Source of the DNA: Spartobacteria bacterium
Lineage (GTDB): Bacteria > Verrucomicrobiota > Verrucomicrobiia > Chthoniobacterales > UBA6821
Length of the DNA stretch: 64,000 nt
Reading direction: 5' to 3'
Assembly: GCA_947482345.1 (NCBI GenBank)
Contig: CANKJN010000005.1
Coordinates: 102 to 64,101, forward strand
Numbering within the stretch: the first letter of the stretch is position 1; the number at the start of each line of letters is the position of its first letter. The translations under genes were made by a program, and so were the position numbers. The notes beneath the pieces were generated by a model, which made no database searches, was not told where the DNA came from, and saw only the letters and a program-made list of their open reading frames with translations. Positions 1 to 64,000 of the stretch are shown here, in pieces.

Positions 1-47
1 CAACCAAGTCTCTCATAGCACCTGGTACGAAAAACGGGGGCACTCCA
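1..47 (-). mobile_element. Probable IS3-family terminal sequence inserted into the ISL3 transposase; runs off the window edge
   Basis: Minus strand from 47 reads TGGAGTGCCCCCGTTTTTCGTACCAGG, resembling IS3-family 5'-TG ends. The ISL3-like protein similarity stops at this point. Confidence 0.45.
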
Positions 48-201
48 CCCCAACCTCCGGACTTCGCTCCCGATCCCATAGTTGCTTGGTCTCTGCTATC
101 TCCAACTTCACCACCCCGCTCTCCCGATCAAATTCGCATCCCCTTACCTCCCAACTCATCCCCAAACCAAGCAACTCGTGAAATAGCTTTTCTGGTGTCA
201 T
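13..201 (-). pseudogene. ISL3-family transposase N-terminal fragment
   Basis: MTPEKLFHELLGLGMSWEVRGCEFD resembles ISL3 transposase N-termini. It terminates after 62 aa. An ISL3-like end (GGTTCTTCGC) lies just upstream at 245 on the minus strand. Confidence 0.7.
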
Positions 202-245
202 CCCACCTTCTTACCAACCTCACCCACTGAAAACAGCGAAGAACC
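48..245 (-). mobile_element. ISL3-family element, left end and start of transposase, inserted in IS481
   Basis: Minus strand from 245 reads GGTTCTTCGCTGTTTTCAG, typical of ISL3 GG(C/T)TCT ends. It coincides with the point where the IS481 ORF turns into non-transposase sequence. Confidence 0.6.
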
Positions 246-647
246 ATCTCCGATGCTACCTCCCAGCGATGCTCTTCGCTTGCGCCGCTTCTCGACCAAG
301 CCGGTCTTCTCAAAGACCCGCTTGAAGCTGCTCTCACTCGGTGTCTGCCCATGCCTCCTTCGGTAAATCTCCTGCAACTTGCGTGCTCCCCAGTGCATGT
401 GCTTCATCCGCAACTTCACCATCTCACAGACGATATCCTCATTGAGTTCTTGGGGAGAGGTCTTGGGGCGACGACTACGCTCCTCCATCCTCCCCATCCC
501 CTCTTCAAGAAGGCGGTTCTTCCACTTGTAGCCCACTCTCGGACTGATCCCGTACTCCCGGCACAAGGCTCGAAAGTTGTCTGTTTGAAGCGCTCGAAGC
601 GCGAACTCGGTTCTCTGGCTCATCAGGTCTAGGTGTTGCCACGGCAT
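198..647 (-). pseudogene. IS481-family transposase, truncated (HTH part only, no DDE domain)
   Basis: MPWQ...RTEF...LCREYGISPRVGYKWKNR...SRRPKTSP...WGARKL is a classic IS481 N-terminus. The ORF is cut by the ISL3 end. Confidence 0.85.
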
Positions 648-678
648 AGTCTCTTACCCTGCCAGTAAGAGCCCCAAG

Positions 679-730
679 GTGTTACCTATGTCCTGAACCT
701 ATTGTGTTACCCATGTCCTGAACCTGTACC
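679..730 (-). mobile_element. IS481-type left end with tandem subterminal repeats
   Basis: Two copies of GGTTCAGGACAT(G/A)GGTAACAC with a 25-bp period, upstream of the IS481 ORF. Confidence 0.7.
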
Positions 731-1005
731 CTGAAAGCTGAAACTTGAAACCTGAAGGATGACCGGCGACTGACACAATCTGCTGACCGCGACAGAACTT
801 GGACTCCAACGGGATGAACCCGTTGGGGGACGGGGAATGGGAAAAGCTGGGGGATCTCAGCAACTCAGATAGGCCGCCATCTTGCTATAAGTCATCTCTT
901 TCGTCTTCGGAGTTCGGGTTAAAACACAGCGATGAGTAATTCCTCGACGCGCAGCCCTCGGGAGGACATGGCATTGTATTGTTTAATACGACGTTTCATG
1001 CATGA

Positions 1006-1791
1006 ATGGTAGGAATGTTGCCTCTGATCGGACGAGAGACTCTGCAGGTGGTTTCCGGATTCGGCGATTTCGCCCTCTTTACCGGAAGGTCTTTTCGTTC
1101 CGTACTGCATACCAGAAGGATCGGCCGCCGGATCATTCGGTCACTCCATGAGCAGGGAACCGTCTGCCTCCCTGTCATCCTGATCGTCGGGATCTTCACG
1201 GGGCTCGTCCTCGGACTGCAGGGATACCATGTCCTGAACCGCTTCGGTTCGGAGGGACTGCTGGGGGCTCTGGTCTCCCTGAGTCTGGTGCGCGAGATGG
1301 CTCCGGTCCTTGCAGCCCTCATGCTGGTCGGTCAGGCCGGATCGGCTCTTGCTGCGGAACTCGGGATGCAGCGTAACACGGAGCAGATCGTGGCGCTGGA
1401 GACAATGGGTGTGAGCAGTCACGGATACCTGGTGGCCCCGCGCCTGATCGCGTCGGTGCTCTCATTCCCGATCCAGGCGGCTCTCTTCGTGGTTGTCGGA
1501 CTATGGGGCGGCGCCCTCTCCGGGTCGCTTCTGCTCGGAGTCGATTCGGGGGTCTACTGGTCCTCCGTGGAGCGGGCCGTGGAGTCGCGTGACCTCAGGG
1601 AATGCTTCGTGAAGGCGGCATCGTTCGGCCTGCTCTCCGTTGCCATCTGCGCCTATCAGGGCTTCCATGCCGACCGGAACCGCTCGGCAAGCGGAGCCAG
1701 GGCCGTCAGCGCCGCCACGACCCGGGCGGTGGTTTATTCCAGCATCATCATTCTGGTGGCCGATTACGTCGTCAGCTCCTTCTTCATCTGA
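1006..1791 (+). CDS. mlaE: MlaE-family lipid asymmetry ABC permease
   Basis: GLVLGLQG, REMAPVLAALMLVGQAGSALAAELG and EQIVALETMG motifs; first gene of the mla operon. Confidence 0.92.
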   Translation: MVGMLPLIGRETLQVVSGFGDFALFTGRSFRSVLHTRRIGRRIIRSLHEQGTVCLPVILIVGIFTGLVLGLQGYHVLNRFGSEGLLGALVSLSLVREMAPVLAALMLVGQAGSALAAELGMQRNTEQIVALETMGVSSHGYLVAPRLIASVLSFPIQAALFVVVGLWGGALSGSLLLGVDSGVYWSSVERAVESRDLRECFVKAASFGLLSVAICAYQGFHADRNRSASGARAVSAATTRAVVYSSIIILVADYVVSSFFI

Positions 1792-1793
1792 TC

Positions 1794-2588
1794 ATGAGTG
1801 TCGCTGATCCGGGATGCGTGCTTGAGGTGAAGGGGCTGCGGAAGAGCTTCGGCGGCCGCGTCGTTCTCGACGGCATCGATCTTGCGGTGCCCCGGGGAAG
1901 TGTCTTCACCGTGCTGGGACCCAGCGGAACGGGGAAGTCCGTCTTTCTCAAGTGCCTTGCCAATGTCCTCCATCCCGATGCGGGACGGATCAGTTTCGAC
2001 GGCCGTCCCCTGGGTGCCGATCCCGCCGCCCGTGCCAGCTTCCGGAAGCGCTGCAGCTTCCTGTTCCAGAGCAATGCCCTCTTTGATTCCCTGACCGCCC
2101 TGGAGAATGTGGCCCTTCCGCTCGAGCAGACCACGGATCTGGGGGAGAAGGAGATCCGAGAGCGGAGTCGGGAAGCGTTGCGTCAGCTGGAAATGGACGA
2201 GCACCGCAATCAGTACCCGGGCCGGTTGTCGGGAGGGATGCAGAAGCGGCTTGCCCTTGCCCGTGCGATCGTGACCCGTCCCGAGCTTGTGCTCTTCGAC
2301 GAACCGACGGCCGGGCTTGATCCTCTCCGCAGGAACGCGGTCTTCGCCATGATTGCGAAATATCAGAGGCGTTTCAGTTTCACCGCGCTGGTGGTCACCC
2401 ACGACGTGCCCGAGGCTCTGGTTGCCAGCGACCGGGTGGCCCTGCTTGATCACGGGCGGATCTGCTTCGAGGGAGTCCCCTCGGAGTTCAGCGCCTCCAC
2501 CCACCCGGTTGTCTCGGCATTCCGTGACAGCGCGGATGCCCTCGCCCGGTCGCTTGCCACGATCCGTCGCGACACAGCGGCCCTCTGA
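1794..2588 (+). CDS. mlaF: MlaF-family ABC ATP-binding protein
   Basis: Walker A GPSGTGKS, signature LSGGMQKR, LFDEPTAGLDP, VTHD. Start taken at ATG 1794, right after the mlaE stop. Confidence 0.92.
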   Translation: MSVADPGCVLEVKGLRKSFGGRVVLDGIDLAVPRGSVFTVLGPSGTGKSVFLKCLANVLHPDAGRISFDGRPLGADPAARASFRKRCSFLFQSNALFDSLTALENVALPLEQTTDLGEKEIRERSREALRQLEMDEHRNQYPGRLSGGMQKRLALARAIVTRPELVLFDEPTAGLDPLRRNAVFAMIAKYQRRFSFTALVVTHDVPEALVASDRVALLDHGRICFEGVPSEFSASTHPVVSAFRDSADALARSLATIRRDTAAL

Positions 2589-2594
2589 CGATTT

Positions 2595-3113
2595 ATGAAA
2601 AACACCAAACTTGAACTTTCCGTCGGGATCTTCGTGATCCTGGGGATCGCGGCGATCGCCTACATGACGATCAAGCTGGGGACAGGATCGATGGTCGGCG
2701 GCGACACCTATCTGATCGAGACCCGCTTTGCGAATGCGGGCGGCATCCACGCGGGCAGCAGCGTGCTGATGTCCGGAGTCACCGTAGGACGGGTGGAAGG
2801 AGTGAGGATGGAACCCTCCGATTACAGTGCCATCGTGACGTTGCGCCTGCTCTCCGGACTGAGGCTTCCCACCGATTCCATGGCTTCCGTCAAAACCTCC
2901 GGCCTGATCGGCGACAAATACGTCGCCCTTTCCCCGGGTGCCGAGGAGGAGTATCTCAAACCCGGCGAAAGGATCACCATGACGGAATCGGCGGTGGATC
3001 TGGAGTCATTGATCGGAAAAATGGCTTTCGGATCGGTCTCCAAAAACGATAAAGAGACCAAGGAAAAGGATTCCAAAGAGACCAAGGAGAAAGTCAAAAA
3101 AAACAACCCATGA
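2595..3113 (+). CDS. mlaD: MlaD (MCE domain) lipid-binding protein
   Basis: ELSVGIFV transmembrane segment, FANAGGI...V...GVTVGRV, VKTSGLIGDKYVALSPG. Confidence 0.92.
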   Translation: MKNTKLELSVGIFVILGIAAIAYMTIKLGTGSMVGGDTYLIETRFANAGGIHAGSSVLMSGVTVGRVEGVRMEPSDYSAIVTLRLLSGLRLPTDSMASVKTSGLIGDKYVALSPGAEEEYLKPGERITMTESAVDLESLIGKMAFGSVSKNDKETKEKDSKETKEKVKKNNP

Positions 3114-3700
3114 ACCCACGATCCCTGCTGCTCCTGATTCTGCCGTTCCTGCTGATCCAGGGTGCCCTCCGCGCCTCCACCGAGGAGGCCGAGAAGCGCC
3201 TGAAAGCCTCCGTCGACAAGGTGGTTGCCGTAGCGAAGAGCGCCCCCGACCGCAAGGCCCTGATCGCGGGCGTGAAGCCGGTCCTTGAGAATATCCTCAG
3301 CTTCGATGCAATGACCCGTCGGGCCGTCGGTCCCGGATGGCGGCAGTTCACGCCCGAGCAGCAGAAGGAGGCGATCGGTCTCTTCACGACCCTCATTCTC
3401 CGCACCTACACCGCGAAGTTCACGCCTGGTGAACTCCCTGCCGTGGAATACAAGACGGCCTCCTCCACTGCGCCCAACCGCGTCGAGATCCCCACCACGT
3501 TACTCTACAAGGGGAGCCGTTACGACGTGATCTACCGTCTCGAGGAAACGGACGGCGCCCCCTGGAGGATCACCGACGTGGTAATCGAGGGGGTCAGCAT
3601 GGTTGCCAACTACAGGACGCAGTTCGACTCCCAGTTCAAGCAGGGTGGTGCGGACGCCGTGATTACCGCCCTCAACCGCTCCGTGTCCGAATCAAAGTAG
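3110..3700 (+). CDS. mlaC: MlaC/ttg2D periplasmic lipid-binding protein
   Basis: Signal peptide, FDAMTRRAVGPGW, WRITDVVIEGVSMVANYRTQF. Confidence 0.9.
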   Translation: MNPRSLLLLILPFLLIQGALRASTEEAEKRLKASVDKVVAVAKSAPDRKALIAGVKPVLENILSFDAMTRRAVGPGWRQFTPEQQKEAIGLFTTLILRTYTAKFTPGELPAVEYKTASSTAPNRVEIPTTLLYKGSRYDVIYRLEETDGAPWRITDVVIEGVSMVANYRTQFDSQFKQGGADAVITALNRSVSESK

Positions 3701-3820
3701 GAGCAACCACGGATGCTATCACGGCATCACCGCTCCTGTGAAAAGGAGGGGAGGTTTTCCAGATTGCACCGCCGGATGAAATGCCCCGGAGTCATCCCCG
3801 ATGAACCATCCCATCACTAA

Positions 3821-4094
3821 GGAAGCGCTGATTAAATCCCATGAAGGCCGCTGAAGAGCATTTGCTGATTTTTGAAGGCGCGAGTGCTGGGCGATACCCG
3901 CAGCGGTCTCGCCCGAGCAAGCAACGCAGCAAAAATCGACAAATGACTTTAGCCCTGCGGGTTGCGGAGATAACAGGCCGGGGGCTGTGTTGGCTTGGCG
4001 GTTACAGCCCACTGCGGGGATGCGCCCACGAAGCCGCCTTGCCCGCGGCCAGTTCTTCCCGCAACGGCCTCTATGCGATTTAATCAACGCTTCC
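3821..4094 (+). mobile_element. IS5-type MITE, copy 1 (274 bp)
   Basis: Terminal inverted repeats (TIRs) GGAAGCGCTGATTAAATC / GATTTAATCAACGCTTCC, flanked on both sides by CTAA (3817-3820, 4095-4098). No transposase. Confidence 0.88.
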
Positions 4095-5365
4095 CTAACT
4101 GCATCGCGACCGTCGCCGGTCGTGAGAAGTGGATCGTGCTCGGGATGCTCTGGCTTGTCTGCCTGCTCAACTACGCCGACCGTCAGGCGATCAGTAGTCT
4201 CTTTCCGCTTCTGGAGCGTGATTTCGGCTTCACTAAGGCGCAACTCGGACTAATCGGCAGCGCCTTCATGTGGGTCTACGCCGCCTCGGCTCCCTTTGCC
4301 GGATATGCGGGCGACCGCGGTTCCCGCAAGGGGCTGATCCTGGGAGGATGTCTCTTCTGGAGTCTCATGACCGGGGCGACCGGTTGGTGCGGTCGTCTCT
4401 GGCATTTCGTCGCGGCGCGTGCCCTGATCGGGTTGGGGGAGCCGGTTTATTTTCCGGCGGCCGCCTCGATGCTCTCGGACTACCATGGTCCCCGCACCCG
4501 CTCGACGGCCCTCTCATTCCACCAGTCGGCGGTCTACATCGGAACGATCGCCGGAGGATGGCTCGGAGCATTGCTGGCCGAGCGCTACGGGTGGCAGTGG
4601 GCCTTCTACGGATTCGGAGGTGCCGGCATCGTGGTTGCCCTGCTCCTCTGGTGGCGCCTGCGCGAGCCGATCCGCGGGGCATCGGAGGATGTCCCGCTGC
4701 AACCGCACGATAAGCATCAAGGGATCCTGCCGACATTCCGGGGATTGCTCGGGCGTCCGGTGGTGCTGCTACTCATGGGGGCCTTTGCCTGTGCGAATGC
4801 GGTGGGATCCATTTTCCTGATTTGGGCCCCGACCTTCCTTTTCGAGAAATTCCAACTCGGCTTGGTGGCTGCCGGTTTCTCGGCCGTGGCCGCGATCCAG
4901 CTTGCCAGCGCGGTGAGCGCCCCGCTCTCGGGGATGCTTGCCGATCGCTTGTCGCTCACGATCCCGGGAGCGCGGATGCTGGTGCAGGCGGTCGCGCTGA
5001 TGGCGGGATCATTCTGCGTGGTGCTCGTCGGTCGTGCCCCGACCATGGAGGCACTGATGGGTGCGATGGTCTGCTTCGGCCTCTGCAAGGGAGCGTATGA
5101 CGGCGGGATCTTCGCCTCGGTCTTTGACTTTGTGAGTCCGCAGGAGAGAGCCTCGGTCGCCGGCCTGATGAATCTCCTCGGATGGGGTGGCGGTGCGCTC
5201 GGTCCGGTGGCGATCGGTTTGGCCGCCACCTATGGCGCGGGGCCACAAATGGAACGGATGAGCGGGGCGATCGCCTGGAGCGGTCTCGCCTACCTCGCGG
5301 CGGCGGGACTGATCATCACCGCCTTCTCGTGTTACCGGACCAGGTTATTCCCAAGGCCGCACTGA
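4073..5365 (+). CDS. MFS transporter (ACS/Spinster-like); native 5' end split by the MITE
   Basis: LLNYADRQAIS, AGYAGDRGSRKG and ARALIGLGEPVYFPAA MFS motifs, with about 12 hydrophobic segments. The original ATG is probably at 3801; an in-frame ATG at 4073 lies inside the MITE. Confidence 0.85.
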   Translation: MRFNQRFPNCIATVAGREKWIVLGMLWLVCLLNYADRQAISSLFPLLERDFGFTKAQLGLIGSAFMWVYAASAPFAGYAGDRGSRKGLILGGCLFWSLMTGATGWCGRLWHFVAARALIGLGEPVYFPAAASMLSDYHGPRTRSTALSFHQSAVYIGTIAGGWLGALLAERYGWQWAFYGFGGAGIVVALLLWWRLREPIRGASEDVPLQPHDKHQGILPTFRGLLGRPVVLLLMGAFACANAVGSIFLIWAPTFLFEKFQLGLVAAGFSAVAAIQLASAVSAPLSGMLADRLSLTIPGARMLVQAVALMAGSFCVVLVGRAPTMEALMGAMVCFGLCKGAYDGGIFASVFDFVSPQERASVAGLMNLLGWGGGALGPVAIGLAATYGAGPQMERMSGAIAWSGLAYLAAAGLIITAFSCYRTRLFPRPH

Positions 5366-6159
5366 CGCGCCATCTCGGCGGGATCGGAGGGCCGGTGCAC
5401 GAGGGAGGCCAGATAGCTGTCGGTGCGAGAAGGCAGGGTGCGGTTGATGTTCGTGGGATTTTCCAATCGGGAGAAGAGCATGCGGCGGATCTTGGAGCGT
5501 GGCACCGATTTCTCGCCGTAGCCGCCGGGGATGTTGCTGGACCAGAAGCGGAGATGGTCGACGCCCTCCTTTGTTTCCGTGCCGAGGTAGATGACGGAGT
5601 GGCCGTGCTCGGTGGAGCCGATGGCATCGCTCCAGAAGATCTTCATGAAGTCGCCGGGGAGCGCCGTGCGGAGATCGGTGAAGTTGGGGCCGAGGCCCAG
5701 TTCGTGAAACAGTCGGGCGGTGCCGGGACCGTTCGCATTCCAGCGTCCCCAGATGCCGGTACCGTCGGGTTGTCCGGCGGGTCGGAGTACCGCCGCGATC
5801 TCCGGCGCGAGGGTGAGTTTTCCCGAGGATTGGAGTCCGGAGAGTGTCTTCAGAAAGACCAGGTAAGTGGCCCCCGAGCAGTAGCTCGGGATGGCGCGGG
5901 AGGCATCAACCTTAAGGCTGCCATCAGAAGCGGTGACTGCTTGGTTCAGTGCGCGGTTCGCGGCGGGGGAGGTGGAGTAGCCTCCTTTGACCGGCATCTG
6001 CCTCACGGATTCAAGGATAAGGCGATTCATGAGAGGAAGGGTGTTGTCATCCGCGTGCAATGGATTCATGAAACAGGTAGCCATCGCCAGTATCCGCACG
6101 ACCCGTGAGCTCATCGTCATCATTACCACGAAGCATCGACAAATCACCCCGCTTCGCAA
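5332..6159 (-). CDS. Secreted NlpC/P60-like papain-fold protein
   Basis: Signal-like N-terminus (start probably 6114-6123). SYCSGATY (Cys), PGDFMKIFW and HGHSVIYLG (His) follow the NlpC/P60 pattern. Confidence 0.6.
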   Translation of the reverse strand: MRSGVICRCFVVMMTMSSRVVRILAMATCFMNPLHADDNTLPLMNRLILESVRQMPVKGGYSTSPAANRALNQAVTASDGSLKVDASRAIPSYCSGATYLVFLKTLSGLQSSGKLTLAPEIAAVLRPAGQPDGTGIWGRWNANGPGTARLFHELGLGPNFTDLRTALPGDFMKIFWSDAIGSTEHGHSVIYLGTETKEGVDHLRFWSSNIPGGYGEKSVPRSKIRRMLFSRLENPTNINRTLPSRTDSYLASLVHRPSDPAEMARQCGLGNNLVR

Positions 6160-6791
6160 GGGTGATCCTCGTCCCTTGTATCATTCTGCTCCTGCTGATC
6201 CTGATCGCATCGTGGCTCTGGTGCCGGCGGGGACCGATCGCGGGATCCGGGGGAATGCCGATCCCGGGCGAGATCGTGATCGGGGTGCCGCAGTTCCATC
6301 AGGGTGACGCCAGATGGAGGAACGACCGGTTGGCCGACACTCCCGGCAGTCTCGGAGGGGAAGGATGTGCAGTCTGCTCGGCGTCGATGGTTCTCTCCCA
6401 CTACGGCATGGATCTCGATCCGCGGCGCCTGAACCGCCTCCTCAGGGAGAACAACGGCTATGAGGGGCGGGGATGGCTGAGGTGGGAGTCGGCGGCGGAG
6501 TTCACTCCCGGATTGGTGGAGAAGGCCTATGAGGATCTCCCCTCGTATGCCCTCATCGACTGGAATCTCCTGCGGGGTAATCCGGTGATCATCCGCATCC
6601 GCCGCCCCGACGGGATCACCCACTTCGTGGTGATCATGGGAAAGCGAGGGTTCGACTACCTGATCCGTGATCCCGCCGGATCGGGCGGGGGGAGAATTTA
6701 CCCCCTCAAGGAACTGGGTGTGCCGGTGGAAGCCCTCAGGTATTACAGGAGGCTTTTCAGCTTACGGGAGGTTTCAGTTCGGTCGAGTTGA
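6105..6791 (+). CDS. C39-like peptidase with N-terminal membrane anchor
   Basis: PQFHQGDARW, GCAVCSASMVLSHYG, THFVVIMG, LIRDPA. Confidence 0.8.
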   Translation: MSSSSSLPRSIDKSPRFARVILVPCIILLLLILIASWLWCRRGPIAGSGGMPIPGEIVIGVPQFHQGDARWRNDRLADTPGSLGGEGCAVCSASMVLSHYGMDLDPRRLNRLLRENNGYEGRGWLRWESAAEFTPGLVEKAYEDLPSYALIDWNLLRGNPVIIRIRRPDGITHFVVIMGKRGFDYLIRDPAGSGGGRIYPLKELGVPVEALRYYRRLFSLREVSVRSS

Positions 6792-7135
6792 CTGGAAGCT
6801 ACGGCGAGGACGAAAGATACCCATTCATCCGCATCGAGACGTTCCTCGGCAAGAAGCCCGTTTTCACTAAGAAAGACCAGGCATGTCGCGAGTGCCGTCC
6901 GCTTGTTTCCATCGATGAAAGGGTGATTGCGGCAGATATAGAAAAGATATGCAGCAGCGATGTCCACCGGGTCGGTGAAGAGTGGTTGCCCCATCATTGT
7001 GGCTTTGGGGGCGGCGATTGCCGATTCCAAGAGTGCCTCGTCTCGGAGGCCTGCCGAACCACCATGTGCCTCCAGCACCGCGAGGTGGATTGATTTCACC
7101 GCTTCCACCGTGGGGTGGGCGAGAGGCTCGTTCAT
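6743..7135 (-). CDS. doc: Doc (Fic-family) toxin
   Basis: HPFIDGNKRT Fic/Doc motif; GLRDEALLESAIAAP. Confidence 0.9.
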   Translation of the reverse strand: MNEPLAHPTVEAVKSIHLAVLEAHGGSAGLRDEALLESAIAAPKATMMGQPLFTDPVDIAAAYLFYICRNHPFIDGNKRTALATCLVFLSENGLLAEERLDADEWVSFVLAVASSQLDRTETSRKLKSLL

Positions 7136-7359
7136 GAAAGCCGCTTAAAGAGGTCGGAATTCTTTCCGATCAATTTTTTGGCCGTGGTAGCCGCCGATTT
7201 GGGCGTGATGACGGGACGGATCGGAGTCAGGACAATGGATCCCCCCTCATGAATACTGATGGAGATCTGATCCCCGACAGCAAGACGGGCGAGATCCATC
7301 AAGGCGGCATCGAACATGACACCCTGAGAGTTACCGATTTTTGAAATCGCCTTGATCAT
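7132..7359 (-). CDS. AbrB/MazE-type antitoxin
   Basis: MIKAISKIGNSQGV swapped-hairpin motif; 4-bp overlap with doc. Confidence 0.88.
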   Translation of the reverse strand: MIKAISKIGNSQGVMFDAALMDLARLAVGDQISISIHEGGSIVLTPIRPVITPKSAATTAKKLIGKNSDLFKRLS

Positions 7360-7421
7360 GGAGTAAAACTAAGTTTAACTCCGGCCTCGGTCAAGAGTTA
7401 GCTTGAAAAAGCCCTCGGTTC

Positions 7422-8693
7422 TTATGCCCAGCCGGTCGGTTTCCTTACCGTGAATAGTAGCGCCAGCAGGCTGACCGCCGCCATGATGGCGAGGTAAAGA
7501 CCGACCGACCAGAGTCCGTGACTGATGGCAAGCGAGGTTGCCGCATAGGGCGCGAGGGAGGCTCCGAGGATGCCGGCCAGATTGAACGCCAGGGAAGAGC
7601 CGGTGTAGCGGATCTCCACGGGGAAGAGCTCCGAGAGGAAGGTACCCAGCGGCGCATAGGTCATTCCCATTAGGATGAACCCGATGATCAGGGTGGCCAT
7701 GACACCCGGGAATCCCGCCGAGAAGAGGGGGCCGAAGCAGAGTCCGAAAACAAGGATCGCTGCGGAAGATACGATGAGCATCACTCTTCGTCCGATCCGC
7801 TTGGCCAACCATGCGGAACAGGGAATCGACAACCCGAAGAAGAGGACGCCGACCAACTGGATCACGAGGAAATCTTCCCGGGTGTAGCCCAGGGTGGTGG
7901 TCCCCCACGAGAGGCAGAAGACCGTCAGCAGATAGAAGATGACAAAGGTGGCCACGGCTCCGAGTGTGGCCAGAAGGAGGAGGGCCAGGTGACTGCGGAA
8001 GACCTCAATCATCGGCACGGCGACATGCCCCCGTCGGGCAGTCACCTCAAGGAACGCGGGGGTCTCGGTGATATGCAACCGGACATAGAGGCCAACAAGG
8101 ACCAGCAGGCTGCTTGCGAGGAACGGGATCCGCCATCCCCAACTCAGGAAGTGCTCGTTATCGAGGAAGGCGGTGAGAAGGAGGAAGATGCCCCCTGAGC
8201 AGAGAAATCCCAACGGAGCACCGAGTTGGGGGAACATCCCGTACCAGTCGCGCTTCCCCGGCGGCGCGTTCTCCGTGGCGAGCAGGATGGCCCCACCCCA
8301 TTCCCCTCCGAGGCCGAATCCCTGGCCGAAGCGGCAGAGCGCTAGCAGTACGGGAGCCGCCAGTCCGATCGATGCGTAAGTGGGGAGTAGTCCGATCGCG
8401 ACCGTCGAGAGTCCCATGGTAAGCAGAGCCGCCACCAGGGTTGCCTTCCGGCCGATGCGGTCGCCGAAGTGTCCAAACACGGCCGATCCGACCGGGCGGG
8501 CGAAGAAAGCCAAGGCGAAGGTGGCGAGTGATTGTAGCGTCGCCGCCGTGGCATCCGAGGAGGGAAAGAAGAGCTTCGGAAAGACGAGGACCGCCGCCGT
8601 GGCATAGATGTAGAAATCAAAGAACTCGATGGCGGTTCCCGCTAGGCTGGCCGTAAGGATCCTGGCCGTGGAATTGGTCGCGGGGGGTGACAT
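7422..8693 (-). CDS. MFS transporter, MHS (metabolite:H+ symporter) family
   Basis: GTAIEFFDFYIY, RPVGSAVFGHFGDRIGRK, QGFGLGGEWGGA, WGWRIPF. Confidence 0.92.
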   Translation of the reverse strand: MSPPATNSTARILTASLAGTAIEFFDFYIYATAAVLVFPKLFFPSSDATAATLQSLATFALAFFARPVGSAVFGHFGDRIGRKATLVAALLTMGLSTVAIGLLPTYASIGLAAPVLLALCRFGQGFGLGGEWGGAILLATENAPPGKRDWYGMFPQLGAPLGFLCSGGIFLLLTAFLDNEHFLSWGWRIPFLASSLLVLVGLYVRLHITETPAFLEVTARRGHVAVPMIEVFRSHLALLLLATLGAVATFVIFYLLTVFCLSWGTTTLGYTREDFLVIQLVGVLFFGLSIPCSAWLAKRIGRRVMLIVSSAAILVFGLCFGPLFSAGFPGVMATLIIGFILMGMTYAPLGTFLSELFPVEIRYTGSSLAFNLAGILGASLAPYAATSLAISHGLWSVGLYLAIMAAVSLLALLFTVRKPTGWA

Positions 8694-8802
8694 GGAAAAG
8701 GAGGGAAAAAAGCTGAAACGCTAAAAAGCTGAAATGGAAATCAGGAAAAAGGTCGATGCACCGATCGGTTCCCGCGGCATCCCCCAATTTTTCATTCTCC
8801 TC

Positions 8803-11109
8803 TTAAAAGCGTTTCTGCTGGGCCATGGAGAACCAGTCGCCGCCCCCCGTTCCGGGCTTTCCCGAGTCGTTGCGCATGTAGCGGCTTAAGTCCTCTTTCC
8901 TTCCTCCTCGATCGGTGCCAGGGGCTCCCTTCGGCTGGCGCGGCGAGAGATCGACCTTGGTCTTGAGGGAGAGGGCGATGCGCTTGCGCGGCAGGTCGAC
9001 CTCCATGACGGTGGTCTGGACTTTCTGGCCGACCTTAAGGAACTCCGCGGGGTTCTTCACGAAGTCGTCGCTGATCTGACTGATGTGGACGAGTCCGTCC
9101 TGATGGACGCCGATGTCGACGAAGGCGCCGAAGGCCGTGACATTCGTCACGATGCCGGGGAGCTTCATGCCCGGCTGGAGGTCCTCCATCTTCTCAACCC
9201 CGTCGGCGAAGCTGAATGCCTCGAACTGCTCGCGCGGGTCGCGGCCGGGCTTGGAAAGCTCGGCGATGATGTCCTTGAGGGTGGGAAGGCCCACCTCCGG
9301 GGTGACATAGCGTTCGGGATTGATGGCGGCACGCTTGGCGGGATCACGCAGGAGATCCTGCACCGTGCAGCCGAGATCCGCAGCCATGCGGTCGACGAGT
9401 TCGTAGCGCTCGGGATGGACGGCACTGGCATCGAGCGGGTGGGCGCCGTCGCGGATGCGCAGGAAGCCCGCGGCCTGCTCGTAGGCCTTGGGTCCGAGGC
9501 CGCTGACCTTGAGGAGTTCCTGGCGTGACTTGAAGGGGCCGCTGGTGTCGCGGTGGGTGACGATGCTGGCGGCGGTGCGGGAGTTGAGCCCCGAGACGTA
9601 GGCAAGGAGGTGTCTGGAGGCGGTGTTAAGCTCCACTCCGACCTTGTTCACGCAGGAGATCACGACATCGTCCAGGGAACGCTTCAGCGCGGCCTGATCG
9701 ACATCGTGCTGGTACTGGCCGACGCCGATTGATTTCGGATCGAGCTTCACCAGCTCGGCGAGCGGATCCATGAGGCGGCGGCCAATGGAGACGGCTCCGC
9801 GGACGGTGAGGTCGAGGTCGGGGAACTCCTCGCGGGCAATCTCGCTTGCCGAGTAGATCGAGGCGCCGCTCTCGCTGACGACGACGATCTGGATAGAGGA
9901 GGGGAGCTTGAGCTTCTTGACGAATGCCTCGGTCTCGCGCGAGGCGGTGCCGTTGCCGATGGCGATCGCCTCGACCTTGTGCAGGCGGACCATGTTCAGG
10001 ATGGCCTCAGCTGCCTCGAGTTCCTCGCCGCGGCTTCTGCCCGGATAGATGACCTCGTTGGCGAGGAGCTTTCCCTGACGGTCGAGCAGGACAACCTTGC
10101 ATCCGGTGCGGAAGCCCGGATCGATGCCGAGGGTGATCTTCTGGCCGAGAGGGGAGGCGAGAAGGAGTTCGCGGAGATTGTCGGCGAAGACACGGATCGC
10201 CTCCTCGTCGGCCTTCTTCTTGTAGAAGCCGCGCGCCTCCACCTCCATGGCGAATCCGACAAGTCGCTTGAGGCAGTCGTCGCAGGCGAGTTTCACCTGC
10301 TCGGATGCCTTGGAGTTCCCCCGCACGAAGAGTCCGTAGAGGGTGCCAAGCGCCTCGCTCTCAGGAGGTGTCAGCCGGGTGTAGAGGAATCCCTCGGTCT
10401 CTCCGCGTCGCATTGCGAGAATCCTGTGGGAAGGGGCCGTGGCGGCCGGTTCGTTCCAGTCGAAGTAGTCCTTAAACTTGGCTCCCTCCTCTTCCTTGCC
10501 CGAGACGAGGGTCGATTTGATGACCCCCTTGTTGAGGTAGAGACTTCGGAGTTGGGCGCGGGCGGTGGCATCGTCGTTGATCCGTTCGGCCAGGATGTCG
10601 CGTGCTCCGGCGAGGACGGCTGCCACGCTGTCGACCGTCGAGGTCTTGGCATCGACGGTGACGGAGTTCCCGACGTAGGGGGCGGCGAGCGCCTCGGGGT
10701 CGGTGGCCGGATCCTGTGCCCAGAGAATTTCGGAAAGCGGCTCCAGACCGAGTTCCTTGGCGATGGTCGCTCGCGTCCTTTTTCTCGGCTTGAATGGGAG
10801 GTAGATGTCCTCGAGGGAATTCAGGGTTGCTGCACTCTCGACCTTGGCCCTGAGTTCCTCGGTCAGGAGCTTGCGTTCCTCGAGTGAGGAAATGATCGAC
10901 TCGCGCCGCTTGTCGAGGGTTTCAAGCTGCTCGAGGCGGTCGCGGATCGCGGTGATCTTCACCTCATCGAGTTCACCTGTCCGCTCCTTGCGGTAACGGG
11001 CGATGAAGGGGACGGTGGCCCCCTCCTCAAGAAGGACGGCTGTGGCGGCGACCTGACGGGCCTGAAGCCCGAGTTCCTGGGTAATCTGGACAAGGTGTTT
11101 TTCGATCAT
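8803..11109 (-). CDS. tex: Tex/YhgF RNA-binding transcriptional accessory protein
   Basis: GATVPFIARYRKERTG, GIDPGFRTGCK, IGVGQYQHDV, C-terminal S1 domain (FGAFVDIGVHQDGLVHIS). Confidence 0.96.
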   Translation of the reverse strand: MIEKHLVQITQELGLQARQVAATAVLLEEGATVPFIARYRKERTGELDEVKITAIRDRLEQLETLDKRRESIISSLEERKLLTEELRAKVESAATLNSLEDIYLPFKPRKRTRATIAKELGLEPLSEILWAQDPATDPEALAAPYVGNSVTVDAKTSTVDSVAAVLAGARDILAERINDDATARAQLRSLYLNKGVIKSTLVSGKEEEGAKFKDYFDWNEPAATAPSHRILAMRRGETEGFLYTRLTPPESEALGTLYGLFVRGNSKASEQVKLACDDCLKRLVGFAMEVEARGFYKKKADEEAIRVFADNLRELLLASPLGQKITLGIDPGFRTGCKVVLLDRQGKLLANEVIYPGRSRGEELEAAEAILNMVRLHKVEAIAIGNGTASRETEAFVKKLKLPSSIQIVVVSESGASIYSASEIAREEFPDLDLTVRGAVSIGRRLMDPLAELVKLDPKSIGVGQYQHDVDQAALKRSLDDVVISCVNKVGVELNTASRHLLAYVSGLNSRTAASIVTHRDTSGPFKSRQELLKVSGLGPKAYEQAAGFLRIRDGAHPLDASAVHPERYELVDRMAADLGCTVQDLLRDPAKRAAINPERYVTPEVGLPTLKDIIAELSKPGRDPREQFEAFSFADGVEKMEDLQPGMKLPGIVTNVTAFGAFVDIGVHQDGLVHISQISDDFVKNPAEFLKVGQKVQTTVMEVDLPRKRIALSLKTKVDLSPRQPKGAPGTDRGGRKEDLSRYMRNDSGKPGTGGGDWFSMAQQKRF

Positions 11110-11159
11110 TGTGAAAGGTGGTTAGGCTGAAGGCGGTTAGACTGTTAGGCAAAAAGACT

Positions 11160-11187
11160 CACAGGGATGAAGGGGATAAAGGGGATG
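11160..11187. repeat. CACAGGGATGAAGGGGAT-type repeat; inverted copy at 62287-62314
   Basis: CACAGGGATGAAGGGGATAAAGGGGATG against the reverse complement of CATCCCTTTCATCCCCTTCATCCCTGTG. Confidence 0.7.
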
Positions 11188-11269
11188 TAAAATGCTGAAT
11201 GATGAAGGAAGTAGTCAAAGGTCGGATGGCTGAATCAATCAACAAAAAGGATGATGGGGATTTCCGATT

Positions 11270-11971
11270 TCAGCTTTTCAGCTTTTCCGGAGAGGGATTG
11301 AAGATGCGGAACCAGTTGCCGAAATTCTTTTTCATCGCCTCGGAGAAGGGGAGGTAGTTGGCGTTCAGGGTGCCTCCCTTGGGGATCGTCTGGAGGAGGG
11401 CGGCTAGGGAAAGCTCCTGCAGGTCGTAGGCCGTTGAGGAGATCCCTGCCGCCGAGGCATGATGGGCATCGCTGCCCGCCGTGGCGGCGAGACCGCGTCG
11501 GGATGCGTAGTCGGCGGCCTCCCTGTTGAAGCGCTTGAAACTGACGGCCGCGTTGAAGGTCTCGAGCGCCGCCAGGTCGAGGTCGTCGAGAACCTCCTCG
11601 CGGATTCCGGCCCGGAACCTGTCATAGGGATGGGGCGCGACGGCGACACCCCCGCGCTCCAGGATGGCGGCGACGACTTCGCCGGCCGGTTTTCCCTTCA
11701 TGTACGGGAGGGTGGTGCCGATGCAGAGAAGGTGGCCGTCGGCCGTGGAGACCTCGACTCCCGGGACGATCAGGAATCCCTCCACGGGTTGGCCGTCGGG
11801 TCGGATGAGCCCCTTGCGGGTGAGATGCTCGACCGCCTCGCAGGTATTGTGGTCGGTGAGGGCAATGCCATTCAATCCTCTGCGTTTGGCCGCCCCCACC
11901 ATTGCCTCGGGCGAACTGCAGGCATCCGCCGAGTAATGGGTGTGCAGGTGAAGATCAAAGGAGTAGAGCAT
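11270..11971 (-). CDS. PHP-domain metal-dependent phosphoesterase
   Basis: DLHLHTHYS, IALTDHN, GVEVSTADGH, PHPY, GSDAH. Confidence 0.9.
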   Translation of the reverse strand: MLYSFDLHLHTHYSADACSSPEAMVGAAKRRGLNGIALTDHNTCEAVEHLTRKGLIRPDGQPVEGFLIVPGVEVSTADGHLLCIGTTLPYMKGKPAGEVVAAILERGGVAVAPHPYDRFRAGIREEVLDDLDLAALETFNAAVSFKRFNREAADYASRRGLAATAGSDAHHASAAGISSTAYDLQELSLAALLQTIPKGGTLNANYLPFSEAMKKNFGNWFRIFNPSPEKLKS

Positions 11972-12089
11972 GGGTGGAAGCCGATAATCTCACCCGAATC
12001 ATGGGTCCCTGAAAAGGGAAACTGGGCCGCGCTACAAGATTCATTTCATTTTGAATTGAAAAATCACAAACTTCTGCTTTGTTGACCCT

Positions 12090-12662
12090 ATGCCTCAGGC
12101 TTCAACGGCCAAGGCGAGCACTGCGCCACTAGGACAGAGAAAGGCGAACGGATCTTCGGACCATCCGCCAAGTGCGGCAGCATCGCCGGATGCCTTGGCC
12201 GATATCCAAAAGGGGATGGCCGGCATCTTCGCCGACTTAGCGGATCTTCTTGGGAATCCTTCCTCCTTGGGATCCATCTACGGCCTGCTCTTCGCCACAC
12301 CGGAACCCCTCTCAATGGATGAGATCGTCGAGCGATTGGATATCAGCACCGGAACGGCCAGTCAGGGGCTTCGACGGCTCGTGGAGCTCGACGCCGTGGT
12401 TCCAAGCAAGGGCGATGGAGAGCGTGTCACCCGCTACTCGGCCAAGCTGGAGCTCCGGCCATTTGTCTCCATGTTTCTGAACCAGCAACTCCTTCCGCGC
12501 CTCGGCAAGTCGTCCGATCGCCTTGCCGATCTGGAACGTGCCTTGGAGGGTCTCAGCCCATCCGATCAGGAAATTCTCCGATTTCGGATCGGGCGTGCCG
12601 CGAAATGGCACAGGAGGGCCGGAATGTTCCTTCCCCTCATCCAGAAGTTTCTGAGAGGATAA
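12090..12662 (+). CDS. GbsR/MarR-family transcriptional regulator
   Basis: SLGSIYGLLFATPEPLSMDEIVERLDISTGTASQGLRRL winged HTH. Confidence 0.82.
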   Translation: MPQASTAKASTAPLGQRKANGSSDHPPSAAASPDALADIQKGMAGIFADLADLLGNPSSLGSIYGLLFATPEPLSMDEIVERLDISTGTASQGLRRLVELDAVVPSKGDGERVTRYSAKLELRPFVSMFLNQQLLPRLGKSSDRLADLERALEGLSPSDQEILRFRIGRAAKWHRRAGMFLPLIQKFLRG

Positions 12663-12665
12663 CAG

Positions 12666-13811
<1,146 letters not shown>

Positions 13812-13854
13812 AGAAGGGAGGATTAAGGAACCGCGCGCTTCCTTAAGGATTGTG

Positions 13855-14115
13855 CCTTCGACGTTCGTCTCTCGTCCTTAGACATCCTGAGATTGCTGAT
13901 TGTTAATTGTTGATTTTTTATCCCTCGATTGACGGCACTTTGCGCCCACAAAGCGGTGCCGCCCCCTTGGGGTCCCGCATCCGCGGGATCTGCCGCGTCA
14001 CCTCCAGGTGACTTGGCTCTCGACCTTCGTCCTTTGACCTCCTGAGATTGTTAATTGTTGATTGTTGATTACTGCCCCCTGACCTCCGACCTCCGACCTC
14101 CGACCTCTGATCCCT
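13855..14115. repeat. Mosaic heptamer-rich intergenic repeat block
   Basis: GATTGCT/AATTGTT/GACCTCC tandem heptamers. Shares a GTCTCTCGTCC...CTGAGATTGCTGATT segment with 16170-16480. Confidence 0.8.
13925..13997. repeat. REP-like palindromic repeat family C; inverted diverged copy at 35643-35714
   Basis: CACTTTGCGCCCACAAAGCGGTG...GGTCCCGC...GCGGGATC aligns by eye with the reverse complement of 35643-35714. Confidence 0.65.
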
Positions 14116-14228
14116 CCCGATCTCCCATTACCCATCCCCACCCACTCTGCGGGATCCTCCCCCATCAGCTCCTTCCTTCCATTCTCTTCACCAATTGACT
14201 TAGTCTGGTCTTAGTCTACCTTGACCTT

Positions 14229-14468
14229 ATGATCGTCACAATCCACGAAGCAAAAACACATCTTTCCCGCCTGCTCCATAGGGTGGAAGAGGGAGAGGAG
14301 GTTGTTGTCTGCCGGGGCAAGCATCCGGTGGCCCGCCTTGTGCCGGCCATCGCCACTCCGCGTCAGCGTCCGCGCGTGGGGGAGCCCACATCCGAGCCTT
14401 TCAGGATACCTGCCGACGCATTCTCTCCGATGAGCGCTGAAGAGTTGAAGGATTGGGGGATTGCGTGA
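14229..14468 (+). CDS. Phd/YefM-family antitoxin
   Basis: VTIHEAKTHLSRLLHRVEEGEEVVV. Confidence 0.92.
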   Translation: MIVTIHEAKTHLSRLLHRVEEGEEVVVCRGKHPVARLVPAIATPRQRPRVGEPTSEPFRIPADAFSPMSAEELKDWGIA

Positions 14469-14851
14469 GGATCCTGCTCGATACATGCACCTTCATCTGG
14501 CTGACCAGCGATCCCGGACAACTCGGACCCGCCGCCAAAGCCGCACTTGAGGATCCTCACAAAGAGAGATTTTTGAGCCTGGCCTCCATCTGGGAAACCG
14601 TATTGAAGCACAATACCGGCAAACTGCCGCTTCCCCGGTTACCGGAAGAGTGGATCGAGGAACAAGCCCAAATCCAGGACATCACGATACTGAATCTGGA
14701 ACGAGGTGTTATCTACAGGTCGGGAAAACTCCCCCCCGTCCATCGGGATCCATTCGACAGAATGATCGCTGCCGATTCCCTGATTCACAAAATGCCCATC
14801 CTGACACCCGACGGACCATATCGTGAGTATGGATGCGAAGTCATCTGGTAA
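14465..14851 (+). CDS. vapC: VapC PIN-domain toxin
   Basis: ILLDTCTFIW, SLASIWE, HRDPFDRMIAA. GTG start overlaps the antitoxin stop. Confidence 0.92.
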   Translation: MRILLDTCTFIWLTSDPGQLGPAAKAALEDPHKERFLSLASIWETVLKHNTGKLPLPRLPEEWIEEQAQIQDITILNLERGVIYRSGKLPPVHRDPFDRMIAADSLIHKMPILTPDGPYREYGCEVIW

Positions 14852-15009
14852 CCTACAACTCAGCCCTGCGCACCTTCAGCCTGAAGATTTCTCGCGCAAA
14901 GACGCAGAGAACGCAGAGGGAGAAGCCCAGAGGCTTGGTTCGACCTAGATTTTATCAGCAATAAAAACGCTAGAACTGATTGCGTATTGCATGTAATACG
15001 CAAGTTCAT

Positions 15010-16161
15010 ATGGCGGATATCAAAAGACTTTTAAGCCTTCCCGTAAGGGAAAAAGAGACGTTTTTTCTCTGGGGAGCTCGCCAGACCGGCAAGAGCACCC
15101 TGCTCAGATCAGCATATCCCGAAGCGAGGTGGGTGGACATGCTCAAGGCTGAGACCTTCCGCAGATACTCTACCAATCCGGAATACCTCAGGGAGGAGCT
15201 GGAACAGAGTGGGGAGAAGTTTGTCGTCATTGATGAAATCCAGAAAGTTCCCGCACTGCTTGACGAGGTGCAGTGGCTGCATGAGAACCGCCGCATCCAG
15301 TTTGCCCTTTGTGGATCAAGTGCCCGCAAACTCAAGCGCGGTCACGGCAACCTTCTCGGAGGTCGTGGTGCACGATTCGAGTTGTTTGGGCTGAGTGCCC
15401 GGGAACTGGGGCGGGATTTTGATCTTCACCGGATGTTGAATCACGGCACCCTTCCCAGGATCTACCTCACGGAGACACCCGGACGTCTGCTCAATGCCTA
15501 CGTGTCCGAATACTTGAAGGAGGAAGTCATGGCCGAGGGATTGGTGCGGCACCTGCCTCCATTCTCCAATTTCCTGAACGCCGCCGCCCTCTCGGACACC
15601 GAACAGGTGAACTACACCAACATAGCCCGCGAACTCGGCGTCTCACGCGAGACCGTAAGCGGGTATTTCGGGATCCTCGAGGATACCCTGATCGGTCACC
15701 TGGTACCCTCATACCGCAAGCGCCCCAAACGCCGCGTCGTCTCCGCGGACAGGTTCTATTTTTCCGACGTCGGAGTGGCAAACTTTCTTGCTCGGAGGGG
15801 CAAGGTCGTTCCGGGATCGGAACTCTACGGAAAGGCCTTTGAGAATTGGGTCTTTCATGAGTTGAGATGCTACGACTCCTACCGGGAACGATTCGCGGGG
15901 TTCTCCTACTGGCGTCTCAGTTCGGGAATCGAGGTGGACTTCGTGATCAATGATCTGGAGTGCGCCATCGAGTGCAAGTCCGCAGCCGTGGTTACTGATA
16001 AACACCTCAAAGGCCTCCGCGAATTGGCCAAAGACTACCCCAAGATCAAACGTCGCATCCTCATTGCACAGGAGCCACATTCCCGCCGCACCCCGGATGG
16101 TATCGAAATCCTGAACATCGAATCATTCCTCGATGAGCTCTGGGAGGGAAAGCTTTTCTAA
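15010..16161 (+). CDS. AAA_14 ATPase with DUF4143-type C-terminal domain
   Basis: GARQTGKST, IDEIQK, LCGSS, KAFENWV, EVDFV, IECKS. Confidence 0.88.
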   Translation: MADIKRLLSLPVREKETFFLWGARQTGKSTLLRSAYPEARWVDMLKAETFRRYSTNPEYLREELEQSGEKFVVIDEIQKVPALLDEVQWLHENRRIQFALCGSSARKLKRGHGNLLGGRGARFELFGLSARELGRDFDLHRMLNHGTLPRIYLTETPGRLLNAYVSEYLKEEVMAEGLVRHLPPFSNFLNAAALSDTEQVNYTNIARELGVSRETVSGYFGILEDTLIGHLVPSYRKRPKRRVVSADRFYFSDVGVANFLARRGKVVPGSELYGKAFENWVFHELRCYDSYRERFAGFSYWRLSSGIEVDFVINDLECAIECKSAAVVTDKHLKGLRELAKDYPKIKRRILIAQEPHSRRTPDGIEILNIESFLDELWEGKLF

Positions 16162-16169
16162 AATAGACC

Positions 16170-16480
16170 TTCGACTTTGGTCTCTCGTCCCTTGACCTCC
16201 TGAGATTGCTGATTTTTTACCCCTCGACTATCGACCTTCGTCCTTCGACTCACATGATTGCTGATTGCTCCCCGCAGATCCCCCTTCTGAATCAACAATT
16301 ACCAATGATGAATTAGCAATTTCACCCACCTTCGCACTTAGCCACCTTTAGCCTTTCCACTTTTTACTTCCCCCTGATCTCCGACCTCTGACCTCCGACC
16401 TCCGACCTTCGACAACGGAGATTGCTGATTGTAGATTGCTGATTTTTTATCTCTCGACTATCGACCTTCGTCCTTCGCCT
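16170..16480. repeat. Mosaic heptamer-rich intergenic repeat block
   Basis: CCGACCT x4, GATTGCT repeats, and two copies of TTTTTA(C/T)C(C/T)CTCGACTATCGACCTTCGTCCTTCG. Confidence 0.8.
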
Positions 16481-16531
16481 TAAGCGCTACCTCCTGGCTA
16501 CCAACTCCTACGCCGACGGCACCCTCTTTCC

Positions 16532-18088
16532 GTGAGTAATCTCAATACCCAGCGACTCGGCCTTTTTCTTGTGATGGGGCTGGGCATACTTTTTGCGCTC
16601 TTTGCAGGGAATTACGTGGCCGAAGAGGATTACACTCCCATTGCCATCGTGTTCGGAGGACTAGTGGCTATCACTCTGGTCTTCAGTGTCGGTACCAATG
16701 CCTATCTGCTTATACCGATGTGCTGGCCCTTGATAGGCACTATTCATCTTCTGCCGCTGCCGTTTAATGTGCGACAGATCGCCATGATCTTTGCCAGTCT
16801 CATCTTTGTTTCCGGCGTCATTTTCAAGAGGGCTGGGGGTAAAAAAGTCCCGTTTGATATCCTCGATCTCTGGGTTTGGATCAATGTGGGATACTTAGTG
16901 ACAGTCTTTTTTAGAAACCCTGTCGGGATCAATGCCTTGGGGGGGGATCGTGTCGGAGGGAGGCCATACGTTGATGTCGCACTTGGATTCATGGCCTATC
17001 TAATCCTGAGGCGGGAGACCATTTCCCCAAAGATGGCACGGCTGATTCCTTTAGTTTGGCTATCGGGCGAGATTATTAATGGAATGGGTGGACTAGTCGG
17101 TCTTTACTTTCCTTCCATTGGTTCACAAATAGGAATGCTTTACAGCAGCTTCCTTCCAGGCTTTGGTAAAGAGCAGGTGGGGGCCATTGTCGGAGAAGAT
17201 CGTTTAGTTTCGTTGCAAGGGGCAGGTGCAACTTTGGCTCTGTACATTATCTGCAGTGTAAATCCGACGCATCTGATCCGCCCTCAAAACATGGTGAAGT
17301 TGTTTGGATATTTGCTAGGAGTCCTTCTCGTCATGCTTAGCGGGTTCAGAAATGCGCTCTTTAACGTTTTTCTCATGACGGCCTTTGGTGCCATGATGGG
17401 AGATCGCTTTATCGGTATCCTTAAGGTTATTGTAATTGTATTTTTGGGGGCATTAGCAGGTGTTCTATTCAGTTACAGCAGCATCAATCTTCCATGGACC
17501 TTCCAGCGCACCCTCTCATTTCTGCCTGGCAACTGGGATCCGACGGCCGTTGAGGCGGCAAAGGGCAGTTCAGAATGGCGCTATGAGATGTGGAGGTCAG
17601 CGCTGAGTACCGACAGATATATCCACAACAAGCTCTTGGGCGATGGGTTCGGAATGTCCCGTCAGGACTATGAGCGCGTTCTGGACGCCAGTCTTGGTGG
17701 AGTCGGCTTCATCGGTGAGAGTGCTACACAGGAGCAATTCATGGTCAGCGGCCAGTTTCATAGCGGCCCGGTCTCTTCAATACGATTTGTAGGCTATGTT
17801 GGATTAGCGCTTTTTCTCATCCTCTTATTCATGTTGGCACAGACTGCATACCGCATGACTCTGAAATCTCGCGAAACTCCTTATCTTTTTATATCAATGT
17901 TTATAGGTATTCCTGTAATTATTTATCCTATCTTTTTCCTATTTGTCTTTGGTGCCTATGAGCATGATATCATCAATATGTTATTTTTTGTAGGAATGAT
18001 CAAAATGATCAATGCCTCACTGAGGAAATATCATGAAGATTCGGAAAAAAGTAACATGATCCCTCCAGCACCAAGTCTCTCGCTCTAA
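16532..18088 (+). CDS. Wzy/O-antigen ligase-like polysaccharide polymerase
   Basis: Polytopic membrane protein with SGFRN, a periplasmic loop (SSEWRYEMW...LLGDGFG) and FHSG...GYVG. GTG start. Confidence 0.75.
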   Translation: MSNLNTQRLGLFLVMGLGILFALFAGNYVAEEDYTPIAIVFGGLVAITLVFSVGTNAYLLIPMCWPLIGTIHLLPLPFNVRQIAMIFASLIFVSGVIFKRAGGKKVPFDILDLWVWINVGYLVTVFFRNPVGINALGGDRVGGRPYVDVALGFMAYLILRRETISPKMARLIPLVWLSGEIINGMGGLVGLYFPSIGSQIGMLYSSFLPGFGKEQVGAIVGEDRLVSLQGAGATLALYIICSVNPTHLIRPQNMVKLFGYLLGVLLVMLSGFRNALFNVFLMTAFGAMMGDRFIGILKVIVIVFLGALAGVLFSYSSINLPWTFQRTLSFLPGNWDPTAVEAAKGSSEWRYEMWRSALSTDRYIHNKLLGDGFGMSRQDYERVLDASLGGVGFIGESATQEQFMVSGQFHSGPVSSIRFVGYVGLALFLILLFMLAQTAYRMTLKSRETPYLFISMFIGIPVIIYPIFFLFVFGAYEHDIINMLFFVGMIKMINASLRKYHEDSEKSNMIPPAPSLSL

Positions 18089-19587
18089 TGGTTACACGAT
18101 CCAAGCGATTTGCTACAGGAGTCGTCACGTCCTATGGAGCGATCTTGATCAATGTCTTCTACACGGTTTTTAGTGTCCGGTTGGCTCTGCACTATCTGGG
18201 CAAGGAGGAGTTTGGGCTCTGGGCGCTCGCCCTACAGATCTCCGGGTATATGGTATTACTCGAGTTAGGTATGTCATCTGCTATCAGCCGATTCCTTGCC
18301 GATCATAAGGATGATGTGAATGGAGACGAGTATGGTAGCCTGCTACTGACAGGTAGCATAGTTTTTGCGCTCCAGGGGGGCATAATAGCGATTGCGGGAG
18401 CAGCATTCTCCTTTGTCGCACCGGCCTTATTCCATGTTCCCCCCGCTCTGGCATCGGACTTCAGGTGGGTGCTGGTGATCAGCACCTCCCTCTCCGGATT
18501 CACCATTGCTACGCGCAGTGTTGGAGGGCCTCTCTGGGCCTTTCAGCGGATGGATATCACCAATCTCCTGGCGATCATGACGCTCGTACTCGGCTATGGA
18601 GCGCTGTGGTTGGGATTCAGGGCGGGATATGGAATCTACAGCCTGGCTTATGCCGGCATTCCAACCGCAATATTATCGCCAGTCATTATCTGCATCGTCT
18701 GTATAAGAAAAGGCTATTACCCAGCACGCGGCTCCTGGGGGAGGCCGCAGTGGGGGCTCTTCAAGAAACTTTTTTCTTTTGGCAAGGACGTGCTTCTGAT
18801 GTCGATTGGATCTCAATTGGTGAATGCCTCGCAGATCATGATCCTGAGCCGTTTTGTCGGTCTCGATGCGGCGGCGACCTTCTCCGTCGGGACGAAGTTC
18901 TACACGATGGGGCAGCAGTTTGTTGGGAAGGTTTTGGAGAATTCAGCACCTGCTCTTACGGAGATTTTTGTCAGGGGGGACAGGATTAGATTTAACGAAC
19001 GGTTCTGGAATGTCGTGAGCGTGACGGCATTTCTAGCAACAATTGGTGCGGCAGGACTTATGATGGGGAATCAGATACTGGTCACCTTCTGGACATCGGG
19101 AGTCATACACTGGAGTCTCGGCGCGGATGTGATTCTTGTAGCCCTTCTGCTAGTCACCTCACTCTCTCGCTGTTTTGTGAGCATCTTTGGTCTGGTTAGG
19201 GATCTCAGACCTGTACGATACATTTACTTCCTTGAAGGGTGCGTGTTCATCCTGCTCGCTCTTCCTGCCGTTAGGCAATTTGGAGTGATCGGTGTCTTGG
19301 CATCATCCCTCGTAGCCCATCTCTCCGTTACAATGGTCATCTCGAGTCGGGTTGCTACCGCATGGCTGGATTCGATGAGACCACTCGTACACATAATATG
19401 GAGCACTCTAGTGATCACTCTTGTGGTTCTTGTAGTGGCTGTTGCTATCAATTATTTTCATCCTTCAACAATCGTTGTCATTCCTCTCTCACTCCTCATC
19501 ATCCTCTCCGTTACCGTAGCAGTTTGGTTGATAATCCTCCCCAAAAAAATAAGGCAGGACATCTTCATTAGAATAAAAAACGCATGA
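18088..19587 (+). CDS. Wzx-like polysaccharide flippase
   Basis: LGKEEFGLW...LELGMSSAISRF, many hydrophobic segments, translationally coupled to the polymerase. Confidence 0.85.
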   Translation: MVTRSKRFATGVVTSYGAILINVFYTVFSVRLALHYLGKEEFGLWALALQISGYMVLLELGMSSAISRFLADHKDDVNGDEYGSLLLTGSIVFALQGGIIAIAGAAFSFVAPALFHVPPALASDFRWVLVISTSLSGFTIATRSVGGPLWAFQRMDITNLLAIMTLVLGYGALWLGFRAGYGIYSLAYAGIPTAILSPVIICIVCIRKGYYPARGSWGRPQWGLFKKLFSFGKDVLLMSIGSQLVNASQIMILSRFVGLDAAATFSVGTKFYTMGQQFVGKVLENSAPALTEIFVRGDRIRFNERFWNVVSVTAFLATIGAAGLMMGNQILVTFWTSGVIHWSLGADVILVALLLVTSLSRCFVSIFGLVRDLRPVRYIYFLEGCVFILLALPAVRQFGVIGVLASSLVAHLSVTMVISSRVATAWLDSMRPLVHIIWSTLVITLVVLVVAVAINYFHPSTIVVIPLSLLIILSVTVAVWLIILPKKIRQDIFIRIKNA

Positions 19588-19638
19588 ACAAATCAATACG
19601 GCTAGAACCAAGCACTTTTTTAACAACATAATTAAAAC

Positions 19639-20820
19639 GTGGCCAAGACAATCTCTAAACCAAAATTGCTCTATGTGGTCGATCCACCATTATCAGTTCC
19701 TGGCGGAATCAGCGTTTTGGCCCAAGTTTTTATTGAAGAGTTCGCAAATGATTATCAGATATATATACTATCAAGCGATCCTCCAGATTTCTTGAGGACC
19801 CATAAAATCGGGATTTTAATTGCTGATCATATTGAATGGAAACCTGCATCAGCCTCTCCAAGCTTCAGATATTTTAATTATGTGAAAGAAATCGCTTTGG
19901 AGGCTTTTAAGCTTGGAATTGACTTGGCTCATTTCCAAACAAATCTCTACAACTTCGGGAATCGATTCTTGGGAATGTCCCTTTCCCGCCAACTTCGCAA
20001 AAGAGGAATTCCTAGCATTTGGACAAATCATGCCATTGTTTCTCCGCTTGATGGATACGGCGGATTCACTCAATCACAGCTTGAAAAATGCTTGTTATTT
20101 CCTGTAGCATGGGTTGGGAAGTTCAACCAATTACAAAATACCGTGTATGAGATCCAAGTCTCAGAATTCAACCTGCGCACAATGCGCCGTGTCTGGTTTC
20201 CTTTCCGAGAGAAATTTCTTAAGATCTACCATTCAAAGATTAATTCAGCTGATGCGAACTACCTTCCTAGAAAACACACAATCTTAAATGTGGGCTACAT
20301 TTCATTCATCAAACGTCAAGACCTACTTGTTAAAGCATTTCTTAAGATTGCTGCAAGCTTCCCAAGTTGGGAATTACACTTGGCGGGACACGATACCAAT
20401 GACGGATGCCGATCGGAGATTTTAAAGTTAATTGAAAAATCCCCTTTGAAGGAAAAGATCCACTTCCTAGGTTCAGTATCTGACCCAGGTCCTGCCATGA
20501 AATCTTGTGGCATCTACGCCCATTGTTCAGACTTTGAAAGCCTAGGCCTTGCGCTCCAAGAAGCCATGTCTTATGGCTGCCCAATCGTGGCATCTAATAT
20601 TCCAGCCAATCGTGAGTTGCTCGCCCTACCAGACAGCGGACTACTATTTGAACATGGCAATGAGGATGATCTGGCGGTGCAATTAGAAACACTGATTGCT
20701 AGCACCGATCTAAGACTAAATATTGGACGCCAAGCGAGAAAACGATTTTTAGAATCGGGTATGAACCGTTCAACAATGCTTGATAAATACAAGTCTTTAT
20801 ATCAAAACATTCTAAACTAA
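19639..20820 (+). CDS. GT4 glycosyltransferase
   Basis: KRQDLLVKAF, FESLGLALQEAMSYGCPIVASNI. Confidence 0.88.
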   Translation: MAKTISKPKLLYVVDPPLSVPGGISVLAQVFIEEFANDYQIYILSSDPPDFLRTHKIGILIADHIEWKPASASPSFRYFNYVKEIALEAFKLGIDLAHFQTNLYNFGNRFLGMSLSRQLRKRGIPSIWTNHAIVSPLDGYGGFTQSQLEKCLLFPVAWVGKFNQLQNTVYEIQVSEFNLRTMRRVWFPFREKFLKIYHSKINSADANYLPRKHTILNVGYISFIKRQDLLVKAFLKIAASFPSWELHLAGHDTNDGCRSEILKLIEKSPLKEKIHFLGSVSDPGPAMKSCGIYAHCSDFESLGLALQEAMSYGCPIVASNIPANRELLALPDSGLLFEHGNEDDLAVQLETLIASTDLRLNIGRQARKRFLESGMNRSTMLDKYKSLYQNILN

Positions 20821-20841
20821 TACAAGTACAAATCTAACACC

Positions 20842-21480
20842 ATGCCAACGAGTCACCCAAATCAACTAAATCAGATTTTAGAAGTTGTTCTTAAAATACG
20901 CCCGAATTCCGTCCTTGATGTCGGGGTAGGATTCGGAAAATATGGTGTTCTAGCGCGGGAGTATCTCGAATTCTGGGATGGCACCCAAGATTATAAAAAC
21001 TGGAGACATAAAATTGACGGGGTGGAAGTTTTTGAACATTACCTCACTCCTTTACATCACTTCATCTATAATAAAATTTATATTGGAGAAGCCACTCAAG
21101 TCCTGCCGGAGTTAACAGAAAAATACGATTTATTATTAATCATCGACGTCATCGAGCATTTTACAGAGGCTGATGGTTTGGCTCTTCTCGATCTTTGCTT
21201 CAAGCGTGCGAAAAATGTACTTATCTCCACACCGCGGCAAATGAATTCCCAAGGAGATGCTTTTGACAATTCGTACGAAACGCACTTATTTCAATGGACT
21301 CAAAAACATTTTAATGCTTATCCAAATAGTGTCCGTTTGGACACAAACAACGATTCTTTAATTTTTCTCATTGGAGAAGATTCGAAAAAGGTTCGATTGG
21401 ACGCCAAAGACCGCTTCGAACGACAGTGGCCATCTCTGCATCGGTTTCTTCTTCGCATCAAGCGTACACTCATAGGCTAA
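20842..21480 (+). CDS. Class I SAM-dependent methyltransferase
   Basis: VLDVGVGFGKYG, DGVEVF, DVIEHF. Confidence 0.85.
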   Translation: MPTSHPNQLNQILEVVLKIRPNSVLDVGVGFGKYGVLAREYLEFWDGTQDYKNWRHKIDGVEVFEHYLTPLHHFIYNKIYIGEATQVLPELTEKYDLLLIIDVIEHFTEADGLALLDLCFKRAKNVLISTPRQMNSQGDAFDNSYETHLFQWTQKHFNAYPNSVRLDTNNDSLIFLIGEDSKKVRLDAKDRFERQWPSLHRFLLRIKRTLIG

Positions 21481-22157
21481 ATCATTTGTGGGGACTAAAA
21501 AAATGTGCGCTCGTAGTAGTATCCGAAAAACTAAATATTTGCGTCGAGCGCTAAACAATAGATATGCAATCTCAGGCTGACTTAACCTTATCTTCCATGA
21601 GTCAGTTCACCCATTACAAACAAGTAATTGACCTGTCCCCCTTTTGAATGGGACAGTTGAAAAATGAAGTTCTGCTGGGCAATACGGAAAGCAGAACAAC
21701 ATGAAATAAAACTGATCCGGACCAGCGGACACCGCAATTCTCGCATATCAATTCAATCTCCCCATGAGTCATTTCATGCGTTACAGTGCGGCCACTAAGA
21801 CCGCATTCTTCAGTCACCTGACTGCATTCAAGCTGAAACTTGATGTCAAACGGCGACCCACCAGCCGATTCTTGCTCAGCGGCATTAAGCACGGGTTGGA
21901 TAGATGCACCCGGGTTTGCAAGACCAAGATAACTCACAACCCTTGTCCAGAATCACTCAAATGTGCGGTGGTCAGCGAGATCGACCGCTGAGATTGTTAT
22001 GCGTCTGCAAACATGATGCATCGACTTGGACTCAAGCACGAGCATCTCGTGGTATCTCGAGCTCTTGATTAACAAAACCCAAATATTGCCGCAATGAATA
22101 CATCAGATCATATAATGTCTTGATTAGAAGAATCCTTCCTCATCAGGTGATGATTTC

Positions 22158-23045
22158 ATGAACACATTTCTCCATCCAAAAAGGGTCGTACAGGCTTTAT
22201 ACTATGGCTTCAAGTGGCGGTTGAAAAAGCTACTACGTCTGCCGGAAAAACCTAGACTACCCGTGGTCAGTGGGGATCTTGACGCCGCATTGTATCACCA
22301 CAGAAAAATAGCAACCCTTGTTTCCGCGCATTTGTCGGATATGCAAATGAAAGAAGGATTAACCGGATGCGAAATTGGATCTGGGGATTGTTTGGTAATT
22401 GCCGATCTGCTCCTTGGAAAGGGGTATCAAAAAGTCTATCTTGTGGAGAAGCAACGCATCGTCGTCAACAAACGTCAGATTGAAATCCTGGAACGTCTTC
22501 GGGAGAGTGGACTCCCAAACAAGCTTGAAGCGGTGATTGCTGGAACTTCACCCTCACTCAACACGGAGAAAGTCACAGTCATTCCGGAATATTTTGAAAA
22601 TGCAGTACTGACAGATAAAGTTGATTTTATCTTTTCACATGACGTGATTGAGCATGTGGAGGATCTAAAGGGTTTTTTCCTTAAGTGTGCCTCGATTCTT
22701 TCTCCAGATGGACTTATGGTTCACAAGTTCGATCTTTCAGGTCACGAGTTCTTCGAATATCCGATACCTCACCTTGATTTTCAGACCTATTCCGATTGGC
22801 TCTATGATCTGATGTTCCCCAAATACCGGAGATCGTGCAGGTGGTTTCTGGATGAAATTACCGATGCGGTTCGATCCGCCGGTTTCACGTGCATTGAAGC
22901 TATAACGCTGACTTCCGAGGATGCCGATTATGCACGAAAGCTGTATCCTCAGCTTCGCACTAAGGCTAGGCGGCGCACATTGGAACAGATTCTTCCGATG
23001 GATGTGCTGCTAACAGCACGTCTAACTCGAACTGATCTTCAATAA
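22158..23045 (+). CDS. Class I SAM-dependent methyltransferase
   Basis: CEIGSGD, FIFSHDVIEHVED, LSPDGLMVHKFD. Confidence 0.8.
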   Translation: MNTFLHPKRVVQALYYGFKWRLKKLLRLPEKPRLPVVSGDLDAALYHHRKIATLVSAHLSDMQMKEGLTGCEIGSGDCLVIADLLLGKGYQKVYLVEKQRIVVNKRQIEILERLRESGLPNKLEAVIAGTSPSLNTEKVTVIPEYFENAVLTDKVDFIFSHDVIEHVEDLKGFFLKCASILSPDGLMVHKFDLSGHEFFEYPIPHLDFQTYSDWLYDLMFPKYRRSCRWFLDEITDAVRSAGFTCIEAITLTSEDADYARKLYPQLRTKARRRTLEQILPMDVLLTARLTRTDLQ

Positions 23046-23301
23046 CGTGACCTCGAGGATTTGAGCCAAGACGTGATTTAGTCTTTGGGACAACTAACAA
23101 TGCAAATTAACCCTCAGGGACTAACCCTCAGTCTGGATCGAAATTCCAACCCCTCTTAATATCCCCTTTGTTCATCATATTTAAAATGGATTAGTGAGAT
23201 TCAGCATCTGTTTCAAAAACTTAAGCCAAATCATTATATAATATTTTATTTTTATCAAATAATCTAATCTATAAAATCAATTACCAAAATAGAAAACTCT
23301 A

Positions 23302-24435
23302 ATGTATTGCGATGAAATTATTGTTGTGGAGCCAGGTGCTGATAGTGTTGTATCTCATCAACTTGAGAAACTGGAATTATTCTTAGAGGGATTTAATAGT
23401 TTAGGAATAAAGTGTAATATATTCTGCAACAAGAATCCCAAAAAGGATTTTGGAAGAAATAGTGTAAGTTGTAATAAGTTATGGGTTAATCGACTGCGGG
23501 GTATTTTACCCGGGAAAATATATGTATGGTTTTTAGAATTCTTATGTTATTATCGAGCTTTTGTTAGTGCAAATAAAAAGCAGATGATGGTTTTAGGGCT
23601 TACTGTTTCAGCCCCGTATGGAGTTCTCATTGCCTACTTGCTATCCCGTCCTAAATATGGCGTAACTATTCGTGTTCTTAATTTTGGACTAATTTCTAGT
23701 TCTGCTGGGTCTTATCAGGTCAACAAGAAGTGTATTAATTCATGGAAAATTCTAATTTCCAATGGAGTTAATATTGTCAAGTTAACAAGCACTGGAAATA
23801 GCCTTCTGTGTACTAATGTAACAAATAAAGTGGGATCAATTAATACAATTCCGGAAATAGTGAGTTGTCCAAATATTGGTGTCAGGATAAAATCTGCTCC
23901 CTTAAGTCTTCTTGTAGTAGGATGCGATGATGGTCATAGAAGAAACGCTCTCATGGCTCTTGTTAGAGGAGGTTATTTAAGAGGCCTGAAGGAGTTGCAC
24001 ATCCATGCACCGGGGCATTCATATGCCAGGCTAGCTGATGGAAGTAAGTATTTGCCGCCGCTAGGAGTAAAAGTTAAATTTACTAATAATTATATAACAG
24101 GAGAGGAGCTCACGACTATGGTCCGGAGCTCATCTGCTTGTCTTATTGGATACCAGCAAGGTTTCTGCAACCCAAGCAGTGTACTCTATTTATCTGTGAT
24201 GGCTGGCGTTCCTGTTCTTTCTAGCAACTTCCCTGATGGTATTTACTCATTTGACACTTGTGGAAAGTTAGGGGAAATGTTCAAAATGGAGACTGAGGGA
24301 GACCTGTCCCGTGCATGGGGCCGTTTTCTTGAATGGGGGGACCTTGAATATGGTAAGTTTTCCGAGGCGCGTGAAAAACTTAGAGCTATGGTAAATCCAT
24401 TAACTGTAGCCAGACGACACCTTGAAGTGTATTAA
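23302..24435 (+). CDS. Hypothetical protein, probably a divergent GT-B glycosyltransferase; AT-rich
   Basis: C-terminal SSVLYLSVMAGVPVLSS resembles the GT-B nucleotide-binding segment; the rest is unrecognised. Confidence 0.5.
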   Translation: MYCDEIIVVEPGADSVVSHQLEKLELFLEGFNSLGIKCNIFCNKNPKKDFGRNSVSCNKLWVNRLRGILPGKIYVWFLEFLCYYRAFVSANKKQMMVLGLTVSAPYGVLIAYLLSRPKYGVTIRVLNFGLISSSAGSYQVNKKCINSWKILISNGVNIVKLTSTGNSLLCTNVTNKVGSINTIPEIVSCPNIGVRIKSAPLSLLVVGCDDGHRRNALMALVRGGYLRGLKELHIHAPGHSYARLADGSKYLPPLGVKVKFTNNYITGEELTTMVRSSSACLIGYQQGFCNPSSVLYLSVMAGVPVLSSNFPDGIYSFDTCGKLGEMFKMETEGDLSRAWGRFLEWGDLEYGKFSEAREKLRAMVNPLTVARRHLEVY

Positions 24436-24446
24436 CGTAGAGGATA

Positions 24447-25622
24447 ATGAAAATTATTAGTGCCATCCCGATCTCGTACTCAAGCAGAGGATCATTTTGG
24501 GAAAGAGACCTCGGTCTCGTGACACTGGGTCTAAGGTCATGCGGTGCAGATGCGTGGTTTACCTCGCTACCGGGCGACGATGTTCCTTATGGGATGCCTT
24601 ACATTCCCGCCACACGAAAAAATCTATCGGATCCCAGTTGGTGGAGGGAACAGCGACCTGATGCCATCATTCTGAACACATGGTCGGCTCCTAGGCATGA
24701 TGACATCAGGAAAGCCGCCCTCTCCTTAGGGTGTCCGCTAATTGAGAAGCTTGACACGGACGGAGTTAAATCTCCGCGTATTTATCCCTGGCACAGTCTC
24801 CGTAGAACATGGGTGAACTATGACCTGCGGCATCCAGTCTCAAGCGGCATTCCACGCAAGGCAGAGGCGATCATGAGATTTCTGACCACATACCTTTTTC
24901 CCTCGCTACTCGACAAGAAGATGGTGAGATGTATGGAGCGTGTCCCTGTTTATGCCGCCGAAACCCCGGTTGCATCTGCCCGGGTCAGAAGGTTCTTGCG
25001 AATGTATAATGCTAACCCGATGCCGCGCGTGTTCACGGTTCCCCATCCGGTCAATACCGCACAGATGGGTTTTTCGCCAGCCGACTCAAAACGGAATCAG
25101 GTTATAGCCATAGGTCGTTGGGATGACGCCGTCAAGGGATGGCCTCTCTTAAAAGTAGTAGCGGAACGGTTTCTGCAAAACTGCACTGAATGGAGCCTTG
25201 TTGTGGCCGGAATAGGGGCTGAAACAGAGGGGAAAAAGATGGAGGAGAGATTTCCTGGGCGCTTCTCGATGATCGGCAGGGTAGGGCACGAGGAACTCAA
25301 CAAGTTGCTTAGATCTTCTAAGATCTACATGCTAACATCTCATTCCGAGACATTCAATATAGCAGGGGCAGAAGCACTCTGTTGCGGTTGTTCTATCGTT
25401 GGCCCCGCTCAGATACCCAGCAGCGCGTACTTCGCTGGGAAAAATTCAGGAACTGTTTCGTACCTGCGCAACGCTTCGCACATGAGCGATGCCTTAATGG
25501 CGGAAGTGGATGAATGGAATAATCAACGACGTGATCCGGAAAGCATATCGACGCAGTGGATTGCAGAATTGGGTGCTGAAGCCGTCGCAAAAAGGTATCT
25601 TGAGATCTTTTCAAAGATGTGA
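24447..25622 (+). CDS. GT4 glycosyltransferase
   Basis: IGRWDDAVKG, SHSETFNIAGAEALCCG. Confidence 0.8.
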   Translation: MKIISAIPISYSSRGSFWERDLGLVTLGLRSCGADAWFTSLPGDDVPYGMPYIPATRKNLSDPSWWREQRPDAIILNTWSAPRHDDIRKAALSLGCPLIEKLDTDGVKSPRIYPWHSLRRTWVNYDLRHPVSSGIPRKAEAIMRFLTTYLFPSLLDKKMVRCMERVPVYAAETPVASARVRRFLRMYNANPMPRVFTVPHPVNTAQMGFSPADSKRNQVIAIGRWDDAVKGWPLLKVVAERFLQNCTEWSLVVAGIGAETEGKKMEERFPGRFSMIGRVGHEELNKLLRSSKIYMLTSHSETFNIAGAEALCCGCSIVGPAQIPSSAYFAGKNSGTVSYLRNASHMSDALMAEVDEWNNQRRDPESISTQWIAELGAEAVAKRYLEIFSKM

Positions 25623-26860
25623 AAATAGCCTTTCTGGTTCCCGACAACCGGGAAAACTTTCGCAGGTATGAGCTGGCTGATCCTTATTTCGGAACGGCCC
25701 CCGCAGCCTTGCTTGATGGCTTTGCAAGTTTGGCGAACCAAGCTGATGCACCCGAGATCCATGTGATTTCCTGCGCCCAAAAAAGGATTCCCGCCCCCAA
25801 AAAGCTCGCGTCCAACATCTGGTTTCACTCGCTCCATGTTCCTAAGGCGGGATGGCTGAGATCGGGTTATCTGGGATGTGCATTCGCCGTGAGAAAAAAA
25901 CTTCGGGAGATTCATCCCGACTTAGTTCATGCTCAGGGAACCGAACGGGACTGCGCGATCAGTGCGATCCTATCGCCTTATCCAAAGATACTCACGATTC
26001 ACGGAAACCTGAGACTCATCAAAAAGCAGGTGGGATTCCGGCCGTTTTCAGCAATGTGGTTGCAGTCGTATCTAGAGGGATTTTCAGTTCCCCGATTCGA
26101 CGGGGTCATCTGCATCACCAACTACACCAAGAATGCCATAGAACATGAGGTTCCAAAAACATGGGTGGTGCCCAATGCCGTCGATCCATCGTTTCTCGCT
26201 CTAGGTGAGAAAAGAATGCGAAGGCATGAAGTAAAAAGTTCTGAAATAAATGACTCAGGTTTCAGGTCTCAGGTTTCAGGTTTAGAATCTCCCCCCGTCA
26301 TCCTCTGCGTCGCTAATGTGGATCACAGGAAGAATCAAAATGCTTTCATCAAAGCCTTGGATCCTTTGGCTCAATCCATGAGTTTTGAGGTTCGTTTTTT
26401 CGGTTCCTGTCCAGACGATGAATACGGTCGGGAATTCCAAAGGATGGTTTCCGAGCGCCCATGGTGCCATTATGGTGGGATGATTGGTAGAGGGGAGCTC
26501 AAGCAGGAGATGGGGGGCGCAAGCCTACTGATGCTTCCCACCCTGGAGGACAATTGTCCCATGGTTGTGTTGGAGGCGATGGCTGCAGGTGTACCCGTGA
26601 TCGCCTCTAAGGTGGGTGGGATTCCTGACCTGATTGAAGATGGAATTAGCGGCCTTCTGTGCACCCCCGCTCGCCCCAAGGAATTCGCGGCCGCTTTGGC
26701 GAGGATACTAGATGACCCCCGTTATCGAAAAGAGATGGCGGGGCGTGCGGCGCACGAGGCCACAGTGAAATTCCACCCCTTATTGATTGCAAAAAAGCAT
26801 ATGGAAATCTACTCCGAGATCGCAGGATATGTTTCACCTGCTAAGGTTGACGCCTGTTGA
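25619..26860 (+). CDS. GT4 glycosyltransferase with a repeat-derived insert
   Basis: RKNQ, EDNCPMVVLEAMAAGVPVIASKVGGIPDLI. Insert GFRSQVSGL is encoded by CAGGT(T/C)T heptamers. Confidence 0.9.
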   Translation: MKIAFLVPDNRENFRRYELADPYFGTAPAALLDGFASLANQADAPEIHVISCAQKRIPAPKKLASNIWFHSLHVPKAGWLRSGYLGCAFAVRKKLREIHPDLVHAQGTERDCAISAILSPYPKILTIHGNLRLIKKQVGFRPFSAMWLQSYLEGFSVPRFDGVICITNYTKNAIEHEVPKTWVVPNAVDPSFLALGEKRMRRHEVKSSEINDSGFRSQVSGLESPPVILCVANVDHRKNQNAFIKALDPLAQSMSFEVRFFGSCPDDEYGREFQRMVSERPWCHYGGMIGRGELKQEMGGASLLMLPTLEDNCPMVVLEAMAAGVPVIASKVGGIPDLIEDGISGLLCTPARPKEFAAALARILDDPRYRKEMAGRAAHEATVKFHPLLIAKKHMEIYSEIAGYVSPAKVDAC

Positions 26861-26935
26861 ACAACCCCCTTCCGCGTCTTAGTCAAACCAATTAAGGAGT
26901 CTTATGAATCCTAGCAATCCATTATTAGAACCACA

Positions 26936-27949
26936 ATGAAGGTGGTGATCGACCATGCCAGTCCTTTCTTGCTTGCTCATGGGGGTTTTCAGACCCAGAT
27001 CGAGCAGACCAGGAACGGTCTTCTCGAGCTCGGAATTGATGTCGAATGGCTCAGGTGGTGGGATGATAGTCAGGGGGCGGACTTAATCCATTATTTCGGG
27101 ATCCCCCCGCTTTCATACCTCCGGCAGGCCGCCTCGAAAGGAATTCCCGTTGTAGTCACCTATCTGCTGACAGAGCAATGCAACCGAAGTGAGTCTGCAC
27201 TTGCGATGCAGGGTGCAGTAATACGCTTGATCCGAAGCATTCCGGGGGGTAAAGGCTTTGCTGGAAGATTGGGCTGGGAAAGTCTCAGGACCGCATCCAG
27301 GCTTGTTGTTGGCCTCGAGTGCGAGAAGAAGGCGCTGGAGCATCTCTTTGAGGTGGATGGCGGCAAAATCAGCCTTGTTCCGCTGGGCCTTCACCGGGCC
27401 TTCCTGGACAACCCTCGAACGATTTCCCCAAAAGGAGACTTCCTCATCTCCACCGGAACCATCACAGAGCGCAAAAGAAGCGTAGAGCTCGCTGAGATGG
27501 CCTGTGAAGCCGGAGTTTCGATCCTTTTTGTGGGCAAACCCTATTCGGAAAAAGATCCTTACTGGATTAGATTCCTGAAATTAGTGGACGGCCGAACAAT
27601 CCGATACAAGTCTCATGTGGAGACTCCCGAGGAGATGGCGGCACTGCTCTCTTCGGCCCAAGGCTTTGTTCTTTTCAGCGCTTACGAAAACTGGTGCCTT
27701 TCTGCCCACGAGGCCGCGGCATGCGGTCTGCCGCTCTGTCTTCCCGACATGCGTTGGTCTAGGGAGTGCTTTCCTGGGGGGGGATCCTACCTTGATCCAT
27801 ACCCGTCACCAAGGAACCCTGCGCTCCTGAAGGCCTTTCACGCTGCCTGCGCCGGCACGCTGCCACAAGCCCGTTGCACCTTGGTAGGATGGCGCGAAGT
27901 GGCTACTCGGTTGCTGGCCGTTTACAAGGAGACCTTGTCAAGATCCTGA
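26936..27949 (+). CDS. GT4 glycosyltransferase
   Basis: GGFQTQI, ERKRSVE, YENWCLSAHEAAACGLP. Confidence 0.85.
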   Translation: MKVVIDHASPFLLAHGGFQTQIEQTRNGLLELGIDVEWLRWWDDSQGADLIHYFGIPPLSYLRQAASKGIPVVVTYLLTEQCNRSESALAMQGAVIRLIRSIPGGKGFAGRLGWESLRTASRLVVGLECEKKALEHLFEVDGGKISLVPLGLHRAFLDNPRTISPKGDFLISTGTITERKRSVELAEMACEAGVSILFVGKPYSEKDPYWIRFLKLVDGRTIRYKSHVETPEEMAALLSSAQGFVLFSAYENWCLSAHEAAACGLPLCLPDMRWSRECFPGGGSYLDPYPSPRNPALLKAFHAACAGTLPQARCTLVGWREVATRLLAVYKETLSRS

Positions 27950-28001
27950 CTTCCGATCCGCTGCGGAGATCACCTGAACTCCTTCCGCGGATACCCCTCC
28001 A

Positions 28002-29270
28002 ATGAAAGTCCTTATTGCAGCGATAGCCTGCCATCCCACAGCGGGATCCGAAGCATATGTAGGGTGGCAGGCCGTAAACATTCTTAGGCGGGAACATGAA
28101 CTCAGTGTGCTAACGAGCCTCTGGTGCCGTGAAGCCATTGAGAAGGCAGTGAAAGCAGGTGAGGGATGGGAGCGCGTGCGCTTCGTCTACGTGGATGAAA
28201 AACGGGGCGAAAAACCGTGTCACCCCAACCGTTTGATCGCCCGACTTCATAGTTGGATCGACTATCGTCGCTGGTGTAAGGATGCCTGCGAGATTGCCCG
28301 ACAGTTGATCAAGCAGGAGCAATTTGTTCTTGCACACCACGTAACCTACGCAAGTTGGAGAATGGGTTCGCCGCTGGCCGGTCTCGGCATACCATGGATC
28401 TGGGGGCCTATCGGGGGAGGGGAACGATTTCCGTGGAAGCTTGCTGGAATCCTGAGTCCGGTTGCGGCTCTCTTTGAGATCGTCAGATCAGTTGACGACT
28501 GGATATCTAAACGGGCGAGCAAAGTGAAAAAAGCAGCAACTGATGCATCACTCATTATTGCAAGTAACCAAGAGACCAAAGACCTTATCGTCGAGTTAGG
28601 CACCCCATCCAAAAAAGTTTACATACTCTCGCAGGCATTTCTCGGAAGCGCAAAAATTCACTCTCTTCAAGCTCCAGAAAAGCAATCGCCACACGAAATA
28701 GGGTATCTTAAAATACTTGCAGGCGGAAACTTGGAAGGAAGAAAAGGAGCTGCCATTACTCTTCATGGATTAGCGTTAGCAAAAAGAATCGGAGTTCCTT
28801 TCCGATACAGCTATTTGGGAAGGGGTCCCGAGTTGGTAAAACTTGTAAGACTTACAGAGGAACTCGGAATTACATCGCACGTTTCATTTATTGATTCACT
28901 GCGGGGGGATGCCTACGTAGATAAGCTAAAAAGCGGCCATATCTTTCTACAACCTAGCCTGCGAGAGTCGGCCGGGTTGACCCTCATCGAAGCAATGGCC
29001 GCTGGCTGTGTGCCTGTTGTTGCGAACTGTGGCGGGCCTTGGGACATAGTAAGTGCGGCAGGTGTACATGCGATTTCAGTCGGCTCTGTAAATGAGATGG
29101 CAAAGATGATAGCCGAAAGATTGGCCGAACTTTGGAAGCTCCCGCTTAGCTGGAGTACTCAATCAGAGAGCTCGGCGAAAGCAATCCGCGAGAAATACTC
29201 TGCAGAATACTACGGGACTGAAATCAACAGATATTACAGGATAGCCGTGGCACGCGCGGAAGTGATTTAA
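28002..29270 (+). CDS. GT4 glycosyltransferase
   Basis: GSEAYVGW, EGRKG, PSLRESAGLTLIEAMAAGCVPVV. Confidence 0.88.
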   Translation: MKVLIAAIACHPTAGSEAYVGWQAVNILRREHELSVLTSLWCREAIEKAVKAGEGWERVRFVYVDEKRGEKPCHPNRLIARLHSWIDYRRWCKDACEIARQLIKQEQFVLAHHVTYASWRMGSPLAGLGIPWIWGPIGGGERFPWKLAGILSPVAALFEIVRSVDDWISKRASKVKKAATDASLIIASNQETKDLIVELGTPSKKVYILSQAFLGSAKIHSLQAPEKQSPHEIGYLKILAGGNLEGRKGAAITLHGLALAKRIGVPFRYSYLGRGPELVKLVRLTEELGITSHVSFIDSLRGDAYVDKLKSGHIFLQPSLRESAGLTLIEAMAAGCVPVVANCGGPWDIVSAAGVHAISVGSVNEMAKMIAERLAELWKLPLSWSTQSESSAKAIREKYSAEYYGTEINRYYRIAVARAEVI

Positions 29271-29451
29271 AACTAACGACAGGCCCATCTTATAAACCCT
29301 ACGATTTCGGATTGAAGCGTGTAGTCCAATATAATAGGAAGCAAACAGTATCCGAAACAGATCCTTTCACCGAAGAGCGTTATGGGCAGATGATCCGATC
29401 GTAATCTTGCAGTTTCATTACCTAGAAGAAGGTCCGTATCATCCGAACATT

Positions 29452-31122
29452 CTAGCCAAGCTTTTTGAGGTGATCAGCCAGCCTGAGTGACATCGCCACG
29501 ATCATCAGAGTAGGGTTGGCATGACTGCTGGTTGGAAACACCGATGATCCCGCCACATAGAGATTATCAACTCTGTGGATATGGCTGTCTGGATTGACCA
29601 CGCCCTGGGAGGGATCCTTCGACATTCTCGTGGTGCCGATATTATGGGCGTTGCTATTGAACCCCTGAAGATTACCTCCTTTGAGTCGATCTTGATCCTC
29701 TTGGGATAAGACGAAAGATCCAAGGCCGGCTTTTTCCATTCGCTCCCCGAAGAGGGTGATGAGGGTACGTACTGTGCGTTGATCTGTTTCCGAGAATCTG
29801 ATCTGGGCCTCCAGTCTGGGCATGCCGTATTCGTCGGAGGACGATGGGTTGAGAATGACGCGGCTTTCCGCATCGGGAATATGCTCTGTCTGGAAGAAGA
29901 GGTGAAATCTATTCGTTGATTTCGGAGAGAGAATCATTGGTAGTCGGCGCTTCTGGAAAAAGCGGGTGTATGCTACGGCGGCTAGTTGGCCGAAGACGGC
30001 TGGACCGTCTTTCAGCACAATCCCTAGATGGGTCAGCAGGTCCTTTTTCTGCTCCATGACGATCTGTATAAGCCGTCGTGGTCCTTTGCGCGCGCCTCCG
30101 AGAAGAGTTTTTGCAAGCATGATTGATGAGACCATGGCATTACGATGCTCCGATGCACCGGAAACAGGCCTGAAGAAAAAACCCACGGCATTGCCTACCC
30201 CATGTTTGCGCTGGGCCCCGGGGGTAAGCCAGAAGCGCCTCCGACAATAAATACCCTCATGATCCTTCTCGAAATCGTAGTTGAAATCTTTCTTGGGGTT
30301 ATTCAGTGTCACATGGCCGCAGACGCCGAACAGGTGTGATTGGTAAAACCTTCCCACTAGGTCGCATTCGTTGCCAATTCCTGCGGGAAGTATGTCCCGT
30401 GCGGCAAGAAGTAGCCGCGCGTTTTCAAGGGCTCCACAGGCAAGGACGGTTTTTTTGGCCTCCACGATAAAGTTTCGCCCCGGAGTGCAGGCCGCCATAA
30501 CATGACTCAGGGTGCAGCCACCCACGTCCATCTGGAGATGGACGGCGTTTGCATGGAGGAGTACTCGCAGGTTGGGGGCGGCTTCCAACTCCTTGGCATA
30601 CCGTCTGCTGAAGTCGGTGGGGATGCTCCAGCGTTCCAAGGGCCACGATGCAAAGTCCTCGTTATCGAAACCGCCCAGAATCTCTCCTTGCCTGTCAGGG
30701 AAGACGGAGCGGGCGTCAAAATCAGCCTCCCCTGCCTCACAAAGGGCGCATGCCCGCGCAATATATGGATTTAGTTCCTCTTGGGTGATTGGCCAGCCGC
30801 TATGTGGAATCCATGAACGGTCCTCAAAATCAACTGGGTCAAAGGGGATGCACCTTCCTCCCCAGACCGTGGTTGTCCCTCCCCACATCCTGAGGCGGTT
30901 CTCTTCCAGGGGCTCGTGGCTTCGCGGGGGGGAGACCCCTCCCCGGTAGAGATCAATCCCGTCAGCTGTTTGATTGGGGCCACCACCGGGTATAAGAATG
31001 ACATCCTTACCGGATTTAATGTACTCAAGTGCGAGGCAAATGCCCGCCGCGCCTCCGCCCACGACGCAGAGATCTGTCTCGATGCGTGTTCCCGGATCAA
31101 TCTTTCGTGCATCTTCAATCAT
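29452..31122 (-). CDS. GMC-family FAD oxidoreductase
   Basis: VVGGGAAG, MWGGTTTVWGG, LACGALENARLLL, HNIGTTRM, GSSVFPT...NPTL. Confidence 0.9.
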   Translation of the reverse strand: MIEDARKIDPGTRIETDLCVVGGGAAGICLALEYIKSGKDVILIPGGGPNQTADGIDLYRGGVSPPRSHEPLEENRLRMWGGTTTVWGGRCIPFDPVDFEDRSWIPHSGWPITQEELNPYIARACALCEAGEADFDARSVFPDRQGEILGGFDNEDFASWPLERWSIPTDFSRRYAKELEAAPNLRVLLHANAVHLQMDVGGCTLSHVMAACTPGRNFIVEAKKTVLACGALENARLLLAARDILPAGIGNECDLVGRFYQSHLFGVCGHVTLNNPKKDFNYDFEKDHEGIYCRRRFWLTPGAQRKHGVGNAVGFFFRPVSGASEHRNAMVSSIMLAKTLLGGARKGPRRLIQIVMEQKKDLLTHLGIVLKDGPAVFGQLAAVAYTRFFQKRRLPMILSPKSTNRFHLFFQTEHIPDAESRVILNPSSSDEYGMPRLEAQIRFSETDQRTVRTLITLFGERMEKAGLGSFVLSQEDQDRLKGGNLQGFNSNAHNIGTTRMSKDPSQGVVNPDSHIHRVDNLYVAGSSVFPTSSHANPTLMIVAMSLRLADHLKKLG

Positions 31123-32012
31123 GATGTTGTAGGGAGGGTTATCTGTAGGCTGTTCAACACATCATCTGGGAGGTCGAGATGCACTGCTTCAGCATTGGAT
31201 TTCAGATGTTCTGCGCGGCCTGTACCGCTCAATACGCAACGAACGCCGGGTTGCGCTGCTGCGTAGGCGATCAGGATGTGGCTTGCTGATTTTCCATAGG
31301 TGCGAGCAACGGCTTCGATCCTTAGGGTGAGTTCCATCCCGTCCTTCAGATATGAGCCTGCGCCGAAAACATGATTTGCCAACACCGGAAGTCGATGGTC
31401 ACGTGGAGGAGCCTGACCTGGGTTCAAGGGCATTTGCAGCAGTTCGATGAGAGGATCCTCGGATGCGATTTGATGAAGCTCTCTGTTTGAGGTCGATATT
31501 CCGAAGTGGTGGATCTTGCCCGCTGCTTTCGCTTGCTCAATGACCCTTCTCAAGGAGTCATCCTCCCAGACCGGGGAAGCCGGATCGTGAAGAAAGAAAA
31601 AATCCAATCTTTCCCTCCGAAGTCTCCTGAGAGAGCCGTCGATGCTTTTCCTCACGTAATCGGCATTGAAGCAGGGTTTTGCCCCCATGCGGGAAATGGT
31701 TTTTTTTCCAAATTGGTTGAGCAATCCAAGTGGTCCCGGAAAATCACAAAATGGGTAGCCTGTTTTGGTTGCAATCAGGAAATGATCGTTGAAACGACGA
31801 ATGAGTTTACCCAAAAGTTTTTCGCAATCTGCAGACCCATAAGTGTCTGCGGTGTCGATTAGGTTCACCCCGATCTCGGCCGCTGCTTCCAGCAGACGAA
31901 GGGCATCATTGGCTGAGTACCCGGCCCCGAGGGATGCCAGGCGCCCCGTGCCGATCCCAAGACGGTGGATCTTGTGCCCGCAGAAGTCAGAGAATGAATG
32001 GGGAAGATTCAC
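31119..32012 (-). CDS. Aldo/keto reductase
   Basis: LGIGTG, IDTADTYG, IATKTG, SLRRLRRERLDFFFLHDP. Confidence 0.9.
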   Translation of the reverse strand: MNLPHSFSDFCGHKIHRLGIGTGRLASLGAGYSANDALRLLEAAAEIGVNLIDTADTYGSADCEKLLGKLIRRFNDHFLIATKTGYPFCDFPGPLGLLNQFGKKTISRMGAKPCFNADYVRKSIDGSLRRLRRERLDFFFLHDPASPVWEDDSLRRVIEQAKAAGKIHHFGISTSNRELHQIASEDPLIELLQMPLNPGQAPPRDHRLPVLANHVFGAGSYLKDGMELTLRIEAVARTYGKSASHILIAYAAAQPGVRCVLSGTGRAEHLKSNAEAVHLDLPDDVLNSLQITLPTTS

Positions 32013-32159
32013 AGCAAGATCAAAACCTACCCGCGATGTTGAATCAATGGAATAGGCGCACTCCCTAGACTGAGCCTCTGACAGATGGACGATGGTATCC
32101 CAGATGGATATTGTTTCTTGGCATTCAGGAGAGTCAACTAAGTTTCAATCAGTTATGGC

Positions 32160-32252
32160 ATGCTTTTTAACACTTGGACATTCCTGGTTTTCCTAGCGGT
32201 GACTTATTCCCTAAAATATTCCGAGGCATTAGGCAGTAGCGCTAAGGGCTAG
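32160..32252 (+). pseudogene. Relic N-terminus of an AlgI-type MBOAT gene
   Basis: ATG 32160 translates to MLFNTWTFLVFLAVTYSL..., matching the MLFNSxxFLxF start of AlgI-like MBOATs. It stops after 30 codons. Confidence 0.55.
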
Positions 32253-33241
32253 CGGGAATCGACTCTGAATCTTTGTAAGGGATTGAGGAACGGGATGAGA
32301 TTCCGTGTTCTCTGTTCCATGGCTTCCGCTCTTAGGTGGGACGGGGTATCTGCGAAGGATTGCAGGTCGGTCTGTACTCCCATCGCGGGATCAGGGACCA
32401 CGGTCATGATGCTTCGTAATCTTTCTAAAAAGATGCGGTTCGCTGCCGAAGCGGCTTCAGCATCTTGTGGGGGAACATAGGATTGGGAAATCAGATAGGC
32501 GGTGCTGCAATCAATCTCGGCCAACCCGCTATTCATGGCGGAGATCCATGCCGGGGTGATGCTATCAGGAAGTATTTGCTTGATGGATGAAGTGGGCATG
32601 GGGCGTATTTCATCGGTGGTGATGGCGCCTCCCGCGCGGATGAACTTTTCCTTGTACCTGTAGAGCGGGTGTCCCAAGGCAACTTTGGCCAGCATGACAG
32701 CGCAGTGATCCAACCCTGGGCGGAGTGCATTCAGAACATTGACCGGGTCGATGCCCTGAAGTGCCAGTTGCTGGGGGCCTGAGTGAAAGATGACTCCGGT
32801 GGCGACCAATGCCTGGTAACCAAGGGGATCGAGTTCGGGTTCCTTGGTAAGTCGGTCTTTCTCAAATGCCCAGATCACGGTGTCTCCGCGTGCCACTGCT
32901 GAGAGGCCGAAAGCTGCCGTGGCACGGATCCCCATCCCTGCATGCATCCCCATATTCACCGAGGGAATGCCAGCGCGGGTAAGGATCCCGGCGTCTATTT
33001 GGAAGGCCGTACTTGAGCCTCCGATGAATACGAACTTGGGCTTTCCCTCAGTGGTCAGTATGCGTGCCCAATCTATTTTCCGCTTATAGGCTTCTTTCCA
33101 GAATCTGACTTCGGGGTTGATCAGGATAGAGTAGATGACTGCCAGTAGATAGCTCAGGATTAAGGCTGTGAGTAACGCAGCCATAGCGCTGCCATGCGCC
33201 CTCTGGTCGGGAGGGCTAGAAGGAGAAGTAAATGAAGTCAT
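32249..33241 (-). CDS. SGNH/DltD-like extracytoplasmic partner of the MBOAT
   Basis: One N-terminal transmembrane segment, FIGGSS, VNMGMHAG, C-terminal DTPSH (DxxH-like); directly downstream of the MBOAT. Confidence 0.65.
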   Translation of the reverse strand: MTSFTSPSSPPDQRAHGSAMAALLTALILSYLLAVIYSILINPEVRFWKEAYKRKIDWARILTTEGKPKFVFIGGSSTAFQIDAGILTRAGIPSVNMGMHAGMGIRATAAFGLSAVARGDTVIWAFEKDRLTKEPELDPLGYQALVATGVIFHSGPQQLALQGIDPVNVLNALRPGLDHCAVMLAKVALGHPLYRYKEKFIRAGGAITTDEIRPMPTSSIKQILPDSITPAWISAMNSGLAEIDCSTAYLISQSYVPPQDAEAASAANRIFLERLRSIMTVVPDPAMGVQTDLQSFADTPSHLRAEAMEQRTRNLIPFLNPLQRFRVDSR

Positions 33242-34616
33242 TGCCTTTGGAAGATCCGAACCAGACTGTGAGAGTCACCAGAAGGGCGATGACCAGTGGA
33301 TGACGTGCAAACTGGTAGTAGGTATCGCGCCGAGAGGAGATCCCCTCCACGATGAGAATCGCCGTGCAGAGTGTCAGTAGCAGCAGCAAGGGGAAGAGAT
33401 GCCAGGTGTCAAAGGATGCAGCATACTGTTGCAGGAGTGACGGAGCATAGGATGAGGGGTGGGAGAGGATGGAAAGTTTGAGGGAGAGGATATCCCCTCG
33501 TGTCTCGTAAAAGGGGAGCCATGCCGCAAAAACCAGAACCATGGTGATGGTCCATCCGATGGGAGATGGGAGTCTGATGTGATCTTTGGTGACATGGCTG
33601 ACCACGCAATAAATGCCATGCAATGCTCCCCAGAGCAGGAAGCACCAACCCGCGCCGTGCCAGATTCCTGATAAGAGGAATACCAAGAGGAGGCCTGCCC
33701 ACCAGTATCTTGTTCTGCTGCCGCCAAGCGGTATGTAAACATAGTCTCGAAACCAGTAGCTGAGGCTGACGTGCCATCGCCTCCAGAAGTCGCGGATATT
33801 GGCGGAAAGGTATGGGCTTCGGAAGTTCAGGGTGAGGGTCACTCCGAGAAGGCGGGCCAACCCTAGGGCAATGAGGCTGTAGCCGCAAAAGTCGAAGTAG
33901 ATCTTCAGGCCGAAGAGAAAGGTGGTGAACAGGATCGGCCATGCAGAGGCCATGTCATCCCGGTTGATGAATGGGGAGAGATTGTCGGCAAGGCAGAGTT
34001 TGTAGAAAAACCCCAATGCCAGCCAAGGGGCGGCGGCATTAAGATTATCCCAATTACAGGTGAAACGAAAACGCTCCATCTGCGGCATCAGTTCCTCCTT
34101 GCGCTCAATGGGGCCGGCCACGACCTGGGGAAAGAAGCTGGCGAAGTTCGCGAAATCGAGGAACCTGGGTCGGTAGGAGTCGAGTCGCGCCGCATCAACA
34201 AGGATGGCGATCTTCTGAAATGTATAAAATGAGATCCCCGCAGGGATGAGGATGGCGTCAAAGGTGTCCTTAGACCATCCCAAGATCTCCTCGGCGACAA
34301 AAGAGCGGTATTTGTAATAGATCAGTGGGATCAGAAGCACTGGTATGTAGAGGCTGAGGAAGAGCCATCGCTTCTCTTTGGGAATCACCGAGATGAGATG
34401 GATGCCGATGTAGGCAAGCGAGGCCAGCAGCAGAAAGATGCCGAAGGTGAGGGCGCCAACGCTCGCCAGAAGATAGAGACTGATGGAGGCTAACGCCACC
34501 CGGTCAAACCATCCAGGCAGCTCCTTCTTAAGGAGTGAAGCCGCCCCCTTGATGATCCATACAACGGCCAGACAGATCAGGAACCGAGGCCAGAATCCAA
34601 AGTCGGTAAAATTCAT
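33216..34616 (-). CDS. MBOAT-family O-acyltransferase (AlgI-like)
   Basis: PAGISFYTFQ, FFPQVVAGPIER, YFDFCGYS, NFRSPY, FWRRWHVSLS, SGIWHGAGW. Start placed at ATG 34616. Confidence 0.93.
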   Translation of the reverse strand: MNFTDFGFWPRFLICLAVVWIIKGAASLLKKELPGWFDRVALASISLYLLASVGALTFGIFLLLASLAYIGIHLISVIPKEKRWLFLSLYIPVLLIPLIYYKYRSFVAEEILGWSKDTFDAILIPAGISFYTFQKIAILVDAARLDSYRPRFLDFANFASFFPQVVAGPIERKEELMPQMERFRFTCNWDNLNAAAPWLALGFFYKLCLADNLSPFINRDDMASAWPILFTTFLFGLKIYFDFCGYSLIALGLARLLGVTLTLNFRSPYLSANIRDFWRRWHVSLSYWFRDYVYIPLGGSRTRYWWAGLLLVFLLSGIWHGAGWCFLLWGALHGIYCVVSHVTKDHIRLPSPIGWTITMVLVFAAWLPFYETRGDILSLKLSILSHPSSYAPSLLQQYAASFDTWHLFPLLLLLTLCTAILIVEGISSRRDTYYQFARHPLVIALLVTLTVWFGSSKGNDFIYFSF

Positions 34617-34820
34617 GGAGGTAAGGGATCCTTGAACGCTGAAGTCTCCCCCATTATTCCCCGTGTTCAAGCAAGAATGAAGGGAGGAGTGAGGGGGCAA
34701 ATGAAAAATGAAAAATGGAAAATGAAAAAGGGGTGAGGCAAGTAAAGGCAAAAGGCGTAGGATGCGGAGGGGAACAACCTGAAACTTGAAAAGCTGATGA
34801 CTGAAGGGGCGTAGGGCGTT

Positions 34821-34866
34821 GGTCAGGACATAGGTAACACATGTGGTTCAGGACATGGGTAACACA
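34821..34866 (+). mobile_element. Orphan IS481-type end
   Basis: GGTCAGGACATAGGTAACACA-TGT-GGTTCAGGACATGGGTAACACA, the same tandem unit as 679-724. No transposase follows. Confidence 0.65.
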
Positions 34867-34937
34867 TGCCGTGAGTGATTGGTGATGTTGTGGACGGCGT
34901 TTATTGACTTGAACCATAAATATGGGAATATGGAGGA

Positions 34938-35189
34938 ATGAAGACCACTCTGGAGTTGCCGGATAATCTGTTACGGAAGGTGAAATCAACCGTTGCATCC
35001 TCAGGGAAGACGATGAAAGCCTTTATGATCGATGCCATTCAGGATAAGCTGGCGGCTCAGGAAGCGGCCGCATCCAAGCCCTGGCTGATGCACTTTGGGG
35101 CACTGCGTCATCTTGGTGGAGAGCGGCAGGCGATTGAGGCCAGGATCCGAGAGGAATTTGACGTCGTGGATTCCAACCAGTGGAAGTAA
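34938..35189 (+). CDS. VapB-like ribbon-helix-helix antitoxin
   Basis: MKTTLELPDNLLRKVK; overlaps the PIN toxin start. Confidence 0.8.
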   Translation: MKTTLELPDNLLRKVKSTVASSGKTMKAFMIDAIQDKLAAQEAAASKPWLMHFGALRHLGGERQAIEARIREEFDVVDSNQWK

Positions 35190-35566
35190 TACTCGATACG
35201 AACGCTCTCTCGGCGTTGCTCGACGGAGATGAGGATCTTCGTGTCATTCTAAGCAAGGTCTCGCAGGTTCTGCTTTCCCCGATTGTTCTTGGTGAATACC
35301 GCTTCGGGATCCTTGCATCAAGGCACCGACAGGAGTACGAGAAGGAACTGAGGCTTCTGGAGAAATGTCTTCATGTCCTGATTTTGGATGCCAGAACCGC
35401 GGTCGAATATGCGGCGGTGAGGAATGAGTTGAAGTCAGCCGGGACCCCAATTCCATGGCACGATATCTGGATTGCCGCGCAGGCTAGGCAGCACGATGTC
35501 AGGATTTTATCCAAGGGTAGCCATTTTGATGTCGTTGATGGTGTGAAAAGAGTGAGTTGGGGATGA
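35180..35566 (+). CDS. vapC: VapC PIN-domain toxin
   Basis: ILDTNALS, IVLGEYRFG, GTPIPWHDIWIAA, HFDVV. Confidence 0.9.
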   Translation: MEVILDTNALSALLDGDEDLRVILSKVSQVLLSPIVLGEYRFGILASRHRQEYEKELRLLEKCLHVLILDARTAVEYAAVRNELKSAGTPIPWHDIWIAAQARQHDVRILSKGSHFDVVDGVKRVSWG

Positions 35567-35804
35567 GGATTAAGGATTAAGAATGGAGGATGGAGGATGG
35601 AGGACAAAGTCGACAGACGAGAACCAATCCGCTGGGAATCGGCGCGGTGGATCCCGCTTTAGCGGGACCCGTAAGGGTGTCACCGCTTTGCGGGAGCAAA
35701 GTGACATCAATCGACAGTCGAGTGCCGAGGGAGAGCGGAAGGAGGTCAGAGGTCAGGGGTCAGAAGCCTCATTCAGCAGTCAGAACCAAGCCTGTGATCA
35801 CAGG

Positions 35805-35857
35805 CGCGGTAGACTACGACGCAGTCGTAGCCCCAACGGGGCGCCGCGGCTTCCGGG
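35805..35857. repeat. REP-like repeat family B; copies at 44290-44342 (inverted) and 48758-48810 (diverged)
   Basis: GCGGTAGACTACGACGCAGTCGTAGCCCCAACGGGGCGCC, containing two hairpins. Confidence 0.8.
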
Positions 35858-35953
35858 GGGAAGTGGCGTCAAATCAACAATCAGCAGTCAGCAGTCAGCA
35901 GTCAGCAGTCGCTGATATTGTCAATTGAGCGGCGATGTCATAAATTTGAGGTG

Positions 35954-36184
35954 ATGGAAAGTGTTGTCCAAGTTGAAAAAGCTCCCGAGCGCGTGCCGGT
36001 TTCCCCCGAGGTGGCAGAGCGTGCGGCGGATCTTGTGCGCCGTTTTTCTGAGTGTTTTTGGTTCCGTCACCCGAAGGCGGCGATTCGCTTCACCGACGAT
36101 GTGAGGTTGGTGATAGAGCACCTGCGTGACTACGGTGACAAGAGGGCGTGGGCCGCCGCAGCAGAGTTGCAGCGCTGTCTGTAA
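35954..36184 (+). CDS. Small hypothetical protein, putative partner of the downstream nucleotidyltransferase
   Basis: 76-aa ORF (ECFWF...EHLRDYG...ELQRCL) 11 bp upstream of the NTase-like gene. Confidence 0.6.
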   Translation: MESVVQVEKAPERVPVSPEVAERAADLVRRFSECFWFRHPKAAIRFTDDVRLVIEHLRDYGDKRAWAAAAELQRCL

Positions 36185-36195
36185 CTTCCAAAGGA

Positions 36196-37035
36196 ATGCC
36201 GCTAACGCCTTTTCAAAAAGAGGTTCTGAAGGTTCTGGTCTCCAATCGTTCGGAGCAGAGTCATGTGGCCGGAGGATTGGTGCTGAATGCGCCGGAGAAT
36301 TCGTCACGTTATTCGCGTGATTTTGATTTCTTTCACGAGGCGGTGGAGGATTTGGTCATCGCAAGCGAGCAGGATGTCCTCTCGCTTGAGAAAGCGGGTT
36401 TTCTTGTGCAAAAGGTCGAGCGTGACGGCGAGTGGTCGAAGCTGGTTTCCTTTAGGAAGGCCTATGTCATCGAGAATGGTGAGAGGGTTGAGTTGGACTG
36501 GGCTCATGATTCAGCGTTCCGGTTTTTCCCGATCGTTCCCGACGAGTTATTGGGTTGGAGGCTGCATCTCTTTGATATGGCGACGAACAAGGCGCTTGCG
36601 TTGTCCGCCCGTATGGAGACGCGTGATTATGTGGATATGGTTGAGCTTTCACGGCGTTTTCCCCTTGAGGCCATCATCTGGGCGGCTTGCGGCAAGGATC
36701 CGGGATTCAATCCCCTGTCTCTGTTCAGGATGATGATGAGGTTTGCCCGGATCGACCCAGCAAAACTTGAGGAGATTCAGGCACGCAGACTGGATCCAGT
36801 CGCCCTGAAGGAGGAGTGGATCATGGTTTCCGACAAGGCCCGGGAGGAAATAACGCTTTTAGCGGATGAGCGTCCGGAGATTCCGATCGGGGTGGCCTTC
36901 GTGGATGAGCAAGGGAATCCCGGATGGATCCGCTCGAACCCTTCCCTAAAGATTCACCATCCTTCTCTTAGAGGATGCTGGCCATCGTGGTCAGGAGTGA
37001 ACTCCTTCAGGAGGCCACCAACCGGTGATGGTTGA
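36196..37035 (+). CDS. AbiEii/AbiGii-like nucleotidyltransferase-fold protein
   Basis: HVAGGLVL...RYSRDFDFF (GG...S.D.D), NKALAL...RDYVD. Confidence 0.72.
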   Translation: MPLTPFQKEVLKVLVSNRSEQSHVAGGLVLNAPENSSRYSRDFDFFHEAVEDLVIASEQDVLSLEKAGFLVQKVERDGEWSKLVSFRKAYVIENGERVELDWAHDSAFRFFPIVPDELLGWRLHLFDMATNKALALSARMETRDYVDMVELSRRFPLEAIIWAACGKDPGFNPLSLFRMMMRFARIDPAKLEEIQARRLDPVALKEEWIMVSDKAREEITLLADERPEIPIGVAFVDEQGNPGWIRSNPSLKIHHPSLRGCWPSWSGVNSFRRPPTGDG

Positions 37036-37221
37036 TTCAGAGGGGCCAGGGGCGTCTCATGGATTCGAATTTTGTAAAAAGACGATATAAATAAAGCGAT
37101 GTTCTCGCGCCTCCTCGGCTTTTACGGTAGAAAAGTCTTTGGCAAAGCCGTTTGTCCGTATTCTGTTTGAAGCTGGAATAATCGGAAGTCTTCCTCGATC
37201 TGTCTTCTGGTCCCGAAACCC

Positions 37222-40143
37222 ATGACCATCTCCATCATCACTCCAAGTTACGGCCAGCTCGACTGGCTGAAGCTGTGTGTTGCTTCAGTGGCTGATCAGA
37301 ATCAGCCACTGAAGCAAGGGAGCTGGGAGCTGGAAGCTGGAAGTTTGGGGGGAGATGCACCTGCGGGGCAGGGGGTGCGAGTGGCTGAGTCAAAGGTGGG
37401 TAAAATTGCTAATTCATCATTGGAAATTGTTGATTTAGAAGAGGGATCCGCAGGGAACCCTCAGCAATCAGTAATTAGAAATCAGGAATCACCAATCGCC
37501 TCCCCGCTTCGCGTGGAGCACATCATCCAGGATGGGGGGACTCCGGGGATCGAGGAATTCGCCAGGGAGTTGGGTGAGGATCTCAAGTCGCGGTATGGTG
37601 GAGATTTTGTTTCAGACCTTCAAACCTTCGAACTTTTGCACCTTCGCACTGCGTCCGGTTACACGCTCCGCGTGTTCAAGGAACCGGACGCCGGCATGTA
37701 CGATGCGATCAACAAGGGGATCGCCAAAATGAGTGGCGATCTCTGGGCATGGATCAACAGCGACGAGCAGTATCTTCCCGGGACGCTGGCCTATGTGGTG
37801 CGGTGGTTTGAAGGACGCCGCGATGCCGACATTCTCTGCGGCGATGCCCTGCTCACGGATGACTCCGGCAAAGCACTCTCCTACCGCAGGATTGTGACTC
37901 CGTGGTGGAATCATACACGGTTGGTGCATCTTTCCTCACTGAGTTGCGCGAGTTTTTACCGGCGTTCCATCGTGGAGAGGGGAGGTGTTTTTGACACGGT
38001 TTGGCGCTCCATCGGGGATGCCGAGTGGATGGCCCGGATGATGAAAGACGGTGTCCGGATCGAGGCTTGCGGGAAGCTCTTCTCGACTTTCGCCTTCACG
38101 GGTCAGAACACGAGCGAGTCTCCGCTTGCCAGGAAAGAATCCGACGAATGGAAGAAGGCGGCTGACGCCCCCTCCGCATGGATGATGCTGCCGGTGATCG
38201 GAGTGCATCGTTGCCGGAAATTTCTCGCAGGCGCCTATCGTCGCCGCGATGTGAGTTATGCGATCCACCGTCAGGGCGAAGGGCGGAAGGAATTTCGTGC
38301 CGAGGGGATCGGTTGGGACTGGCCCTCCGCCCTATCCTCGATCCAGTCGGCTGTTTCCAAGATGGTTCCCAACCCTCATGTGCCTTATGTCGACTCTACG
38401 AGAGTCTTAGGCACATCCCTCATGGAGACAACCTATGAGGGTCTCTCCACGGTTCTCCTGGATGCGGGATCAAGTGGTGGGGGAGTGCTCGCCGTTGATT
38501 TTGCGAACACCCATGTCGTGACCATGCGGCGTCATGATCCCAAGTTCATGAATCTCACGGCGTGCATCGACCTGATCGCTCCGGATGGGATGCCCTTGGT
38601 GTGGGCAATGAATGCCAAGGGTGCGAATCTTGAGGATCGGGTTTACGGGCCGACCTTCACGCGGCGTTTCCTTGCATCATGTCCCGCGGATAAAACCCAC
38701 TACCTGGTGGGAGGCTCGGAGGAGTGCGGTCGCAAATTCCGGGAGCAGATGCTGGCGTTGAACCCTTCGCTGAATTTCGTGGGCGGGTATCATGGTCGCT
38801 GTTCCGGTGATGGTGAATTGGACGATCAGAAGAAGGTGAAGGCCGAGATTCTCGAAAAACGCCCCGATTTCATCTGGGTGGGCTTGGGGACACCCAAGCA
38901 GTATGCATGGATCCATCGGATCAAGCTGCAGCTCGATCACGGGGTGCTGTTGGCGGTCGGCTTTGCCTTTGATGTGAATGCGGGGATGAAACCCGATGCT
39001 CCCGCATGGATGCAGCGGCTTGGTCTCACCTGGATCCACAGGATGGCCTCCGAGCCGGGGCGGCTGGCAGGACGGTATCTGAAATGGAATACGCTCTTTA
39101 TCAGCTATTGGATTGCCGAATTCGTCGGCGGAGGGGTTCGCTCGGTGAAACTTCATCTCCGCAACGCATTCCTGCGCTTCGTGGATCTCCTTTCGCGGGA
39201 GATCTTCGATCTGGAGGATGGTCGCCCTCTGGGCCGTGCCCTCCTATTCGGACAGGGTGGTGGAGTCCGCGTCATCGGGCATGAGGGGCTGCCACCGCTC
39301 ATTCCCAGATTCATCCCTCAGGAGCGCCTGACCTACTGGAAGCAGTCGATCGGTTTCACGACCCCTCCTAGGCCGGACTTTCCAAGGCTCGAGGGGGTGT
39401 CCGCCGCCCCTGTACCCTCATCACCCCGCGTGCTGAATGTGGTGCTCACCCACTTGGACGGAGACCGGTTGGTCCGCACCAGGGAGCGCTGGAGGGATGT
39501 CTGCAGGGAAGAGGATCTCTGGATCGCCTTTGGTGGGAAACAACGGAACTTCCGCAATCTCGGGATGGAAAGATCCGTCTTCATCGGGGATGCGGGTCTG
39601 AGAAGGGAGGACAACCAGAGGGAGAAGCAATCTTACACCGGCATCTTTCACGCCATGGCACCCGTGGTCGAGAGGGAGAGGCCCGATTACATTTATCTCT
39701 GTGAGTATGATCATGTGTCCCTGCGCTCTGATCTGAATGCCCTTCAGGTGGCCGAGATCACCGCCGAGGGAGCCGATGTGATGGGGCACTGGCTCTACCG
39801 TGTGGACGGGACCAGCCACTACCACATGCTCTATCATCAATCCGATCCGGGCTTCCTGCGTTACTGGCAGTCCGTTTCACGCCGGGAGGAGAAGGGTGTC
39901 GTGCTCTCGATGTTCGGAAGCGGATCGCTCTGGTCGAGGGAGGCCTTTCTGGCCATCGCCTCAAGGACACAGCAGATCCCCTGTTATCTGGAGCTGTACC
40001 TCCCCACGCTGGCCCATCACCTCGGCTACCGGGTGAGATGCTGGGATGAGTCGCGCCACATGATCTCCAATCTACCCTCGAGGAAATGGACGATTGACGA
40101 GGCCATGAACAGGGATTGCCTGACCATTCATCCCGTGAAATGA
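37222..40143 (+). CDS. Multi-domain glycosyltransferase: GT2 + WecB/TagA/CpsF (GT26) + small unknown domain + putative GT-A-like domain
   Basis: SIITPSY, GMYDAINKG, WINSDE (GT2); PDGMPLVW, VGLGTPKQ, GFAFD (TagA); C-terminal LCEYDH...HPVK. One uninterrupted 973-aa ORF. Confidence 0.85.
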   Translation: MTISIITPSYGQLDWLKLCVASVADQNQPLKQGSWELEAGSLGGDAPAGQGVRVAESKVGKIANSSLEIVDLEEGSAGNPQQSVIRNQESPIASPLRVEHIIQDGGTPGIEEFARELGEDLKSRYGGDFVSDLQTFELLHLRTASGYTLRVFKEPDAGMYDAINKGIAKMSGDLWAWINSDEQYLPGTLAYVVRWFEGRRDADILCGDALLTDDSGKALSYRRIVTPWWNHTRLVHLSSLSCASFYRRSIVERGGVFDTVWRSIGDAEWMARMMKDGVRIEACGKLFSTFAFTGQNTSESPLARKESDEWKKAADAPSAWMMLPVIGVHRCRKFLAGAYRRRDVSYAIHRQGEGRKEFRAEGIGWDWPSALSSIQSAVSKMVPNPHVPYVDSTRVLGTSLMETTYEGLSTVLLDAGSSGGGVLAVDFANTHVVTMRRHDPKFMNLTACIDLIAPDGMPLVWAMNAKGANLEDRVYGPTFTRRFLASCPADKTHYLVGGSEECGRKFREQMLALNPSLNFVGGYHGRCSGDGELDDQKKVKAEILEKRPDFIWVGLGTPKQYAWIHRIKLQLDHGVLLAVGFAFDVNAGMKPDAPAWMQRLGLTWIHRMASEPGRLAGRYLKWNTLFISYWIAEFVGGGVRSVKLHLRNAFLRFVDLLSREIFDLEDGRPLGRALLFGQGGGVRVIGHEGLPPLIPRFIPQERLTYWKQSIGFTTPPRPDFPRLEGVSAAPVPSSPRVLNVVLTHLDGDRLVRTRERWRDVCREEDLWIAFGGKQRNFRNLGMERSVFIGDAGLRREDNQREKQSYTGIFHAMAPVVERERPDYIYLCEYDHVSLRSDLNALQVAEITAEGADVMGHWLYRVDGTSHYHMLYHQSDPGFLRYWQSVSRREEKGVVLSMFGSGSLWSREAFLAIASRTQQIPCYLELYLPTLAHHLGYRVRCWDESRHMISNLPSRKWTIDEAMNRDCLTIHPVK

Positions 40144-40219
40144 AAACTAGGGAACCTAGAGGGGCGAGAATCGGATTGATGATCTCCCTGCGGCGGGTGA
40201 GATTGGGCAATCGTACGAC

Positions 40220-40921
40220 ATGATGAAAAACAGCGCCATTTCAGCCAGTAATCCCTTTTTCCGCGTTGCGGTCGTAGTCCTGCTGTCCGTCGTGACGGTT
40301 GTCTCCTTCCGGTTTGCCGCCATGCCAACCTCTGCCGGTGGGGCAGGTGTCATCATGAGTCTTCCCTCATCGGTCGGTGCCTTCTCGGGACGTGATCAGG
40401 AGACATCCGAGGGGGAGCGAACGGTGCTCCCCAAGGACACGGAGATCATCAAGAAAGTCTACACCAACCCCGTTGGCGAAATCATCAATGCCCAGATCGT
40501 GCTGTCCGGTGCCGAGAAGCGCAGCATTCACCGTCCCGAGCTCTGCCTGCCGGCCCAAGGGTGGTCGATCACTGGCCGGCAGTATCTTTCTGTCAAGCTG
40601 GCCGACGGGCGAACCATCACCGTGATGTGTGATGCGATCACCAGGCAGGTCGAGGTCGCGCCCGGGGTCAGCAGGCCCCTGACCAGCCTTTTCTGTTATT
40701 GGTTTGTCGGCGACGGGGCCACTACGGCCTCCCATGTGAAGAGAATTCTGCTCACAAGTTGGGATCGCGTCGTCCATCACAAGAATCACCGCTGGGCCTA
40801 CATCGCGGTGAGTGCCCCGGTGCTCGAAGGGTTCCTTCCCGGAGGGAAAAGTGTGAGAGGCACTGAGGTCATGATTTCGGATTTTATCGCTCAGATTGCA
40901 CCGGGGATCATGAAGCGCTGA
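40220..40921 (+). CDS. epsI: EpsI-family exosortase-associated protein
   Basis: N-terminal transmembrane segment, SIHRPELCLPAQGW, YWFVG. Confidence 0.8.
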   Translation: MMKNSAISASNPFFRVAVVVLLSVVTVVSFRFAAMPTSAGGAGVIMSLPSSVGAFSGRDQETSEGERTVLPKDTEIIKKVYTNPVGEIINAQIVLSGAEKRSIHRPELCLPAQGWSITGRQYLSVKLADGRTITVMCDAITRQVEVAPGVSRPLTSLFCYWFVGDGATTASHVKRILLTSWDRVVHHKNHRWAYIAVSAPVLEGFLPGGKSVRGTEVMISDFIAQIAPGIMKR

Positions 40922-40990
40922 GCGGTTCATGAAGAATTGTTGATTGTTAATTGTTAATTGCTTCCGCCCCCAACTGAAACCAACGGATTC

Positions 40991-41395
40991 ATGCCTAGCT
41001 ATCGATGGCCTGAGGAACTGCCCTGCTATCAGGAAGCGCGCAGATTTCGTATTGCGGTCGCTGACTTATGCATGCTGTTACCAAAAACAGAGGAATACCG
41101 TCTTAAAGATCAGATGCTTCGTGCAGCCCGCTCCGTGACGGCAAATATTGCCGAGGGTTTTGGGAGGCATCATCATCAGGAAAATATCCAATTTTGTCGG
41201 CAGGCGAGGGGATCGCTGATTGAAATGAGGGATCATCTCAATACTGCCGCAGATGAGGGTTTTGTGGAGAACGTGCAAGTTGGTGATGTTCTCAAGATGC
41301 TTGAATCATCCCTTGCATCCCTGAATGGATATCTTGTCTATCTCAAGAATTGCGCTTCTGATTCCAAACTCAAACAATCACCAATTAACAATTAA
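40991..41395 (+). CDS. Four-helix-bundle protein (23S rRNA IVP-like family)
   Basis: EEYRLKDQMLRAARSVTANIAEGFGR...ARGSLIE; flanked by AATTGTT/AACAATT heptamers. Confidence 0.9.
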   Translation: MPSYRWPEELPCYQEARRFRIAVADLCMLLPKTEEYRLKDQMLRAARSVTANIAEGFGRHHHQENIQFCRQARGSLIEMRDHLNTAADEGFVENVQVGDVLKMLESSLASLNGYLVYLKNCASDSKLKQSPINN

Positions 41396-41414
41396 CAATC
41401 TCCTCCTTTTGCCG

Positions 41415-42449
41415 ATGCCCTTTCCCAATCAGCAATCAGCAATCAGCAATCAAAAGTCGTTTGCGCCGACAATTCTTGCTGCGGGTGTCGTCTCCCTGTT
41501 GATCACCTCTCTCTTCCTGTCGGTCCAGTACAGCTACGGGATAGGAACGACCACGTACTCTCTGGCCCAGTATATCTGGCGGACTTGGAATGAGAGCGAG
41601 GACATGGGACACGGCATGATCGTCGTGCCGGCCGCCCTGTTCCTGATCTACCATGATCGGGAAAGGCTTCTTTCAATCACTCCCAAGCCGGGATGGGGAG
41701 GATTGGTGCTCCTGATCACAGGGTTGATGATCTACTGGTGCGGTCATTTGGCCGACGTCACCTTTGCAGGACTTTTCAGCCTGATCGTCATCCTGGCCGG
41801 AACCATCTGGTGGTTGCTCGGTTGGGAGTTCCTGAAGGCGCTTTCCTTTCCCATCGCCTTCCTGATTTTTGCGATCCCCTTTCCCGGCATCGACTCCATG
41901 GTGGCGCTTCCCCTGCGCTATCTGATGTCGAAGCTCGGGGTGGTGATCTTGAATCTCCTCGGAGTACCCGTGGTGCTGGTGGGTACGGGCATCCTCTCGG
42001 CTCCCGATGCGGCGCAGCACCTTGCAACGGGGCAGAAATTCGCCGTCGATGTGGCCAATCCGTGTAGCGGGATCCGTTCGCTCTTCGCTCTGATGATGGT
42101 GGGGGCGCTTTTCGCCCATTTCACGCTCAAGGGTGCCTGGAGGAAGTGGATTCTCTTTCTCTGCACGCCGCCGCTGGCCGTGCTCGGCAATCTGGTGCGA
42201 ATCCTGATGCTCACGCTCGGAACGGTTGCCTTCGGAAGCGAATTCGCGTTAGGGAAAAACCCTCTGGAGCATCCCTCCTGGTTCCACATGCTGGCCGGTT
42301 ATCTGGTCTTCATGGTGGCGCTTGCCGGAATGATGGGGGTTGCCTCCCTGCTCGGGCGTCTCCCCGGTGGTGTCCGAAGCAGCGCACCGTCGCCTGCGGC
42401 GCGGCCGAACCAAGGGGTTCCCGAATCGGATTCCGTCGATCGCTACTGA
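41415..42449 (+). CDS. Exosortase (EpsH family)
   Basis: HGMIVVP, VANPCSGIRSL (Cys), NLVRI (Arg), WFHMLAG (His). Start placed at ATG 41415. Confidence 0.9.
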   Translation: MPFPNQQSAISNQKSFAPTILAAGVVSLLITSLFLSVQYSYGIGTTTYSLAQYIWRTWNESEDMGHGMIVVPAALFLIYHDRERLLSITPKPGWGGLVLLITGLMIYWCGHLADVTFAGLFSLIVILAGTIWWLLGWEFLKALSFPIAFLIFAIPFPGIDSMVALPLRYLMSKLGVVILNLLGVPVVLVGTGILSAPDAAQHLATGQKFAVDVANPCSGIRSLFALMMVGALFAHFTLKGAWRKWILFLCTPPLAVLGNLVRILMLTLGTVAFGSEFALGKNPLEHPSWFHMLAGYLVFMVALAGMMGVASLLGRLPGGVRSSAPSPAARPNQGVPESDSVDRY

Positions 42450-42465
42450 TTGGTGTGATCCCTAA

Positions 42466-42844
42466 GGAAGCGCTGATTAAATCCCATGAAGGCCGCTGAA
42501 GAGCATTTGCTGATTTTTGAAGGCGCGAGTGCTGGGCGATACCCGCAGCGGTCTCGCCCGAGCGAGCAACGCCACAAAAATCGACAAATGGCTTCAGCCC
42601 TTCGGGTTGCGGAGATCCAAGCCAAAGGCCACAAAGCCTTTGGCTTCGTGCCGTGGCACGGGGGCCAACTGTGTTGGCTTGGCACTTTGCTTGCCCGGCC
42701 GTTGCTTCGCATCCGTTACGGCAGCCCGCAGAGGGGATGCTCGTGCCAAGCCGCCTTACCCACGGCCCATGGCTTGCCCGGTCGTTGCTTTGCATCCGCT
42801 ACGGCTTCCCGCAACGGCCTCTATGCGATTTAATCAGCGTTTCC
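42466..42844 (+). mobile_element. IS5-type MITE, copy 2 (379 bp)
   Basis: Same TIRs and arms as 3821-4094; CTAA duplicated at 42462-42465 and 42845-42848. Confidence 0.88.
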
Positions 42845-42872
42845 CTAAGTCCCTCCCTGATCCGCCTGCAAG

Positions 42873-44141
42873 ATGAATTCCCCCGCAGCGAGCCAGGAAA
42901 GGGAGCATCACAGACCCCGGATCCTGCAGATTTTCTCACGCTATCGGGAGTATGGCGGCGAGGAGGGGAGTGTCTACCGGATCGGTGATGCGCTGCATCG
43001 AGATTTCGACATCGGCTTCTTCCTGGCATCGAGCGGGGATGCCTTTTCCGGCGGGGTTCTCAAGAAGGGCCTCTCTACGATCAAGGCATTCTCCAATTGG
43101 ACCATCGTGGATCAGTTGCGCCGTTACCAGCAGCTCGGGCGGTATGATTGCTGGCTGATTCACAATGTCTTCCCGGTCATGTCTCCGGCTGTCTACGAGC
43201 TGGCCTTCACCTTGAGGATTCCGATCATTCATTATCTGCATAATTACCGGATGGGGTGCGTCAACGGTTTCTTTATGAATCATGGAGAGCCGTGCCAGCG
43301 GTGCATGCACGGGAGCTTCCTTCCCGCATTCCAGACCGCATGCTGGCATGGGAGTCACGTTCAGAGCGGCATCATGGGTGCCGTCACTAGCCGTGCACGG
43401 GGCATGGATCTCTTTCACCGGGTGCACCACTGGGTTGCGATCAGCAGTGCGCAGAAAAAAGAGCACGTGGAGATGGGGATCCCCGCTGACCGGATCTCCG
43501 TCATTCCTCATTTTTTTGAATCAAAGGGGGAGGCGCCCGATTATCCGGATCAGGGAGATGTGCTCTTTGTCGGAAGACTCTCCGCCGAGAAGGGAGTGGA
43601 TCGTCTTCTCATGGCATGGGAGGCCATTCAGGATTGCGGGAGAACCCTCTGGATCGTGGGTGACGGGCCCGAACGCAGTAAACTCGAGGAGATGGTACGA
43701 AGCAGAAGTCTCCGGAGTGTCCGCTTCACCGGCTTTCTGGAACGGGAGGCGATGGCATCAATCTGGGAAAAAGCGGCCTGTTCGATCGTCCCCTCGGTCT
43801 GGAAGGAGCCGTTCGGCATGGTGGTGCTGGAATCATGGGCCAAGGGGCGCCCCGTCATCGCCCACCGGATCGGTGCGCTCGAGGAGATTGTCTCCGATGG
43901 AACCGACGGCCTTCTCGTCCCCGTGGATGAACCCGGGGCATTGGCGGAAGCGATCCTCTCGATCCTTAATGACCCTGCTCGCGGGAAAGCCATGGGGCGT
44001 GCCGGAGCAGAGAAGCTTAGACACCAATATTCCAAGCAGGTTTGGCAGGATGCGATACAAGGGATTTTTGCGCACTTGCCATCACGCAATTCGTTCCATG
44101 AAAAGTCGAAGGTCGAAGGTCGAAAGACGAGTGTCGATTAG
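42873..44141 (+). CDS. GT4 glycosyltransferase
   Basis: GGEE, HNVFPVMSP, GRLSAEKG, EPFGMVVLESWAKGRPVI. Confidence 0.9.
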   Translation: MNSPAASQEREHHRPRILQIFSRYREYGGEEGSVYRIGDALHRDFDIGFFLASSGDAFSGGVLKKGLSTIKAFSNWTIVDQLRRYQQLGRYDCWLIHNVFPVMSPAVYELAFTLRIPIIHYLHNYRMGCVNGFFMNHGEPCQRCMHGSFLPAFQTACWHGSHVQSGIMGAVTSRARGMDLFHRVHHWVAISSAQKKEHVEMGIPADRISVIPHFFESKGEAPDYPDQGDVLFVGRLSAEKGVDRLLMAWEAIQDCGRTLWIVGDGPERSKLEEMVRSRSLRSVRFTGFLEREAMASIWEKAACSIVPSVWKEPFGMVVLESWAKGRPVIAHRIGALEEIVSDGTDGLLVPVDEPGALAEAILSILNDPARGKAMGRAGAEKLRHQYSKQVWQDAIQGIFAHLPSRNSFHEKSKVEGRKTSVD

Positions 44142-44396
44142 CAGTCGTGATTGCTGATTGTTGGTTGTTGGTTGTTGCTGACCATAGAGATTGTTGATTG
44201 TTAATTGCTGATTGCTGTTCCCTGTTCCCTGTTCCCACTTTCCGCTTTCAGGTTTCAGGTTTCATCCCTCATAATTGACACCACTTCCTCCCGGAAGCCG
44301 TGGCGCCCCGTTGGGGCTACGACTGCGTCGTAGTCTACCGCGTGCCATCCCAGGCGCTTGGTTCATCCTTCATAATTTCCTCGTCCTCCCCAACCC

Positions 44397-45119
44397 ATGA
44401 ATCGCCTCTCTAAGTATAAAATCGATCCGGTAGGCGAAGCCATGCTGCCGTTCGGTTATCTTCTGCTCGTCCTCACCCTCGACTTTATCACCCCCAAGGC
44501 GGTGCTCACACCCCTCTTTGGAATCGTGGGGTTGCTGGTCTTCGCTTACTGCCTGACACCTGGTTGGATGACATTTTGGTCATCGGTCTATGCCGTCGTG
44601 GTGACGGCGCTTTTTATCTCTCCGGGCATTTACATGTTCTTCCACAAAGAGGCTCCCCAGGCGGATTTCCTCACGCCCTATGCGAGAAGCGGCACATTCA
44701 TCGCCGGCGCCGCGCTCTCTGCATCCCTTTGTGCCGCGCTCTCGAGGGCACTGGCCATGAACGATGATTTCAGGGACATGCTCGAGAAGCTCACGCTCCC
44801 CGTGATCACCTCGAACCATGATGGTAGGATCATCTTTCTCAATCGCGCCGCCATGGATGCTCTGGGATGGGGGGGCGATCATAACTTGGCGATTTCCTAT
44901 TTCGACGCACTGGCACCGAAGGGAGTGCAGGGCGAGTTGATAGCGTCTTATCTGAGACGTTTTGACCAAGGGAATGCCGGGGAGATGCCCCCTCTCAATC
45001 TGGAGTGTCGCGGGCGGCGCTGTCTCGGATCCACGCGAATGATGGAATCTAAATCCCCCCGATTATTGCTGACCATGCTCGATTTTGAAAGCGCCACCGT
45101 ATCGGAAAAGAGAGCATGA
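44397..45119 (+). CDS. Membrane protein with a C-terminal PAS-like domain and no output domain
   Basis: Hydrophobic N-terminal half; PVITSNHDGRIIFLNRAA PAS motif. Confidence 0.65.
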   Translation: MNRLSKYKIDPVGEAMLPFGYLLLVLTLDFITPKAVLTPLFGIVGLLVFAYCLTPGWMTFWSSVYAVVVTALFISPGIYMFFHKEAPQADFLTPYARSGTFIAGAALSASLCAALSRALAMNDDFRDMLEKLTLPVITSNHDGRIIFLNRAAMDALGWGGDHNLAISYFDALAPKGVQGELIASYLRRFDQGNAGEMPPLNLECRGRRCLGSTRMMESKSPRLLLTMLDFESATVSEKRA

Positions 45120-46312
45120 ATGGTAAATCGCCCCGCCTGCTTCTTGTCGACGGGCACTACTATCTCTACCGATCCTTTTTCGCAATCCGGGGACTGACGA
45201 ATTCCAAGGGGGAGCCGACGAATGCAATCTACGGATTCGTGAAGGCCCTTCGGAGGATGCTGAAGGATCTCAGGCCAGATTATGCCGCGGTGATCTGGGA
45301 TGCCGGTCTGCCCGAGCGTAGGACGCAACTTCAACCCGACTACAAGCAGCACCGCGACGAGATGCCTGACGATCTGGAGGTCCAGCAGGAACCGATCCAA
45401 GAGATCGTCCCGCTTCTGGGGGTCGCCAGCGTTTTTCTCGAGAACCATGAGGCGGACGACCTGATCGCCTCCTATGTCGTGAAGGCCCGAAAGGAGGGCA
45501 TCGAGTGTGTGGTGGCGACCAATGACAAGGATATCCTCCAGATGGTCCGCGACGGGGTCTCCATCTACTCCACGGCCAAGGCGGACGTGGGGGAGGGGAA
45601 CGGGGGATTCAAACTTCTTGGGATTCCCGAGGTGACGGCGAAGTGGGGGGTCGAGCCCTCCCTCATCGCCGATGTCCTGGCCCTCACTGGAGACTCGGCC
45701 GACAATATTCCCGGAGTCCCGGGAGTGGGGGGCAAGACCGCCGCGAAGTGGATCAACCAGTACGGGTCGCTCGATGCCATCCTGGTGGGGTCGGGACTTG
45801 ATCCCAAGGTGCGTGAGAAAGTGGAGGCCTCCCGTGCTCAGATCGAGAGCAACCGGGCCATGGTGGCCTTGGATCTGGATCTGCCTCTGCCACTCCCGAT
45901 TCACGGGATGAAGGTATCGCCGCAATATCCGGAGCTGGTCGAGGCATTGAGGCGGTGTGAGTTTCGTTCGCTGACGGCCGAGGTGGAGAGGGAAGCTGCG
46001 GAGATGAAACCTGAAGTTGGAAACCTGAAACCTGAGTCGGCGGAGGGAGTGAAAAGTGAAAAGTCGGGAGAGCGACAGAAGTCGGAGGTCGGAGCTCAGG
46101 GGTCAGGAAGCACCAGCCAGAGTCCGAAAACAGAATACCCGGATGTGGCGGAGCGATTAAAAATTGCTGACTCTTCATTGCTGATCGAAGAAAGAAACGG
46201 CGGAGCGAGCGCGCCTGATGAGGGCGGGTGTCTCGAACCAGCAATGAGCAATAATCAATCAACAATTCCTGCCCCGAGGCCTTCCGCCGCCGAGCAGGGG
46301 GAGCTTTTCTGA
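45116..46312 (+). CDS. Stand-alone 5'-3' exonuclease / flap endonuclease with low-complexity tail
   Basis: LLVDGH, TNAIYGF, YKQHR, EADDLIAS, TNDKD, GDSADNIPGVPGVGGKTA. No polymerase domain; ends in QGELF. Confidence 0.9.
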   Translation: MNGKSPRLLLVDGHYYLYRSFFAIRGLTNSKGEPTNAIYGFVKALRRMLKDLRPDYAAVIWDAGLPERRTQLQPDYKQHRDEMPDDLEVQQEPIQEIVPLLGVASVFLENHEADDLIASYVVKARKEGIECVVATNDKDILQMVRDGVSIYSTAKADVGEGNGGFKLLGIPEVTAKWGVEPSLIADVLALTGDSADNIPGVPGVGGKTAAKWINQYGSLDAILVGSGLDPKVREKVEASRAQIESNRAMVALDLDLPLPLPIHGMKVSPQYPELVEALRRCEFRSLTAEVEREAAEMKPEVGNLKPESAEGVKSEKSGERQKSEVGAQGSGSTSQSPKTEYPDVAERLKIADSSLLIEERNGGASAPDEGGCLEPAMSNNQSTIPAPRPSAAEQGELF

Positions 46313-46959
46313 TGAGAACCTCGCTTGTTCTGGGAGCCGGCCGCGGCCCTCGTCTGGAGGTGCTGGAGTTGATCCGTCGCTCGCTCGATGGGATGAGCGT
46401 GAAGGCGCTCTCCTCGGAACTTGGGATGAGCTACATGGGGGTGAAGGCTCACTGCATCGCTCTCACCTCATCCGGATACCTGACCACCTGGAGGCAGCCT
46501 TCTGTAAAGGGGCGCCCCTTGATGCTCTATCGGCTAACCGAATCCGGTGAACAGCTCTTCGCCGAGTCGGGACAGGATCTCGCAGTAGAGTTGCTCGGGG
46601 AAGCCGCCGGCCTCTTCGGTGCAACAGCCCCTCAGAAGTTGCTGATGATGCATTTTCGGAAGATCGCGACCGGATACCGCGGACTGATCGACTCAGAGGA
46701 CGGGCTCGGCAAAGTGCGTGCTTTCGTCCGGATCCGTGATGCCGAGGGGAGGATCTCAACTTTGCACGAGGGACAGACTCTCGAGATCCGGGAATGTCAC
46801 AATCCTCTCTCCTCAGTCATGAGGAACTACTCCGGAGCAACGGCCATGGAAGAAAGCATGATTGCCGAGGTGCTGGGCATCCCGGTCCGCCGCCGCGAAG
46901 AGGGAGGGGTGGTAGTCTTCTCCCTGGGTCCGGATGGCTTGAAGATGCCAGTTTACTGA
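46312..46959 (+). CDS. SufR-like ArsR-type HTH transcriptional regulator
   Basis: LSSELGMSYMGVKAHC...GRPLMLYRLTESG; IRECHNP. Confidence 0.7.
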   Translation: MRTSLVLGAGRGPRLEVLELIRRSLDGMSVKALSSELGMSYMGVKAHCIALTSSGYLTTWRQPSVKGRPLMLYRLTESGEQLFAESGQDLAVELLGEAAGLFGATAPQKLLMMHFRKIATGYRGLIDSEDGLGKVRAFVRIRDAEGRISTLHEGQTLEIRECHNPLSSVMRNYSGATAMEESMIAEVLGIPVRRREEGGVVVFSLGPDGLKMPVY

Positions 46960-47738
46960 TCAGCCTGCCAGGCGGGCTTGTTCTTGAAGACCCACTTGTA
47001 GTACTCGGCGCGTTCGAGTGCCCCGGCAGAGGGTTCATCGAGGTAAAACTTCGCGTCGGGATGCATCTGGAGGATCGATGCGGGATTGCTGGCGGTGATG
47101 GGGCCCTCAGCGGCACCGGCAACCGCATCAGCCTTTCCCGCCCCAAAGGCGAGCAGGACCACGGAGCGGCTCTCCATGATCGTGCCGATCCCCATGGTGA
47201 TGACATGGTGGGGGACATCCTCCAGCTTGTCGAAGAAGCGGGCATTATCCTCGCGGGTGCGTTCGGTGAGCGTCTTGATGCGGGTGCGGGAAGCGAGCGA
47301 GGAGCCGTGCTCGTTGAAGCCGATATGTCCATCGGAGCCGATCCCGAGAACCTGCAGGTCGATCCCTCCCGCGTCTCGGATCTCCTGTTCGTAGTCCGCG
47401 CAATGGGCCGGCACATCCTTGGCAAGTCCGTCGGGGAGGCGGATGTTGCCGCGCGGGATATTCACCCCTTGGAAGAAGTTCTCCTCCATGAAGCGGTGGT
47501 AGGAGGCGGCATGGTCGGGCGCCAGGCCGAGGTATTCGTCGAGGTTGAAGGTACTTACCCGGGAGAAGTCGAGGCCCCCCTCGCGGTGCATCCGGATGAG
47601 TTCCTTGTAGAGGGTCACGGGCGTGCTTCCCGTTGCCAGCCCCAGGACGGCGTCGGGTTTCTCCCGTATCAGGCGTGCGATGCGGCGGGCGGCAAGGTGT
47701 GAGGCGGCTGCGGGATCGGGCGTGATGATGATTTCCAT
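46953..47738 (-). CDS. nagB: Glucosamine-6-phosphate deaminase
   Basis: LGLATGSTP, FNLDEY, LGIGSDGHIGFNE, ITMGIGTI, PASILQMH. Confidence 0.96.
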   Translation of the reverse strand: MEIIITPDPAAASHLAARRIARLIREKPDAVLGLATGSTPVTLYKELIRMHREGGLDFSRVSTFNLDEYLGLAPDHAASYHRFMEENFFQGVNIPRGNIRLPDGLAKDVPAHCADYEQEIRDAGGIDLQVLGIGSDGHIGFNEHGSSLASRTRIKTLTERTREDNARFFDKLEDVPHHVITMGIGTIMESRSVVLLAFGAGKADAVAGAAEGPITASNPASILQMHPDAKFYLDEPSAGALERAEYYKWVFKNKPAWQADQ

Positions 47739-47777
47739 GATGAACGGTGTGCTTGGGATTCCGGGAATCGGGTGAGG

Positions 47778-48632
47778 TTACTTGGTCAGGGTGCGTTCGA
47801 GCTTGGTCCGGATGTCTTCGCGAAAGCGGTCGACGTGACCCAGTGTGAAATCGACGAGATCGGAGGATGCCACGCCGATCAGGGGGGAGAGATCCATGAC
47901 AAAGGCGGCCTCGGTGAGGGCGTCACCCGAGTGGGAGTCGAGGAGGGTTGCATTGGCCCGGCGCCGGCCGGCCACCGCGAGATCGTAGCGCTTCCCTCCG
48001 GCGATCTGGGAGTCGAAGAGCCCGTTCAGCGCTGATGCCAGATGACCGTGACCTCCGAGATCCTGGACGACCTTGTCGCCATCCTCCATCCAGTCGAGAC
48101 TGCGCCACATTTCGCAGCCTAACAGCTTCGCCGGACGGTGTGCCGGGGGAACTTCCCTGAGCGCCTCGAGGACTGCCACAAGGACGCGCAGATGAGTCTC
48201 GTGCTTGTCGGCAGGATTGTGCGTATAGATGATGGAGGGCTTCATTCGGCAGAACAGTGAGACCAGATCGGAGACCAGAGGGCTTCCGATCGGACGGGTG
48301 ATCTCGTTGCTGGGATAGCAAAGTTGGGACATGAAGGAATACCTTCCGGCAAGGGCCGCCGTGCGCTGCTCCTGCATCCGGATCGCGGACAGCTCGGAGG
48401 GCGAGACCCCGGCATAGGGGCCGTCATGGGAGCTGCCCGCCCCATCGGTGCAGGTGATCCCCCCGAACCATTTCTCCGTGGAATAAAAGCACTCTGCGAT
48501 CCCGTGGAATGCCATGAACTCGAGGTCATCCTGATGGGCGCCGATCCCGAGATGCGTCGTGCGGCCGATCGCCTCATCCTCGGCGAGACCGTCAGGGATG
48601 AAGAGATCGTGTTTGCGGGAGGTCGTGTTCAT
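47778..48632 (-). CDS. PIG-L/LmbE-family deacetylase
   Basis: GIGAHQDDLE, THNPADKHETH. Confidence 0.85.
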   Translation of the reverse strand: MNTTSRKHDLFIPDGLAEDEAIGRTTHLGIGAHQDDLEFMAFHGIAECFYSTEKWFGGITCTDGAGSSHDGPYAGVSPSELSAIRMQEQRTAALAGRYSFMSQLCYPSNEITRPIGSPLVSDLVSLFCRMKPSIIYTHNPADKHETHLRVLVAVLEALREVPPAHRPAKLLGCEMWRSLDWMEDGDKVVQDLGGHGHLASALNGLFDSQIAGGKRYDLAVAGRRRANATLLDSHSGDALTEAAFVMDLSPLIGVASSDLVDFTLGHVDRFREDIRTKLERTLTK

Positions 48633-48943
48633 GAATCCCTAGATTCTTCAGATAATGGTCAAAAAGCCAGACCGCAGAAAGGGGAGCGGCCGAACCCAAA
48701 GGCAAAATGAAAAAAAGGGTGCGGTTAAAATCTGAACAGAGCTTCTGGTAAGGGGTGCTGTAGATTGCGACTTAGTCGTAGCTCCAAGGGAGCGGCACGG
48801 CTTACCGAGCGGCAATTGACGTCAAAGCTCAGGGTTGAAAGCTGATTGCCGCCCCCAACGGGCTCTCCCGGTTAGGAGTTGAAGTTGAAGAACCGACCTC
48901 CGACCTCCGTCGATAAGTGGGGGATGGAAAACCGTCGGGGGGA

Positions 48944-49699
48944 TTACTTTTTCCTCCTGCGGTTGGCTGCAGCGGGAGCTTTCCTCCGGGTCGCCCGGGC
49001 TGCACGGGCTGCCTTGTGGACGGCGGGATCGGGCGTTGCCAAGCGATCGGCAGGGCCTTCCCACATCCGGAATCCTCCCTCGAAGGCGTTGGCATTGTTT
49101 CCCTCGATGCAGGCTGGCGGGAGTGCCTTGAGTTTCTTCACATTCCCACCGCCAAGCACGACGTAGTCGGGAAGGATGGCTGCGGTGAGGAGTTCGACGG
49201 CCTCGAAGACATGCTTCTTCCACTTCCCCTTGCCGTTCTTCTCGAGACCCCTGATTCCGACATAATCCTCAAAGGTCTTTTTCTTGAAGGGGAGGTGGCC
49301 GAGTTCCAGGGGCAGGAGGACATGATCGGTGACCACGGCGCTGCCGAGTCCCGTGCCTAGTCCGAGGAAGAGCATCTTGCCCCCTTTGTAGCTGCCGAGT
49401 GCCTGCATGGCGGCGTCATTGATCATCTTGACCGGCGTGCCGAAGGCCTTCTCGTACTCGAAGCCGACCCAACCCGGGCCGAGATTGAATGGTTCGGCCA
49501 CGGGTTGGTTGTTGTGGACCGGTGAAGGGAAGCCGATCGAGACGACATCGAAATCCCATCCCTTGGCGAGCGCTTTCACGTCACTGACCATTTGCGCGGG
49601 TGTGAACTCATGGCCGGAGACGGCCTTGCGCGGTTCCTTCTCCCCGCTAAGGAGGATTTTAACATGGGTGCCGCCGATATCGATGGAGAGGACTTTCAT
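48944..49699 (-). CDS. ROK-family / polyphosphate glucokinase-like sugar kinase
   Basis: SIDIGGTHVK, NDAAMQALG, LGLGTGLGSA, ELGHL, VLGGGN. Start at ATG 49699. Confidence 0.88.
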   Translation of the reverse strand: MKVLSIDIGGTHVKILLSGEKEPRKAVSGHEFTPAQMVSDVKALAKGWDFDVVSIGFPSPVHNNQPVAEPFNLGPGWVGFEYEKAFGTPVKMINDAAMQALGSYKGGKMLFLGLGTGLGSAVVTDHVLLPLELGHLPFKKKTFEDYVGIRGLEKNGKGKWKKHVFEAVELLTAAILPDYVVLGGGNVKKLKALPPACIEGNNANAFEGGFRMWEGPADRLATPDPAVHKAARAARATRRKAPAAANRRRKK

Positions 49700-49826
49700 G
49701 GGGAAGGGATGGTGCGTCTTGTGGTGTGTTGAGGCTGGGGAGCTTCTTCCAATGAGAACACTCCCCGAGGGGGGGTCAAGGTGGATCGCATCCAAGCTGA
49801 GGATTTCAGGGTGGAGGGAGGGCTAA

Positions 49827-50140
49827 GGAAGCGCTGATTAAATCGCATAGAGGCCGTTGCGGAAAGAGTGGGCCGCGGGCAAGGCGGCTTCGCGGGCGCA
49901 TCCCCGCAGTGGGCTGTAACCGCGAAGCCAACGAAGCACCCGGCCTGTTATGGCGTTGCTTGCTCGGGCGAGACCACTGCGGGTATTGACTCGCTCGCTC
50001 CCGCGAGGCTCGCCCTGTCGGGTTTGCCTGCGGCAAATCTACCCAAGCAGCCCCCGCAGCTACGTGTTGCCCAGCGCTCGCGCCTTCAAAAATCAGCAAC
50101 TGCCCTTCAGCGGCCATCATGGGATTTAATCAGCGTTTCC
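49827..50140 (-). mobile_element. IS5-type MITE, copy 3 (314 bp, inverted)
   Basis: Same TIRs and arms in reverse orientation; CTAA at 49823-49826 and 50141-50144. Confidence 0.88.
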
Positions 50141-50322
50141 CTAAAGGGGAGACAAATGAAAAATTGAACCGAGACGAAGTTCGGGAAGGCTGAAGTAGTA
50201 AAAGGAGCGAAGGTTAGGGCTGAAAGGAGGGAGGATTATGGGGAACCTGGTTGCTGATTGCTGATTGATGGAACCCGAACTCTGACCTCTGAACTCTGAT
50301 CTAACGGCACTTGTACCCCCGT

Positions 50323-51339
50323 TCAGGGTGGAGCACTGACAGTGAAGAATCGCAGGATCTCCCCGAGTGCCTGATCCCTGATCGGATCACGCTCCATGAG
50401 TATCTCATGACGTGCATCGGGAAAGGTGAGGGTACTGATATTCGGACCCTGTGGAGGCGGCTCGTTGATCACGAGCCGGTCTTGTCCTGACCGAAGGATG
50501 AGTGTTGGCGATTGCAGGGAGGAGGCCGCTTCCCGGATGCGAGGGGTGGTGAGCAGGGTTTGCAGGACCCAATCGCTTGAGGGGCCCCCGACAACGGCCT
50601 CCGGGTGCTTGTTCCAAATGTCCTGGATGGCCTGCCAGCGAGCACGGCTTGTGGTGATACGGTTCATCTCAAATGGTTCCTCAGGATCCCTGTCATGCTC
50701 TCCGGGTGCGTAGGCGGCCCCGAGTCCGACCGAATGAAGAAGACGGACCGCCAGAGTGGCGACCGCTTCGGGGTAGGGGGATGTATTGATCCGGAGCATC
50801 GGAGCAGTGAATGCGGCGGCACGGAAGGCAGCCGGGTGTTCCCTGAGATAATCGATGGCGACTGCGGCTCCCATCGATTGGGCCAGCAGGAAGGTCTTTC
50901 CGTGGTGCGTCAGACTAAGATTCTTCAGGCACTTCAGGAAGGCCCCGAGGTCACGGGAATATTCATCAAAGCTATCGATCTCCCCGATCCGAGGCTTCTG
51001 CGGCAGTAGGTGGGGAGAGAGACCCTGGCCCCTGTGATCGTAAGAGGCGATGCTGTATCCCTTCCCGTAGAGATCATGAAATAACTCCCCGTATTTCAGC
51101 CATGACTCGGAGCGGCCGTTCACGACGACAATCAGTCCTTTCCCTTCGGGATTTCGGAAACAGATGCCGCTGAGTTGATGGCGACCATCGGCGCTCGGGA
51201 ATGTGAACCTCTCACCCTTTTCCATGAATGGGGCAATCTGGCTTAGGGACCTTTGCTCATAGTCTCCTTCCGGAATCGCATGTGCCCAAGTGATTGTCAC
51301 CAAGACAACCAGTGCTCCAGTCATGGATTTCAAAGGCAT
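50323..51339 (-). CDS. pldB: Lysophospholipase L2-like alpha/beta hydrolase
   Basis: NGRSESWLKY, DHRGQGLS, AQSMGA nucleophile elbow, ARHEILME. Confidence 0.78.
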   Translation of the reverse strand: MPLKSMTGALVVLVTITWAHAIPEGDYEQRSLSQIAPFMEKGERFTFPSADGRHQLSGICFRNPEGKGLIVVVNGRSESWLKYGELFHDLYGKGYSIASYDHRGQGLSPHLLPQKPRIGEIDSFDEYSRDLGAFLKCLKNLSLTHHGKTFLLAQSMGAAVAIDYLREHPAAFRAAAFTAPMLRINTSPYPEAVATLAVRLLHSVGLGAAYAPGEHDRDPEEPFEMNRITTSRARWQAIQDIWNKHPEAVVGGPSSDWVLQTLLTTPRIREAASSLQSPTLILRSGQDRLVINEPPPQGPNISTLTFPDARHEILMERDPIRDQALGEILRFFTVSAPP

Positions 51340-51458
51340 GATACCAAACTAAACCATTTTCCATCGGTGCTGAAAAGTTCAGGTAAGAGGGAAAAGTATG
51401 AAGGATGAAATTCCACTAGTATGAAATGGAATAGGCCCGAGCTCCGAAGTTGAGCAGA

Positions 51459-51478
51459 GCGATTTAATCAGCGCTTCC
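51459..51478. mobile_element. Solo MITE/IS5 TIR upstream of amtB
   Basis: GCGATTTAATCAGCGCTTCC followed by TTAG; no partner end nearby. Confidence 0.7.
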
Positions 51479-51548
51479 TTAGCTGTGAGCATGAAAGTCT
51501 GGCTTACGGAAAGGTGTTTCGGTTAAAACCCCCCCGCTACTTCATCAC

Positions 51549-53431
<1,883 letters not shown>

Positions 53432-53453
53432 TCCGGTCGCATGCCATCCGAGG

Positions 53454-53482
53454 AAAGCGGAGGCCGAGGTATCCGCTTTTTT
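53454..53482 (+). terminator. Rho-independent terminator after amtB-glnB
   Basis: AAAGCGGA-N10-TCCGCTTT followed by TTT. Confidence 0.7.
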
Positions 53483-53525
53483 GTGCGGGCATCCGTTGAC
53501 TTGTTAGATTTTATGAAAGCATTCG

Positions 53526-53540
53526 TTAGATTCCATCTAA
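53526..53540. promoter_or_regulatory. Palindromic operator-like site upstream of the ABC exporter
   Basis: TTAGAT-TCC-ATCTAA perfect inverted repeat, with an extra GTTAGAT half-site about 20 bp upstream. Confidence 0.45.
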
Positions 53541-53585
53541 TGGATCAAAGATCTCTTCCACTGTAGGTTCATTCTCCAACCTCAC

Positions 53586-55211
53586 ATGTCCCACGCTCGC
53601 CACCACGCCGACGAAGGCTCCTGGAAACGCCTCAGGAAAGCCCTCGATCTCGATCCCCAGGACGTGGGGATGATCCTGATCTTCGCGCTTGCCGTCGGCC
53701 TCCTCTCGATCGCGGGGCCGGCGGCCATCGAGACGCTGGTGAACACCGTCGCCTTCGGCGTCCTGTTCTGGCCGGTGGTCGCCCTGGCGCTGGTGATGCT
53801 GGCCCTGCTCCTGATCGCGGCCACGATGAAGTGCTTGCAGATCCTGTTGGCGGAGTATCTCCAGCGCCGCCTCTTCGTCCGCTATGCGGAGAAGTTCGCG
53901 GCAAATTTCTCGCGGGCCGAGCCCTCCTCCTACGAGGGGCGCAACGCCGGCGACCTGGCCGACAGATTCTTCGAGATCAGCTCGGTGCAGAAGTCCCTGG
54001 CAGGGCTTCTGGTAGAGGGGATCGGCGTGGTCATGATCACGCTGGTGGGGCTCATGCTGCTCTCTTGCTACCACCCCTTCCTTCTCTCCTACGCCGTCAT
54101 CCTCGTCGTTTCGGTGGTTGTGGTCACCCTCACCCTCGGAACCGGCGCCGTCTCCACCCGCATCGAGGAGAGCTATGCCAAGTTCGACCTTGCCGGATGG
54201 ATCGGAGAGATCGCCCGCTCGCCCTCCCTCTTCCGCACCGGATCCATGCAGGGTCTGGCCCTCGACCGGGCACGCTCCCTGAGTGCCGACTACATCAGGG
54301 CACGCAAGGATCACTTCAGGATCTTCTGGCGGCAGAACCTCTTCATGATTTATCTGGAGGCTGTGGGGAGCACCTTCCTGCTCGGCCTGGGCGGCTGGCT
54401 CGTCATCAACCGTCAGCTCACCCTCGGCCAACTGGTCGCTTCCGAACTGATCGTCACCCTGGTGCTCTCGGCCCTGGCCAAGAGCGGAAAGCATCTGCAG
54501 TCCTTCTACGACCTGGAGGCCTCGCTCGACAAACTCGGCGTCATCGAGAGCTTCACGCTGGAACCGGAGGGAGGAGAGGTGCTCCTTCCTGCGGGAAAGC
54601 CCCTGTCCGTGCAGGCGTTCTGCCCCGCACCCGGCGGGGAGATTTCCCTGGAAGCTCCCGCAGGCTCGCGGATCGCCCTTCTAGGTCCGCCGGGAAGCGG
54701 GAAGACGCGTTTGCTGGAGACCCTCTCGCTGCTCCGCTCCCCCGAAGGGTCGCGTGTTTTCTTCGACGGCATCGGATCCACCACGCTGAACCGCTCCGCG
54801 GCACGCGCGCTCATCGCGCACGCCGGCCGCGGGGAGGTCTTTTCCGGAACGATCCTCGAGAACCTCCGTGCCGGGAACGACAAGATCGGGGTCGAGGAGA
54901 TCCGGCAGGCCCTTCAGGATGCGGGTCTGGAGGAACGCATCTCGTCCCTCCCCCAGGGACTCTCCACGCCTCTCTCCTCAACGGGATGGCCCCTTTCGGC
55001 CTCCGAGTTGGTGCTCCTGGGTATCGCCAGGGCCATCCTTGCCAAGCCCCGCCTGCTACTGCTCGACGGAACGCTCGATCTCCTTGACCCGGAGCTTCAC
55101 CCGGCGCTCATCACCAGACTCTCCGCCCCGGACGCGCCCTGGACCCTGATCGTCGGAACCACCCGGCGCGATGTCGCTGAGCGCATCGGCACCATCGTCA
55201 CCATCCCATGA
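53586..55211 (+). CDS. Type I secretion-like ABC exporter with degenerate ATPase domain
   Basis: ABC membrane domain (LTLGQLVASELIV), Walker A GPPGSGKT, signature LSASE, Walker B LLLLDG. Confidence 0.85.
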   Translation: MSHARHHADEGSWKRLRKALDLDPQDVGMILIFALAVGLLSIAGPAAIETLVNTVAFGVLFWPVVALALVMLALLLIAATMKCLQILLAEYLQRRLFVRYAEKFAANFSRAEPSSYEGRNAGDLADRFFEISSVQKSLAGLLVEGIGVVMITLVGLMLLSCYHPFLLSYAVILVVSVVVVTLTLGTGAVSTRIEESYAKFDLAGWIGEIARSPSLFRTGSMQGLALDRARSLSADYIRARKDHFRIFWRQNLFMIYLEAVGSTFLLGLGGWLVINRQLTLGQLVASELIVTLVLSALAKSGKHLQSFYDLEASLDKLGVIESFTLEPEGGEVLLPAGKPLSVQAFCPAPGGEISLEAPAGSRIALLGPPGSGKTRLLETLSLLRSPEGSRVFFDGIGSTTLNRSAARALIAHAGRGEVFSGTILENLRAGNDKIGVEEIRQALQDAGLEERISSLPQGLSTPLSSTGWPLSASELVLLGIARAILAKPRLLLLDGTLDLLDPELHPALITRLSAPDAPWTLIVGTTRRDVAERIGTIVTIP

Positions 55212-56635
55212 GCAGCAGCGAATCACACGACGAACCCCGCCCTGCGCCCGTGACCTGGGAGGATCTGACCCGCGCGACGGAAACCCCGTCGGTCGTTCGG
55301 CGCTTCTCCCGGATCGTGCTCTGGTGCATGGCCGCCTCCCCGTTCGTGCTGGCCTTTGTCCCGTGGCAGCAGACCGTGCAGGGGCGCGGCACCGTGATCG
55401 CGTATTCGCCCGTCGAGCGCTCCCAGGTACTGACCGCCCGGATCCCGGGCCAGGTCCGCAAGTGGCATGTCGTCGAGGGTTCCCATGTGAAGAAAGGGGA
55501 ACCCGTGGTCGATCTGGAGGACAACGACCCCGATCTCGGCACGCGTCTCACCGCACAGCTGGAGTTCCTGCGCGGACGCCTTGCGGCCGCCAAGGAGGAG
55601 GTTCTGGAACTCCGTGCCGCGGCCACGGCCACGGAGGCGGCCCGTGAATCGGCGGTCAACGCCGCCAAGGCGAACCAGGAATCCGCCCGGAAGGCCGTCG
55701 AGGTGGCGGATCACGTGCTTTCCAACGCCAAGTTCTCGCGCGACTTCGAGCAGACCCGCTTCGACATGATCGACAAGCTCCACTCCGGAGGCACGCTCGG
55801 CGCAATCGAGAGCAAGCTCTCTCGCGAAGAGGCTCGCCTGCGGATCGACCGTGCGGGCATCGACCGCGAGCGGGCCGCCGCTGAACTGGAACGCTCGAAG
55901 GCCGCCTACCTCACCCAGCAGGCCCAGGTCCTCCAGACGGATGCCGCCGGGATTTCCTCGATCGCCGTCGCAAGGAGCAACCTTCGCAAGGGTGAACAGA
56001 GCCTCTTCGGAACGGAACGCGAACTCCAGGACATCGAGAACCGGATCGAACGGTTCAAGGCGCGCCACGTGGTGGCGCCGTGCGACGGCGTCGTCTTCCG
56101 CGTCCATGCCAACGTCGGCGGGGGCGGCCAGTACCTCAAGGAAGGGGACGAACTCTGCACCATCATTCCCGACACCAACGACCGCGTCGTCGAGCTGACC
56201 CTGACCGGACGCGATGCCCCGCTTGTGCTGGCCTACGCCCATCGCAAGGGAACCCTTCCGCAGGCGCGCCTCCAGTTCGAGGGGTGGCCGGCCATCCTCT
56301 TCTCCGGATTTCCGGATGTCTCGATCGGAACCTTCGGGGGCAAGATCCGCCAGATCGATTATGCCAGCGACGCCTCCGGAAACTTCCGTGTCCTCATCGA
56401 GCCGGAACAGCATGTCCGCGGCGATGAGTGGCCTGACAAGAAGTTCCTCCGCCAGGGCAACCAGGTGATCGGGTGGGTCTTCCTCAACCGTGTGCCGCTC
56501 GGCTTCGAGATCTGGCGCCGCCTGAACGGCTTCCCGCCCGTCCTCCCTCCCACATCGAAGGAGAAGGACCAGAAATCGGGAACGCCGGGGGGCAAGGAGG
56601 AGGCCCCGAAGGCTCCCAAGGTCAAGGTTGGTTGA
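55208..56635 (+). CDS. HlyD-family membrane fusion protein
   Basis: PWQQTVQGRG, lipoyl-like halves (VVEGSHVKKG; APCDGVV), long coiled coil, WRRLNGFPP. Confidence 0.88.
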   Translation: MSSSESHDEPRPAPVTWEDLTRATETPSVVRRFSRIVLWCMAASPFVLAFVPWQQTVQGRGTVIAYSPVERSQVLTARIPGQVRKWHVVEGSHVKKGEPVVDLEDNDPDLGTRLTAQLEFLRGRLAAAKEEVLELRAAATATEAARESAVNAAKANQESARKAVEVADHVLSNAKFSRDFEQTRFDMIDKLHSGGTLGAIESKLSREEARLRIDRAGIDRERAAAELERSKAAYLTQQAQVLQTDAAGISSIAVARSNLRKGEQSLFGTERELQDIENRIERFKARHVVAPCDGVVFRVHANVGGGGQYLKEGDELCTIIPDTNDRVVELTLTGRDAPLVLAYAHRKGTLPQARLQFEGWPAILFSGFPDVSIGTFGGKIRQIDYASDASGNFRVLIEPEQHVRGDEWPDKKFLRQGNQVIGWVFLNRVPLGFEIWRRLNGFPPVLPPTSKEKDQKSGTPGGKEEAPKAPKVKVG

Positions 56636-56679
56636 TGATTCGGCTTTCACGCGACGGCGCGTGATTTTAAGCTGAAGGC

Positions 56680-57654
56680 ATGAAAACCATCCTGGTCACC
56701 GGCGGAGCCGGCTACATCGGCAGCGTCTGCGTCGAGCAACTCCTGAATGCCGGCTACACCGTGGCCGTTTTTGACAACCTCACCGAGGGGCACCGGCTCG
56801 CCATCGACCCGAGGGCGACCTTCTTCCAGGGGGATCTCGCCGACATCGAGGCGATCAAGCTGGCCCTGCATGAGTCGAAGGCGGAGGCCGTCATGCACTT
56901 CGCCGCCAACGCGCTCGTCGGCGAGTCGATGACCAATCCGGGCAAGTACTTCCGCAACAACGTGGCGAACGGCGTGAACCTGCTTGAGGCCATGGTGGCC
57001 GAGGGGGTGAAGCGCTTCGTCTTCTCCTCGACCTGCGCCACCTTCGGCATCCCCGAGTCGATGCCCATCGACGAGACGCTGCCCCAGAAGCCGATCAATC
57101 CTTACGGCGAGTCGAAGCTCATGTTCGAGAAGGTCCTGCGCTGGTACGGCGAGATTCACGGCATCACCTTCGTCGCGCTCCGTTACTTCAATGCGGCCGG
57201 CGCCACCGAGCAGTTCGGGGAGGATCACCGCATCGAGACCCACCTCATCCCGAATATCCTCAAGGTCGCCCTCGGCCAGAAGGAGTCGGTCGAGATCTAC
57301 GGGACCGACTACCCGACTCCCGACGGCAGCTGCGTCCGCGACTACATCCACATCGTCGACCTGGCACAGGCGCACCTGCTCGCGCTCACGGCCAAGGAGA
57401 GCGCCTTCTACAACCTCGGCACCGGGGGAGGCACCTCGGTGAAGGAAGTCATCGACTGCTGCCGCGCCGTCACCGGCAGGGAGATCAAGGCCGTCGAGAA
57501 GCCGCGCCGCGCGGGCGATCCTCCACGCCTCATCGCCGGATCGGACAAGGTCCGCCGCGAACTTGGCTGGCAGCCGAAGTACCAGGACATCCGCACCATC
57601 ATCGAAAGCGCCTGGGCCTGGCACGTGAAGCACCCCAACGGCTACGGTGATTAG
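56680..57654 (+). CDS. galE: UDP-glucose 4-epimerase
   Basis: GGAGYIGS, FSSTCATFG, YGESK, LRYFNAAG, RDYIH. Confidence 0.96.
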   Translation: MKTILVTGGAGYIGSVCVEQLLNAGYTVAVFDNLTEGHRLAIDPRATFFQGDLADIEAIKLALHESKAEAVMHFAANALVGESMTNPGKYFRNNVANGVNLLEAMVAEGVKRFVFSSTCATFGIPESMPIDETLPQKPINPYGESKLMFEKVLRWYGEIHGITFVALRYFNAAGATEQFGEDHRIETHLIPNILKVALGQKESVEIYGTDYPTPDGSCVRDYIHIVDLAQAHLLALTAKESAFYNLGTGGGTSVKEVIDCCRAVTGREIKAVEKPRRAGDPPRLIAGSDKVRRELGWQPKYQDIRTIIESAWAWHVKHPNGYGD

Positions 57655-57795
57655 GAGGAAGTGAAAAAGCTGAAAGCTAAAGGATAAAAAAGGAATCCCA
57701 ATGCAGGCTACGCGAGGCTGAAGGAACATTACCTGCTCGCGGGTTTTCGTTGCCCAACTTTTCATTCTTCATTCTGCCTTTTTCCTTTTCTTGCA

Positions 57796-58656
57796 ATGAA
57801 TCTGATCGAGACGCATGCCCATCTCGACTATCCCGATTTCGCACCGGATCTCGAGGGGGTCATTGCCCGTGCCGCCGAGGAGGGCGTCACCCGCATCATC
57901 TCAATCGGCACGGGTCTGGAGAGCAGTCGTCGCGCCGTGGCGCTGGCGGAGCGTTTCCCGAATGTCCATGCCGTCGTCGGCATCCATCCCACCAATGTCA
58001 CCGAGGAGGGCCTCGATTTCCTTCCTGCGCTGGGCGAGCTGGCGCGCCATCCCAAGGTTGTCGCCATCGGGGAGACCGGCATCGATTATCATCATGTGCC
58101 GGAGGAGTTGCAGGCGCCGAAGGTTGCGGACGTTGACTCGGCACTGCTCGCCCAAAGTCACGGTGATCAGGAACGCCTGATTGCCGAGGGCGCCTGGAAG
58201 TCCTCCCAGGCGGACGCCTTCCGGATGCAGCTCGATCTCGCCTTGGAGCTCGGGCTCAATGTCGTGATCCATCAGCGATCGGCGTGGATGGACACTCTCG
58301 AGGTGCTGCGGCCGTACACCGGCAAGCTGCGCGGTGTCTTCCACTGCTTCGGGGGAACGCCGGAGGAGGCTGCCGAGGTGGAAGCACTCGGCCATCTGGT
58401 CTCCTTCACCGGCATCATCACGTTCAAGAACGCCGAACAGGTGCGCCTCACCGCGGCGGCGGTCTCGGCGGACGGCTACATGGTCGAGACCGACTGTCCT
58501 TATCTCGCCCCCGTGCCTTATCGCGGCAAGCGCGCGGAACCGGCCCACACCCGGCTGGTCGCGGAGAAGATCGCCGAAGTCCGGGGCATCACGCTCGAAG
58601 AAGTCGCCGAGGCGACCACCCTCACCGCCGAGGGATTTTTCCGATTCAGTCGTTGA
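57796..58656 (+). CDS. tatD: TatD-family hydrolase
   Basis: ETHAHLD, GIHP, GETGIDY, VIHQR, VFHCF, VETDCPY. Confidence 0.93.
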   Translation: MNLIETHAHLDYPDFAPDLEGVIARAAEEGVTRIISIGTGLESSRRAVALAERFPNVHAVVGIHPTNVTEEGLDFLPALGELARHPKVVAIGETGIDYHHVPEELQAPKVADVDSALLAQSHGDQERLIAEGAWKSSQADAFRMQLDLALELGLNVVIHQRSAWMDTLEVLRPYTGKLRGVFHCFGGTPEEAAEVEALGHLVSFTGIITFKNAEQVRLTAAAVSADGYMVETDCPYLAPVPYRGKRAEPAHTRLVAEKIAEVRGITLEEVAEATTLTAEGFFRFSR

Positions 58657-58660
58657 ATCC

Positions 58661-59461
58661 ATGAAGCCGGCTTCCTTCCTCTCTGTTTTTGTGGAGTCGC
58701 CGGAGAATCCCTCACCCGGATGGCTCAAGGGATCGTGGCTCGTACTGATCCTCTTTGTGGCCTCCCTGCTCTGCTCACTCGTCATGGGTGGCGCGGCGGG
58801 TGTGACTCGTGGGGGATGGGAAGCTGTTTGGAATTATCGGGGCGTTTTTCTGGAGGGATGGCTCCTCACTATCCTGATCTCCCTCCTGTCGCTGCTCCTG
58901 AGCGGCGCGATCGGCGTGGCGGTCGCCCTGTCACGGCGTTCCCGCATCCTGCCCCTGCGTTCCATGGCCCTTCTCTACGTGGAAGTGATTCGGGGAACAC
59001 CGCTCCTGGCCCAGATCCTTTTCCTCTTCTATGTCGTGGCCAACGGCATCGGCCTGCAGGACCGCCTTGCGGCTGGCATCCTGATCCTCTCGCTCTTCAG
59101 CGGCGCCTATCTCTCCGAGATGATCCGCGCCGGGATCGACTCGGTTCCCGCCTCCCAACTGGAATCCGCCCGTGCCCTCGGCCTGACCTCCCTCCAGACT
59201 TACCGCTTTGTCATTGCTCCGCAGGCGCTGCGTCAGATCCTTCCGCCGCTGGCCGGGCAGTTCGCGTCGCTGATCAAGGACTCATCGCTTCTCTCGATCA
59301 TCGGCATCGGGGAGTTCACACTCGCCGCCCAGCAGGTCAACTCGGCCACCTACCGGACGCTCGAGAGCTATCTCCCCCTCGCCATCGGCTACCTGGCGCT
59401 CACACTCCCCATATCACTGCTCGCCAAGATGCTCGAGCGGCGCCTTCGCTTTGAATCCTGA
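58661..59461 (+). CDS. Polar amino-acid ABC transporter permease
   Basis: YVEVIRGTPLLAQI, AYLSEMIRAGI, LIKDSSL. Start at ATG 58661. Confidence 0.9.
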   Translation: MKPASFLSVFVESPENPSPGWLKGSWLVLILFVASLLCSLVMGGAAGVTRGGWEAVWNYRGVFLEGWLLTILISLLSLLLSGAIGVAVALSRRSRILPLRSMALLYVEVIRGTPLLAQILFLFYVVANGIGLQDRLAAGILILSLFSGAYLSEMIRAGIDSVPASQLESARALGLTSLQTYRFVIAPQALRQILPPLAGQFASLIKDSSLLSIIGIGEFTLAAQQVNSATYRTLESYLPLAIGYLALTLPISLLAKMLERRLRFES

Positions 59462-59464
59462 ATC

Positions 59465-60217
59465 ATGAGACTCGAGGTTCACGGCATCACCAAATCCTTC
59501 TCACCCGGGAGAGACCCCGCCGTGCGACGCACGGTGCTCGACGGTCTCTCTCTCGATGTGGAGTTCCCCCATGTCCTCGCACTGCTGGGGCCGAGCGGCG
59601 GCGGGAAGTCGACACTCCTGCGCGTGATCGCCGGACTGGAGCGTCCCGATTCCGGCGCCGTGGTGATCAACGGCGAGAAGGTGCCCGATCGAGAGCCCGC
59701 GCTCCGGGATTACCGCCGGACACTCGGCGTGGTCTTTCAGGCGTTCAACCTCTTCCCCCACATGACGGTTCTGCGGAACGTCATGCTCCCCCTTGTCGAG
59801 GTTCACGGGATCGATCGATCCACCGCGCAGGATCGCTCGATGGAGGTGATGGAACGGCTCGGCATCGCCGATCAGGCGGCGAAGCTCCCGGCTCAACTCT
59901 CGGGTGGCCAGCGCCAGCGCGTTGCCATCGCGCGCGCCCTCGCCGCGAAGCCCCGCTTTCTCCTGTTCGACGAGCCGACCTCGGCCCTCGATCCCGAGAT
60001 GACGGCCGAGGTCCTCTCCCTCATCGCCGACCTTCGGGAGTCGAACACACCGATGCTCCTGGTCACCCACGAGATGGGTTTCGCGCGCAAGATCGCCGAC
60101 CGCGTGGCCTTCCTCTCAGCGGGACGTGTGCTGGAAGAGGGTTCTGCGGCGGAGTTCTTTGCCAGCCCGCGGACCGTCGAAGCGCAACGCTTTCTGGCAA
60201 AGGTCCTGGCGTACTGA
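59465..60217 (+). CDS. Polar amino-acid ABC transporter ATP-binding protein (GlnQ-like)
   Basis: GPSGGGKST, FQAFNLFPH, LSGGQRQR, DEPTSALDPE, VTHEMGFA. Confidence 0.92.
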   Translation: MRLEVHGITKSFSPGRDPAVRRTVLDGLSLDVEFPHVLALLGPSGGGKSTLLRVIAGLERPDSGAVVINGEKVPDREPALRDYRRTLGVVFQAFNLFPHMTVLRNVMLPLVEVHGIDRSTAQDRSMEVMERLGIADQAAKLPAQLSGGQRQRVAIARALAAKPRFLLFDEPTSALDPEMTAEVLSLIADLRESNTPMLLVTHEMGFARKIADRVAFLSAGRVLEEGSAAEFFASPRTVEAQRFLAKVLAY

Positions 60218-60357
60218 CGGAAATGGACTCGCGCTGGGGCGCAGAGACACAGGGTTGCCGAGGATAAGATTGACCCAAGATTTTGCAATGGAACCCTGAC
60301 AACAGGTCTGGAGTGTGAACCAAGATGGTGAAGACGAAGCAAGTGAGGGAGAACCAC

Positions 60358-60574
60358 GCCGTAACGGATGCGCAGCAACGGCCGGGCATGACAAAACGCG
60401 AAAGTCACGAAATGCCGAGGGGTGAGAGAAGGAAAAACGAAGTCTAATGGCTTCCTTCATTTCGTGCTTTATGTGTGTTTCGTGGTTCCTTCGGTGTTCA
60501 ATCCCAGCCCGCCTGCCAAGTTCCCTCCATTCTTGTTTTTGCTAGCCCGGCCGTTGCTTCGCATCCGTTACGGC
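60358..60574. repeat. Inverted pair of a 30-bp REP-like unit (60358-60387, 60545-60574) also found inside MITE copy 2
   Basis: GCCCGGCCGTTGCTTCGCATCCGTTACGGC; one mismatch between the two arms. Also at 42693-42722, and weakly at 42776-42806 and 63622-63647. Confidence 0.8.
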
Positions 60575-60904
60575 TGATTTCCTGACAAAAATTCTTTGCA
60601 CATCACCTTCTAATGCAATTTTTGGGATTATCTCATAGAAAGCGGGATACATTCACGCAAAGGTCGCCACGAGCGCCAAGGAGTGTTCAGACGAGAGTCG
60701 TACTTCAGGGATGGGAAGAACGAGGTGTGTACCAGTCTTTTGGGCAAGTTCAGAAGCGCGTTTCAAGAAAACATGCGGCAGTGGTTAGCACTGGGTCCGG
60801 TAGAGCAGTTTCCCTTTCGTTCTCCTTTGCGTCCGTTGCGTGAAATGCTCCTCTCCTTGAGCGACAAAACATCTTATCCGAAACTCTCACCCGCTCTCGA
60901 CTTC

Positions 60905-60936
60905 AAAGAAAAGGCCCCGCCGTTCCCGGCGGGGCC
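60905..60936 (-). terminator. Rho-independent terminator of the porin gene
   Basis: GGCCCCGCCG-TTCC-CGGCGGGGCC stem with an adjacent A-run (U-tract on the minus strand). Confidence 0.8.
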
Positions 60937-60962
60937 CTCCTTGTCAGTAACCAACTCGAAGT

Positions 60963-61865
60963 TTAGAATGAGTAGCTGATGCTACCGCCGGCGTAAGCCT
61001 TGCTGATCGGGGTGGACGTCATCGAGACGGAGTTCATGAGGTCGGGCTGATAGGTGTAGGCGATGTATCCGGTCAGAGCGATGCTGCTGGTGATCTTCCA
61101 AGTGATGGGAGCAACGAGCTGCCAGTTGTTGAATCCGAATACCTTCTTGCCCTGGTTATCAATGTTGTAACCGAAGGAGAAGTTGTACTGGGTCACGGGA
61201 TTGAAGCTCACGATGTCCTTGTAGAGGGGCACCGAGGCGGCAAGCGCCGGGCTGAGGAAACTCGAACCGGCGTTGATGCTGGCGTAGTTGTTCGGAGCGG
61301 CTTGGCCGAGTTCGTAGAAGTAGGTGATCGAGGGAGTCCAGGAAACTGCACCGGTCTTGACCGTGTAGTTCGCCGTGACGTTAACCTCGTGCTGTATGCC
61401 CGTGCCACCCGGAGTGTAGGCGATGCCGGTCTTCGGGAATCCATAGTTGAAGTAGTTGTACATGGTGTACCCGCAGCCTAGGCCGAAATTGCCGAAGGTG
61501 TGCAGGTAGTTGATCGGAATGTCGAGCTCGGTGTAGGGGTTGCCGTTGTAGGGAGCCGAGTTGCCGGTCTGTCCGACTGCCACGCAGAACCAGAGAGGCA
61601 TCGTGAGTGTGTCGTTGGCGGTAATGTGCCAGGTCGGGGCTACGGTCACGGTCCAGATGCCGGTGTTCGGGATCCAGTCGATACCGCGGAAGTTGTACAT
61701 ACTGTCGTAACCGGTGCTGATCGTGCCGGTGAAGGCAGGCGTCGGTGTCTCGATGACGGGCTGCTTGAAGTTTTTGCTCGTAGAGTTGGTCTCACCCGCC
61801 TGAACGGCTGAGGAAGCCGTCAGCGCACAGAGGGCGAAGGCGGCGATGGTCTTGGTCATTTTCAT
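60963..61865 (-). CDS. Outer-membrane beta-barrel, TorF/Gcw_chp-like putative porin
   Basis: Signal peptide, GYDSMYNFRG (compare SDYxFRG), alternating aromatic strands, C-terminal SISYSF. Start at ATG 61865. Confidence 0.7.
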   Translation of the reverse strand: MKMTKTIAAFALCALTASSAVQAGETNSTSKNFKQPVIETPTPAFTGTISTGYDSMYNFRGIDWIPNTGIWTVTVAPTWHITANDTLTMPLWFCVAVGQTGNSAPYNGNPYTELDIPINYLHTFGNFGLGCGYTMYNYFNYGFPKTGIAYTPGGTGIQHEVNVTANYTVKTGAVSWTPSITYFYELGQAAPNNYASINAGSSFLSPALAASVPLYKDIVSFNPVTQYNFSFGYNIDNQGKKVFGFNNWQLVAPITWKITSSIALTGYIAYTYQPDLMNSVSMTSTPISKAYAGGSISYSF

Positions 61866-61925
61866 GGTTGGTTTAGGTTGGTTTGGGATTTCAAGGGTTT
61901 GGATGAAACCCCGTGCATCAGTAAA

Positions 61926-61941
61926 AGCACACGCCGTGCCA
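61926..61941 (-). promoter_or_regulatory. Sigma54 (-24/-12) promoter of the porin
   Basis: Minus strand TGGCACGGCGTGTGCT matches TGGCACG-N4-TTGCW at all but one position, about 60 bp upstream of the ATG. Confidence 0.7.
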
Positions 61942-62064
61942 ACTTCTCCAAACCACACTTTACAGAGTAATGGCCTCTTTGCAGTGGTCGGAAAAGGACT
62001 CGATACCCCTCGTTGATCAAAAAAAACCATTCCTCGGCTCTTTTCTGCTCAATTCGTTGGTTTA

Positions 62065-62164
62065 GAGCATGGTGCAACAGGTAGTGAACGGATCGGTTAC
62101 ATGTTTAGGGCGTCAAACCATTACAATGTGGACTGAGGGGAGCGTCGATAATTGCACCATGCTC
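62065..62164. promoter_or_regulatory. Putative enhancer half-sites (NtrC-like TGCACCA)
   Basis: GAGCATGGTGCAA (62065-62077) and TTGCACCATGCTC (62152-62164) form a perfect 13-bp inverted repeat upstream of the sigma54 site. Confidence 0.45.
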
Positions 62165-62381
62165 ACCAAGAGTGATGCGGCTTTCGTGTCGAGGGTTTGG
62201 GTCTGATTGCTGCAATCCCTTTTCACCTTTTAACACTTCAACTTTTTAACCCGATCGCTGCACACCCCCACCACTTTCTTATTTCCCATCCCTTTCATCC
62301 CCTTCATCCCTGTGATTATTCGTCTGCATCTCGGCCACAATCTCCCTTGTCTGAGCCGAGCCACCCGACCACCCTTCTGGC

Positions 62382-63029
62382 ATGGCATCCCTGTTCACCC
62401 CGGCCCATCTGCACCTTGCGATCAACCACGTGCCGATCATCGGCCTCGCGGTTGCCTGCCTACCCATCCTGATCGGAGTACTCTTCAAGGGAAGGAGTGC
62501 CCTTGCTTCCGGTCTGCTCGCCGTAATCCTCTGCGCCGGCACCATGCCCGCCATCATGGAAACAGGCGAAGCCGCCCAGGAATCCTTCGCCGACGGATCG
62601 ATCGAGCCGGGGATGGATGCGCCGGGCAAGGCGGCCTTCCGGGAACACAGCGGCCGGGCGAAGTTCACAGCCCCCGTGGTCTATGCCACGGGTCTTCTCG
62701 CGGTGATCGCCCTGCTGGCCCTCATCAAGTTCCCCCGTGAGGCGGGCGTGATCGGCTGGGCGGTCATGATCGGGGCGCTTCTCTCCATCACGCTGAGCAT
62801 CTGGACAGCCGAGGCGGGAGGACGGATCCGGCACACGGAATTCCGCCCCGTGCCCAAAGCAACCGCGACTCCATCCCCGACGGAGTCGTCGCCAGCCCCG
62901 TCACCAATCCCCGCGCCCTCGCCGACACCCCTCCCTTCCGCGACACCGATGACATCGCCTGCTTCCTCTACCTCCAATGCAACGCCGGCCCCCGCCGATG
63001 CGGGGCCCGCCGAGAGCGGCAACCGATGA
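62382..63029 (+). CDS. DUF2231-like membrane protein with Pro/Thr-rich tail
   Basis: HLHLAINHVPIIG, four hydrophobic segments, GGRIRH, PSPT-rich C-terminus. Confidence 0.6.
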   Translation: MASLFTPAHLHLAINHVPIIGLAVACLPILIGVLFKGRSALASGLLAVILCAGTMPAIMETGEAAQESFADGSIEPGMDAPGKAAFREHSGRAKFTAPVVYATGLLAVIALLALIKFPREAGVIGWAVMIGALLSITLSIWTAEAGGRIRHTEFRPVPKATATPSPTESSPAPSPIPAPSPTPLPSATPMTSPASSTSNATPAPADAGPAESGNR

Positions 63030-63553
63030 CCGCCGCGGCTCACGATCCCTCCTCCTCGGAGCGTCTCTGCGGCGCCTGCGGCATGTGCTGTGACGGCGTC
63101 CTCTTCCACTCCGTCGAGTTGCAGGCTGGAGAGAACCCGCGCCAGCTTTCCGCCCTCGGACTGAAGCTCCGGCGCAAGAAGGGGGTCGAATTCTTCCTCC
63201 AGCCCTGCTCCGCTCACCGCGAGGAGAGCGGCGCCTGCTCCTGCACCATCTACGAGGATCGGCCATCGCGTTGCCGCCTCTTCAACTGCCGCCAGATTCT
63301 TGCTGTGGAGGCGGGTTCCGTCTCCGAGGCGGACGCCCTGGAAAAGATCCGCAACGCGCGCGCTCAGGTAGCGAGGGTGAACGACCTCATCTCCCGACTC
63401 GGCGAGAGCAATCCTGCGCGATCGCTCGCCCACCGCACGGCAAATGCCCTGACTTTGGCGGAGGGCGCGGAGCGAACCGAACTCCATGATGAGCTGGATG
63501 CCACCATGAAGGGGCTCGAGGGGTTTCTTGCGAAGGAATTCCGCATCGGCTGA
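63026..63553 (+). CDS. YkgJ-family cysteine cluster protein
   Basis: CGACGMCC, PCSAH, CTIYEDRPSRCRLFNC. Confidence 0.85.
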   Translation: MTAAAHDPSSSERLCGACGMCCDGVLFHSVELQAGENPRQLSALGLKLRRKKGVEFFLQPCSAHREESGACSCTIYEDRPSRCRLFNCRQILAVEAGSVSEADALEKIRNARAQVARVNDLISRLGESNPARSLAHRTANALTLAEGAERTELHDELDATMKGLEGFLAKEFRIG

Positions 63554-63679
63554 TTTTTTGGAAATGCTCCGGGAGCGGTTGTTTCGGGATTCATCTCCCC
63601 GGTCCCTTTGCGTCTCTGCGTTTGCTTGCCCGGCCATTACTTCGCATTTGAATTGATGATCGGACAACCCATCCGATCA

Positions 63680-63855
63680 CCCTTGCGGGCTGTGCTGACA
63701 CACATTCTATGTCGTTCTTGCCACCGCTAGACTCCATTCGGGCGTTCCCAAGCCACTCGCCCCTATCGGGACTGCTTCGCAGTCCTATCAGCTTTGATTA
63801 GCTCGTTCGCGCTCGGCTCACCCTTGCGGGCTGAACTTTCGTTCAGTCTAACCAC
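63680..63855. repeat. Cluster of short palindromes (REP-like)
   Basis: CACCCTTGCGGGCTG twice; GGACTGC-TTC-GCAGTCC; CTGAAC-TTTC-GTTCAG hairpins. Confidence 0.55.
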
Positions 63856-63930
63856 GCCGTTCCCACGGCCATGTGTTCGCCAGTCGCTGATTTGTTACGG
63901 TTGCGCGGGAAATTCCCTTTTTTCTGCTAA

Positions 63931-64000
63931 GGAGGCGCTGATTAAATGGCATAGAGGCCGCAAAGTATCGTTCAAGACCAATTATACCATTTACATAGCT
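63931..64000. mobile_element. End of a related IS5-type element or MITE running off the window
   Basis: CTAA then GGAGGCGCTGATTAAATGGCATAGAGGCCG; the sequence then diverges from the MITE arms. Confidence 0.65.

What the first reader, a model, noticed from the sequence alone, without database searches (positions are those of the whole stretch)
3821..64000. Modular IS5-type MITE family with variable internal palindromic cargo
Seen: three complete copies (274, 379 and 314 bp), a solo end (51459) and another end at 63931. Complete copies have 18-bp TIRs, CTAA/TTAG target duplications and conserved arms. The middles differ by gain or loss of hairpin modules, one of which also occurs free at 60358/60545. 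Established: YTAR target duplication is typical of IS5-subgroup elements. Inference: an active non-autonomous family that captures REP-like units. The 63931 element may be the autonomous partner.
Basis: partly seen in the sequence, partly recalled or inferred. Interest (0 to 1): 0.62.

Follow-up and report, generated by a model that had tools for sequence, protein, structure and literature searches.

The report
IS5-type miniature transposon (MITE) family
The repeats are real copies of a small non-coding jumping element that borrows the transposase of an IS5-type insertion sequence; this is an ordinary kind of mobile DNA, here recently active and abundant in one genus of uncultured freshwater Verrucomicrobia.

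Summary
The window carries three complete elements (274, 379 and 314 bp), each flanked by a duplicated CTAA, plus two end remnants. The whole 2.36-Mb assembly has about 98 loci (0.9% of the DNA).

It is an IS5-family MITE:
- The 18-bp end matches the ends of an intact 1.23-kb IS5 element (NF033581 transposase, 4-bp YTAR duplication) in two species of the same genus.
- Seven copies of this genome, including window copy 1, have clean empty sites in sister species.

- The partner IS is not in this assembly.
- The end at 63931 is a 33-bp remnant. An unrelated IS630 element lies about 20 bp further on, so this is not the autonomous partner.
- The "free" modules at 60358/60545 lie inside a second MITE of IS1380 type.
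- Hairpin modules M1-M4 occur almost only inside the MITE. Only a 37-nt, weakly folding unit is shared with other contexts. I found no link between that unit and a REP-type (RAYT) transposase.

Extra points: copy 1 sits in codon 6/7 of an MFS transporter gene, and an ATG in the element's end restores the reading frame. At six or more genes on other contigs, 20-nt end remnants directly abut the start codon.

Verdict: a new member of a known kind, of modest interest.

The parts
3817..3820 (.). Left copy of the CTAA target duplication of copy 1
   Evidence: sister species have a single CTAA here
3821..4094 (+). MITE copy 1, the 274-bp backbone form (A end on the left). It is inserted in codon 6/7 of an MFS transporter gene.
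   Evidence: The site is empty in G025, G022 and G023, whose genes start intact as MNHPIT/N... As ssDNA it folds at -77.1 kcal/mol, z = -7.06.
4095..4098 (.). Right copy of the CTAA target duplication of copy 1
3801..3818 (+). The displaced original first six codons (MNHPIT) of the MFS gene, now cut off from the gene by copy 1
   Evidence: alignment with the empty sites in three congeners
4073..5365 (+). MFS transporter reading frame, 430 aa, as it now stands. It starts at an outward-facing ATG inside the B end of copy 1 (MRFNQRFP + NCIATVAGREKW..).
   Evidence: PF07690 at 219 bits. That this ATG is used is inference.
42466..42844 (+). MITE copy 2, 379 bp: the backbone plus module M4 and two copies of the 37-nt unit (42686-42722 and 42769-42805). 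CTAA lies on both sides. It sits between an exosortase gene and a glycosyltransferase gene.
49827..50140 (-). MITE copy 3, 314 bp (B end on the left): the backbone plus module M2 (about 49988-50068), minus a 44-bp backbone segment. CTAA lies on both sides.
   Evidence: The element is absent from the matching intergenic region of G025, which is otherwise rearranged.
51461..51478 (-). Remnant of a MITE end (GATTTAATCAGCGCTTCC followed by TTAG). It is fused to the 30-nt terminus (51436-51465) of a different repeat family.
63931..63963 (+). Remnant of a B end, about 33 bp, preceded by CTAA. The MITE sequence stops here.
63984..64000 (.). Start of an unrelated IS630-family insertion sequence. It is repeated at six other contig ends, and its transposase reads on the opposite strand.
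   Evidence: NF033545 at 198.8 bits
60274..60626 (.). Second MITE family, with ends CCCAAGATTTTGCAATGG ... CTAATGCAATTTTTGGG that resemble those of an IS1380-family IS on contig C53.
   Evidence: the C53 transposase scores 247.5 bits on NF033539

Best explanation
**What it is.** These are copies of a non-autonomous DNA transposon (MITE) that an IS5-family DDE transposase mobilises in trans.

**How it moves.**
- The transposase recognises the 18-bp terminal inverted repeat GGAAGCGCTGATTAAATC.
- It inserts the element at YTAR tetranucleotides and duplicates those four bases.

**The partner.**
- The cognate element is a 1.23-kb IS5-group IS with a 325-aa transposase.
- It is intact in two species of the same genus but absent from this assembly.
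- The copies here were therefore spread by a partner that has since been lost, or that sits outside the binned contigs.

**Structure of the element.**
- The MITE shares only its ends with the IS, so it is not a simple internal deletion of that IS.
- Its interior is a chain of hairpins that lets the whole element fold back on itself.
- Length variants (274-601 bp) differ by whole hairpin modules bracketed by 4-6-nt direct repeats.
- The most likely cause is replication slippage across hairpins (loss), with some exchange between copies.
- One short 37-nt dispersed unit has entered at two fixed places.

**Shown:**
- Matching ends and target duplication.
- Empty sites in sister species.
- Distribution limited to one genus.

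**Inferred:**
- Which transposase acts on the element.
- The slippage mechanism.
- Whether the partner has really been lost.
For: - **Ends and duplication match an IS5 element.** G022:C5 (1234 bp, CTAG/CTAG) and G017:C28 (1233 bp, TTAA/TTAA) carry GGAAACGCTGATTTAATC ... GATTTAATCAGCGCTTCC. Their 325-aa protein scores 343 bits on NF033581 (cut-off 140) and has PF01609 plus PF05598. This IS clade has the same ends and YTAR duplications in 59 further loci from many lineages.
- **The 4-bp duplication is real.** 21 of 47 elements have identical flanks against 7.3 expected. The identical pairs include off-consensus CTGG/CTGG and CTAT/CTAT.
- **Empty sites exist.** Window copy 1 and six other copies are exactly absent, with one copy of the target, in congeners 90-97% identical in the flanks. 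One copy is shared with G022.
- **Distribution is narrow.** Copy number is 0 to 96 among 23 species of the genus. The element is absent from the sister genus and from 70 other genera of the order.
- **No coding capacity.** The 80-codon frame has no Pfam match.
- **Modules.** The alignment shows sharp presence/absence. M1-M4 occur almost only next to MITE backbone.
Against: - No cognate transposase, and no IS subterminal sequence, is in this genome's 125 contigs. Mobilisation in this particular strain is therefore not demonstrated. The assembly is 93% complete with a 3.1-kb minimum contig, so a collapsed 1.2-kb IS contig could have been dropped.
- The MITE and the IS share only 18-20 bp, so the partnership rests on the ends and the target duplication alone.
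- 26 of 47 elements have non-identical flanks (14 differ at one base). Decay, recombination between copies or chimeric joins in a metagenome assembly could each explain this.
- Core copies are only about 90% identical on average, so much of the expansion is not very recent.
Confidence: 0.9

Rival explanations
1. The elements are selected structured RNA or DNA modules (regulators, terminators or small-RNA genes) that spread because of their function. On this view the transposon-like ends are secondary.
For: - The fold is strong: z = -7.06 for copy 1, with 102 consensus pairs.
- Six pairs show compensatory double changes. Three of them lie in one hairpin.
- The one orthologous pair (G000:C9 vs G022:C72) differs mainly by coordinated changes on both arms of that hairpin.
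Against: - There is no Rfam match in the window.
- Copies occur in both orientations relative to genes, and one lies inside a coding region.
- Exact 4-bp duplications and empty sites are transposon signatures.
- Coordinated arm changes in palindromes can arise by template switching or by conversion between copies, without selection on a product.
Confidence: 0.05
2. The length variants arose by capture: a minimal 54-bp two-end element progressively acquired free-living hairpin or REP-like units.
For: - Minimal 54-, 45- and 27-bp forms made only of the two ends exist in this genome, and pairs of ends at the same spacings occur in congeners.
- The 37-nt unit is found at two fixed sites in some MITE copies and in 59 non-MITE places.
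Against: - M1-M4 are almost never found away from MITE backbone: 65 of 71 hits are adjacent to it.
- Each is bracketed by short direct repeats (TTGAA, CAAYAC, RCAA), as expected for slippage deletion of hairpins.
- The 37-nt unit is not a stable palindrome (-6.9 kcal/mol).
- It does not flank either Y1-transposase gene.
Confidence: 0.2
3. A transposase that is present in this genome moves the elements. Candidates are the IS1380-family, IS4-family or the other IS5-family (IS5_1-type) element, rather than the absent NF033581-type IS.
For: - Intact IS1380- and IS4-family transposases, and fragments of a second IS5-family IS, are present.
- Earlier notes of this scan report that IS1380-type MITEs of related Verrucomicrobia also use YTAR. 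I did not test that here.
Against: Their ends do not resemble the MITE end within 5 mismatches: CCCAGATTTTGC for IS1380 and GTCGRYCCTTAAAAA for the IS5_1-type element.
Confidence: 0.04

Closest known systems
IS5 and the IS5 group of the IS5 family (E. coli IS5; NCBIfam NF033581)
   Same: The ends begin with GGAAG. The target duplication is 4 bp at YTAR. The full element is about 1.2 kb with a single DDE transposase (PF01609 + PF05598), as seen in congeners.
   Different: The window elements are 274-379 bp with no transposase. They share only the terminal 18-20 bp with the IS.
IS5-family-related bacterial MITEs: BrickBuilt, MITE293 and MITE700 of Porphyromonas gingivalis, and the ISNme1 derivatives of Neisseria (PMC4596501)
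   Same: They are non-coding elements whose terminal repeats match resident IS5-family ISs. No transposase remnant was found in them. They have a modular make-up and are predicted to form long stem-loops.
   Different: - The sequences are unrelated and the host phylum differs.
- Here the 4-bp duplication is regular and statistically supported, and empty sites are documented.
- The cognate IS is missing from the host assembly.
Rickettsia palindromic elements and other gene-invading MITEs (reviewed in PMC2229807 and PMC3184786; comparison from my own knowledge)
   Same: A copy lies inside a coding region (the MFS gene, codon 6/7) while the gene keeps an open frame.
   Different: The 274 + 4 bp insertion is not a multiple of three, so it is not read through. 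The frame is restored by a new ATG in the element's end, not by in-frame translation of the insert.
REP/BIME elements with RAYT (Y1) transposases
   Same: The 37-nt unit is short, has many copies, is mostly intergenic, and also occurs inside other repeats.
   Different: The hairpin is weak. The unit does not flank the two Y1_Tnp genes. No conserved 5' tetranucleotide was identified.

Membership tests
IS5-family MITE | Terminal inverted repeats match those of an IS5-family insertion sequence | tested here: met
   The ends match over 18-20 bp those of the 1.23-kb IS in G022:C5 and G017:C28. That IS encodes an NF033581 transposase at 343 bits.
IS5-family MITE | 4-bp target duplication at YTAR, as for the IS5 group | tested here: met
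   All three window copies are CTAA/CTAA. 21 of 47 elements have identical flanks against 7.3 +/- 2.2 by permutation. Empty sites show one copy of the tetranucleotide.
IS5-family MITE | Small, many copies, no transposase gene | tested here: met
   Lengths are 274-601 bp. There are about 98 loci totalling 20.5 kb. The only frame, 80 codons, has no Pfam match.
IS5-family MITE | Evidence of mobility (presence/absence at orthologous sites) | tested here: met
   Seven copies have precise empty sites in congeners, and one copy is shared with G022.
IS5-family MITE | Cognate autonomous element in the same genome | tested here: not met
   - tblastn best E = 3.1.
- The only NF033581 hit (30.6 bits) is an unrelated IS5_1-type fragment.
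- No IS subterminal sequence was found.
- The feature is met in two congeners.
- It is not strictly defining for a MITE.
IS5-family MITE | Transposase actually binds and moves the element | not testable with these tools
   This needs a transposition or binding assay.
REP / RAYT system (for the 37-nt unit) | Stable imperfect palindrome | tested here: not met
   The best fold has 5 + 2 base pairs, at -6.9 to -8.3 kcal/mol.
REP / RAYT system (for the 37-nt unit) | Units flank a Y1 (RAYT) transposase gene | tested here: not met
   Two PF01797 genes exist (C70, C33). Neither has the unit within about 600 bp, even allowing up to 9 errors.
IS1380-family MITE (for window 60274-60626) | Ends resemble those of an IS1380-family IS | tested here: inconclusive
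   The ends CCCAAGATTTTGC / GCAATTTTTGGG resemble the ends around the NF033539 transposase on C53. The 4-bp flanks of the window copy (TTGA / ATTA) are not identical.

The most novel reading that the evidence does not exclude
The element's ends may act as portable gene starts.

- Both ends carry an outward ATG in the same frame (ATG-SGA-TTT-AAT-CAG-CGC-TTC-C, then the YTAR read without a stop). The A end also carries an inward ATG.
- This would let insertions into the first codons of a gene be tolerated. An example is copy 1 in the MFS gene, where MNHPIT is replaced by MRFNQRFP.
- After nearly precise excision, a 20-nt end remnant would stay directly in front of the native start codon. This is seen at six or more genes, including nth and trpD.
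- The family would then repeatedly rewrite 5' leaders and N-termini in this lineage.
Probability: 0.15. Interest if true: 0.55.

Novelty: new member of a known kind. Interest (0 to 1): 0.3.

Why it matters
- **Assembly and annotation.** The family makes up about 0.9% of this genome. It breaks the assembly at 15 contig ends and differs in copy number from 0 to about 100 between species of one genus. Anyone assembling, binning or annotating these freshwater Verrucomicrobia needs to know about it.
- **A marker of recent history.** Most tested insertions are younger than the split from species 90-97% identical in the flanks, so the insertions can serve as markers of recent strain history.
- **MITE without its IS.** It is a clean natural example of a MITE family that thrives where its IS is missing.
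- **Effects on gene starts.** Hairpin-rich inserts reshape gene starts here. One transporter gene now depends on a start codon supplied by the element, if it is still expressed.

None of this changes what is known about how such elements work.

Tried and rejected
1. **Autonomous partner at 63931: rejected.** The contig ends 212 bases beyond the window, inside an IS630-family element that is repeated at six other contig ends.
2. **Partner among the six PF01609 hits of the own genome: rejected.** They are IS4, IS1380, IS5_1-type and ISL2/IS427-like elements. None has the MITE end within 5 mismatches.
3. **The end motif as a general translation or leader signal: rejected.** It precedes only about 7 of 2868 long frames. 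In congeners the same genes lack it.
4. **Selection for the outward-ATG frame: not supported.** Long outward frames number 20 in the ATG frame against 16 in another stop-free frame.
5. **A 2-bp TA duplication instead of 4 bp: rejected.** Flank positions 1 and 4 co-vary between the two sides, and CTGG/CTGG and CTAT/CTAT pairs exist.
6. **A RAYT link for the 37-nt unit: not found**.
7. **Empty site for copy 2: uninformative.** Synteny downstream is not kept in G022.
9. **Whole-family flank survey (45 elements): cut to 7 elements.** Earlier searches had scored only 14 candidates per genome.
Full report
**Observation**

- Copy 1: 3821-4094, 274 bp.
- Copy 2: 42466-42844, 379 bp.
- Copy 3: 49827-50140, 314 bp, inverted.

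Each has CTAA on both sides. The end GGAAGCGCTGATTAAATC is 18 bp and continues as an imperfect repeat of about 33 bp. The two ends can be told apart: the A end reads ..AAATCCCATGAAGG and the B end ..AAATCGCATAGAGG.

The window is contig C5:102-64101 of a 2.36-Mb assembly with 125 contigs, 93% complete. Genome-wide counts:
- 185 end matches at up to 3 mismatches.
- 96 hits for a degenerate 18-mer, against 0 for the reversed control.
- 58 paired ends, with a modal length of 274 bp.
- 98 loci by BLAST with the consensus, 20.5 kb in total. Fifteen of them touch a contig end.

**What it is**

The own genome has six PF01609 (DDE transposase) matches. They are IS4, IS1380, IS5_1-type and ISL2/IS427-like, and none carries the MITE end.

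A search of the 23 species of the genus found two intact elements with the MITE's ends:
- G022:C5, 1234 bp, flanked by CTAG/CTAG.
- G017:C28, 1233 bp, flanked by TTAA/TTAA.

Their 325-aa protein is an IS5-family transposase. It scores 343 bits on NF033581 against a cut-off of 140, and carries PF01609 and PF05598.

A scan of public genomes names G022 as a 'Verrucomicrobiia bacterium' MAG. It also shows that this IS clade has the same ends, a length of about 1.2 kb and YTAR duplications in 59 further loci, from Verrucomicrobiota, Burkholderiales and others.

The MITE and the IS share only the terminal 18-20 bp. The element is therefore a 'borrowed ends' MITE, not an internal deletion of this IS.

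**Target duplication and mobility**

Identical 4-bp flanks occur in 21 of 47 elements, against 7.3 +/- 2.2 after shuffling. They include the off-consensus pairs CTGG/CTGG and CTAT/CTAT. Flank positions 1 and 4 co-vary between the two sides, which excludes a 2-bp TA duplication.

Joined-flank queries found exact empty sites:
- Copy 1 is absent from G025, G022 and G023. G025 has a single CTAA at the site; the other two have diverged there.
- Six other copies are absent from congeners whose flanks are 91-97% identical: C9:25100, C9:35991, C21:24767, C17:15530, C12:7601 and C63:8455.
- C9:35991 is also present, as a 274-bp orthologue, in G022.
- Copy 3 is absent from G025, but that spacer is rearranged. 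Copy 2 was uninformative.

The family occurs in 17 of 23 species of the genus, with 0 to 96 hits. It is absent from 13 genomes of the sister genus. The A end is found in 1 of 71 genera of the order.

Core copies average 90% pairwise identity. The expansion is therefore spread over time, with many insertions younger than the species splits.

**The partner in this genome**

- tblastn with the G022 transposase finds nothing (best E = 3.1).
- The only NF033581 hit (30.6 bits, C10:9-167) belongs to another IS5-family element, whose ends are GTCGRYCCTTAAAAA.
- No contig contains the IS's subterminal sequence. By contrast, the IS630 element leaves about 128-bp stubs at seven contig ends.
- The smallest contig is 3.1 kb, so a collapsed 1.2-kb IS contig could have been filtered out.

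I rate true absence as likely but unproven.

**The two end remnants**

- At 63931 the B end runs for about 33 bp. About 20 unrelated bases follow. From about 63984 an IS630-family element begins (NF033545, 198.8 bits), with its transposase on the other strand.
- At 51461-51478 the outer part of the end (followed by TTAG) is fused to a 30-nt terminus of a third repeat family, seen at 17 other loci.

**Modules**

An alignment of 11 representatives shows a 274-bp backbone with optional blocks:
- M1: 99 bp, after position 51.
- M2: 81 bp.
- M3: 75 bp.
- M4: about 50 bp, replacing about 14 bp of backbone.
- A 37-nt unit at two fixed sites.

Copy 2 is the backbone plus M4 and both 37-nt units. Copy 3 is the backbone plus M2, minus 44 bp.

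M1-M4 fold strongly (-25 to -50 kcal/mol). They occur next to MITE backbone in 15/16, 15/18, 16/18 and 19/19 hits. M1-M3 are bracketed by short direct repeats (TTGAA, CAAYAC, RCAA). This fits slippage deletion of hairpins. That is inference from established behaviour of palindromes, not something shown here.

The 37-nt unit (TTTGCTTGCCCGGCCGTTGCTTCGCATCCGTTACGGC) is different:
- It has 95 hits, 59 of them away from the MITE.
- It folds weakly.
- It does not sit beside either Y1_Tnp gene.

The copies at 60358 and 60546 lie inverted inside a 353-bp element, 60274-60626. That element's ends resemble those of the IS1380-family IS on C53, and it has about a dozen relatives in the genome.

**Structure**

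- Copy 1 folds as ssDNA at -77.1 kcal/mol, z = -7.06.
- The consensus fold of 23 core copies has 102 pairs. Six show compensatory double changes, three of them in one hairpin.
- The G000/G022 orthologous pair differs mainly by coordinated changes on both arms of that hairpin.
- The window has no Rfam match.

I read this as template switching or conversion within palindromes. Selection on a folded transposition intermediate is not excluded.

**Effects on genes**

Copy 1 lies in codon 6/7 of an MFS transporter (PF07690). Congeners start the protein with MNHPIT-N... Here an ATG at 4073, inside the B end, is in frame and opens a 430-aa frame beginning MRFNQRFP-NCIATV...

Both ends carry such an outward ATG. 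However, long outward frames are no commoner in that frame than in another stop-free frame (20 vs 16), so I do not claim selection for it.

Elsewhere in the genome, a 20-nt A-end remnant directly abuts the start codon of at least six genes. They include nth, a trpD-like gene, a secretion-ATPase-like gene, an 893-aa gene and an arfB-like gene. For four of these loci I made alignments with congeners. They show that the ATG is the native start. They also show that the remnant is a lineage-specific addition of roughly 10-25 nt in a very short spacer.

The A end reads ..CCCATGA(A/T)G, so 3-6 nt of microhomology with the gene start is available. My inference is nearly precise excision by slippage, kept because it restores a compact gene start.

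**Comparison and verdict**

The closest known things are:
- The IS5 group itself.
- IS5-related MITEs such as BrickBuilt, MITE293 and MITE700 of P. gingivalis, which likewise share only ends with resident ISs and are modular stem-loop formers (PMC4596501).

Two literature searches and look-ups in two of the papers they returned (a P. gingivalis MITE paper and a large 2024 MITE census) found no description of this family in Verrucomicrobia.

This is a new member of a known kind, well supported and of modest interest.

Noticed in passing
window 63984-64000 (continues off the contig); also ends of G000 contigs C107, C80, C103, C41, C4, C40: A multi-copy IS630-family element (TA + CCATTTACATAGC.., 356-aa transposase, NF033545). 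It breaks the assembly at seven or more contig ends.
   Followed up: yes
window 60274-60626: A 353-bp MITE of a second family with IS1380-like ends. It has about 12 relatives in the genome. An intact IS1380-family transposase (NF033539) sits on C53:7886-9241.
   Followed up: partly
window 42686-42722, 42769-42805, 60358-60386, 60546-60574, 63621-63657 (partial): A 37-nt dispersed unit, TTTGCTTGCCCGGCCGTTGCTTCGCATCCGTTACGGC, with about 95 copies genome-wide. It occurs inside two MITE families, in other recurring contexts and in unique spacers. It folds weakly, and its mechanism of spread is unknown.
   Followed up: partly
window 51436-51465: Terminus of a third small repeat family (CCGAGCTCCGAAGTTGAGCAGAGCGATTTA), seen at 17 other loci. 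Full copies look like a roughly 240-bp element with ACCCGAACTCCGAAG.. inverted ends flanked by TTAA-like sites.
   Followed up: partly
G000 contigs C60:11063, C60:11781, C61:3406, C55:14949, C10:3182(-), C76:10766(-): A 20-nt remnant of the MITE A end lies exactly between a YTAR and the ATG of real genes, including nth, a trpD-like gene and an arfB-like gene. At the four loci compared, most congeners lack it. It is probably left over from nearly precise excision.
   Followed up: partly
G000 contigs C8:444-461, C73:250-267, C85:559-576, C120:198-215, C20:12835-12852; C26:22901, C36:22565, C60:12719: The same junction recurs at several loci with different outer flanks: the first 15-17 nt of the IS5-type end joined to an end of the IS1380-type or the third repeat family. 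Either the TTAA inside the end is a hot spot for nested insertion, or hybrid elements move as a unit. This is unresolved.
   Followed up: no
G000:C9:35991-36264 vs G022:C72:4370-4643: The two orthologous MITE copies are nearly identical except for coordinated changes on both arms of one hairpin (GGCTTCGCGG..CCGCGAAGCC vs GGCTTGGCAC..GTGCCAAGCC). Both variants circulate among copies within one genome.
   Followed up: partly
window 13855-14110, 16168-16480, 40933-40972, 44147-44234, 50258-50299: Tandem low-complexity repeats with a 7-nt period (GATTGCT/GATTGTT and CTCCGAC/CTCTGAC types) in intergenic spacers. Earlier notes of this scan treat such heptamer arrays.
   Followed up: no
window 63672-63709 and 63813-63850: Two copies of a 38-nt sequence (TCSGMTCACCCTTGCGGGCTG..), 141 bp apart, just upstream of the B-end remnant. 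A similar string precedes the IS630 end on contig C41.
   Followed up: no
G000 contigs C70:9238-10176 and C33:2273-3349: Two Y1 (PF01797) transposase-like genes of 313 and 359 aa. The C70 gene is bracketed by an inverted 32-bp repeat. Upstream of the C33 gene lies a roughly 80-140-nt repeat that matches more than 40 other contigs.
   Followed up: no

Follow-up and report, generated by a model that had tools for sequence, protein, structure and literature searches.

The locus studied here raises the question of how accessory genes enter and leave a hypervariable exopolysaccharide/exosortase region in which no recombinase gene was found. The host is a freshwater Chthoniobacterales (Verrucomicrobiota) MAG, and the window (the whole 64,000-nucleotide stretch of DNA that we analyzed) contains a conserved left anchor of the variable locus, glf, which encodes UDP-galactopyranose mutase (12666-13811, +; PF03275, E 4e-70; + and − denote strand throughout). 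glf is 84 to 98% identical among congeners, and the gene content downstream of it differs in every genome. An initial annotation had described accessory cassettes lying between heptamer repeats with no integrase in view, and had read this as cassette shuffling via the repeats. The observation is confirmed in part, with corrections, and the interpretation is partly supported; the absence of an integrase holds, and the whole assembly contains only three tyrosine recombinases, none of them on the locus contig. Strains differ at runs of 7-base repeats in whether a cassette is there, missing, or replaced by another; heptamer runs therefore appear to mark the joints of accessory-gene exchange and may themselves serve as such joints. 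Heptamer repeats, unexplained for long, thus gain a candidate role as the places where accessory genes exchange.

All six array types that had been claimed for the locus (GATTGCT, AATTGTT, CCGACCT, CAGCAGT, GGAGGAT, and AAATGAA) were found by TRF. They comprise GATTGTT/GATTGCT arrays at 14046-14070, 16255-16269, 16420-16444, and 44189-44217, an AATTGTT array at 40935-40960, CCGACCT arrays (reported as GACCTCC/CTCCGAC) at 14081-14107 and 16379-16413, a TCAGCAG array at 35881-35910, a GGATGGA array at 35561-35604, and an AAATGAA array at 34699-34729. The longer shared segments are likewise real (13855-13901 versus 16168-16214, 89%; 14069-14107 versus 16364-16402, 92%). Array density is 7.5 per 10 kb in the locus versus 1.8 per 10 kb in the genome, a 4-fold enrichment (Poisson p 2e-8), and 8 of the 14 GATTGYT arrays and 5 of the 8 CCGACCT arrays of the whole genome fall in the window. 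It had also been claimed that the core glycosyltransferase junctions are free of arrays, and this was borne out by composition, gaps, and array count: the low-GC (36 to 51%) glycosyltransferase block (19600-29300, +) has tight junctions and no intergenic arrays, and its 9.7 kb hold a single array, within a coding region, versus 22 in the other 20.8 kb.

The arrays are not peculiar to this locus or to accessory genes, and many adjoin ordinary or housekeeping genes. The MAG genome contains about 414 of them, 70% of which are intergenic even though 85% of the genome is called as coding; 7 is the commonest tandem period genome-wide (432 TRF rows), and arrays occupy about 20% of all gaps of at least 150 nt. 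More than 130 unit types occur, with TGAANNN dominant. On either strand, purine-rich units, mostly TGA bearing, stand right after stop codons (median distance, 12 nt), and their pyrimidine-rich complements stand right before start codons (median distance, 20 nt); 80% of intergenic units contain a stop triplet on one strand, versus 40% of random intergenic 7-mers. Unit number varies widely between strains (GTCGAAG, 9 to 19 units; AATCAGC, 4 to 23 units; a 7-nt indel in an arm of the four-helix-bundle cassette described below). Arrays are accompanied by a multi-hairpin interspersed repeat of about 93 nt, which matched no Rfam family above threshold; the copy at 13916-14016 (+) matches 35643-35714 (−), and further copies lie at 35783-35872 (−), 44275-44364 (+), and 48754-48845. 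The noncoding gaps of the locus are filled by a genus-wide mosaic repeat system made up of tandem heptamer arrays and this element. Some of this DNA had been taken for genes: the "ORFs" at 35583-35928 were rejected, as they consist of arrays and two copies of the hairpin repeat, which are split by a GAGGTCA array (35610-35872, −). The remaining gene calls stood for Phd (PF02604), two PIN proteins, the AAA_14/DUF4143 protein, and the four-helix-bundle protein.

The Phd-VapC toxin-antitoxin cassette with its promoter/operator (14188-14851, +; PF02604, PF01850) is followed by an AAA_14/DUF4143 ATPase cassette with a downstream module, D3c (14963-16255, +; PF13173, PF13635), and the two together are bracketed by a duplicated target module. 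Its left copy, D2a (14069-14110, +), consists of TTACTGCCCCCTGA followed by a (CCGACCT)n array; its right copy, D2b (16364-16405, +), is 92% identical to 14069-14107; and the prefix TTACTNCCCCCTGA occurs exactly twice in the genome, in D2a and at 16364. A further mosaic module, D3a (13855-13915, +; CTTCGAC-type units, then a GATTGYT array), is a direct repeat of 14010-14070 (89%) and of 16168-16214 (89%), and the hairpin repeat at 13916-14016 lies between the duplicated D3/GATTGYT modules. A related metagenome contig, L040, carries the empty allele, in which the 3′ end of glf is followed by 107 nt, a single D2-like CCGACCT module, and a Wzy-like gene; this haplotype has one D3 module and lacks the hairpin repeat. 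In a three-way alignment, the switch from left to right flank falls inside the CCGACCT array, and from 16388 onward the L040 alignment runs into the Wzy-like gene. This was the only clean empty allele with target duplication that we recovered, and its source strain is diverged (81% identity in the Wzy-like protein), so that insertion is here indistinguishable from deletion between preexisting direct repeats.

The Phd-VapC and AAA cassettes vary independently between strains. Phd-VapC has a depth of 0 in run X11, while contigs from that run cover the AAA cassette (14963-16255); in X16, Phd-VapC is present as a block (14024-14853) and the AAA cassette has a depth of 0. The strain blocks thus end at 14024, 14853, 14963, and 16255, the AAA block stopping where the GATTGCT array begins, at 16255, and one X11 contig links 13800 to 16255. 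Metagenome contigs break at repeats, so the support for several of the breakpoints reported here comes from contigs, or sides of joints, that are short. A degenerate GATTGYT array (16290-16313, −) is inverted relative to 13892-13915 (83% complementary) and 14047-14070 (79%), a pairing that, with so many members of this array family nearby, is suggestive only.

A second site displays alternative cassettes in the same place. An AbiEii-like pair (88- and 295-amino-acid proteins; 35913-37027, +) lies between an (AATCAGC/AGTCAGC)n array (35873-35910, +) and GTTGATTCAG, a remnant of a GATTGYT-type array (37027-37040, +). The window and three contigs (L050, with 23 units, L053, and L054) share the left array and then diverge into either an AbiEii-like or a Fic module; in L053 the Fic cassette takes the place of the AbiEii-like pair, and homology resumes at the remnant, which is there preceded by AAATTGCTAATTCATCATTGTAAATTGTTGATT. 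The switch points fall inside arrays at nucleotide resolution. The AbiEii-like pair has a depth of 0 in X13 and X16 and recurs in G008 and G005 at unrelated loci, where it too sits amid arrays and hairpin repeats. The "NTase" label originally given to 36148-37035 was not upheld, the match being a subthreshold one to AbiEii (PF08843, E 0.0024, 18 bits versus a cutoff of 22.5), and the 88-amino-acid partner matched no family. Upstream is a VapBC2 unit (34845-35590, +) made up of an operator repeat, vapB (whose product matches RHH very weakly, E 0.16), vapC, and the opening units of a GGATKRA array that starts at the TGA stop. This unit is 97.6 to 100% identical in five contigs (L050 to L054) whose flanks differ; its left end abuts (GTCGAAG)9-19 in L050 to L052, and its right end lies within an array of variable unit number. 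Although flanked by arrays, VapBC2 occupies the same site in every strain seen.

The third kind of cassette carries a four-helix-bundle (FHB) gene of the 23S rRNA intervening sequence (IVS) protein family (40991-41395, +; PF05635, E 3e-27; TIGR02436, E 5e-26). Its 5′ and 3′ heptamer arms (40936-40963, + and 41372-41399, +) form an inverted repeat of 28 nt at 86%, with a core of 19 nt at 100%, and the 5′ arm is one 7-nt unit shorter in X11, X13, and X16. FHB cassettes terminate in heptamer arms of their own, and two junctions are seen in both filled and empty form. Six relatives (G012/L001, L002, L003, L004, L006, and L018) have no insert at the EpsI|EpsH junction, which elsewhere is filled by three FHB lineages that are mutually only 21 to 29% identical, each with different arms; at the MarR|glf junction the gap is 3 nt here and in G012, whereas G005 and G020 have an FHB cassette there, and G007 also has an FHB gene upstream of MarR/glf. 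The two checks that the initial annotation proposed, on breakpoints and on genome-wide association, both gave largely positive results. Arrays are associated with FHB genes genome-wide: read by eye, all 8 FHB genes are bracketed by inverted, copy-specific heptamer arms, and TRF brackets 6 of the 8, versus 1% of genes. An association with toxin-type genes was found as well; among 24 PIN/ParE/DUF4143/AbiEii genes outside the window, 14 (58%) have an array within 500 nt, versus 25% of all genes (p 5e-4).

How might such cassettes move? Our preferred reading, to which we assign a probability of roughly 0.55, is that small self-contained cassettes (Phd-VapC, AAA/DUF4143, AbiEii-like or Fic, FHB) are inserted, lost, and swapped at arrays by host recombination; recombination at short array homology with no dedicated enzyme seems the most likely mechanism. 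Most cassettes would carry no enzyme of their own and would move via host recombination or replication template switching, with the short repeated arrays acting as portable homology and the DNA probably being taken up from related strains. Two products might be expected: "insertion with long target duplication" and, through recombination in shared flanks, allelic substitution of one cassette by another. FHB cassettes would form a separate subclass; their arms would pair into a hairpin that encloses the gene, like the stems of ORF-bearing 23S rRNA intervening sequences.

A possible but rather unlikely alternative is that the repeats are bystanders: arrays and hairpin repeats would accumulate by slippage and their own spread in dispensable intergenic DNA, which cassettes bring or create, and the cassettes would move by homologous recombination in conserved neighbor genes while the arrays stay passive. 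With arrays in about 20% of long gaps genome-wide, many beside housekeeping genes, cassette ends should sometimes meet arrays by chance, and the toxin-gene enrichment is moderate after control for gap length (58% versus 32% of genes with a one-side gap of at least 150 nt, p 0.007). The rapid change in array unit number means that arrays can arise in place. Nor do all breakpoints fall in heptamer blocks; those of the Phd-VapC/AAA block (in L040), the AbiEii-like/Fic alternatives, and the FHB cassettes do, but the stretch that Phd-VapC shares with the copies in G008, G011, G016, and G021 begins about 40 nt ahead of the ATG and extends as far as the stop codon, such that homology among distant congeners ends at the promoter and stop codon, with arrays 85 to 130 nt farther out. 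Similarly, neither end of the GT4b/PAS indel (42450-45115) lies in an array. This GT4 and PAS-domain gene block (42873-45115, +) is an indel relative to G012, L003, and L005, and its heptamer block (44105-44264) and hairpin repeat (44275-44364) are internal. At its left end is an ordinary MITE bounded by terminal inverted repeats (42458-42842, unstranded), which is polymorphic among strains, unrelated to the heptamers, present in dozens of copies in congeners, and precisely absent from its site in X9 and X11 (skips of 383, with 8 shared letters). Against passive arrays stand the D2 module, which has a genome-unique prefix, stands in two copies placed exactly at the ends of the Phd-VapC/AAA block, and occurs only once in the empty allele; the AbiEii-like/Fic switch points, inside arrays at nucleotide resolution; and the concentration of most of the genome's GATTGYT and CCGACCT arrays in this locus.

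It is improbable, in our view, that the arrays are recognition sites of a protein that inserts and excises cassettes in the manner of an integron without a classical integrase, whether that protein is the pentameric four-helix bundle or some enzyme whose gene lies elsewhere. FHB genes are always array bracketed, unrelated FHB lineages recur at one junction with no target duplication, array polarity at gene ends is strict, and the locus has no recombinase; however, the FHB protein is a helical bundle of about 130 amino acids with no catalytic family match, the TA, AAA, and AbiEii-like cassettes have no adjoining FHB gene, unit sequences differ from cassette to cassette and thus offer no common recognition site, and the 42-nt D2 duplication suits recombination better than a site-specific cut. 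The suggestion of an undescribed mobility system was not supported: there is no sign of a dedicated enzyme, and the signatures fit known enzyme-free routes. Least probable as a full account is that arrays are kept for effects on expression (all-frame stops, leaders, or RNase III/terminator hairpins when paired) and lie at cassette ends as insulation of selfish genes, for although 80% of units bear a stop triplet, arrays start at stop codons or no more than about 12 nt from them, inverted pairs form long stems, and RNase III cuts the related Coxiella IVS stem with heptamers (PMC4990558), this idea leaves the duplicated D2 module and the cassette substitution unexplained, sits poorly with unit number and presence that vary among near-identical strains, and is compatible with recombination at arrays rather than exclusive of it.

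In Neisseria, minimal mobile elements place differing whole-gene cassettes between the same conserved flanks across strains, with no mobility genes, an exchange thought to run via uptake and homologous recombination, and intergenic mosaic elements (NIME/dRS3) form short-repeat mosaics concentrated near surface-structure loci. Our locus resembles both in its cassette alternatives within the same flanks, its lack of mobility genes, and its intergenic short-repeat mosaics; it differs in having tandem 7-mers of many unit sequences and a 93-nt hairpin element in place of 20-bp dRS3 repeats flanking RS units, and in its verrucomicrobial host, for which DNA uptake is our inference. Like integron cassettes with attC sites, the cassettes here are small, often toxin-antitoxin units in series with structured repeats between them; unlike in integrons, there is no IntI integrase, the cassettes have their own promoters, the junctions are tandem arrays, and the 93-nt element comprises several separate hairpins with, by eye, no R″/R′ core sites.

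For restriction-modification genes at unique target sequences, insertion with long target duplication has been described (Nobusato et al. 2000; Furuta, Abe & Kobayashi 2010, PMC2853133). It shares with our case a cassette without a mobility gene and direct repeats of >30 bp that are single in the insert-free genome, here the 42-nt D2 module, found twice around Phd-VapC/AAA and once in L040; here, instead, a toxin-antitoxin pair and an ATPase make up the cargo, and most of the duplicated target consists of a tandem heptamer array from a repeat family. The FHB cassettes recall ORF-bearing 23S rRNA intervening sequences (Leptospira; the Coxiella burnetii S23p IVS, for which a selfish or formerly mobile nature has been proposed [Warrier et al. 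2016, PMC4990558]) in placing a PF05635 gene inside an inverted-repeat stem and, as in Coxiella, tandem heptamers at the 5′ side. In contrast to those elements, they lie between protein-coding operon genes, not in rRNA, and their arms consist wholly of heptamer arrays that differ between copies. The heptamers of Xanthomonas/Nostoc (Rehm et al. 2015, PMC4692102), Geobacter metallireducens (PMC2700814), and cyanobacterial STRR are similarly overrepresented tandem 7-mers, mostly between co-oriented genes, near stops or starts and sometimes in convergent (inverted) pairs; they have few unit types or just one, G-rich and interpreted as quadruplex or regulator sites, unlike the >130 types with TGAANNN dominant seen here. 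In PMC4692102 and PMC2700814, a search of the text for S23 and four-helix-bundle terms showed no tie between arrays and that gene family, and the passages retrieved do not connect the heptamers with cassette indels.

Arrays also touch the starts of resident genes. The AAATGAA array lies just ahead of what is probably the true start of the MBOAT gene (−), and the alignment with the G012 MBOAT protein begins only at residue 46. A CAATCAG array (41426-41452, +) is translated within a new N terminus of the exosortase EpsH, and the same array is found at the same place in L005, beside an unrelated FHB gene.

Our data show that the joints of cassette presence, absence and substitution lie at heptamer arrays more often than background would give, and one case appears to carry the full signature of an insertion with long target duplication. 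Joints with sides shorter than 30 nt (e.g., 13917>16419, 14109>16379 and 34722>35783) were left out of account, since repeats might have produced them. Every array named in the initial annotation was recovered by TRF, and the longer shared segments that it described were found by repeat comparison; on direct reading, the array blocks occupy the gaps 13812-14228, 16162-16531, 34699-34729, 35561-35910, 40935-41452 and 44105-44264. The locus has 23 arrays in 30.5 kb versus 5.5 expected (p = 2e-8), and it holds 8 of the genome's 14 GATTGYT arrays and 5 of its 8 CCGACCT arrays. Just 1 of the 23 falls inside the low-GC glycosyltransferase block, in agreement with the earlier observation that core glycosyltransferase junctions are free of arrays. 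With its GC content of 36 to 51% (genome, ca. 60%) and its near lack of arrays, this block (19600-29300) has the look of a recent import not yet colonised by the repeat system.

Pfam and NCBIfam supported glf, Phd, PIN, AAA_14/DUF4143, Wzy-like, Wzx-like and several GT4 glycosyltransferase genes, along with a GMC oxidoreductase, an aldo-keto reductase and MBOAT (minus strand), a second PIN, a WecG/GT2 fusion, an EpsI-like DUF3485 protein, the four-helix-bundle (FHB) gene of the 23S-IVS family, the exosortase EpsH and then a GT4 glycosyltransferase, a PAS protein and a 5'-3' exonuclease. Most of the earlier gene calls were confirmed in this way; the ORFs placed at 35583-35928 are instead two copies of a ca. 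93-nt hairpin repeat, with arrays between and around them. The gene labelled an NTase (36148-37035) gave only a subthreshold match to AbiEii (PF08843, E 0.0024, 18.3 bits, cut-off 22.5), and its partner had no AbiEi match, so that neither the partner nor the domain score is that of an AbiE type IV toxin-antitoxin (TA) system. The two TA pairs have a type II layout, with overlapping genes (14229-14468/14453-14851 and 34938-35189/35180-35566) and the families PF02604 and PF01850; the VapB of the second pair gave just a weak RHH match. An Rfam scan of the window returned no family at threshold, and no rRNA was found in the window.

The case of apparent target duplication is the block that carries Phd-VapC and the AAA_14/DUF4143 ATPase (AAA) gene. 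Among congeners, Phd-VapC homology runs from ca. 40 nt before the ATG to the stop codon and no further, and GACCTCY-type arrays lie 85 to 130 nt further upstream in all three genomes with upstream sequence. Phd-VapC had zero depth in metagenome run X11 and AAA had zero depth in run X16, showing that the two cassettes vary separately in other metagenomes. The TA block in X16 spans 14024-14853, upstream arrays included, and the AAA block in X11 spans 14963-16255, ending on the first base of a GATTGCT array; a single X11 contig links 13800 to 16255 via 107 other nucleotides. No empty site for the whole block was found among the same-genus genomes compared, two of which (G020 and G002) carry other genes in the interval from glf to the Wzy-like gene, and an exact-protein look-up of glf returned the window's own haplotype only. 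The sole route to an empty allele was through homologues of the Wzy-like protein in metagenome contigs, which led to the contig L040. Here, the 3' end of glf is followed by 107 nt, one D3/GATTGYT module (CTTCGAC-type units and then a GATTGYT array), one CCGACCT module and the Wzy-like gene. In a three-way alignment, L040 tracks the left flank of the window as far as the CCGACCT array, where it switches to the right flank. In the window, the ca. 42-nt CCGACCT module (D2) is present twice, at 14069-14110 and 16364-16405 (92% identity over 39 nt), and its nonrepetitive prefix, TTACTNCCCCCTGA, has no genomic copy other than those at 14069 and 16364. The insert between the two copies encodes Phd, PIN and AAA_14/DUF4143 only, with no transposase, integrase or mobile-element gene. 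By published criteria, an insertion with long target duplication has flanking direct repeats of more than 30 bp that are single copy in the insert-less genome (PMC2853133). The Phd-VapC/AAA block shows these features; insertion and deletion between older repeats would both fit, the empty allele coming from a diverged strain.

Duplicated D3/GATTGYT modules also bracket the hairpin repeat at 13916-14016, which is absent in L040. In G002, a different RHH-PIN TA pair directly follows glf (L024, 18300-18800); the position after glf is a recurrent TA landing place. In two other genomes, G012 (L019, 14850-15320) and G005 (L023, 2125-2400), glf is followed by an inverted-heptamer hairpin element and then by a second ca. 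30-nt copy of the glf 3' end, an apparent further long target duplication.

The second VapBC pair (VapBC2) forms a unit, from 34845 to ca. 35590, that is 97.6 to 100% identical in contigs with different surroundings. Its left end is adjoined by (GTCGAAG)x9-19 in three contigs, and its right end lies inside a GGATKRA array that starts at the TGA stop codon and varies in unit number. Since all of the contigs seem to share one site, upstream of WecG, this cassette was not counted as moved. An operator-like 24-nt sequence upstream of vapB, GGTCAGGACATAGGTAACACATGT, is a tandem duplicate in the window (34821-34868) and single in three related contigs (L050 to L052). A 54- to 57-nt copy of the WecG 5' end (window 37217-37273) lies upstream of the VapBC2 mosaic in L050 (675-731) and L051 (2229-2282). 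This is a hint of target duplication, the second such sign, and would place the whole mosaic of these contigs between two copies of the WecG start. The AbiEii-like pair is absent in runs X13 and X16, and in L053 and L054 another module, encoding a Fic protein in L053, stands in its place; on the left the change from one to the other falls within an (AATCAGC)n array, on the right within a GATTGYT-type remnant. L050 has kept an 18-nt stub of the Fic-type module, with an AATCAGC array on either side. At unrelated loci in two congeners (G008 and G005), the AbiEii-like pair also sits among arrays and hairpin repeats. Arrays grow among near-identical strains, reaching GTCGAAG x19, AATCAGC x23 and TGAAACC x10 versus 0 to 5 units in the window (L050, 980-1114 and 2001-2164; L051, 2544-2604 and 3355-3422).

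An exception is the GT4b/PAS block (42450-45115), an indel absent from G012, L003 and L005; its left end is the EpsH stop codon and a MITE, and its right end is a gene overlap. The heptamer block at 44105-44264, previously taken as a flank of the four-helix cassette region, lies within this indel. The MITE (42458-42842, with MITE-like sequence also at 49824-49952) has terminal inverted repeats, GGGAAACGCTGATTAAATC, and qualifies as such an element; partial copies number in the dozens in same-genus genomes, at 88 to 99% identity, and its precise empty site, with short shared letters, was found in X9 and X11. Besides 13916-14016, the multihairpin repeat of ca. 93 nt occurs at 35620-35715(-), 35783-35872(-), 44275-44364 and 48754-48845, with the pattern ttgacggcac...gtgccgcccc ttgggg ...cttggttc. 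Every copy lies within heptamer arrays or has them at its two ends, with the same unit on both sides (e.g., TTCATCC/TTCATAA around 44275-44364); the repeat matched no Rfam family.

The FHB genes are arranged differently. All eight PF05635 genes of the genome have heptamer arms on both sides; the two arms of a copy are complementary, and the arms vary from copy to copy. By TRF, arrays flank 6 of the 8 at both ends within 150 nt, versus 1% of genes. RNA duplex folding overextended the long flanks, and repeat search with direct reading was used instead; the arms of the window FHB gene (40936-40963 and 41372-41399) form an inverted repeat of 28 nt at 86%, with a 19-nt core at 100%. Between EpsI and EpsH, the stop and start overlap or leave a short gap in G012/L001, L002, L003, L004, L006 and L018; an FHB cassette occupies this junction in the window, in G002 and L005, and in G021. 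These three FHB lineages share 21 to 29% identity and have different arms, and their flanking genes are 56 to 71% identical; the nearest relative of the window protein (52%) is a paralogue elsewhere in its own genome, on a different contig. Similarly, MarR and glf are separated by 3 nt in the window and G012 and by an FHB cassette in G005 and G020; in G007, too, such a cassette lies upstream of these two genes. The FHB cassettes show no visible target duplication. In near-identical strains the cassette is fixed, and its 5' arm differs by exactly one 7-nt unit. Like rRNA-type IVS elements, the cassettes have a PF05635/TIGR02436 protein and inverted repeats able to form a long stem; the window copy does not sit in a 23S rRNA helix but between epsI-like and exosortase genes. 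By this comparison, we place FHB cassettes in a class of their own, hairpin-armed and similar to ORF-bearing 23S IVS elements (PMC4990558). We also considered whether arrays might have been left by successive 7-bp target duplications and dropped this idea, because the FHB arms are inverted rather than direct and no element making a 7-bp duplication was seen.

The window is contig C5 of an assembly that is 2.36 Mb and 93% complete, and a scan of genome contigs placed its relatives among freshwater Verrucomicrobiota (Spartobacteria/Chthoniobacterales) MAGs, on which ground cyanobacterial STRR was rejected as an explanation of the arrays. The commonest tandem period in the genome is 7 (TRF, 432 rows). 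By the rough gene calls that underlie all gap statistics (the codon-usage caller missed the low-GC block, and ORF length was added), 70% of merged period-7 arrays are intergenic versus ca. 15% of the DNA. Arrays are present in ca. 20% of gaps of at least 150 nt and are thus a genome-wide feature; a bystander role, in which they would merely happen to lie at the joints, is possible. Against this background, the association of arrays with toxin genes proposed initially was also found outside the window: 14 of 24 PIN/ParE/DUF4143/AbiEii genes have an array within 500 nt versus 25% of genes (p = 5e-4), or 32% of genes with a long flanking gap (p = 0.007). A purely regulatory role is another possible explanation. 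In codirectional gaps, purine-rich arrays lie a median of 12 nt past the upstream stop codon and pyrimidine-rich arrays lie a median of 20 nt ahead of the downstream start, and this left-purine, right-pyrimidine polarity holds also in divergent and convergent gaps. A stop triplet (mostly TGA) is present on one strand of 80% of intergenic units versus 40% of random intergenic 7-mers, so that three or more units stop all three frames; about half of arrays have the form TGAANNN. Only ca. 11% have an inverted partner inside their own gap, and most arrays are therefore solitary. Period-8 arrays are mostly intergenic too (67%), unlike those of periods 6, 9 and 12, and may be heptamer arrays plus an extra base or a second class.

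A dedicated enzyme may possibly act on these sites. The absence of an integrase from view noted at the outset extends to the whole contig: the three tyrosine recombinases (PF00589) of the assembly are all on other contigs, and none of IntI type lies near the cassettes. By eye, no attC-like single imperfect palindrome with R''/R' cores was seen between cassettes; the inter-cassette DNA consists of tandem heptamers and the multihairpin 93-nt repeat. The likelier route, we infer, is that the host's own recombination, or template switching, uses the short homology of arrays to move the cassettes, in the way of the minimal mobile elements and mosaic intergenic repeats of Neisseria. Metagenome contigs break at repeats, and the evidence for cassette exchange comes from sequence comparison. 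A bolder reading, to which we give a probability of roughly 0.15, is that the arrays, the 93-nt repeat and the FHB genes form one lineage-wide cassette-exchange system, in which arrays would be the joints that capture, duplicate and swap promoter-bearing toxin, defence and FHB cassettes; repeat structure would make them attC-like without an integrase, and the pentameric FHB protein would possibly bind the arrays with their 7-nt period. No function is known for the 23S-IVS four-helix-bundle protein family.

Heptamer tandem repeats are overrepresented in many bacterial genomes, and their role is unsettled. Were the single-system reading true, this excess would be a footprint of cassette exchange. 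Intergenic and inverted heptamer arrays are known in Xanthomonas, Nostoc and Geobacter, and text searches of two reports on them (PMC4692102 and PMC2700814) yielded no link to cassettes or to the PF05635 family; a literature search for work tying the IVS protein or four-helix bundle to heptamers gave no relevant match. The present locus provides nucleotide-level cases in which arrays are the joints of gain, loss and substitution of TA and defence-like cassettes, with no recombinase nearby. If general, this would be a cheap, enzyme-free means of diversifying surface polysaccharide and defence loci in abundant freshwater bacteria. It would also make an old descriptive puzzle testable: are arrays sufficient as recombination homology, and does the FHB protein bind them?

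Stop-free arrays (CAATCAG, GGGAGCT and TCAGMAA) are translated in the N termini of EpsH (41415-41460) and WecG/GT2 (37318-37497), and the EpsH N terminus is unlike that of relatives with an empty junction. In G008, the MarR/glf neighbourhood (contig C76; L032, 1-13000) has ca. 30 heptamer arrays in 13 kb, together with two FHB cassettes that are 96% identical, ca. 4 kb apart and flanked by GGATTAG/AGGAGTG and ATCCGTA arrays.

Follow-up and report, generated by a model that had tools for sequence, protein, structure and literature searches.

The polysaccharide locus of a Spartobacteria bacterium (Verrucomicrobiota) carries dispersed composite repeats that lie both in intergenic spacers and, in frame, within open reading frames (ORFs) of unrelated proteins. 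Judging from sequence, we consider it probable (roughly 70%) that these are non-coding composite repeats, tolerated at permissive sites as passengers that would be translated with their host genes. The analysis covered a window of 64,000 nt, meaning the whole stretch of DNA under study, together with orthologs and related loci. Its central observation is a repeat, core A, shared by a spacer and a GT2 gene:

16168..16480, plus strand: intergenic composite repeat between a DUF4143 ATPase gene and a Wzy-like gene
37222..40143, plus strand: host gene, a fusion of GT2, WecG/TagA and a C-terminal domain (973 aa; domain search)
37300..37512, plus strand: in-frame insert of 71 codons (codons 27-97 of GT2)

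In a repeat search of the window, spacer positions 16255-16332 paired with 37393-37470 as inverted arms (78 nt, 88% complementary), and gapped local alignment gave a pair of 91 nt, 16255-16345 against the reverse complement of 37381-37470. The alignment score was 119, compared with a maximum of 26 across 300 shuffles, and a 31-mer common to both copies, TCAACAATTNCCAATGATGAATTAGCAATTT, occurs exactly twice, with 0 occurrences expected from 100 shuffles. The first-pass annotation, which had matched 16269-16346 to the reverse complement of 37381-37456, was thus correct apart from the exact bounds. In the spacer composite, core A (16255-16345) is surrounded by heptamer arrays of the CGACCTY and GATTGCT types, and both ends carry a 48-nt direct repeat (16203-16250 and 16433-16480); even the 78-nt "unique" unit is a degenerate array of heptamers. 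Within the gene, a GGGAGCT array (37316-37347) is followed by reversed core A (37381-37470) and a CAGCAAT-type array (37461-37497). The resulting 71 residues of low-complexity sequence stand between the conserved SVADQ and VEHIIQDGG and separate helix 1 from strand 2 in the GT-A fold; the earlier claim of an insert of about 70 aa splitting the GT2 domain is borne out. AlphaFold predicts a disordered loop (pLDDT <50 for residues 38-91) on a confident GT-A fold (pLDDT >90 outside the insert), as a proposed structural check on surface loops had anticipated. The insert contains no Pfam domain, and no Rfam family was found in the window, so that it shows no traits of an intein or self-splicing intron.

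The same in-frame GT2 insert is present in four independent assemblies (JGI, ENA). Among GT2 proteins, core A marks a subclade, being found only in the window and in the close relatives P0001, P0005, P0008, and P0121, with degenerate versions in the distant homologs P0027 and P0024. Ortholog alignments showed the inserts to be lineage-specific and variable in length, and at this site GT2 orthologs that lack core A fall short by about 25 codons; the prospect that orthologs lacking the repeats would have equally long inserts, named in advance as refuting the idea, did not materialize. In many orthologs core A is missing or the position holds heptamer peptides of unrelated sequence; five different heptamer types occur there, with or without core A. 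Given that almost every GT2 ortholog has heptamer-coded sequence there, the insert did not arise by one insertion into a repeat-free gene, and the site is a standing hot spot. Comparison of orthologs with and without core A revealed no target-site duplication or sharp insertion boundary at the GT2 site.

Coding and spacer copies of core A differ in how they are maintained. The in-frame GT2 copies, from five assemblies, are all of equal length and keep the frame. The five spacer copies (one in the window and four in loci L003 and L022 of a related metagenome) form a separate clade, 94-98% identical among themselves, with frame-breaking indels of 1-2 nt that include +1/-1 nt changes in a C-run. 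The unit is therefore mainly non-coding, and movement may have run from spacer to gene. A 20-mer scan of GTDB species genomes returned one unrelated Nodularia match only, and an 18-mer scan of metagenomes returned 70 loci, with true copies only in L003 and L022. A word-index search of proteins with the insert peptide yielded P0121 as single candidate, and is uninformative on the spread of the peptide since it missed even P0001. Exhaustive phmmer comparison of the core A peptide with 1.84 billion representative proteins gave P0121 and P0122 only. The latter, an unrelated tandem-repeat protein, was judged a chance match and discarded as a carrier, which leaves a GT2 fragment as the one true match; among predicted proteins, the peptide was thus found in the GT2 family only.

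Around this pair, the locus is rich in heptamer arrays. A stringent scan of the window detected 12 arrays of period 7, one of period 6 and none of periods 5 or 8-11, and the same scan found no period-7 arrays in shuffled sequence. Eight of the 12 lie outside curated genes, in a curated region (12090-51339) that is only 13% non-coding; in the loci of five relatives, 8/8 stringent arrays fall inside called genes. Arrays of the AGCAATC and TCAGGTT types within ORFs are read in the open orientation (GATTGCT and AACCTGA contain TGA) and occupy a linker, a loop, and N- and C-termini. Two further cores, B and C, were recognized in the spacers:

13855..14115, plus strand: spacer arrays with core B (13927-14000), a hairpin unit; a VapBC-like cassette lies downstream
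35780..35907, plus strand: intergenic core C with flanking arrays (repeat search)
44147..44342, no strand assigned: spacer arrays of GATTGYT, CTGTTCC, and TTTCAGG, then a reverse core C copy (44275-44342; repeat scans)

Core B recurs in reverse at about 35620-35710, and core C has two spacer copies in the window. The locus is a recombination mosaic, and no transposase or recombinase linked to the repeat units was found. A true MITE is also present in the window, in spacers only, where a TAA duplication accompanies its inverted terminal repeats. Searches of the literature turned up no account of such arrays in Verrucomicrobia.

Heptamer-coded peptide had also been claimed at four other sites, and all four proved to be real in-frame period-7 arrays that vary between lineages:

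26216..26287, plus strand: variable inter-domain linker of a GT4 (ORF 25619-26860), its heptamer-coded part at 26252-26284 (TCAGGTT array)
41415..41458, plus strand: exosortase N-terminus MPFPNQQSAISNQK, rebuilt, with a CAATCAG array at 41422-41458 (ORF to 42449)
44102..44141, plus strand: C-terminal tail of a GT4 (ORF 42873-44141) that reads into a GTCGAAG array (stop at 44139-44141)
46004..46294, plus strand: hypervariable heptamer-rich linker of a 5'-3' exonuclease, codons 297-393, with arrays at 46005-46115

In the first GT4, 4.1 units of TCAGGTT (26255-26283) encode DSGFRSQVSGL. Its orthologs, taken from a database search because the fetched relatives' loci contained none, range from 383 to 520 aa and align with two variable sites of the heptamer kind; even in an ortholog at 90% identity, the linker is coded by another heptamer allele. 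At the start of the exosortase, 3.9 units of CAATCAG (41426-41452) encode NQQSAISNQ. This array is coding only if translation starts at ATG 41415 or ATG 41325, with no later in-frame ATG before the conserved domain, which is intact (Pfam E-value 1e-51). In the second GT4, 2.9 units of GTCGAAG (44105-44124) encode KSKVEGRK, 6 codons before the stop. The exonuclease segment lies between the FEN domains and a conserved C-terminal QGELF (46295-46309), and is 57 residues shorter in locus L077. Module order alone in this tail is suggestive of core A; a third core A copy there (KIADSSLLIEE) was nevertheless rejected, its local alignment score of 27 being not significant against a shuffle maximum of 28.

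A further coding case was found in a relative. Core C, a spacer unit in the window, is present in frame and 84% identical inside an MBOAT gene of L077, within an insert of about 80 aa that two paralogous or orthologous MBOATs do not have. Heptamer peptides moreover recur in unrelated proteins, namely GSWELEAGS in GT2, with a partial match SWELGA in MBOAT, as well as NQQSAI and GNLKPE.

A larger insertion is associated with the exosortase gene:

40935..41402, plus strand: four-helix-bundle gene cassette (23S rRNA IVP, PF05635), gene at 40991-41395

The gene product matches PF05635 at an E-value of 3e-27. The cassette is flanked by epsI and the exosortase gene, whose ancestral form it entered after codon 3. 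Inverted heptamer arrays (40935-40963 and 41373-41402) bracket it and form a 19-bp stem in both MFE and centroid structures. A second such cassette, in L076, has inverted arrays of another heptamer. Descent of core A from this cassette as an ORF-less derivative was considered and found no support. The left arm is not significant, and the right arm matches at 24/30 positions (score 30; highest shuffle score 25), a weak match because core A and the cassette arrays share one heptamer type.

These observations are consistent with the following scenario. The lineage-specific composite repeats would comprise several heptamer array types, mainly GAGGTCG-like and AGCAATC-like, bracketing the short unique and partly palindromic cores A, B, and C. 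They would fill spacers, especially around accessory cassettes of the polysaccharide locus (toxin-antitoxin, DUF4143 ATPase, four-helix-bundle gene). We infer that arrays lengthen and shorten by slippage, and that arrays at separate sites swap units by recombination. Occasionally, such DNA may land in a gene where extra residues are tolerated, as in surface loops, linkers between domains, or termini; if orientation and phase are stop-free, the gene would survive and the repeat would be translated as a disordered peptide. The lack of a target-site duplication or clean boundary at the GT2 site, and of a transposase or recombinase linked to the units, tells against this scenario.

The substitution pattern of the GT2 insert is central to the choice between explanations. 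Variable sites are distributed over the three codon positions as 7/10/4 in the insert versus 1/2/10 in the 26 codons upstream, a sign of clear purifying selection, and 9/15/31 in the other flank; pN/pS is 1.3-2.3 in the insert and 0.3-0.4 in the flanks. The insert substitutions thus have no codon-position bias, which indicates that the peptide is unconstrained, and nothing in the evidence points to a gain of function from the inserts. Yet silent divergence (pS) is only 0.02-0.06 in the insert, about 10-fold below the 0.53-0.74 of the GT2 coding sequence on either side (Fisher p values of 1e-13 to 1e-21); the difference persists against the directly adjoining 26 and 28 codons in the comparison of the window with L072. 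Such a low pS is unexpected for a neutral passenger of the age of the gene and requires recent allele exchange or nucleotide-level constraint. Together with the even codon-position spread and with insert and flank haplotypes that are reshuffled across the five assemblies, it lends some weight to the proposal that the insert is kept for a DNA- or RNA-level function (processing stem, protein-binding array, recombination site) or spread by biased gene conversion, the peptide being a by-product. The spacer element also folds better than shuffles (z = -3.8), and heptamer arrays form the 19-bp stem around the four-helix-bundle gene. We nevertheless judge this proposal unlikely, as the GT2 insert folds no better than shuffles (z = -1.1) and a recombination-mosaic locus could yield low divergence without function. 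A conserved RNA structure was not supported: nine copies together give only a weak consensus hairpin (-4.6 kcal/mol), with compensatory changes at 2/17 predicted pairs, each in one sequence, and without an Rfam match. Nor was a promoter or terminator role supported, no promoter-like or terminator-like site being found in the GT2 insert and two weak promoter-like matches in the spacer.

That selection instead maintains the insert as a protein module, for instance a flexible tether or an interaction loop, with the spacer copies derived from it, appears very unlikely. The GT2 reading frame is also open for 38 codons in the window spacer copy, degenerate core A in P0024 and P0027 suggests long residence in the gene, and the exonuclease tail, which joins the enzyme to QGELF, is under partial constraint (pN/pS 0.54). 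Against this stand the pN/pS of at least 1 and absent third-position excess in the GT2 insert, its predicted disorder, the many orthologs with unrelated peptides or none of core A, the separate and frame-broken clade of spacer copies, and the confinement of the core peptide to a GT2 fragment in the phmmer search. Scarcely credible is the notion that the affected frames are non-functional through pseudogenization, wrongly called starts or stops, or assembly errors in the repeats. One GT2 frame, on the 1.3-kb contig L079, does pass through core A into core C and stop at codon 112, the exosortase start is uncertain, and the C-terminal cases need merely a late stop; however, the in-frame insert recurs in independent assemblies, the 26 constrained upstream codons encode strand 1 and helix 1 in the GT-A fold, the ORF is unbroken over its 973 codons, and the exosortase domain is intact. 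A bolder possibility, which we put forward tentatively and still regard as doubtful, is that an undescribed type of mobile cassette system exists in Verrucomicrobiota, with the heptamer arrays as its working ends. Inverted arrays would bracket either cargo genes (four-helix-bundle/Avd-like, toxin-antitoxin) or a short loop corresponding to the ORF-less cores, and existing arrays, including those in genes, would be favoured landing sites. Conversion of modules among divergent alleles would then explain the 10-fold lower silent divergence, and genes with an internal array would be permanent docking sites that try out new protein segments.

To our knowledge, spacer repeats in proteins are known mostly from Rickettsia, an obligate intracellular parasite, and from a few single cases of heptamer repeats. 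If the repeats are indeed tolerated passengers, recruitment of repeat DNA into proteins would be routine in a free-living lineage, with at least five protein families affected in one 30-kb locus and its relatives. Because strains fill the same sites with different repeats, the birth, exchange, and loss of segments can be traced allele by allele, providing a natural system to study the origin of disordered loops and tails and the proneness of 7-nt repeats to spread. For annotation, the repeats would account for odd low-complexity inserts, doubtful starts, and long tails of Verrucomicrobial proteins.

The closest parallels are the Rickettsia palindromic elements (RPEs), short dispersed repeats found in spacers and in frame in unrelated genes (Ogata et al. 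2000, as summarised in PMC10969869). RPE peptides occupy fold-compatible sites in dozens of genes, and the elements have no known transposase of their own. Cores A and C likewise have dispersed copies in spacers and in-frame copies in ORFs, at fold-compatible sites and with no known transposase of their own. The window repeats differ in belonging to an unrelated phylum and probably to unrelated sequences; since the protein matches are named Verrucomicrobia or Terrimicrobiaceae, RPE membership is not claimed. Moreover, they are weakly palindromic and embedded in tandem heptamer arrays, their host sites are standing hot spots with repeats that differ between orthologs, and the core A peptide was found only in the GT2 family. 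The initial proposal of an RPE-analogous source of new protein sequence from a different repeat family stands as far as in-frame repeat insertion is concerned, whereas the GT2 case is no clean single insertion and its peptide is unconstrained by the substitution pattern.

TAACTGA and related heptamer repeats of Beggiatoaceae, Cyanobacteria, and Bacteroidetes are mostly intergenic and, when in ORFs, adopt the stop-free orientation only, at protein ends or in variable surface loops, as in an RNA polymerase beta-prime-like ORF; strains differ in 7-nt steps (PMC4679880). The cyanobacterial STRR are of the same type. Intragenic MITE, ERIC, and BOX elements can also form in-frame fusions (PMC10969869). 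The window arrays share with the TAACTGA/STRR type their 7-nt tandem units, mostly in spacers and stop-free in ORFs, at termini or variable loops, and their 7-nt steps of variation, and with intragenic MITE, ERIC, and BOX elements the status of small non-autonomous repeats readable as part of a host ORF. No TAACTGA or STRR1-3 unit is present among the TRF-reported window arrays, where many heptamers coexist rather than one being favoured, and no preference for positions just upstream of start codons was seen; the phylum, Verrucomicrobiota, also differs. The arrays moreover bracket unique units that are copied along, and are inverted around gene cassettes. In contrast to MITEs, no transposon-type terminal inverted repeats or target-site duplications were found for cores A-C, their ends being heptamer arrays of variable length. 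Intervening sequences that carry an IVP (PF05635) ORF interrupt 23S rRNA, from which RNase III removes them. The exosortase cassette resembles them in its four-helix-bundle ORF within inverted repeats able to form a long stem, and differs in residing in an mRNA operon, within the 5' end of the exosortase gene, with a stem made of heptamer arrays. By analogy, the phenomenon itself would be the one known from RPEs and TAACTGA heptamers, and the lineage, Verrucomicrobiota, and the repeat family would be what is new.

The window contains short unique repeat units, here called cores A, B and C, that are bracketed by tandem arrays of 7-nt units (heptamers). The first-pass annotation had matched an intergenic segment at about 16269-16346 to the reverse complement of about 37381-37456, and had taken this as intergenic repeat DNA recruited into a protein. 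The match is a real repeat. A repeat search of the window returned inverted 78-nt arms at 16255-16332 and 37393-37470 that are 88% complementary, and in MAFFT and local alignments the two copies match over about 91 nt, one gap included. The local alignment score is 119, as compared with at most 26 for the best of 300 shuffles, and a 31-mer common to both copies occurs exactly twice in the window (expected 0; 100 shuffles). The coding copy lies in a 973-aa product with GT2 (glycosyltransferase) and WecG domains, flanked by the conserved SVADQ and VEHIIQDGG. A stringent scan detected 12 period-7 arrays in the window, one array of period 6, and none of periods 5 or 8-11 or in shuffled sequence; TRF reported about 35 period-7 rows. 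The four other coding sites proposed at the same time (a GT4 near 26252, the exosortase N-terminus, a GT4 C-terminus and the exonuclease tail) also proved to be period-7 arrays in frame.

Repeat elements and cassettes
First copy of core A: 370-nt spacer between the DUF4143 ATPase gene (14980-16161) and the Wzy-like gene (16532-18088)
Second copy of core A: within ORF 37222-40143, opposite strand reading, codons 27-97
16168-16480: spacer element, CGACCTY and GATTGCT arrays surrounding core A
13927-14000 (+) and about 35620-35710 (-): core B, also at 401-480 of metagenome locus L022 and about 2480-2600 of L003
40929-41414: four-helix-bundle cassette with a 23S rRNA IVP/Avd-like gene (PF05635)
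3813-4103, 42462-42852, 49823-50146 and 63927-64000: MITE of about 320 bp, terminal inverted repeats TAAGGAAGCGCTGATTAAATC

Core A is itself internally of period 7, reading ATTGCTA ATTCATC ATTGGAA ATTGTTG in the GT2 sense. As a degenerate array, it runs opposite to the CAGCAAT array directly after it, and the pair makes an imperfect hairpin. Compared with shuffles, the spacer element as a unit folds better (z = -3.8); the GT2 insert does not (z = -1.1). Across nine aligned core A copies the consensus stem is weak, with compensatory changes at 2 of 17 pairs, in one sequence each, and no Rfam family matched. The module order array, core A, array is common to the GT2 insert and the spacer element. 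Four further copies were found by a metagenome scan, two each in L003 and L022 (one metagenome), all in spacers adjoining accessory genes: a DUF4143 ATPase, a HEPN/nucleotidyltransferase pair and a homolog of window ORF 36148-37035. These are 94-98% identical to the window spacer copy, as against about 88% to the GT2 copies. The length of a C-run varies by 1-2 nt among spacer copies; the GT2 copies are all equal in length. When the core peptide was searched exhaustively against 1.84 billion representative proteins, the sole hits were a fragment of a GT2 and one repeat protein that is unrelated. Judged by its copies, core A can be regarded as primarily a spacer element.

Among 30 aligned homologs of the GT2 protein, nearly all are expanded between SVADQ and EHIIQDGG by additional residues, the number of which varies. 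At the DNA level, the heptamer arrays at this site differ lineage by lineage.

Arrays at the GT2 site
Window: GGGAGCT and CAGCAAT
L075: CAATCTC
L076: GAGTCGA, GAGCTGG and CAATCTC
L077: GGATAGA and CTYAATC

Core A is present in the GT2 gene of the window and of L072, L073/L074, L078 and L079, and a degenerate core A with other flanks in that of L076 and probably also in the homologous protein P0024. The orthologs show the inserts to be lineage-specific, those lacking core A being shorter by about 25 codons. Because nearly all orthologs hold such variable, lineage-specific arrays there, the site is a standing hot spot and not a mark left by one event. The AlphaFold model has a GT-A fold of high confidence (pLDDT > 90 over most of the domain), confirmed by Foldseek matches to SpsA, WrtF and TarS, in which residues 38-91, between helix 1 and strand 2, have pLDDT < 50 and are devoid of secondary structure. 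In L079, the GT2 frame crosses core A, enters core C and then stops, soon before the contig end, and may be a broken allele. The L073 GT2 gene has a second internal array, CTCGACC (10390-10421, encoding SRSSTLDPRL), located at the exact point where its sequence departs from the window allele. The 973-aa window protein is a fusion; L073 (10001-12966) and L077 have separate genes for a GT2-WecG protein of about 635 aa and a protein of about 335 aa.

At the other coding sites, too, the arrays vary among relatives. In the GT4 encoded at 25619-26860, the linker of two Pfam domains contains DSGFRSQVSGL, which a TCAGGTT array encodes. The 90% identical ortholog P0124 is 9 residues shorter and has SRPSTLDSRP in its place, as expected from a TCGACYC-type array; the window allele is shared by more distant orthologs. 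Close to the N-terminus, members of this GT4 family vary at another hot spot, where inserts reach about 80 residues and include NQQSAINN and GNLKPE. The epsI and exosortase genes abut or overlap in L072, L073 and L077. In the window, a cassette of about 480 bp (a four-helix-bundle gene and inverted arrays) follows ATGAAGAAT, a remnant of the old exosortase start, and from the ATG at 41415 the frame would resume with MPFPNQQSAISNQ, for which a CAATCAG array codes. The last 12 or so codons of the GT4 gene at 42873-44141 run into a GTCGAAG array; its orthologs stop 9-15 residues sooner. The 5'-3' exonuclease has a heptamer-rich linker of about 97 residues between the FEN domains and a conserved C-terminal QGELF, and the L077 linker is 57 residues shorter, with different arrays. 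Relative to L073, silent divergence is equal in tail and domain (pS 0.12 and 0.13), and pN/pS is relaxed in the tail (0.54 vs 0.16). This stand-alone exonuclease has its QGELF end (46295-46309; also in L073 and L077) behind a hypervariable linker, and this end resembles the beta-clamp-binding pentapeptide (QL[SD]LF type).

Core C, too, has a coding copy. It occurs in two window spacers that are 96% alike (35780-35907 and, reversed, 44275-44342), and an 84% identical copy lies with its arrays, in frame, in the L077 MBOAT gene. This insert of about 80 residues is missing from the window MBOAT and the second MBOAT of L077, and that of the L073 MBOAT is shorter and different. It is a second independent case of a spacer unit in frame. 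In the loci of five relatives, each of the 8 stringent arrays falls within a called gene. Core B forms two GC-rich hairpins (GGCACTTTGC...GCGGTGCC and GGGTCCCGC...GCGGGATC), is always embedded among heptamer arrays, and had no Rfam match. Arrays also bracket whole genes. Those around the four-helix-bundle gene are inverted and give a 19-bp stem; the cassette was inserted behind the third codon of the ancestral exosortase gene, at a site that is empty in relatives (L073 13740-13770; L077 13700-13720). A second four-helix-bundle gene, at 340-900 of L076, has inverted arrays of another heptamer, GGTTCTT. The MITE copies are all in spacers, and the empty site corresponding to 49823-50146 in the close relative L073, GGGCTAA/AGGGG, indicates a TAA target duplication.

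Homologs of the window proteins bear the names Verrucomicrobia/Verrucomicrobiota or Terrimicrobiaceae. Between 12 and 45 kb the window carries a polysaccharide and exosortase locus.

Composition of the locus
Locus genes: glf, Wzy-like, flippase-like, several GT4 and GT2, MBOAT acyltransferase, EpsI, exosortase
Interrupting accessory cassettes: two VapBC-like pairs, DUF4143 ATPase, four-helix-bundle (PF05635) gene
Interrupting accessory cassette: AbiE-like pair (weak Pfam match)

L073 is 96-98% identical to the window from 45125 on (45125-50463 vs L073 16739-21920) but only 67-76% identical over the locus, which is therefore a recombination mosaic. The identity boundary is the start of the exonuclease gene, suggesting that the locus was replaced by recombination. 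The divergent MBOAT-GT2 spacer measures 118 nt in L077 (9883-10000) and about 2.6 kb in the window (34617-37221), where it contains cores B and C, arrays, a VapBC-like pair and the AbiE-like pair; the accessory cassettes therefore move together with the arrays. ORF 198-647 (-) is probably the remnant of an IS481-type transposase, of which it keeps just the N-terminal HTH and leucine-zipper part.

The best reading of these comparisons is that non-coding composite repeats would be translated passengers where protein and reading phase permit. Neither AGCAATC nor TCAGGTT has a stop in any of the three phases, while their complements contain TGA; within genes, their arrays are read in the open sense. 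Arrays would change length via slippage and cores would move by recombination between arrays; no transposase was found for the repeat units, and ortholog comparison at the GT2 site revealed no target-site duplication or sharp boundary. One rival is that the affected ORFs are non-functional. Among four coding copies, variable sites at the three codon positions number 1/2/10 in the 26 codons upstream of the GT2 insert, 9/15/31 downstream and 7/10/4 in the insert. This short N-terminal piece upstream is thus clearly constrained at the protein level, which speaks against both a pseudogene and a start further downstream.

Another rival is that the insert is a selected protein module. Its pN/pS is 1.3-2.3, as against 0.3-0.4 in the flanks, so that the insert peptide is without protein-level constraint. 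The remaining rival, a nucleotide-level function or conversion drive, bears on the silent divergence of the insert, which is unexpectedly low relative to its host gene (pS 0.02-0.06 vs 0.53-0.74; Fisher p 1e-13 to 1e-21), between the window and L072 even against the directly adjoining codons. Haplotypes of insert and flank are reshuffled among five assemblies. It seems simplest to suppose that alleles have recently exchanged the insert, the alternative being a constraint at the nucleotide level. This low silent divergence and the array-bracketed cassettes are most worth following.

No account of such heptamer repeats in Verrucomicrobia was found in the literature. The window repeats match in behaviour the Rickettsia palindromic elements, a likeness already proposed in the first-pass annotation, and other intragenic small repeats (PMC10969869). 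They also match the TAACTGA heptamer repeats known from Beggiatoaceae, Cyanobacteria and Bacteroidetes, which are mostly intergenic and, where they lie within ORFs, keep to the stop-free orientation and to ends or variable loops (PMC4679880). They differ in belonging to the phylum Verrucomicrobiota, in having many heptamer types side by side, in arrays that flank unique units as well as whole gene cassettes, and in the re-use of the same protein sites by different repeats.

Follow-up and report, generated by a model that had tools for sequence, protein, structure and literature searches.

A recurrent gene fusion in a putative Spartobacteria polysaccharide locus points to a probable three-module glycosyltransferase with a small partner that is usually encoded separately

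The locus described here raises the question of whether a single polypeptide unites several sugar transfer steps and, if so, what it would build. The window, by which we mean the whole stretch of 64,000 nucleotides analysed from a Spartobacteria bacterium (GenBank assembly GCA_947482345.1, contig CANKJN010000005.1), contains one uninterrupted open frame that the original prediction had described as a GT2 domain joined to a GT26 domain, a segment of about 90 residues and a domain of about 240 residues. Pfam and NCBIfam searches agree with the GT2 and GT26 parts of this description, and the landmarks lie where they had been placed: the segment KLHLRNAFL...GFTTPP corresponds to residues 643-716, the acidic motif EYD to residues 828-830, and the protein ends in HPVK. 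The parts are the following.

37222-40143, plus strand: fusion gene, single open frame of 973 aa, no internal stop
37222-38256, plus strand: GT2 domain (GT-A fold), WcaE-like, residues 1-345 (Pfam PF00535, NCBIfam WcaE, PDB 9omm)
37303-37512, plus strand: low-complexity insert of about 70 aa, residues 28-97, in the alpha1-beta2 loop of GT2 (homologue comparison, DNA repeats)
38404-39126, plus strand: GT26 domain of the WecG/TagA/CpsF type (GT-E fold), residues 395-635, including a C-terminal amphipathic appendage (Pfam PF03808, alignment to 7mpk)
39139-39387, plus strand: small module, residues 640-722 (AF2 model, homology to stand-alone small ORFs)
39427-40140, plus strand: C-terminal domain, predicted divergent GT-A fold, residues 736-973 (AF2, Foldseek, invariant columns of alignment A2)

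The start codon at 37222 is supported because homologues start from the same Met. Conservation along the protein is lowest in the inter-domain linkers (residues 346-394, 630-642 and 720-735), which matches the expectation for fused genes. No transmembrane-like segment was found in a Kyte-Doolittle scan of the 973 residues, the highest 19-residue mean being 1.27.

Since most relatives encode the parts separately, the frame could be taken for an artefact of assembly or frameshift in which adjacent genes have run together. The same continuous frame, however, occurs in about 45 protein clusters of 52-97% identity, drawn from JGI, ENA, NCBI and Logan assemblies and thus from different projects and assemblers, and it keeps the same four-part order in four genome loci (L001, L002, L003 and L007); the fused forms, moreover, make up one clade on the tree. 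Because the layout recurs in so many clusters of independent assemblies, the comparison of sequences confirms the fusion as genuine and effectively refutes the artefact, which retains virtually no probability. On the tree, the four-part clade is sister to a clade in which only the small module and the C-terminal domain are fused (100/100), and it is nested within split forms. A second, independent clade carries the same two-part fusion, and these two parts have been joined at least twice independently. In three further loci (L004, L005 and L006) GT26 and GT2 are found as separate genes beside the pair. In the lineage studied here, the tree shows that the small module and the C-terminal domain fused first and were then joined to the GT2 and GT26 genes.

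The N-terminal domain scores 39.2 bits with Glycos_transf_2 (PF00535; cut-off 23.3) over residues 149-207; because the insert of 70 residues divides the domain, the match spans no more than profile positions 55-113. The WcaE-like model TIGR04009 is matched at E 2.5e-11, which is sub-threshold (43 bits against an equivalog cut-off of 369), and the solved structure 9omm, deposited as 'Glycosyltransferase', is aligned at E 5e-12. Strand beta1 reads ISIITPSYGQ. The DxD-like motif is SDE (D181/E182), with NSDE opposite gaDD of 9omm, and the xED-like motif is DAE (D266/E268), with GDAEW opposite aDAEW. The likeness to 9omm and to the WcaE-type GT2 of the colanic acid pathway lies in the motifs DAGMYDAINKG, SDE and DAEW, whereas the fusion protein differs from WcaE-type enzymes in its repeat-derived loop insert and in a conserved C-terminal extension (residues 290-345). 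The insert loop is hypervariable across homologues, ranging from 9 to about 70 residues, and is made here of dispersed short DNA repeats: a piece of 78 nt shares 88% identity with an intergenic stretch at 16255-16332 on the opposite strand, and the run of the heptamer AATCAGN has matching arrays on other contigs.

Enzymes of the TagA/WecG type glycosylate GlcNAc-type acceptors that are linked to lipid diphosphate. The second domain of the fusion protein is assigned to this group by Glyco_tran_WecG (PF03808; residues 450-619, 151.4 bits, cut-off 27.4, E 2.6e-44) and by the WecB/TagA/CpsF model of NCBIfam (E 1.1e-30; TIGR00696, 106.7 bits against a cut-off of 69), and it aligns to Thermoanaerobacter italicus TagA (7mpk) at E 4.6e-22. 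In TagA, Asp65 is the catalytic residue, Arg83 and the appendage residues Arg214 and Arg221 have assigned roles, and Thr37 orients the donor sugar (PMC6493773). D455 (in PDG) and R473 (in DRV) stand opposite D65, the catalytic base, and R83, and the appendage W..R607...EPGR614L stands opposite W..R214...EPWR221Y. The catalytic Asp, the Arg83 equivalent and the appendage arginines are thus shared with the GT-E enzymes TagA, TarA and WecG (5wb4, 7mpk; PMC6493773, PMC8784642). Thr37, for which a counterpart may be lacking, falls on F427 in the first column at the edge of the alignment, and N39 is preserved as N429. GT26 enzymes use polyprenol-diphosphate-linked acceptors (PMC6493773), and by analogy with TagA, TarA and WecG this module probably acts on a lipid-diphosphate-linked sugar at the membrane surface. 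TagA and WecG are single-domain enzymes of about 245 residues, whereas GT26 is here an internal domain of a much longer protein, and our literature search on GT2-GT26 fusions or exosortase-linked TagA-type enzymes returned nothing relevant.

The remainder of the protein lies outside the curated families. Residues 640-973 have no counterpart among the Pfam and NCBIfam models at E<=1 or among PDB sequences, whether searched as a single sequence or as a 42-sequence profile; PRMT6 matches at E 0.055 were taken as chance. Likewise, the NCBIfam models for glycosyltransferases of exosortase systems (stp2 TIGR03088, stp3 TIGR04063 and XYAG1) do not match the 973-aa protein, and match only the neighbouring GT4 at 42873-44141, under their cut-offs. 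The AF2 model of the C-terminal domain (pLDDT 85.3; pTM 0.84, the latter for the joint model with the small module) has 110 PDB matches at E<=0.001 in Foldseek, of which the top 31 are all GT-A glycosyltransferases; these top matches have probability 1.0 and E about 1e-5, although taken absolutely the similarity is low (TM 0.30-0.47, identity <=16%). The best of them are GtrB, BcsA, SpsA, UGGT, B3GalT6, LgtC and GnT-I. The suggestion that the last domain may be a new GT-A family has accordingly held up as a matter of modelling: the predicted fold is that of GT-A enzymes, not a non-glycosyltransferase fold, and it stands outside the curated Pfam and NCBIfam families. The family comprises 161 clusters at 50% identity among 1.84 billion proteins. 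Its derivation by recent duplication of the N-terminal GT2 was rejected, hhalign against the GT2 family giving a probability of 2.9%.

A diverse alignment of 42 members (A2) shows H744, G772, E828, D830, E924, G935 and H970, the last in an HPxK tail, as invariant. E828-Y-D830 directly follows the strand YIYLC at the end of beta4 in the AF2 secondary structure, which is a DxD-type position; E924 (YLE) opens the helix of residues 923-933 and places a Glu at the candidate xED or base position, where Asp is the usual residue; a loop FGSGS is found at 898-902. Judged by conservation and model, the invariant residues would occupy the GT-A positions for DxD (as ExD), xED (as Glu) and the C-terminal His, as these are defined in PMC7185993.

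Nucleotidyltransferases share this fold, and the C-terminal domain with its small module might thus transfer a nucleotidyl, sugar-phosphate or other phospho-group that decorates or activates a glycan, instead of a sugar. IspD, KdsB and IspDF appear in the Foldseek list at E about 1e-4. Sub-threshold Pfam matches across the family, all within the GT-A clan, comprise MobA-like NTP_transf_3 in five members (best E 0.0023) besides Glyco_tranf_2_3 and Glyco_trans_2_3 in two each. We consider this alternative unlikely, since the best structural matches are all glycosyltransferases and the ExD ending beta4 together with the C-terminal His follows the pattern of GT-A glycosyltransferases (PMC7185993). 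Furthermore, the glycine-rich GxGxR loop of MobA-like proteins and sugar nucleotidyltransferases (PF12804) is absent from alignment A2 after beta1, where the sequence reads VLNVVLTH and the invariant His follows the strand (LTH), and fusions of the domain to GT4, GT2 and GT26 domains recur.

A catalytically dead pseudo-glycosyltransferase, which would organise or regulate GT2 and GT26 together with the small module, would fit the extreme divergence from known GT-A families and the Glu at the base position. It is nevertheless very improbable: H744, E828, D830, E924 and H970 are unchanged in the 42 members, down to 23% identity, and most members of the family are stand-alone genes without a fused glycosyltransferase, so that they cannot be mere scaffolds of GT2 and GT26. 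An active glycosyltransferase remains the preferred reading of the domain. With GT2 and GT26 recognised by profile searches and the C-terminal domain by AF2 and Foldseek, the earlier idea of a multi-step glycan enzyme with up to three catalytic sites stands at the level of motifs and predicted folds.

The small module has no Pfam match as a segment of the fusion, its family showing at most sub-threshold ones, and no fold match in the PDB (Foldseek; best E 2.1, TM <=0.28). It is predicted to form one helix and five beta strands, carries the conserved motif LPPLxPxFxPQxRLTYWKQxIGFT, and reaches pLDDT 83.6 and pTM 0.58 when modelled alone, against a pTM of 0.84 jointly with the C-terminal domain. 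A role as transmembrane anchor was rejected, as there is no transmembrane-like hydrophobic stretch and basic residues break the helix. Its homologues are stand-alone proteins of 87-105 residues encoded beside genes of the C-terminal domain family, and NCBI, JGI and ENA annotations list it as a 'hypothetical protein' of 87 aa. Among 79 related loci, gathered from a further alignment (A1), a separate small gene touches the gene of the C-terminal domain in 63 (49 upstream, most of them overlapping its start, and 14 downstream); in 12 the two are fused, and in four no small module was detected, three of these at a contig edge. Examples of naturally split pairs are L014 and the Haloferula chungangensis locus L078, with the small gene at 7965-8243 and the gene of the C-terminal domain at 8243-8977. 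Even in distant loci, where the C-terminal domain is only 23-30% identical, a similar small ORF abuts its start in six of seven. Across 401 genomes of the phylum, the small module occurs in nine and strong matches to the C-terminal domain in the same nine, always adjacent (hypergeometric p about 1.5e-17, with phylogeny ignored). The original prediction had thus located the segment correctly and had suggested looking for relatives that encode the parts separately, which they do; it had missed that the segment is itself a small, separately encoded protein accompanying a GT-A-like gene.

On these genomic grounds, the small module is a partner of the C-terminal domain and not a linker or spacer, and the pattern suggests that the domain depends on it. 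The single-chain model and the gene linkage are consistent with physical contact between the two, and the separate polypeptides of most relatives probably form a heterodimer. Together this is pointing to an undescribed two-subunit sugar transferase, composed of a tiny protein and an enzyme that are encoded by neighbouring genes in most relatives. The small proteins include a C2HC type, as in L081 and L086, beside the verrucomicrobial type. A more specific version, in which the pair is a heterodimeric GT-A glycosyltransferase whose small subunit arose out of a mini-protein resembling a C2HC zinc ribbon and is strictly required, either for activity or to recognise the acceptor, is conceivable and rather doubtful. 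The pair might possibly perform the galactofuranosyl-transferring step of exosortase-linked glycans, because UDP-galactopyranose mutase genes recur nearby.

The neighbourhood indicates where such a protein could act. Directly downstream are the following genes.

40220-40921, plus strand: EpsI (DUF3485), exosortase-associated, 77 bp after the end of the fusion gene (Pfam PF11984, NCBIfam EpsI_fam)
41325-42449, plus strand: exosortase of the EpsH/Xrt family (Pfam PF09721, E 1.1e-51; NCBIfam 8TM_EpsH, 151.5 bits)
42873-44141, plus strand: GT4 glycosyltransferase downstream of the exosortase (Pfam Glycos_transf_1, Glyco_trans_1_4)

The window also holds Wzx (18088-19587) with a candidate polymerase in the same locus, several GT4 genes, Glf and MBOAT, a content that supports a role in polysaccharide formation. 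No priming phosphoglycosyl transferase was found in the window; Bac_transf genes lie on contigs C61 and C118, and a single PF00953 gene on C2. Within 8 kb of the pair, an exosortase is encoded in 35 of the 79 loci and EpsI in 29.

This proximity could also mean that the glycan belongs to the exosortase system itself, as a modification of PEP-CTERM cargo or as a lipid-linked acceptor glycan of the exosortase, and not to a free exopolysaccharide unit. EpsI begins only 77 bp past the fusion gene, and in about 24 of the 79 loci an exosortase or EpsI gene abuts the pair with gaps of 1-400 bp. Yet exosortases are present in 299 of the 401 genomes and the pair in only nine, and the pair therefore does not belong to the exosortase core. 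As noted, the acceptors of GT26 enzymes are linked to polyprenol diphosphate (PMC6493773); the locus contains Wzx and a candidate polymerase, and a PEP-CTERM substrate was not identified here; a dedicated exosortase glycan is hence improbable.

We favour a cytoplasmic, membrane-peripheral three-module glycosyltransferase, part of an exosortase-linked locus for polysaccharide formation, that builds a lipid-linked sugar repeat unit, and assign this reading a probability of roughly 0.72. Its activity, substrates, order of action and product are what we infer from the computed domain composition, motif conservation, predicted folds, neighbourhoods, co-occurrence and fusion order on the tree. The soluble protein would add three sugars successively to a polyprenyl-diphosphate-linked primer at the cytoplasmic face of the membrane. 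Module 1 would be an inverting WcaE-like GT2 and module 2 an inverting, metal-independent GT26 of the TagA/WecG type; module 3 would be two-part, combining the small module with a C-terminal domain that offers an ExD metal and donor site, a Glu as base and the C-terminal His. The product would be the unit that is repeated in an exopolysaccharide of the Wzx/Wzy type, encoded by the same exosortase/EpsI-linked locus.

Multi-catalytic enzymes of the KfoC kind likewise carry several glycosyltransferase active sites on one polypeptide for one growing glycan. They are polymerases that unite two domains sharing one fold, whereas the fusion protein combines GT-A, GT-E and GT-A-like domains with a small accessory module; by this comparison it is more likely an assembler of repeat units. 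KfoC itself, the chondroitin polymerase of E. coli K4, has two GT-A domains (PDB 2z87; cited in PMC7185993).

A catalytic glycosyltransferase that relies on a separately encoded partner is also found in Alg13/Alg14, a split GT-B enzyme, in DPM1-DPM3 and in chondroitin synthase heterocomplexes (PMC13389171). In such systems, as in the pair described here, partner genes fuse and split across lineages. No relation between the small module and the partners in these systems was detectable in sequence or fold.

Altogether, the fusion acts as a 'Rosetta stone' that links the products of four genes, of which two lack annotation, to a single pathway, and it provides a lead on function both for the GT-A-like family, with its 161 clusters, and for the 'hypothetical protein' that accompanies it. 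If true, the strict need of a GT-A enzyme for a small partner would represent a new architecture in bacterial glycan assembly, and would account for a possible inactivity of such enzymes when expressed alone. Three consecutive transferase steps on one polypeptide, as predicted from sequence and models, would be convenient for the in vitro reconstitution of lipid-linked oligosaccharides. The protein may also help to identify the glycans that accompany exosortase systems in Verrucomicrobiota.

The main new result of our analysis is that seg90, the segment of about 85-90 aa at residues 640-722 of the fusion protein, is a partner protein, which forms with Cdom, the last domain (residues 736-973), a strictly linked two-gene module of a small protein and a GT-A-like enzyme that is undescribed in curated libraries. 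Among 79 genome loci, collected through Cdom motifs only, 49 encode seg90 as its own ORF of ~87-105 aa immediately upstream of Cdom, in most cases overlapping the Cdom start; in another 14 the separate ORF comes immediately downstream, and in 12 the two are fused. The remaining four yielded no seg90, three of them being cut by a contig edge. The original prediction of a 90-aa unknown segment holds insofar as seg90 alone has no match in PDB or Pfam, and is extended by its being a separate partner ORF in 63 of the 79 loci. Independent annotations list the stand-alone form as a 'hypothetical protein' of 87 aa. Across 401 evenly sampled genomes of the phylum, nine match the seg90 profile and the identical nine match the Cdom profile strongly, with both adjacent or fused in every one; 391 genomes hold neither.

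The association extends to distant loci, in which Cdom is 23-30% identical: a seg90-like ORF adjoins the Cdom start in six of the seven that have upstream DNA, and was overlooked by the gene caller in two. The seg90-like plus-strand frames of the distant loci L089 (5696-6001) and L090 (5533-5841) have no public gene call, and directly upstream of Cdom the public calls list just one opposite-strand ORF. All distant seg90 (L081:3211-3417, L083:3666-3995, L086:412-756, L089:5696-6001, L090:5533-5841) carry CxxCG...H-x(4-5)-C, a C2HC zinc-ribbon-like signature and possible zinc site. Verrucomicrobial seg90 has D..TG and no cysteines at these positions, the possible site being lost in this branch. 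Modeled alone, seg90 is confidently predicted (pLDDT 83.6) to form one helix and five strands, and its pTM of 0.58 rises to 0.84 in the joint model with Cdom, which suggests that both pack as one unit through a putative contact.

The last 334 residues match no Pfam or NCBIfam model at E<=1 and no PDB chain by sequence or profile. Their AlphaFold2 model (residues 640-973, 44 homologues) reached pLDDT 85.3 and pTM 0.84, and with Cdom Foldseek returned 110 PDB matches at E<=0.001. The best are all GT-A glycosyltransferases (GtrB, BcsA, SpsA, UGGT, B3GalT6, COLGALT1, LgtC, GnT-I), with probability 1.0, yet TM of just 0.30-0.47 and identity <=16%; sub-threshold Pfam matches across the family all lie within the GT-A clan. 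H744, G772, E828, D830, E924, G935 and H970 are invariant in 42 members with identity down to 23%. In the model, E-x-D closes strand beta4, E924 begins a helix and H970 lies in the C-terminal tail; as modeled, the three sites correspond to DxD, xED and C-His in the common core of GT-A enzymes (PMC7185993). Our conclusion for Cdom is a divergent enzyme of predicted GT-A fold that falls outside curated families, in line with the original suggestion of a new GT-A family. Its most likely role is that of an inverting glycosyltransferase using Glu as base, while nucleotidyl- or phospho-transferase chemistry on the same fold is a possible alternative. Recent duplication of the N-terminal GT2 was ruled out, since hhalign of Cdom against the protein's own GT2 family gave an insignificant probability of 2.9%. 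Searched exhaustively with HMMER, 1.84 billion representatives gave just 161 Cdom clusters, mostly stand-alone proteins of ~245-265 aa; some measure ~335-350 aa, and a small number carry a fused GT4 or GT2 domain.

The fusion gene itself runs for 973 codons without interruption, encodes no TM segment, and has the parts originally described: GT2 and GT26 by Pfam and NCBIfam, the rest unmatched. The same GT2, GT26 and C-terminal layout occurs in 45 clusters from JGI, ENA, NCBI and Logan assemblies (52-97% identity, in a search restricted to residues 640-973), and the continuous four-part frame in four Chthoniobacterales/'Spartobacteria' MAG loci (L001, L002, L003, L007). The junctions are thus strongly backed by independent assemblies, the sole junction evidence. 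Column conservation falls exactly at residues 346-394, 630-642 and 720-735, as expected of linkers between formerly separate genes. Cdom is present once in the source genome (2.36 Mb, 93% complete). In some relatives, P0016 (1229 aa) and P0024 (791 aa), the GT26/Cdom fusion is extended by a TupA-like ATP-grasp domain (PF14305), which makes a multi-enzyme protein larger still.

The GT26 WecG/TagA/CpsF domain (residues 450-619) matches Pfam strongly, NCBIfam concurring, and aligns with Thermoanaerobacter TagA (7mpk) at E 4.6e-22. TagA D65, the proposed base, and R83 correspond to D455 and R473, and R214/R221 of the membrane-binding C-terminal appendage to R607/R614 (PMC6493773); Thr37 pairs with Phe427 at the very edge of the alignment. 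The GT2 domain (Pfam match at residues 149-207, NCBIfam concurring) resembles WcaE below the NCBIfam cut-off and pairs with the solved GT2 9omm via DAGMYDAINKG, SDE and DAEW. Its segment at residues 116-150 of P0001, compared with P0002, P0006, P0009, P0010, P0012 and P0014, occurs in two unrelated versions, ELGEDLKSRYGGDFVSDLQTFELLHLRTASGYTLRVF or EVGAEFYRDG.LVFG.RPS..D...YRLAIYS. Because the versions do not track overall identity (P0002, 96% identical C-terminally, has the other one), their distribution suggests cassette-like recombination.

The alpha1-beta2 loop of the GT2 domain, 9 to ~70 residues long in homologues, here holds an insert:
Window 37303-37512 (residues 28-97): low-complexity insert, 70 aa
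The insert DNA consists of dispersed short repeats with the reading frame kept. A 78-nt element shares 88% identity with an intergenic copy at window 16255-16332, a run of the heptamer AATCAGN matches a tandem array on another contig of the source genome (C27:13571-13712 listed alongside), and GCTGGAA/GCTGGGA runs recur on many contigs. The exosortase ORF has a similar heptamer-derived peptide, SAISNQKS, at its N-terminus (~41426-41452).

In the maximum likelihood tree of Cdom, the four-part fusions (window, L001, L002, L003, L007) are sister to a two-part seg90-Cdom clade, L004-L006 (support 100/100), and both branch from within the split forms. In L004-L006, GT2 and/or GT26 lie beside the fused pair as genes of their own, so that relatives do encode these parts separately, and tree and neighbours together give the order of events as split pair, then seg90-Cdom, then GT2-GT26-seg90-Cdom. 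A second two-part clade (L040, L041, L048, L049, L053; support 100/100) is placed elsewhere, and seg90 and Cdom therefore fused at least twice. The downstream seg90 order falls mostly in one clade. In L079 (7992-8733), Cdom is broken into two frames that overlap, 7992-8318 and 8242-8733, and seg90 lies 1.1 kb downstream; the break marks a pseudogene or else a frameshift from sequencing. L008 (RFPR01000090.1), which bears the label 'Proteobacteria bacterium', shares 94% identity with the Cdom of the window, and 'Acidobacteriaceae' L030 (PNAR01000041.1) is near-identical to 'Spartobacteria' L028, their sample sets sharing a name prefix (palsa); in both cases a binning error is more likely than transfer across phyla. 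On a long branch, L031 (Terriglobales) may be genuine.

The window is a polysaccharide locus with the following features:
12666-13811: Glf (UDP-galactopyranose mutase)
16532-18088: candidate polymerase, weak
18088-19587: Wzx
Within the window: several GT4 genes and methyltransferases
Within the window, minus strand: GMC oxidase/AKR/MBOAT block
35180-35566: PIN-domain gene
36148-37035: AbiEii-like nucleotidyltransferase gene (weak Pfam match, E 0.0024)
37222-40143, plus strand: fusion gene
After the fusion gene: EpsI, a four-helix-bundle gene, exosortase, GT4

The PIN and AbiEii-like genes (35180-37035) separate the MBOAT block on the minus strand from the fusion gene, so that the polysaccharide locus harbours toxin-antitoxin-like modules. 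An exosortase lies <=8 kb from the seg90/Cdom pair in 35 of the 79 loci and EpsI in 29, one or the other directly adjoining the pair in ~24. Since exosortase occurs in 299 of the 401 phylum genomes and the pair in nine, the pair is a rare accessory of exosortase loci, not a core component. Glf within 4-8 kb of the pair (11 of 79 loci, and distant loci L083, L086 and L090 of seven) may be a sign that the product contains galactofuranose, as a lead on the sugar and nothing more. Priming candidates of the source genome, two Bac_transf genes and one PF00953 gene, are all on other contigs.

We propose that the fusion protein would act as a peripheral membrane enzyme, held by its TagA-type amphipathic appendage, from which a polyprenyl-PP-linked primer would gain three sugars, one each at the GT26, GT2 and seg90/Cdom sites (the listing implying no order), before the product would be flipped by Wzx and then polymerised. 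The originally predicted multi-step glycan assembly enzyme with up to three catalytic sites is supported by domain matches and model as a probable role. Behind both the fusion and the module stand known kinds of protein, GT-A glycosyltransferases and multi-domain glycan assembly enzymes.
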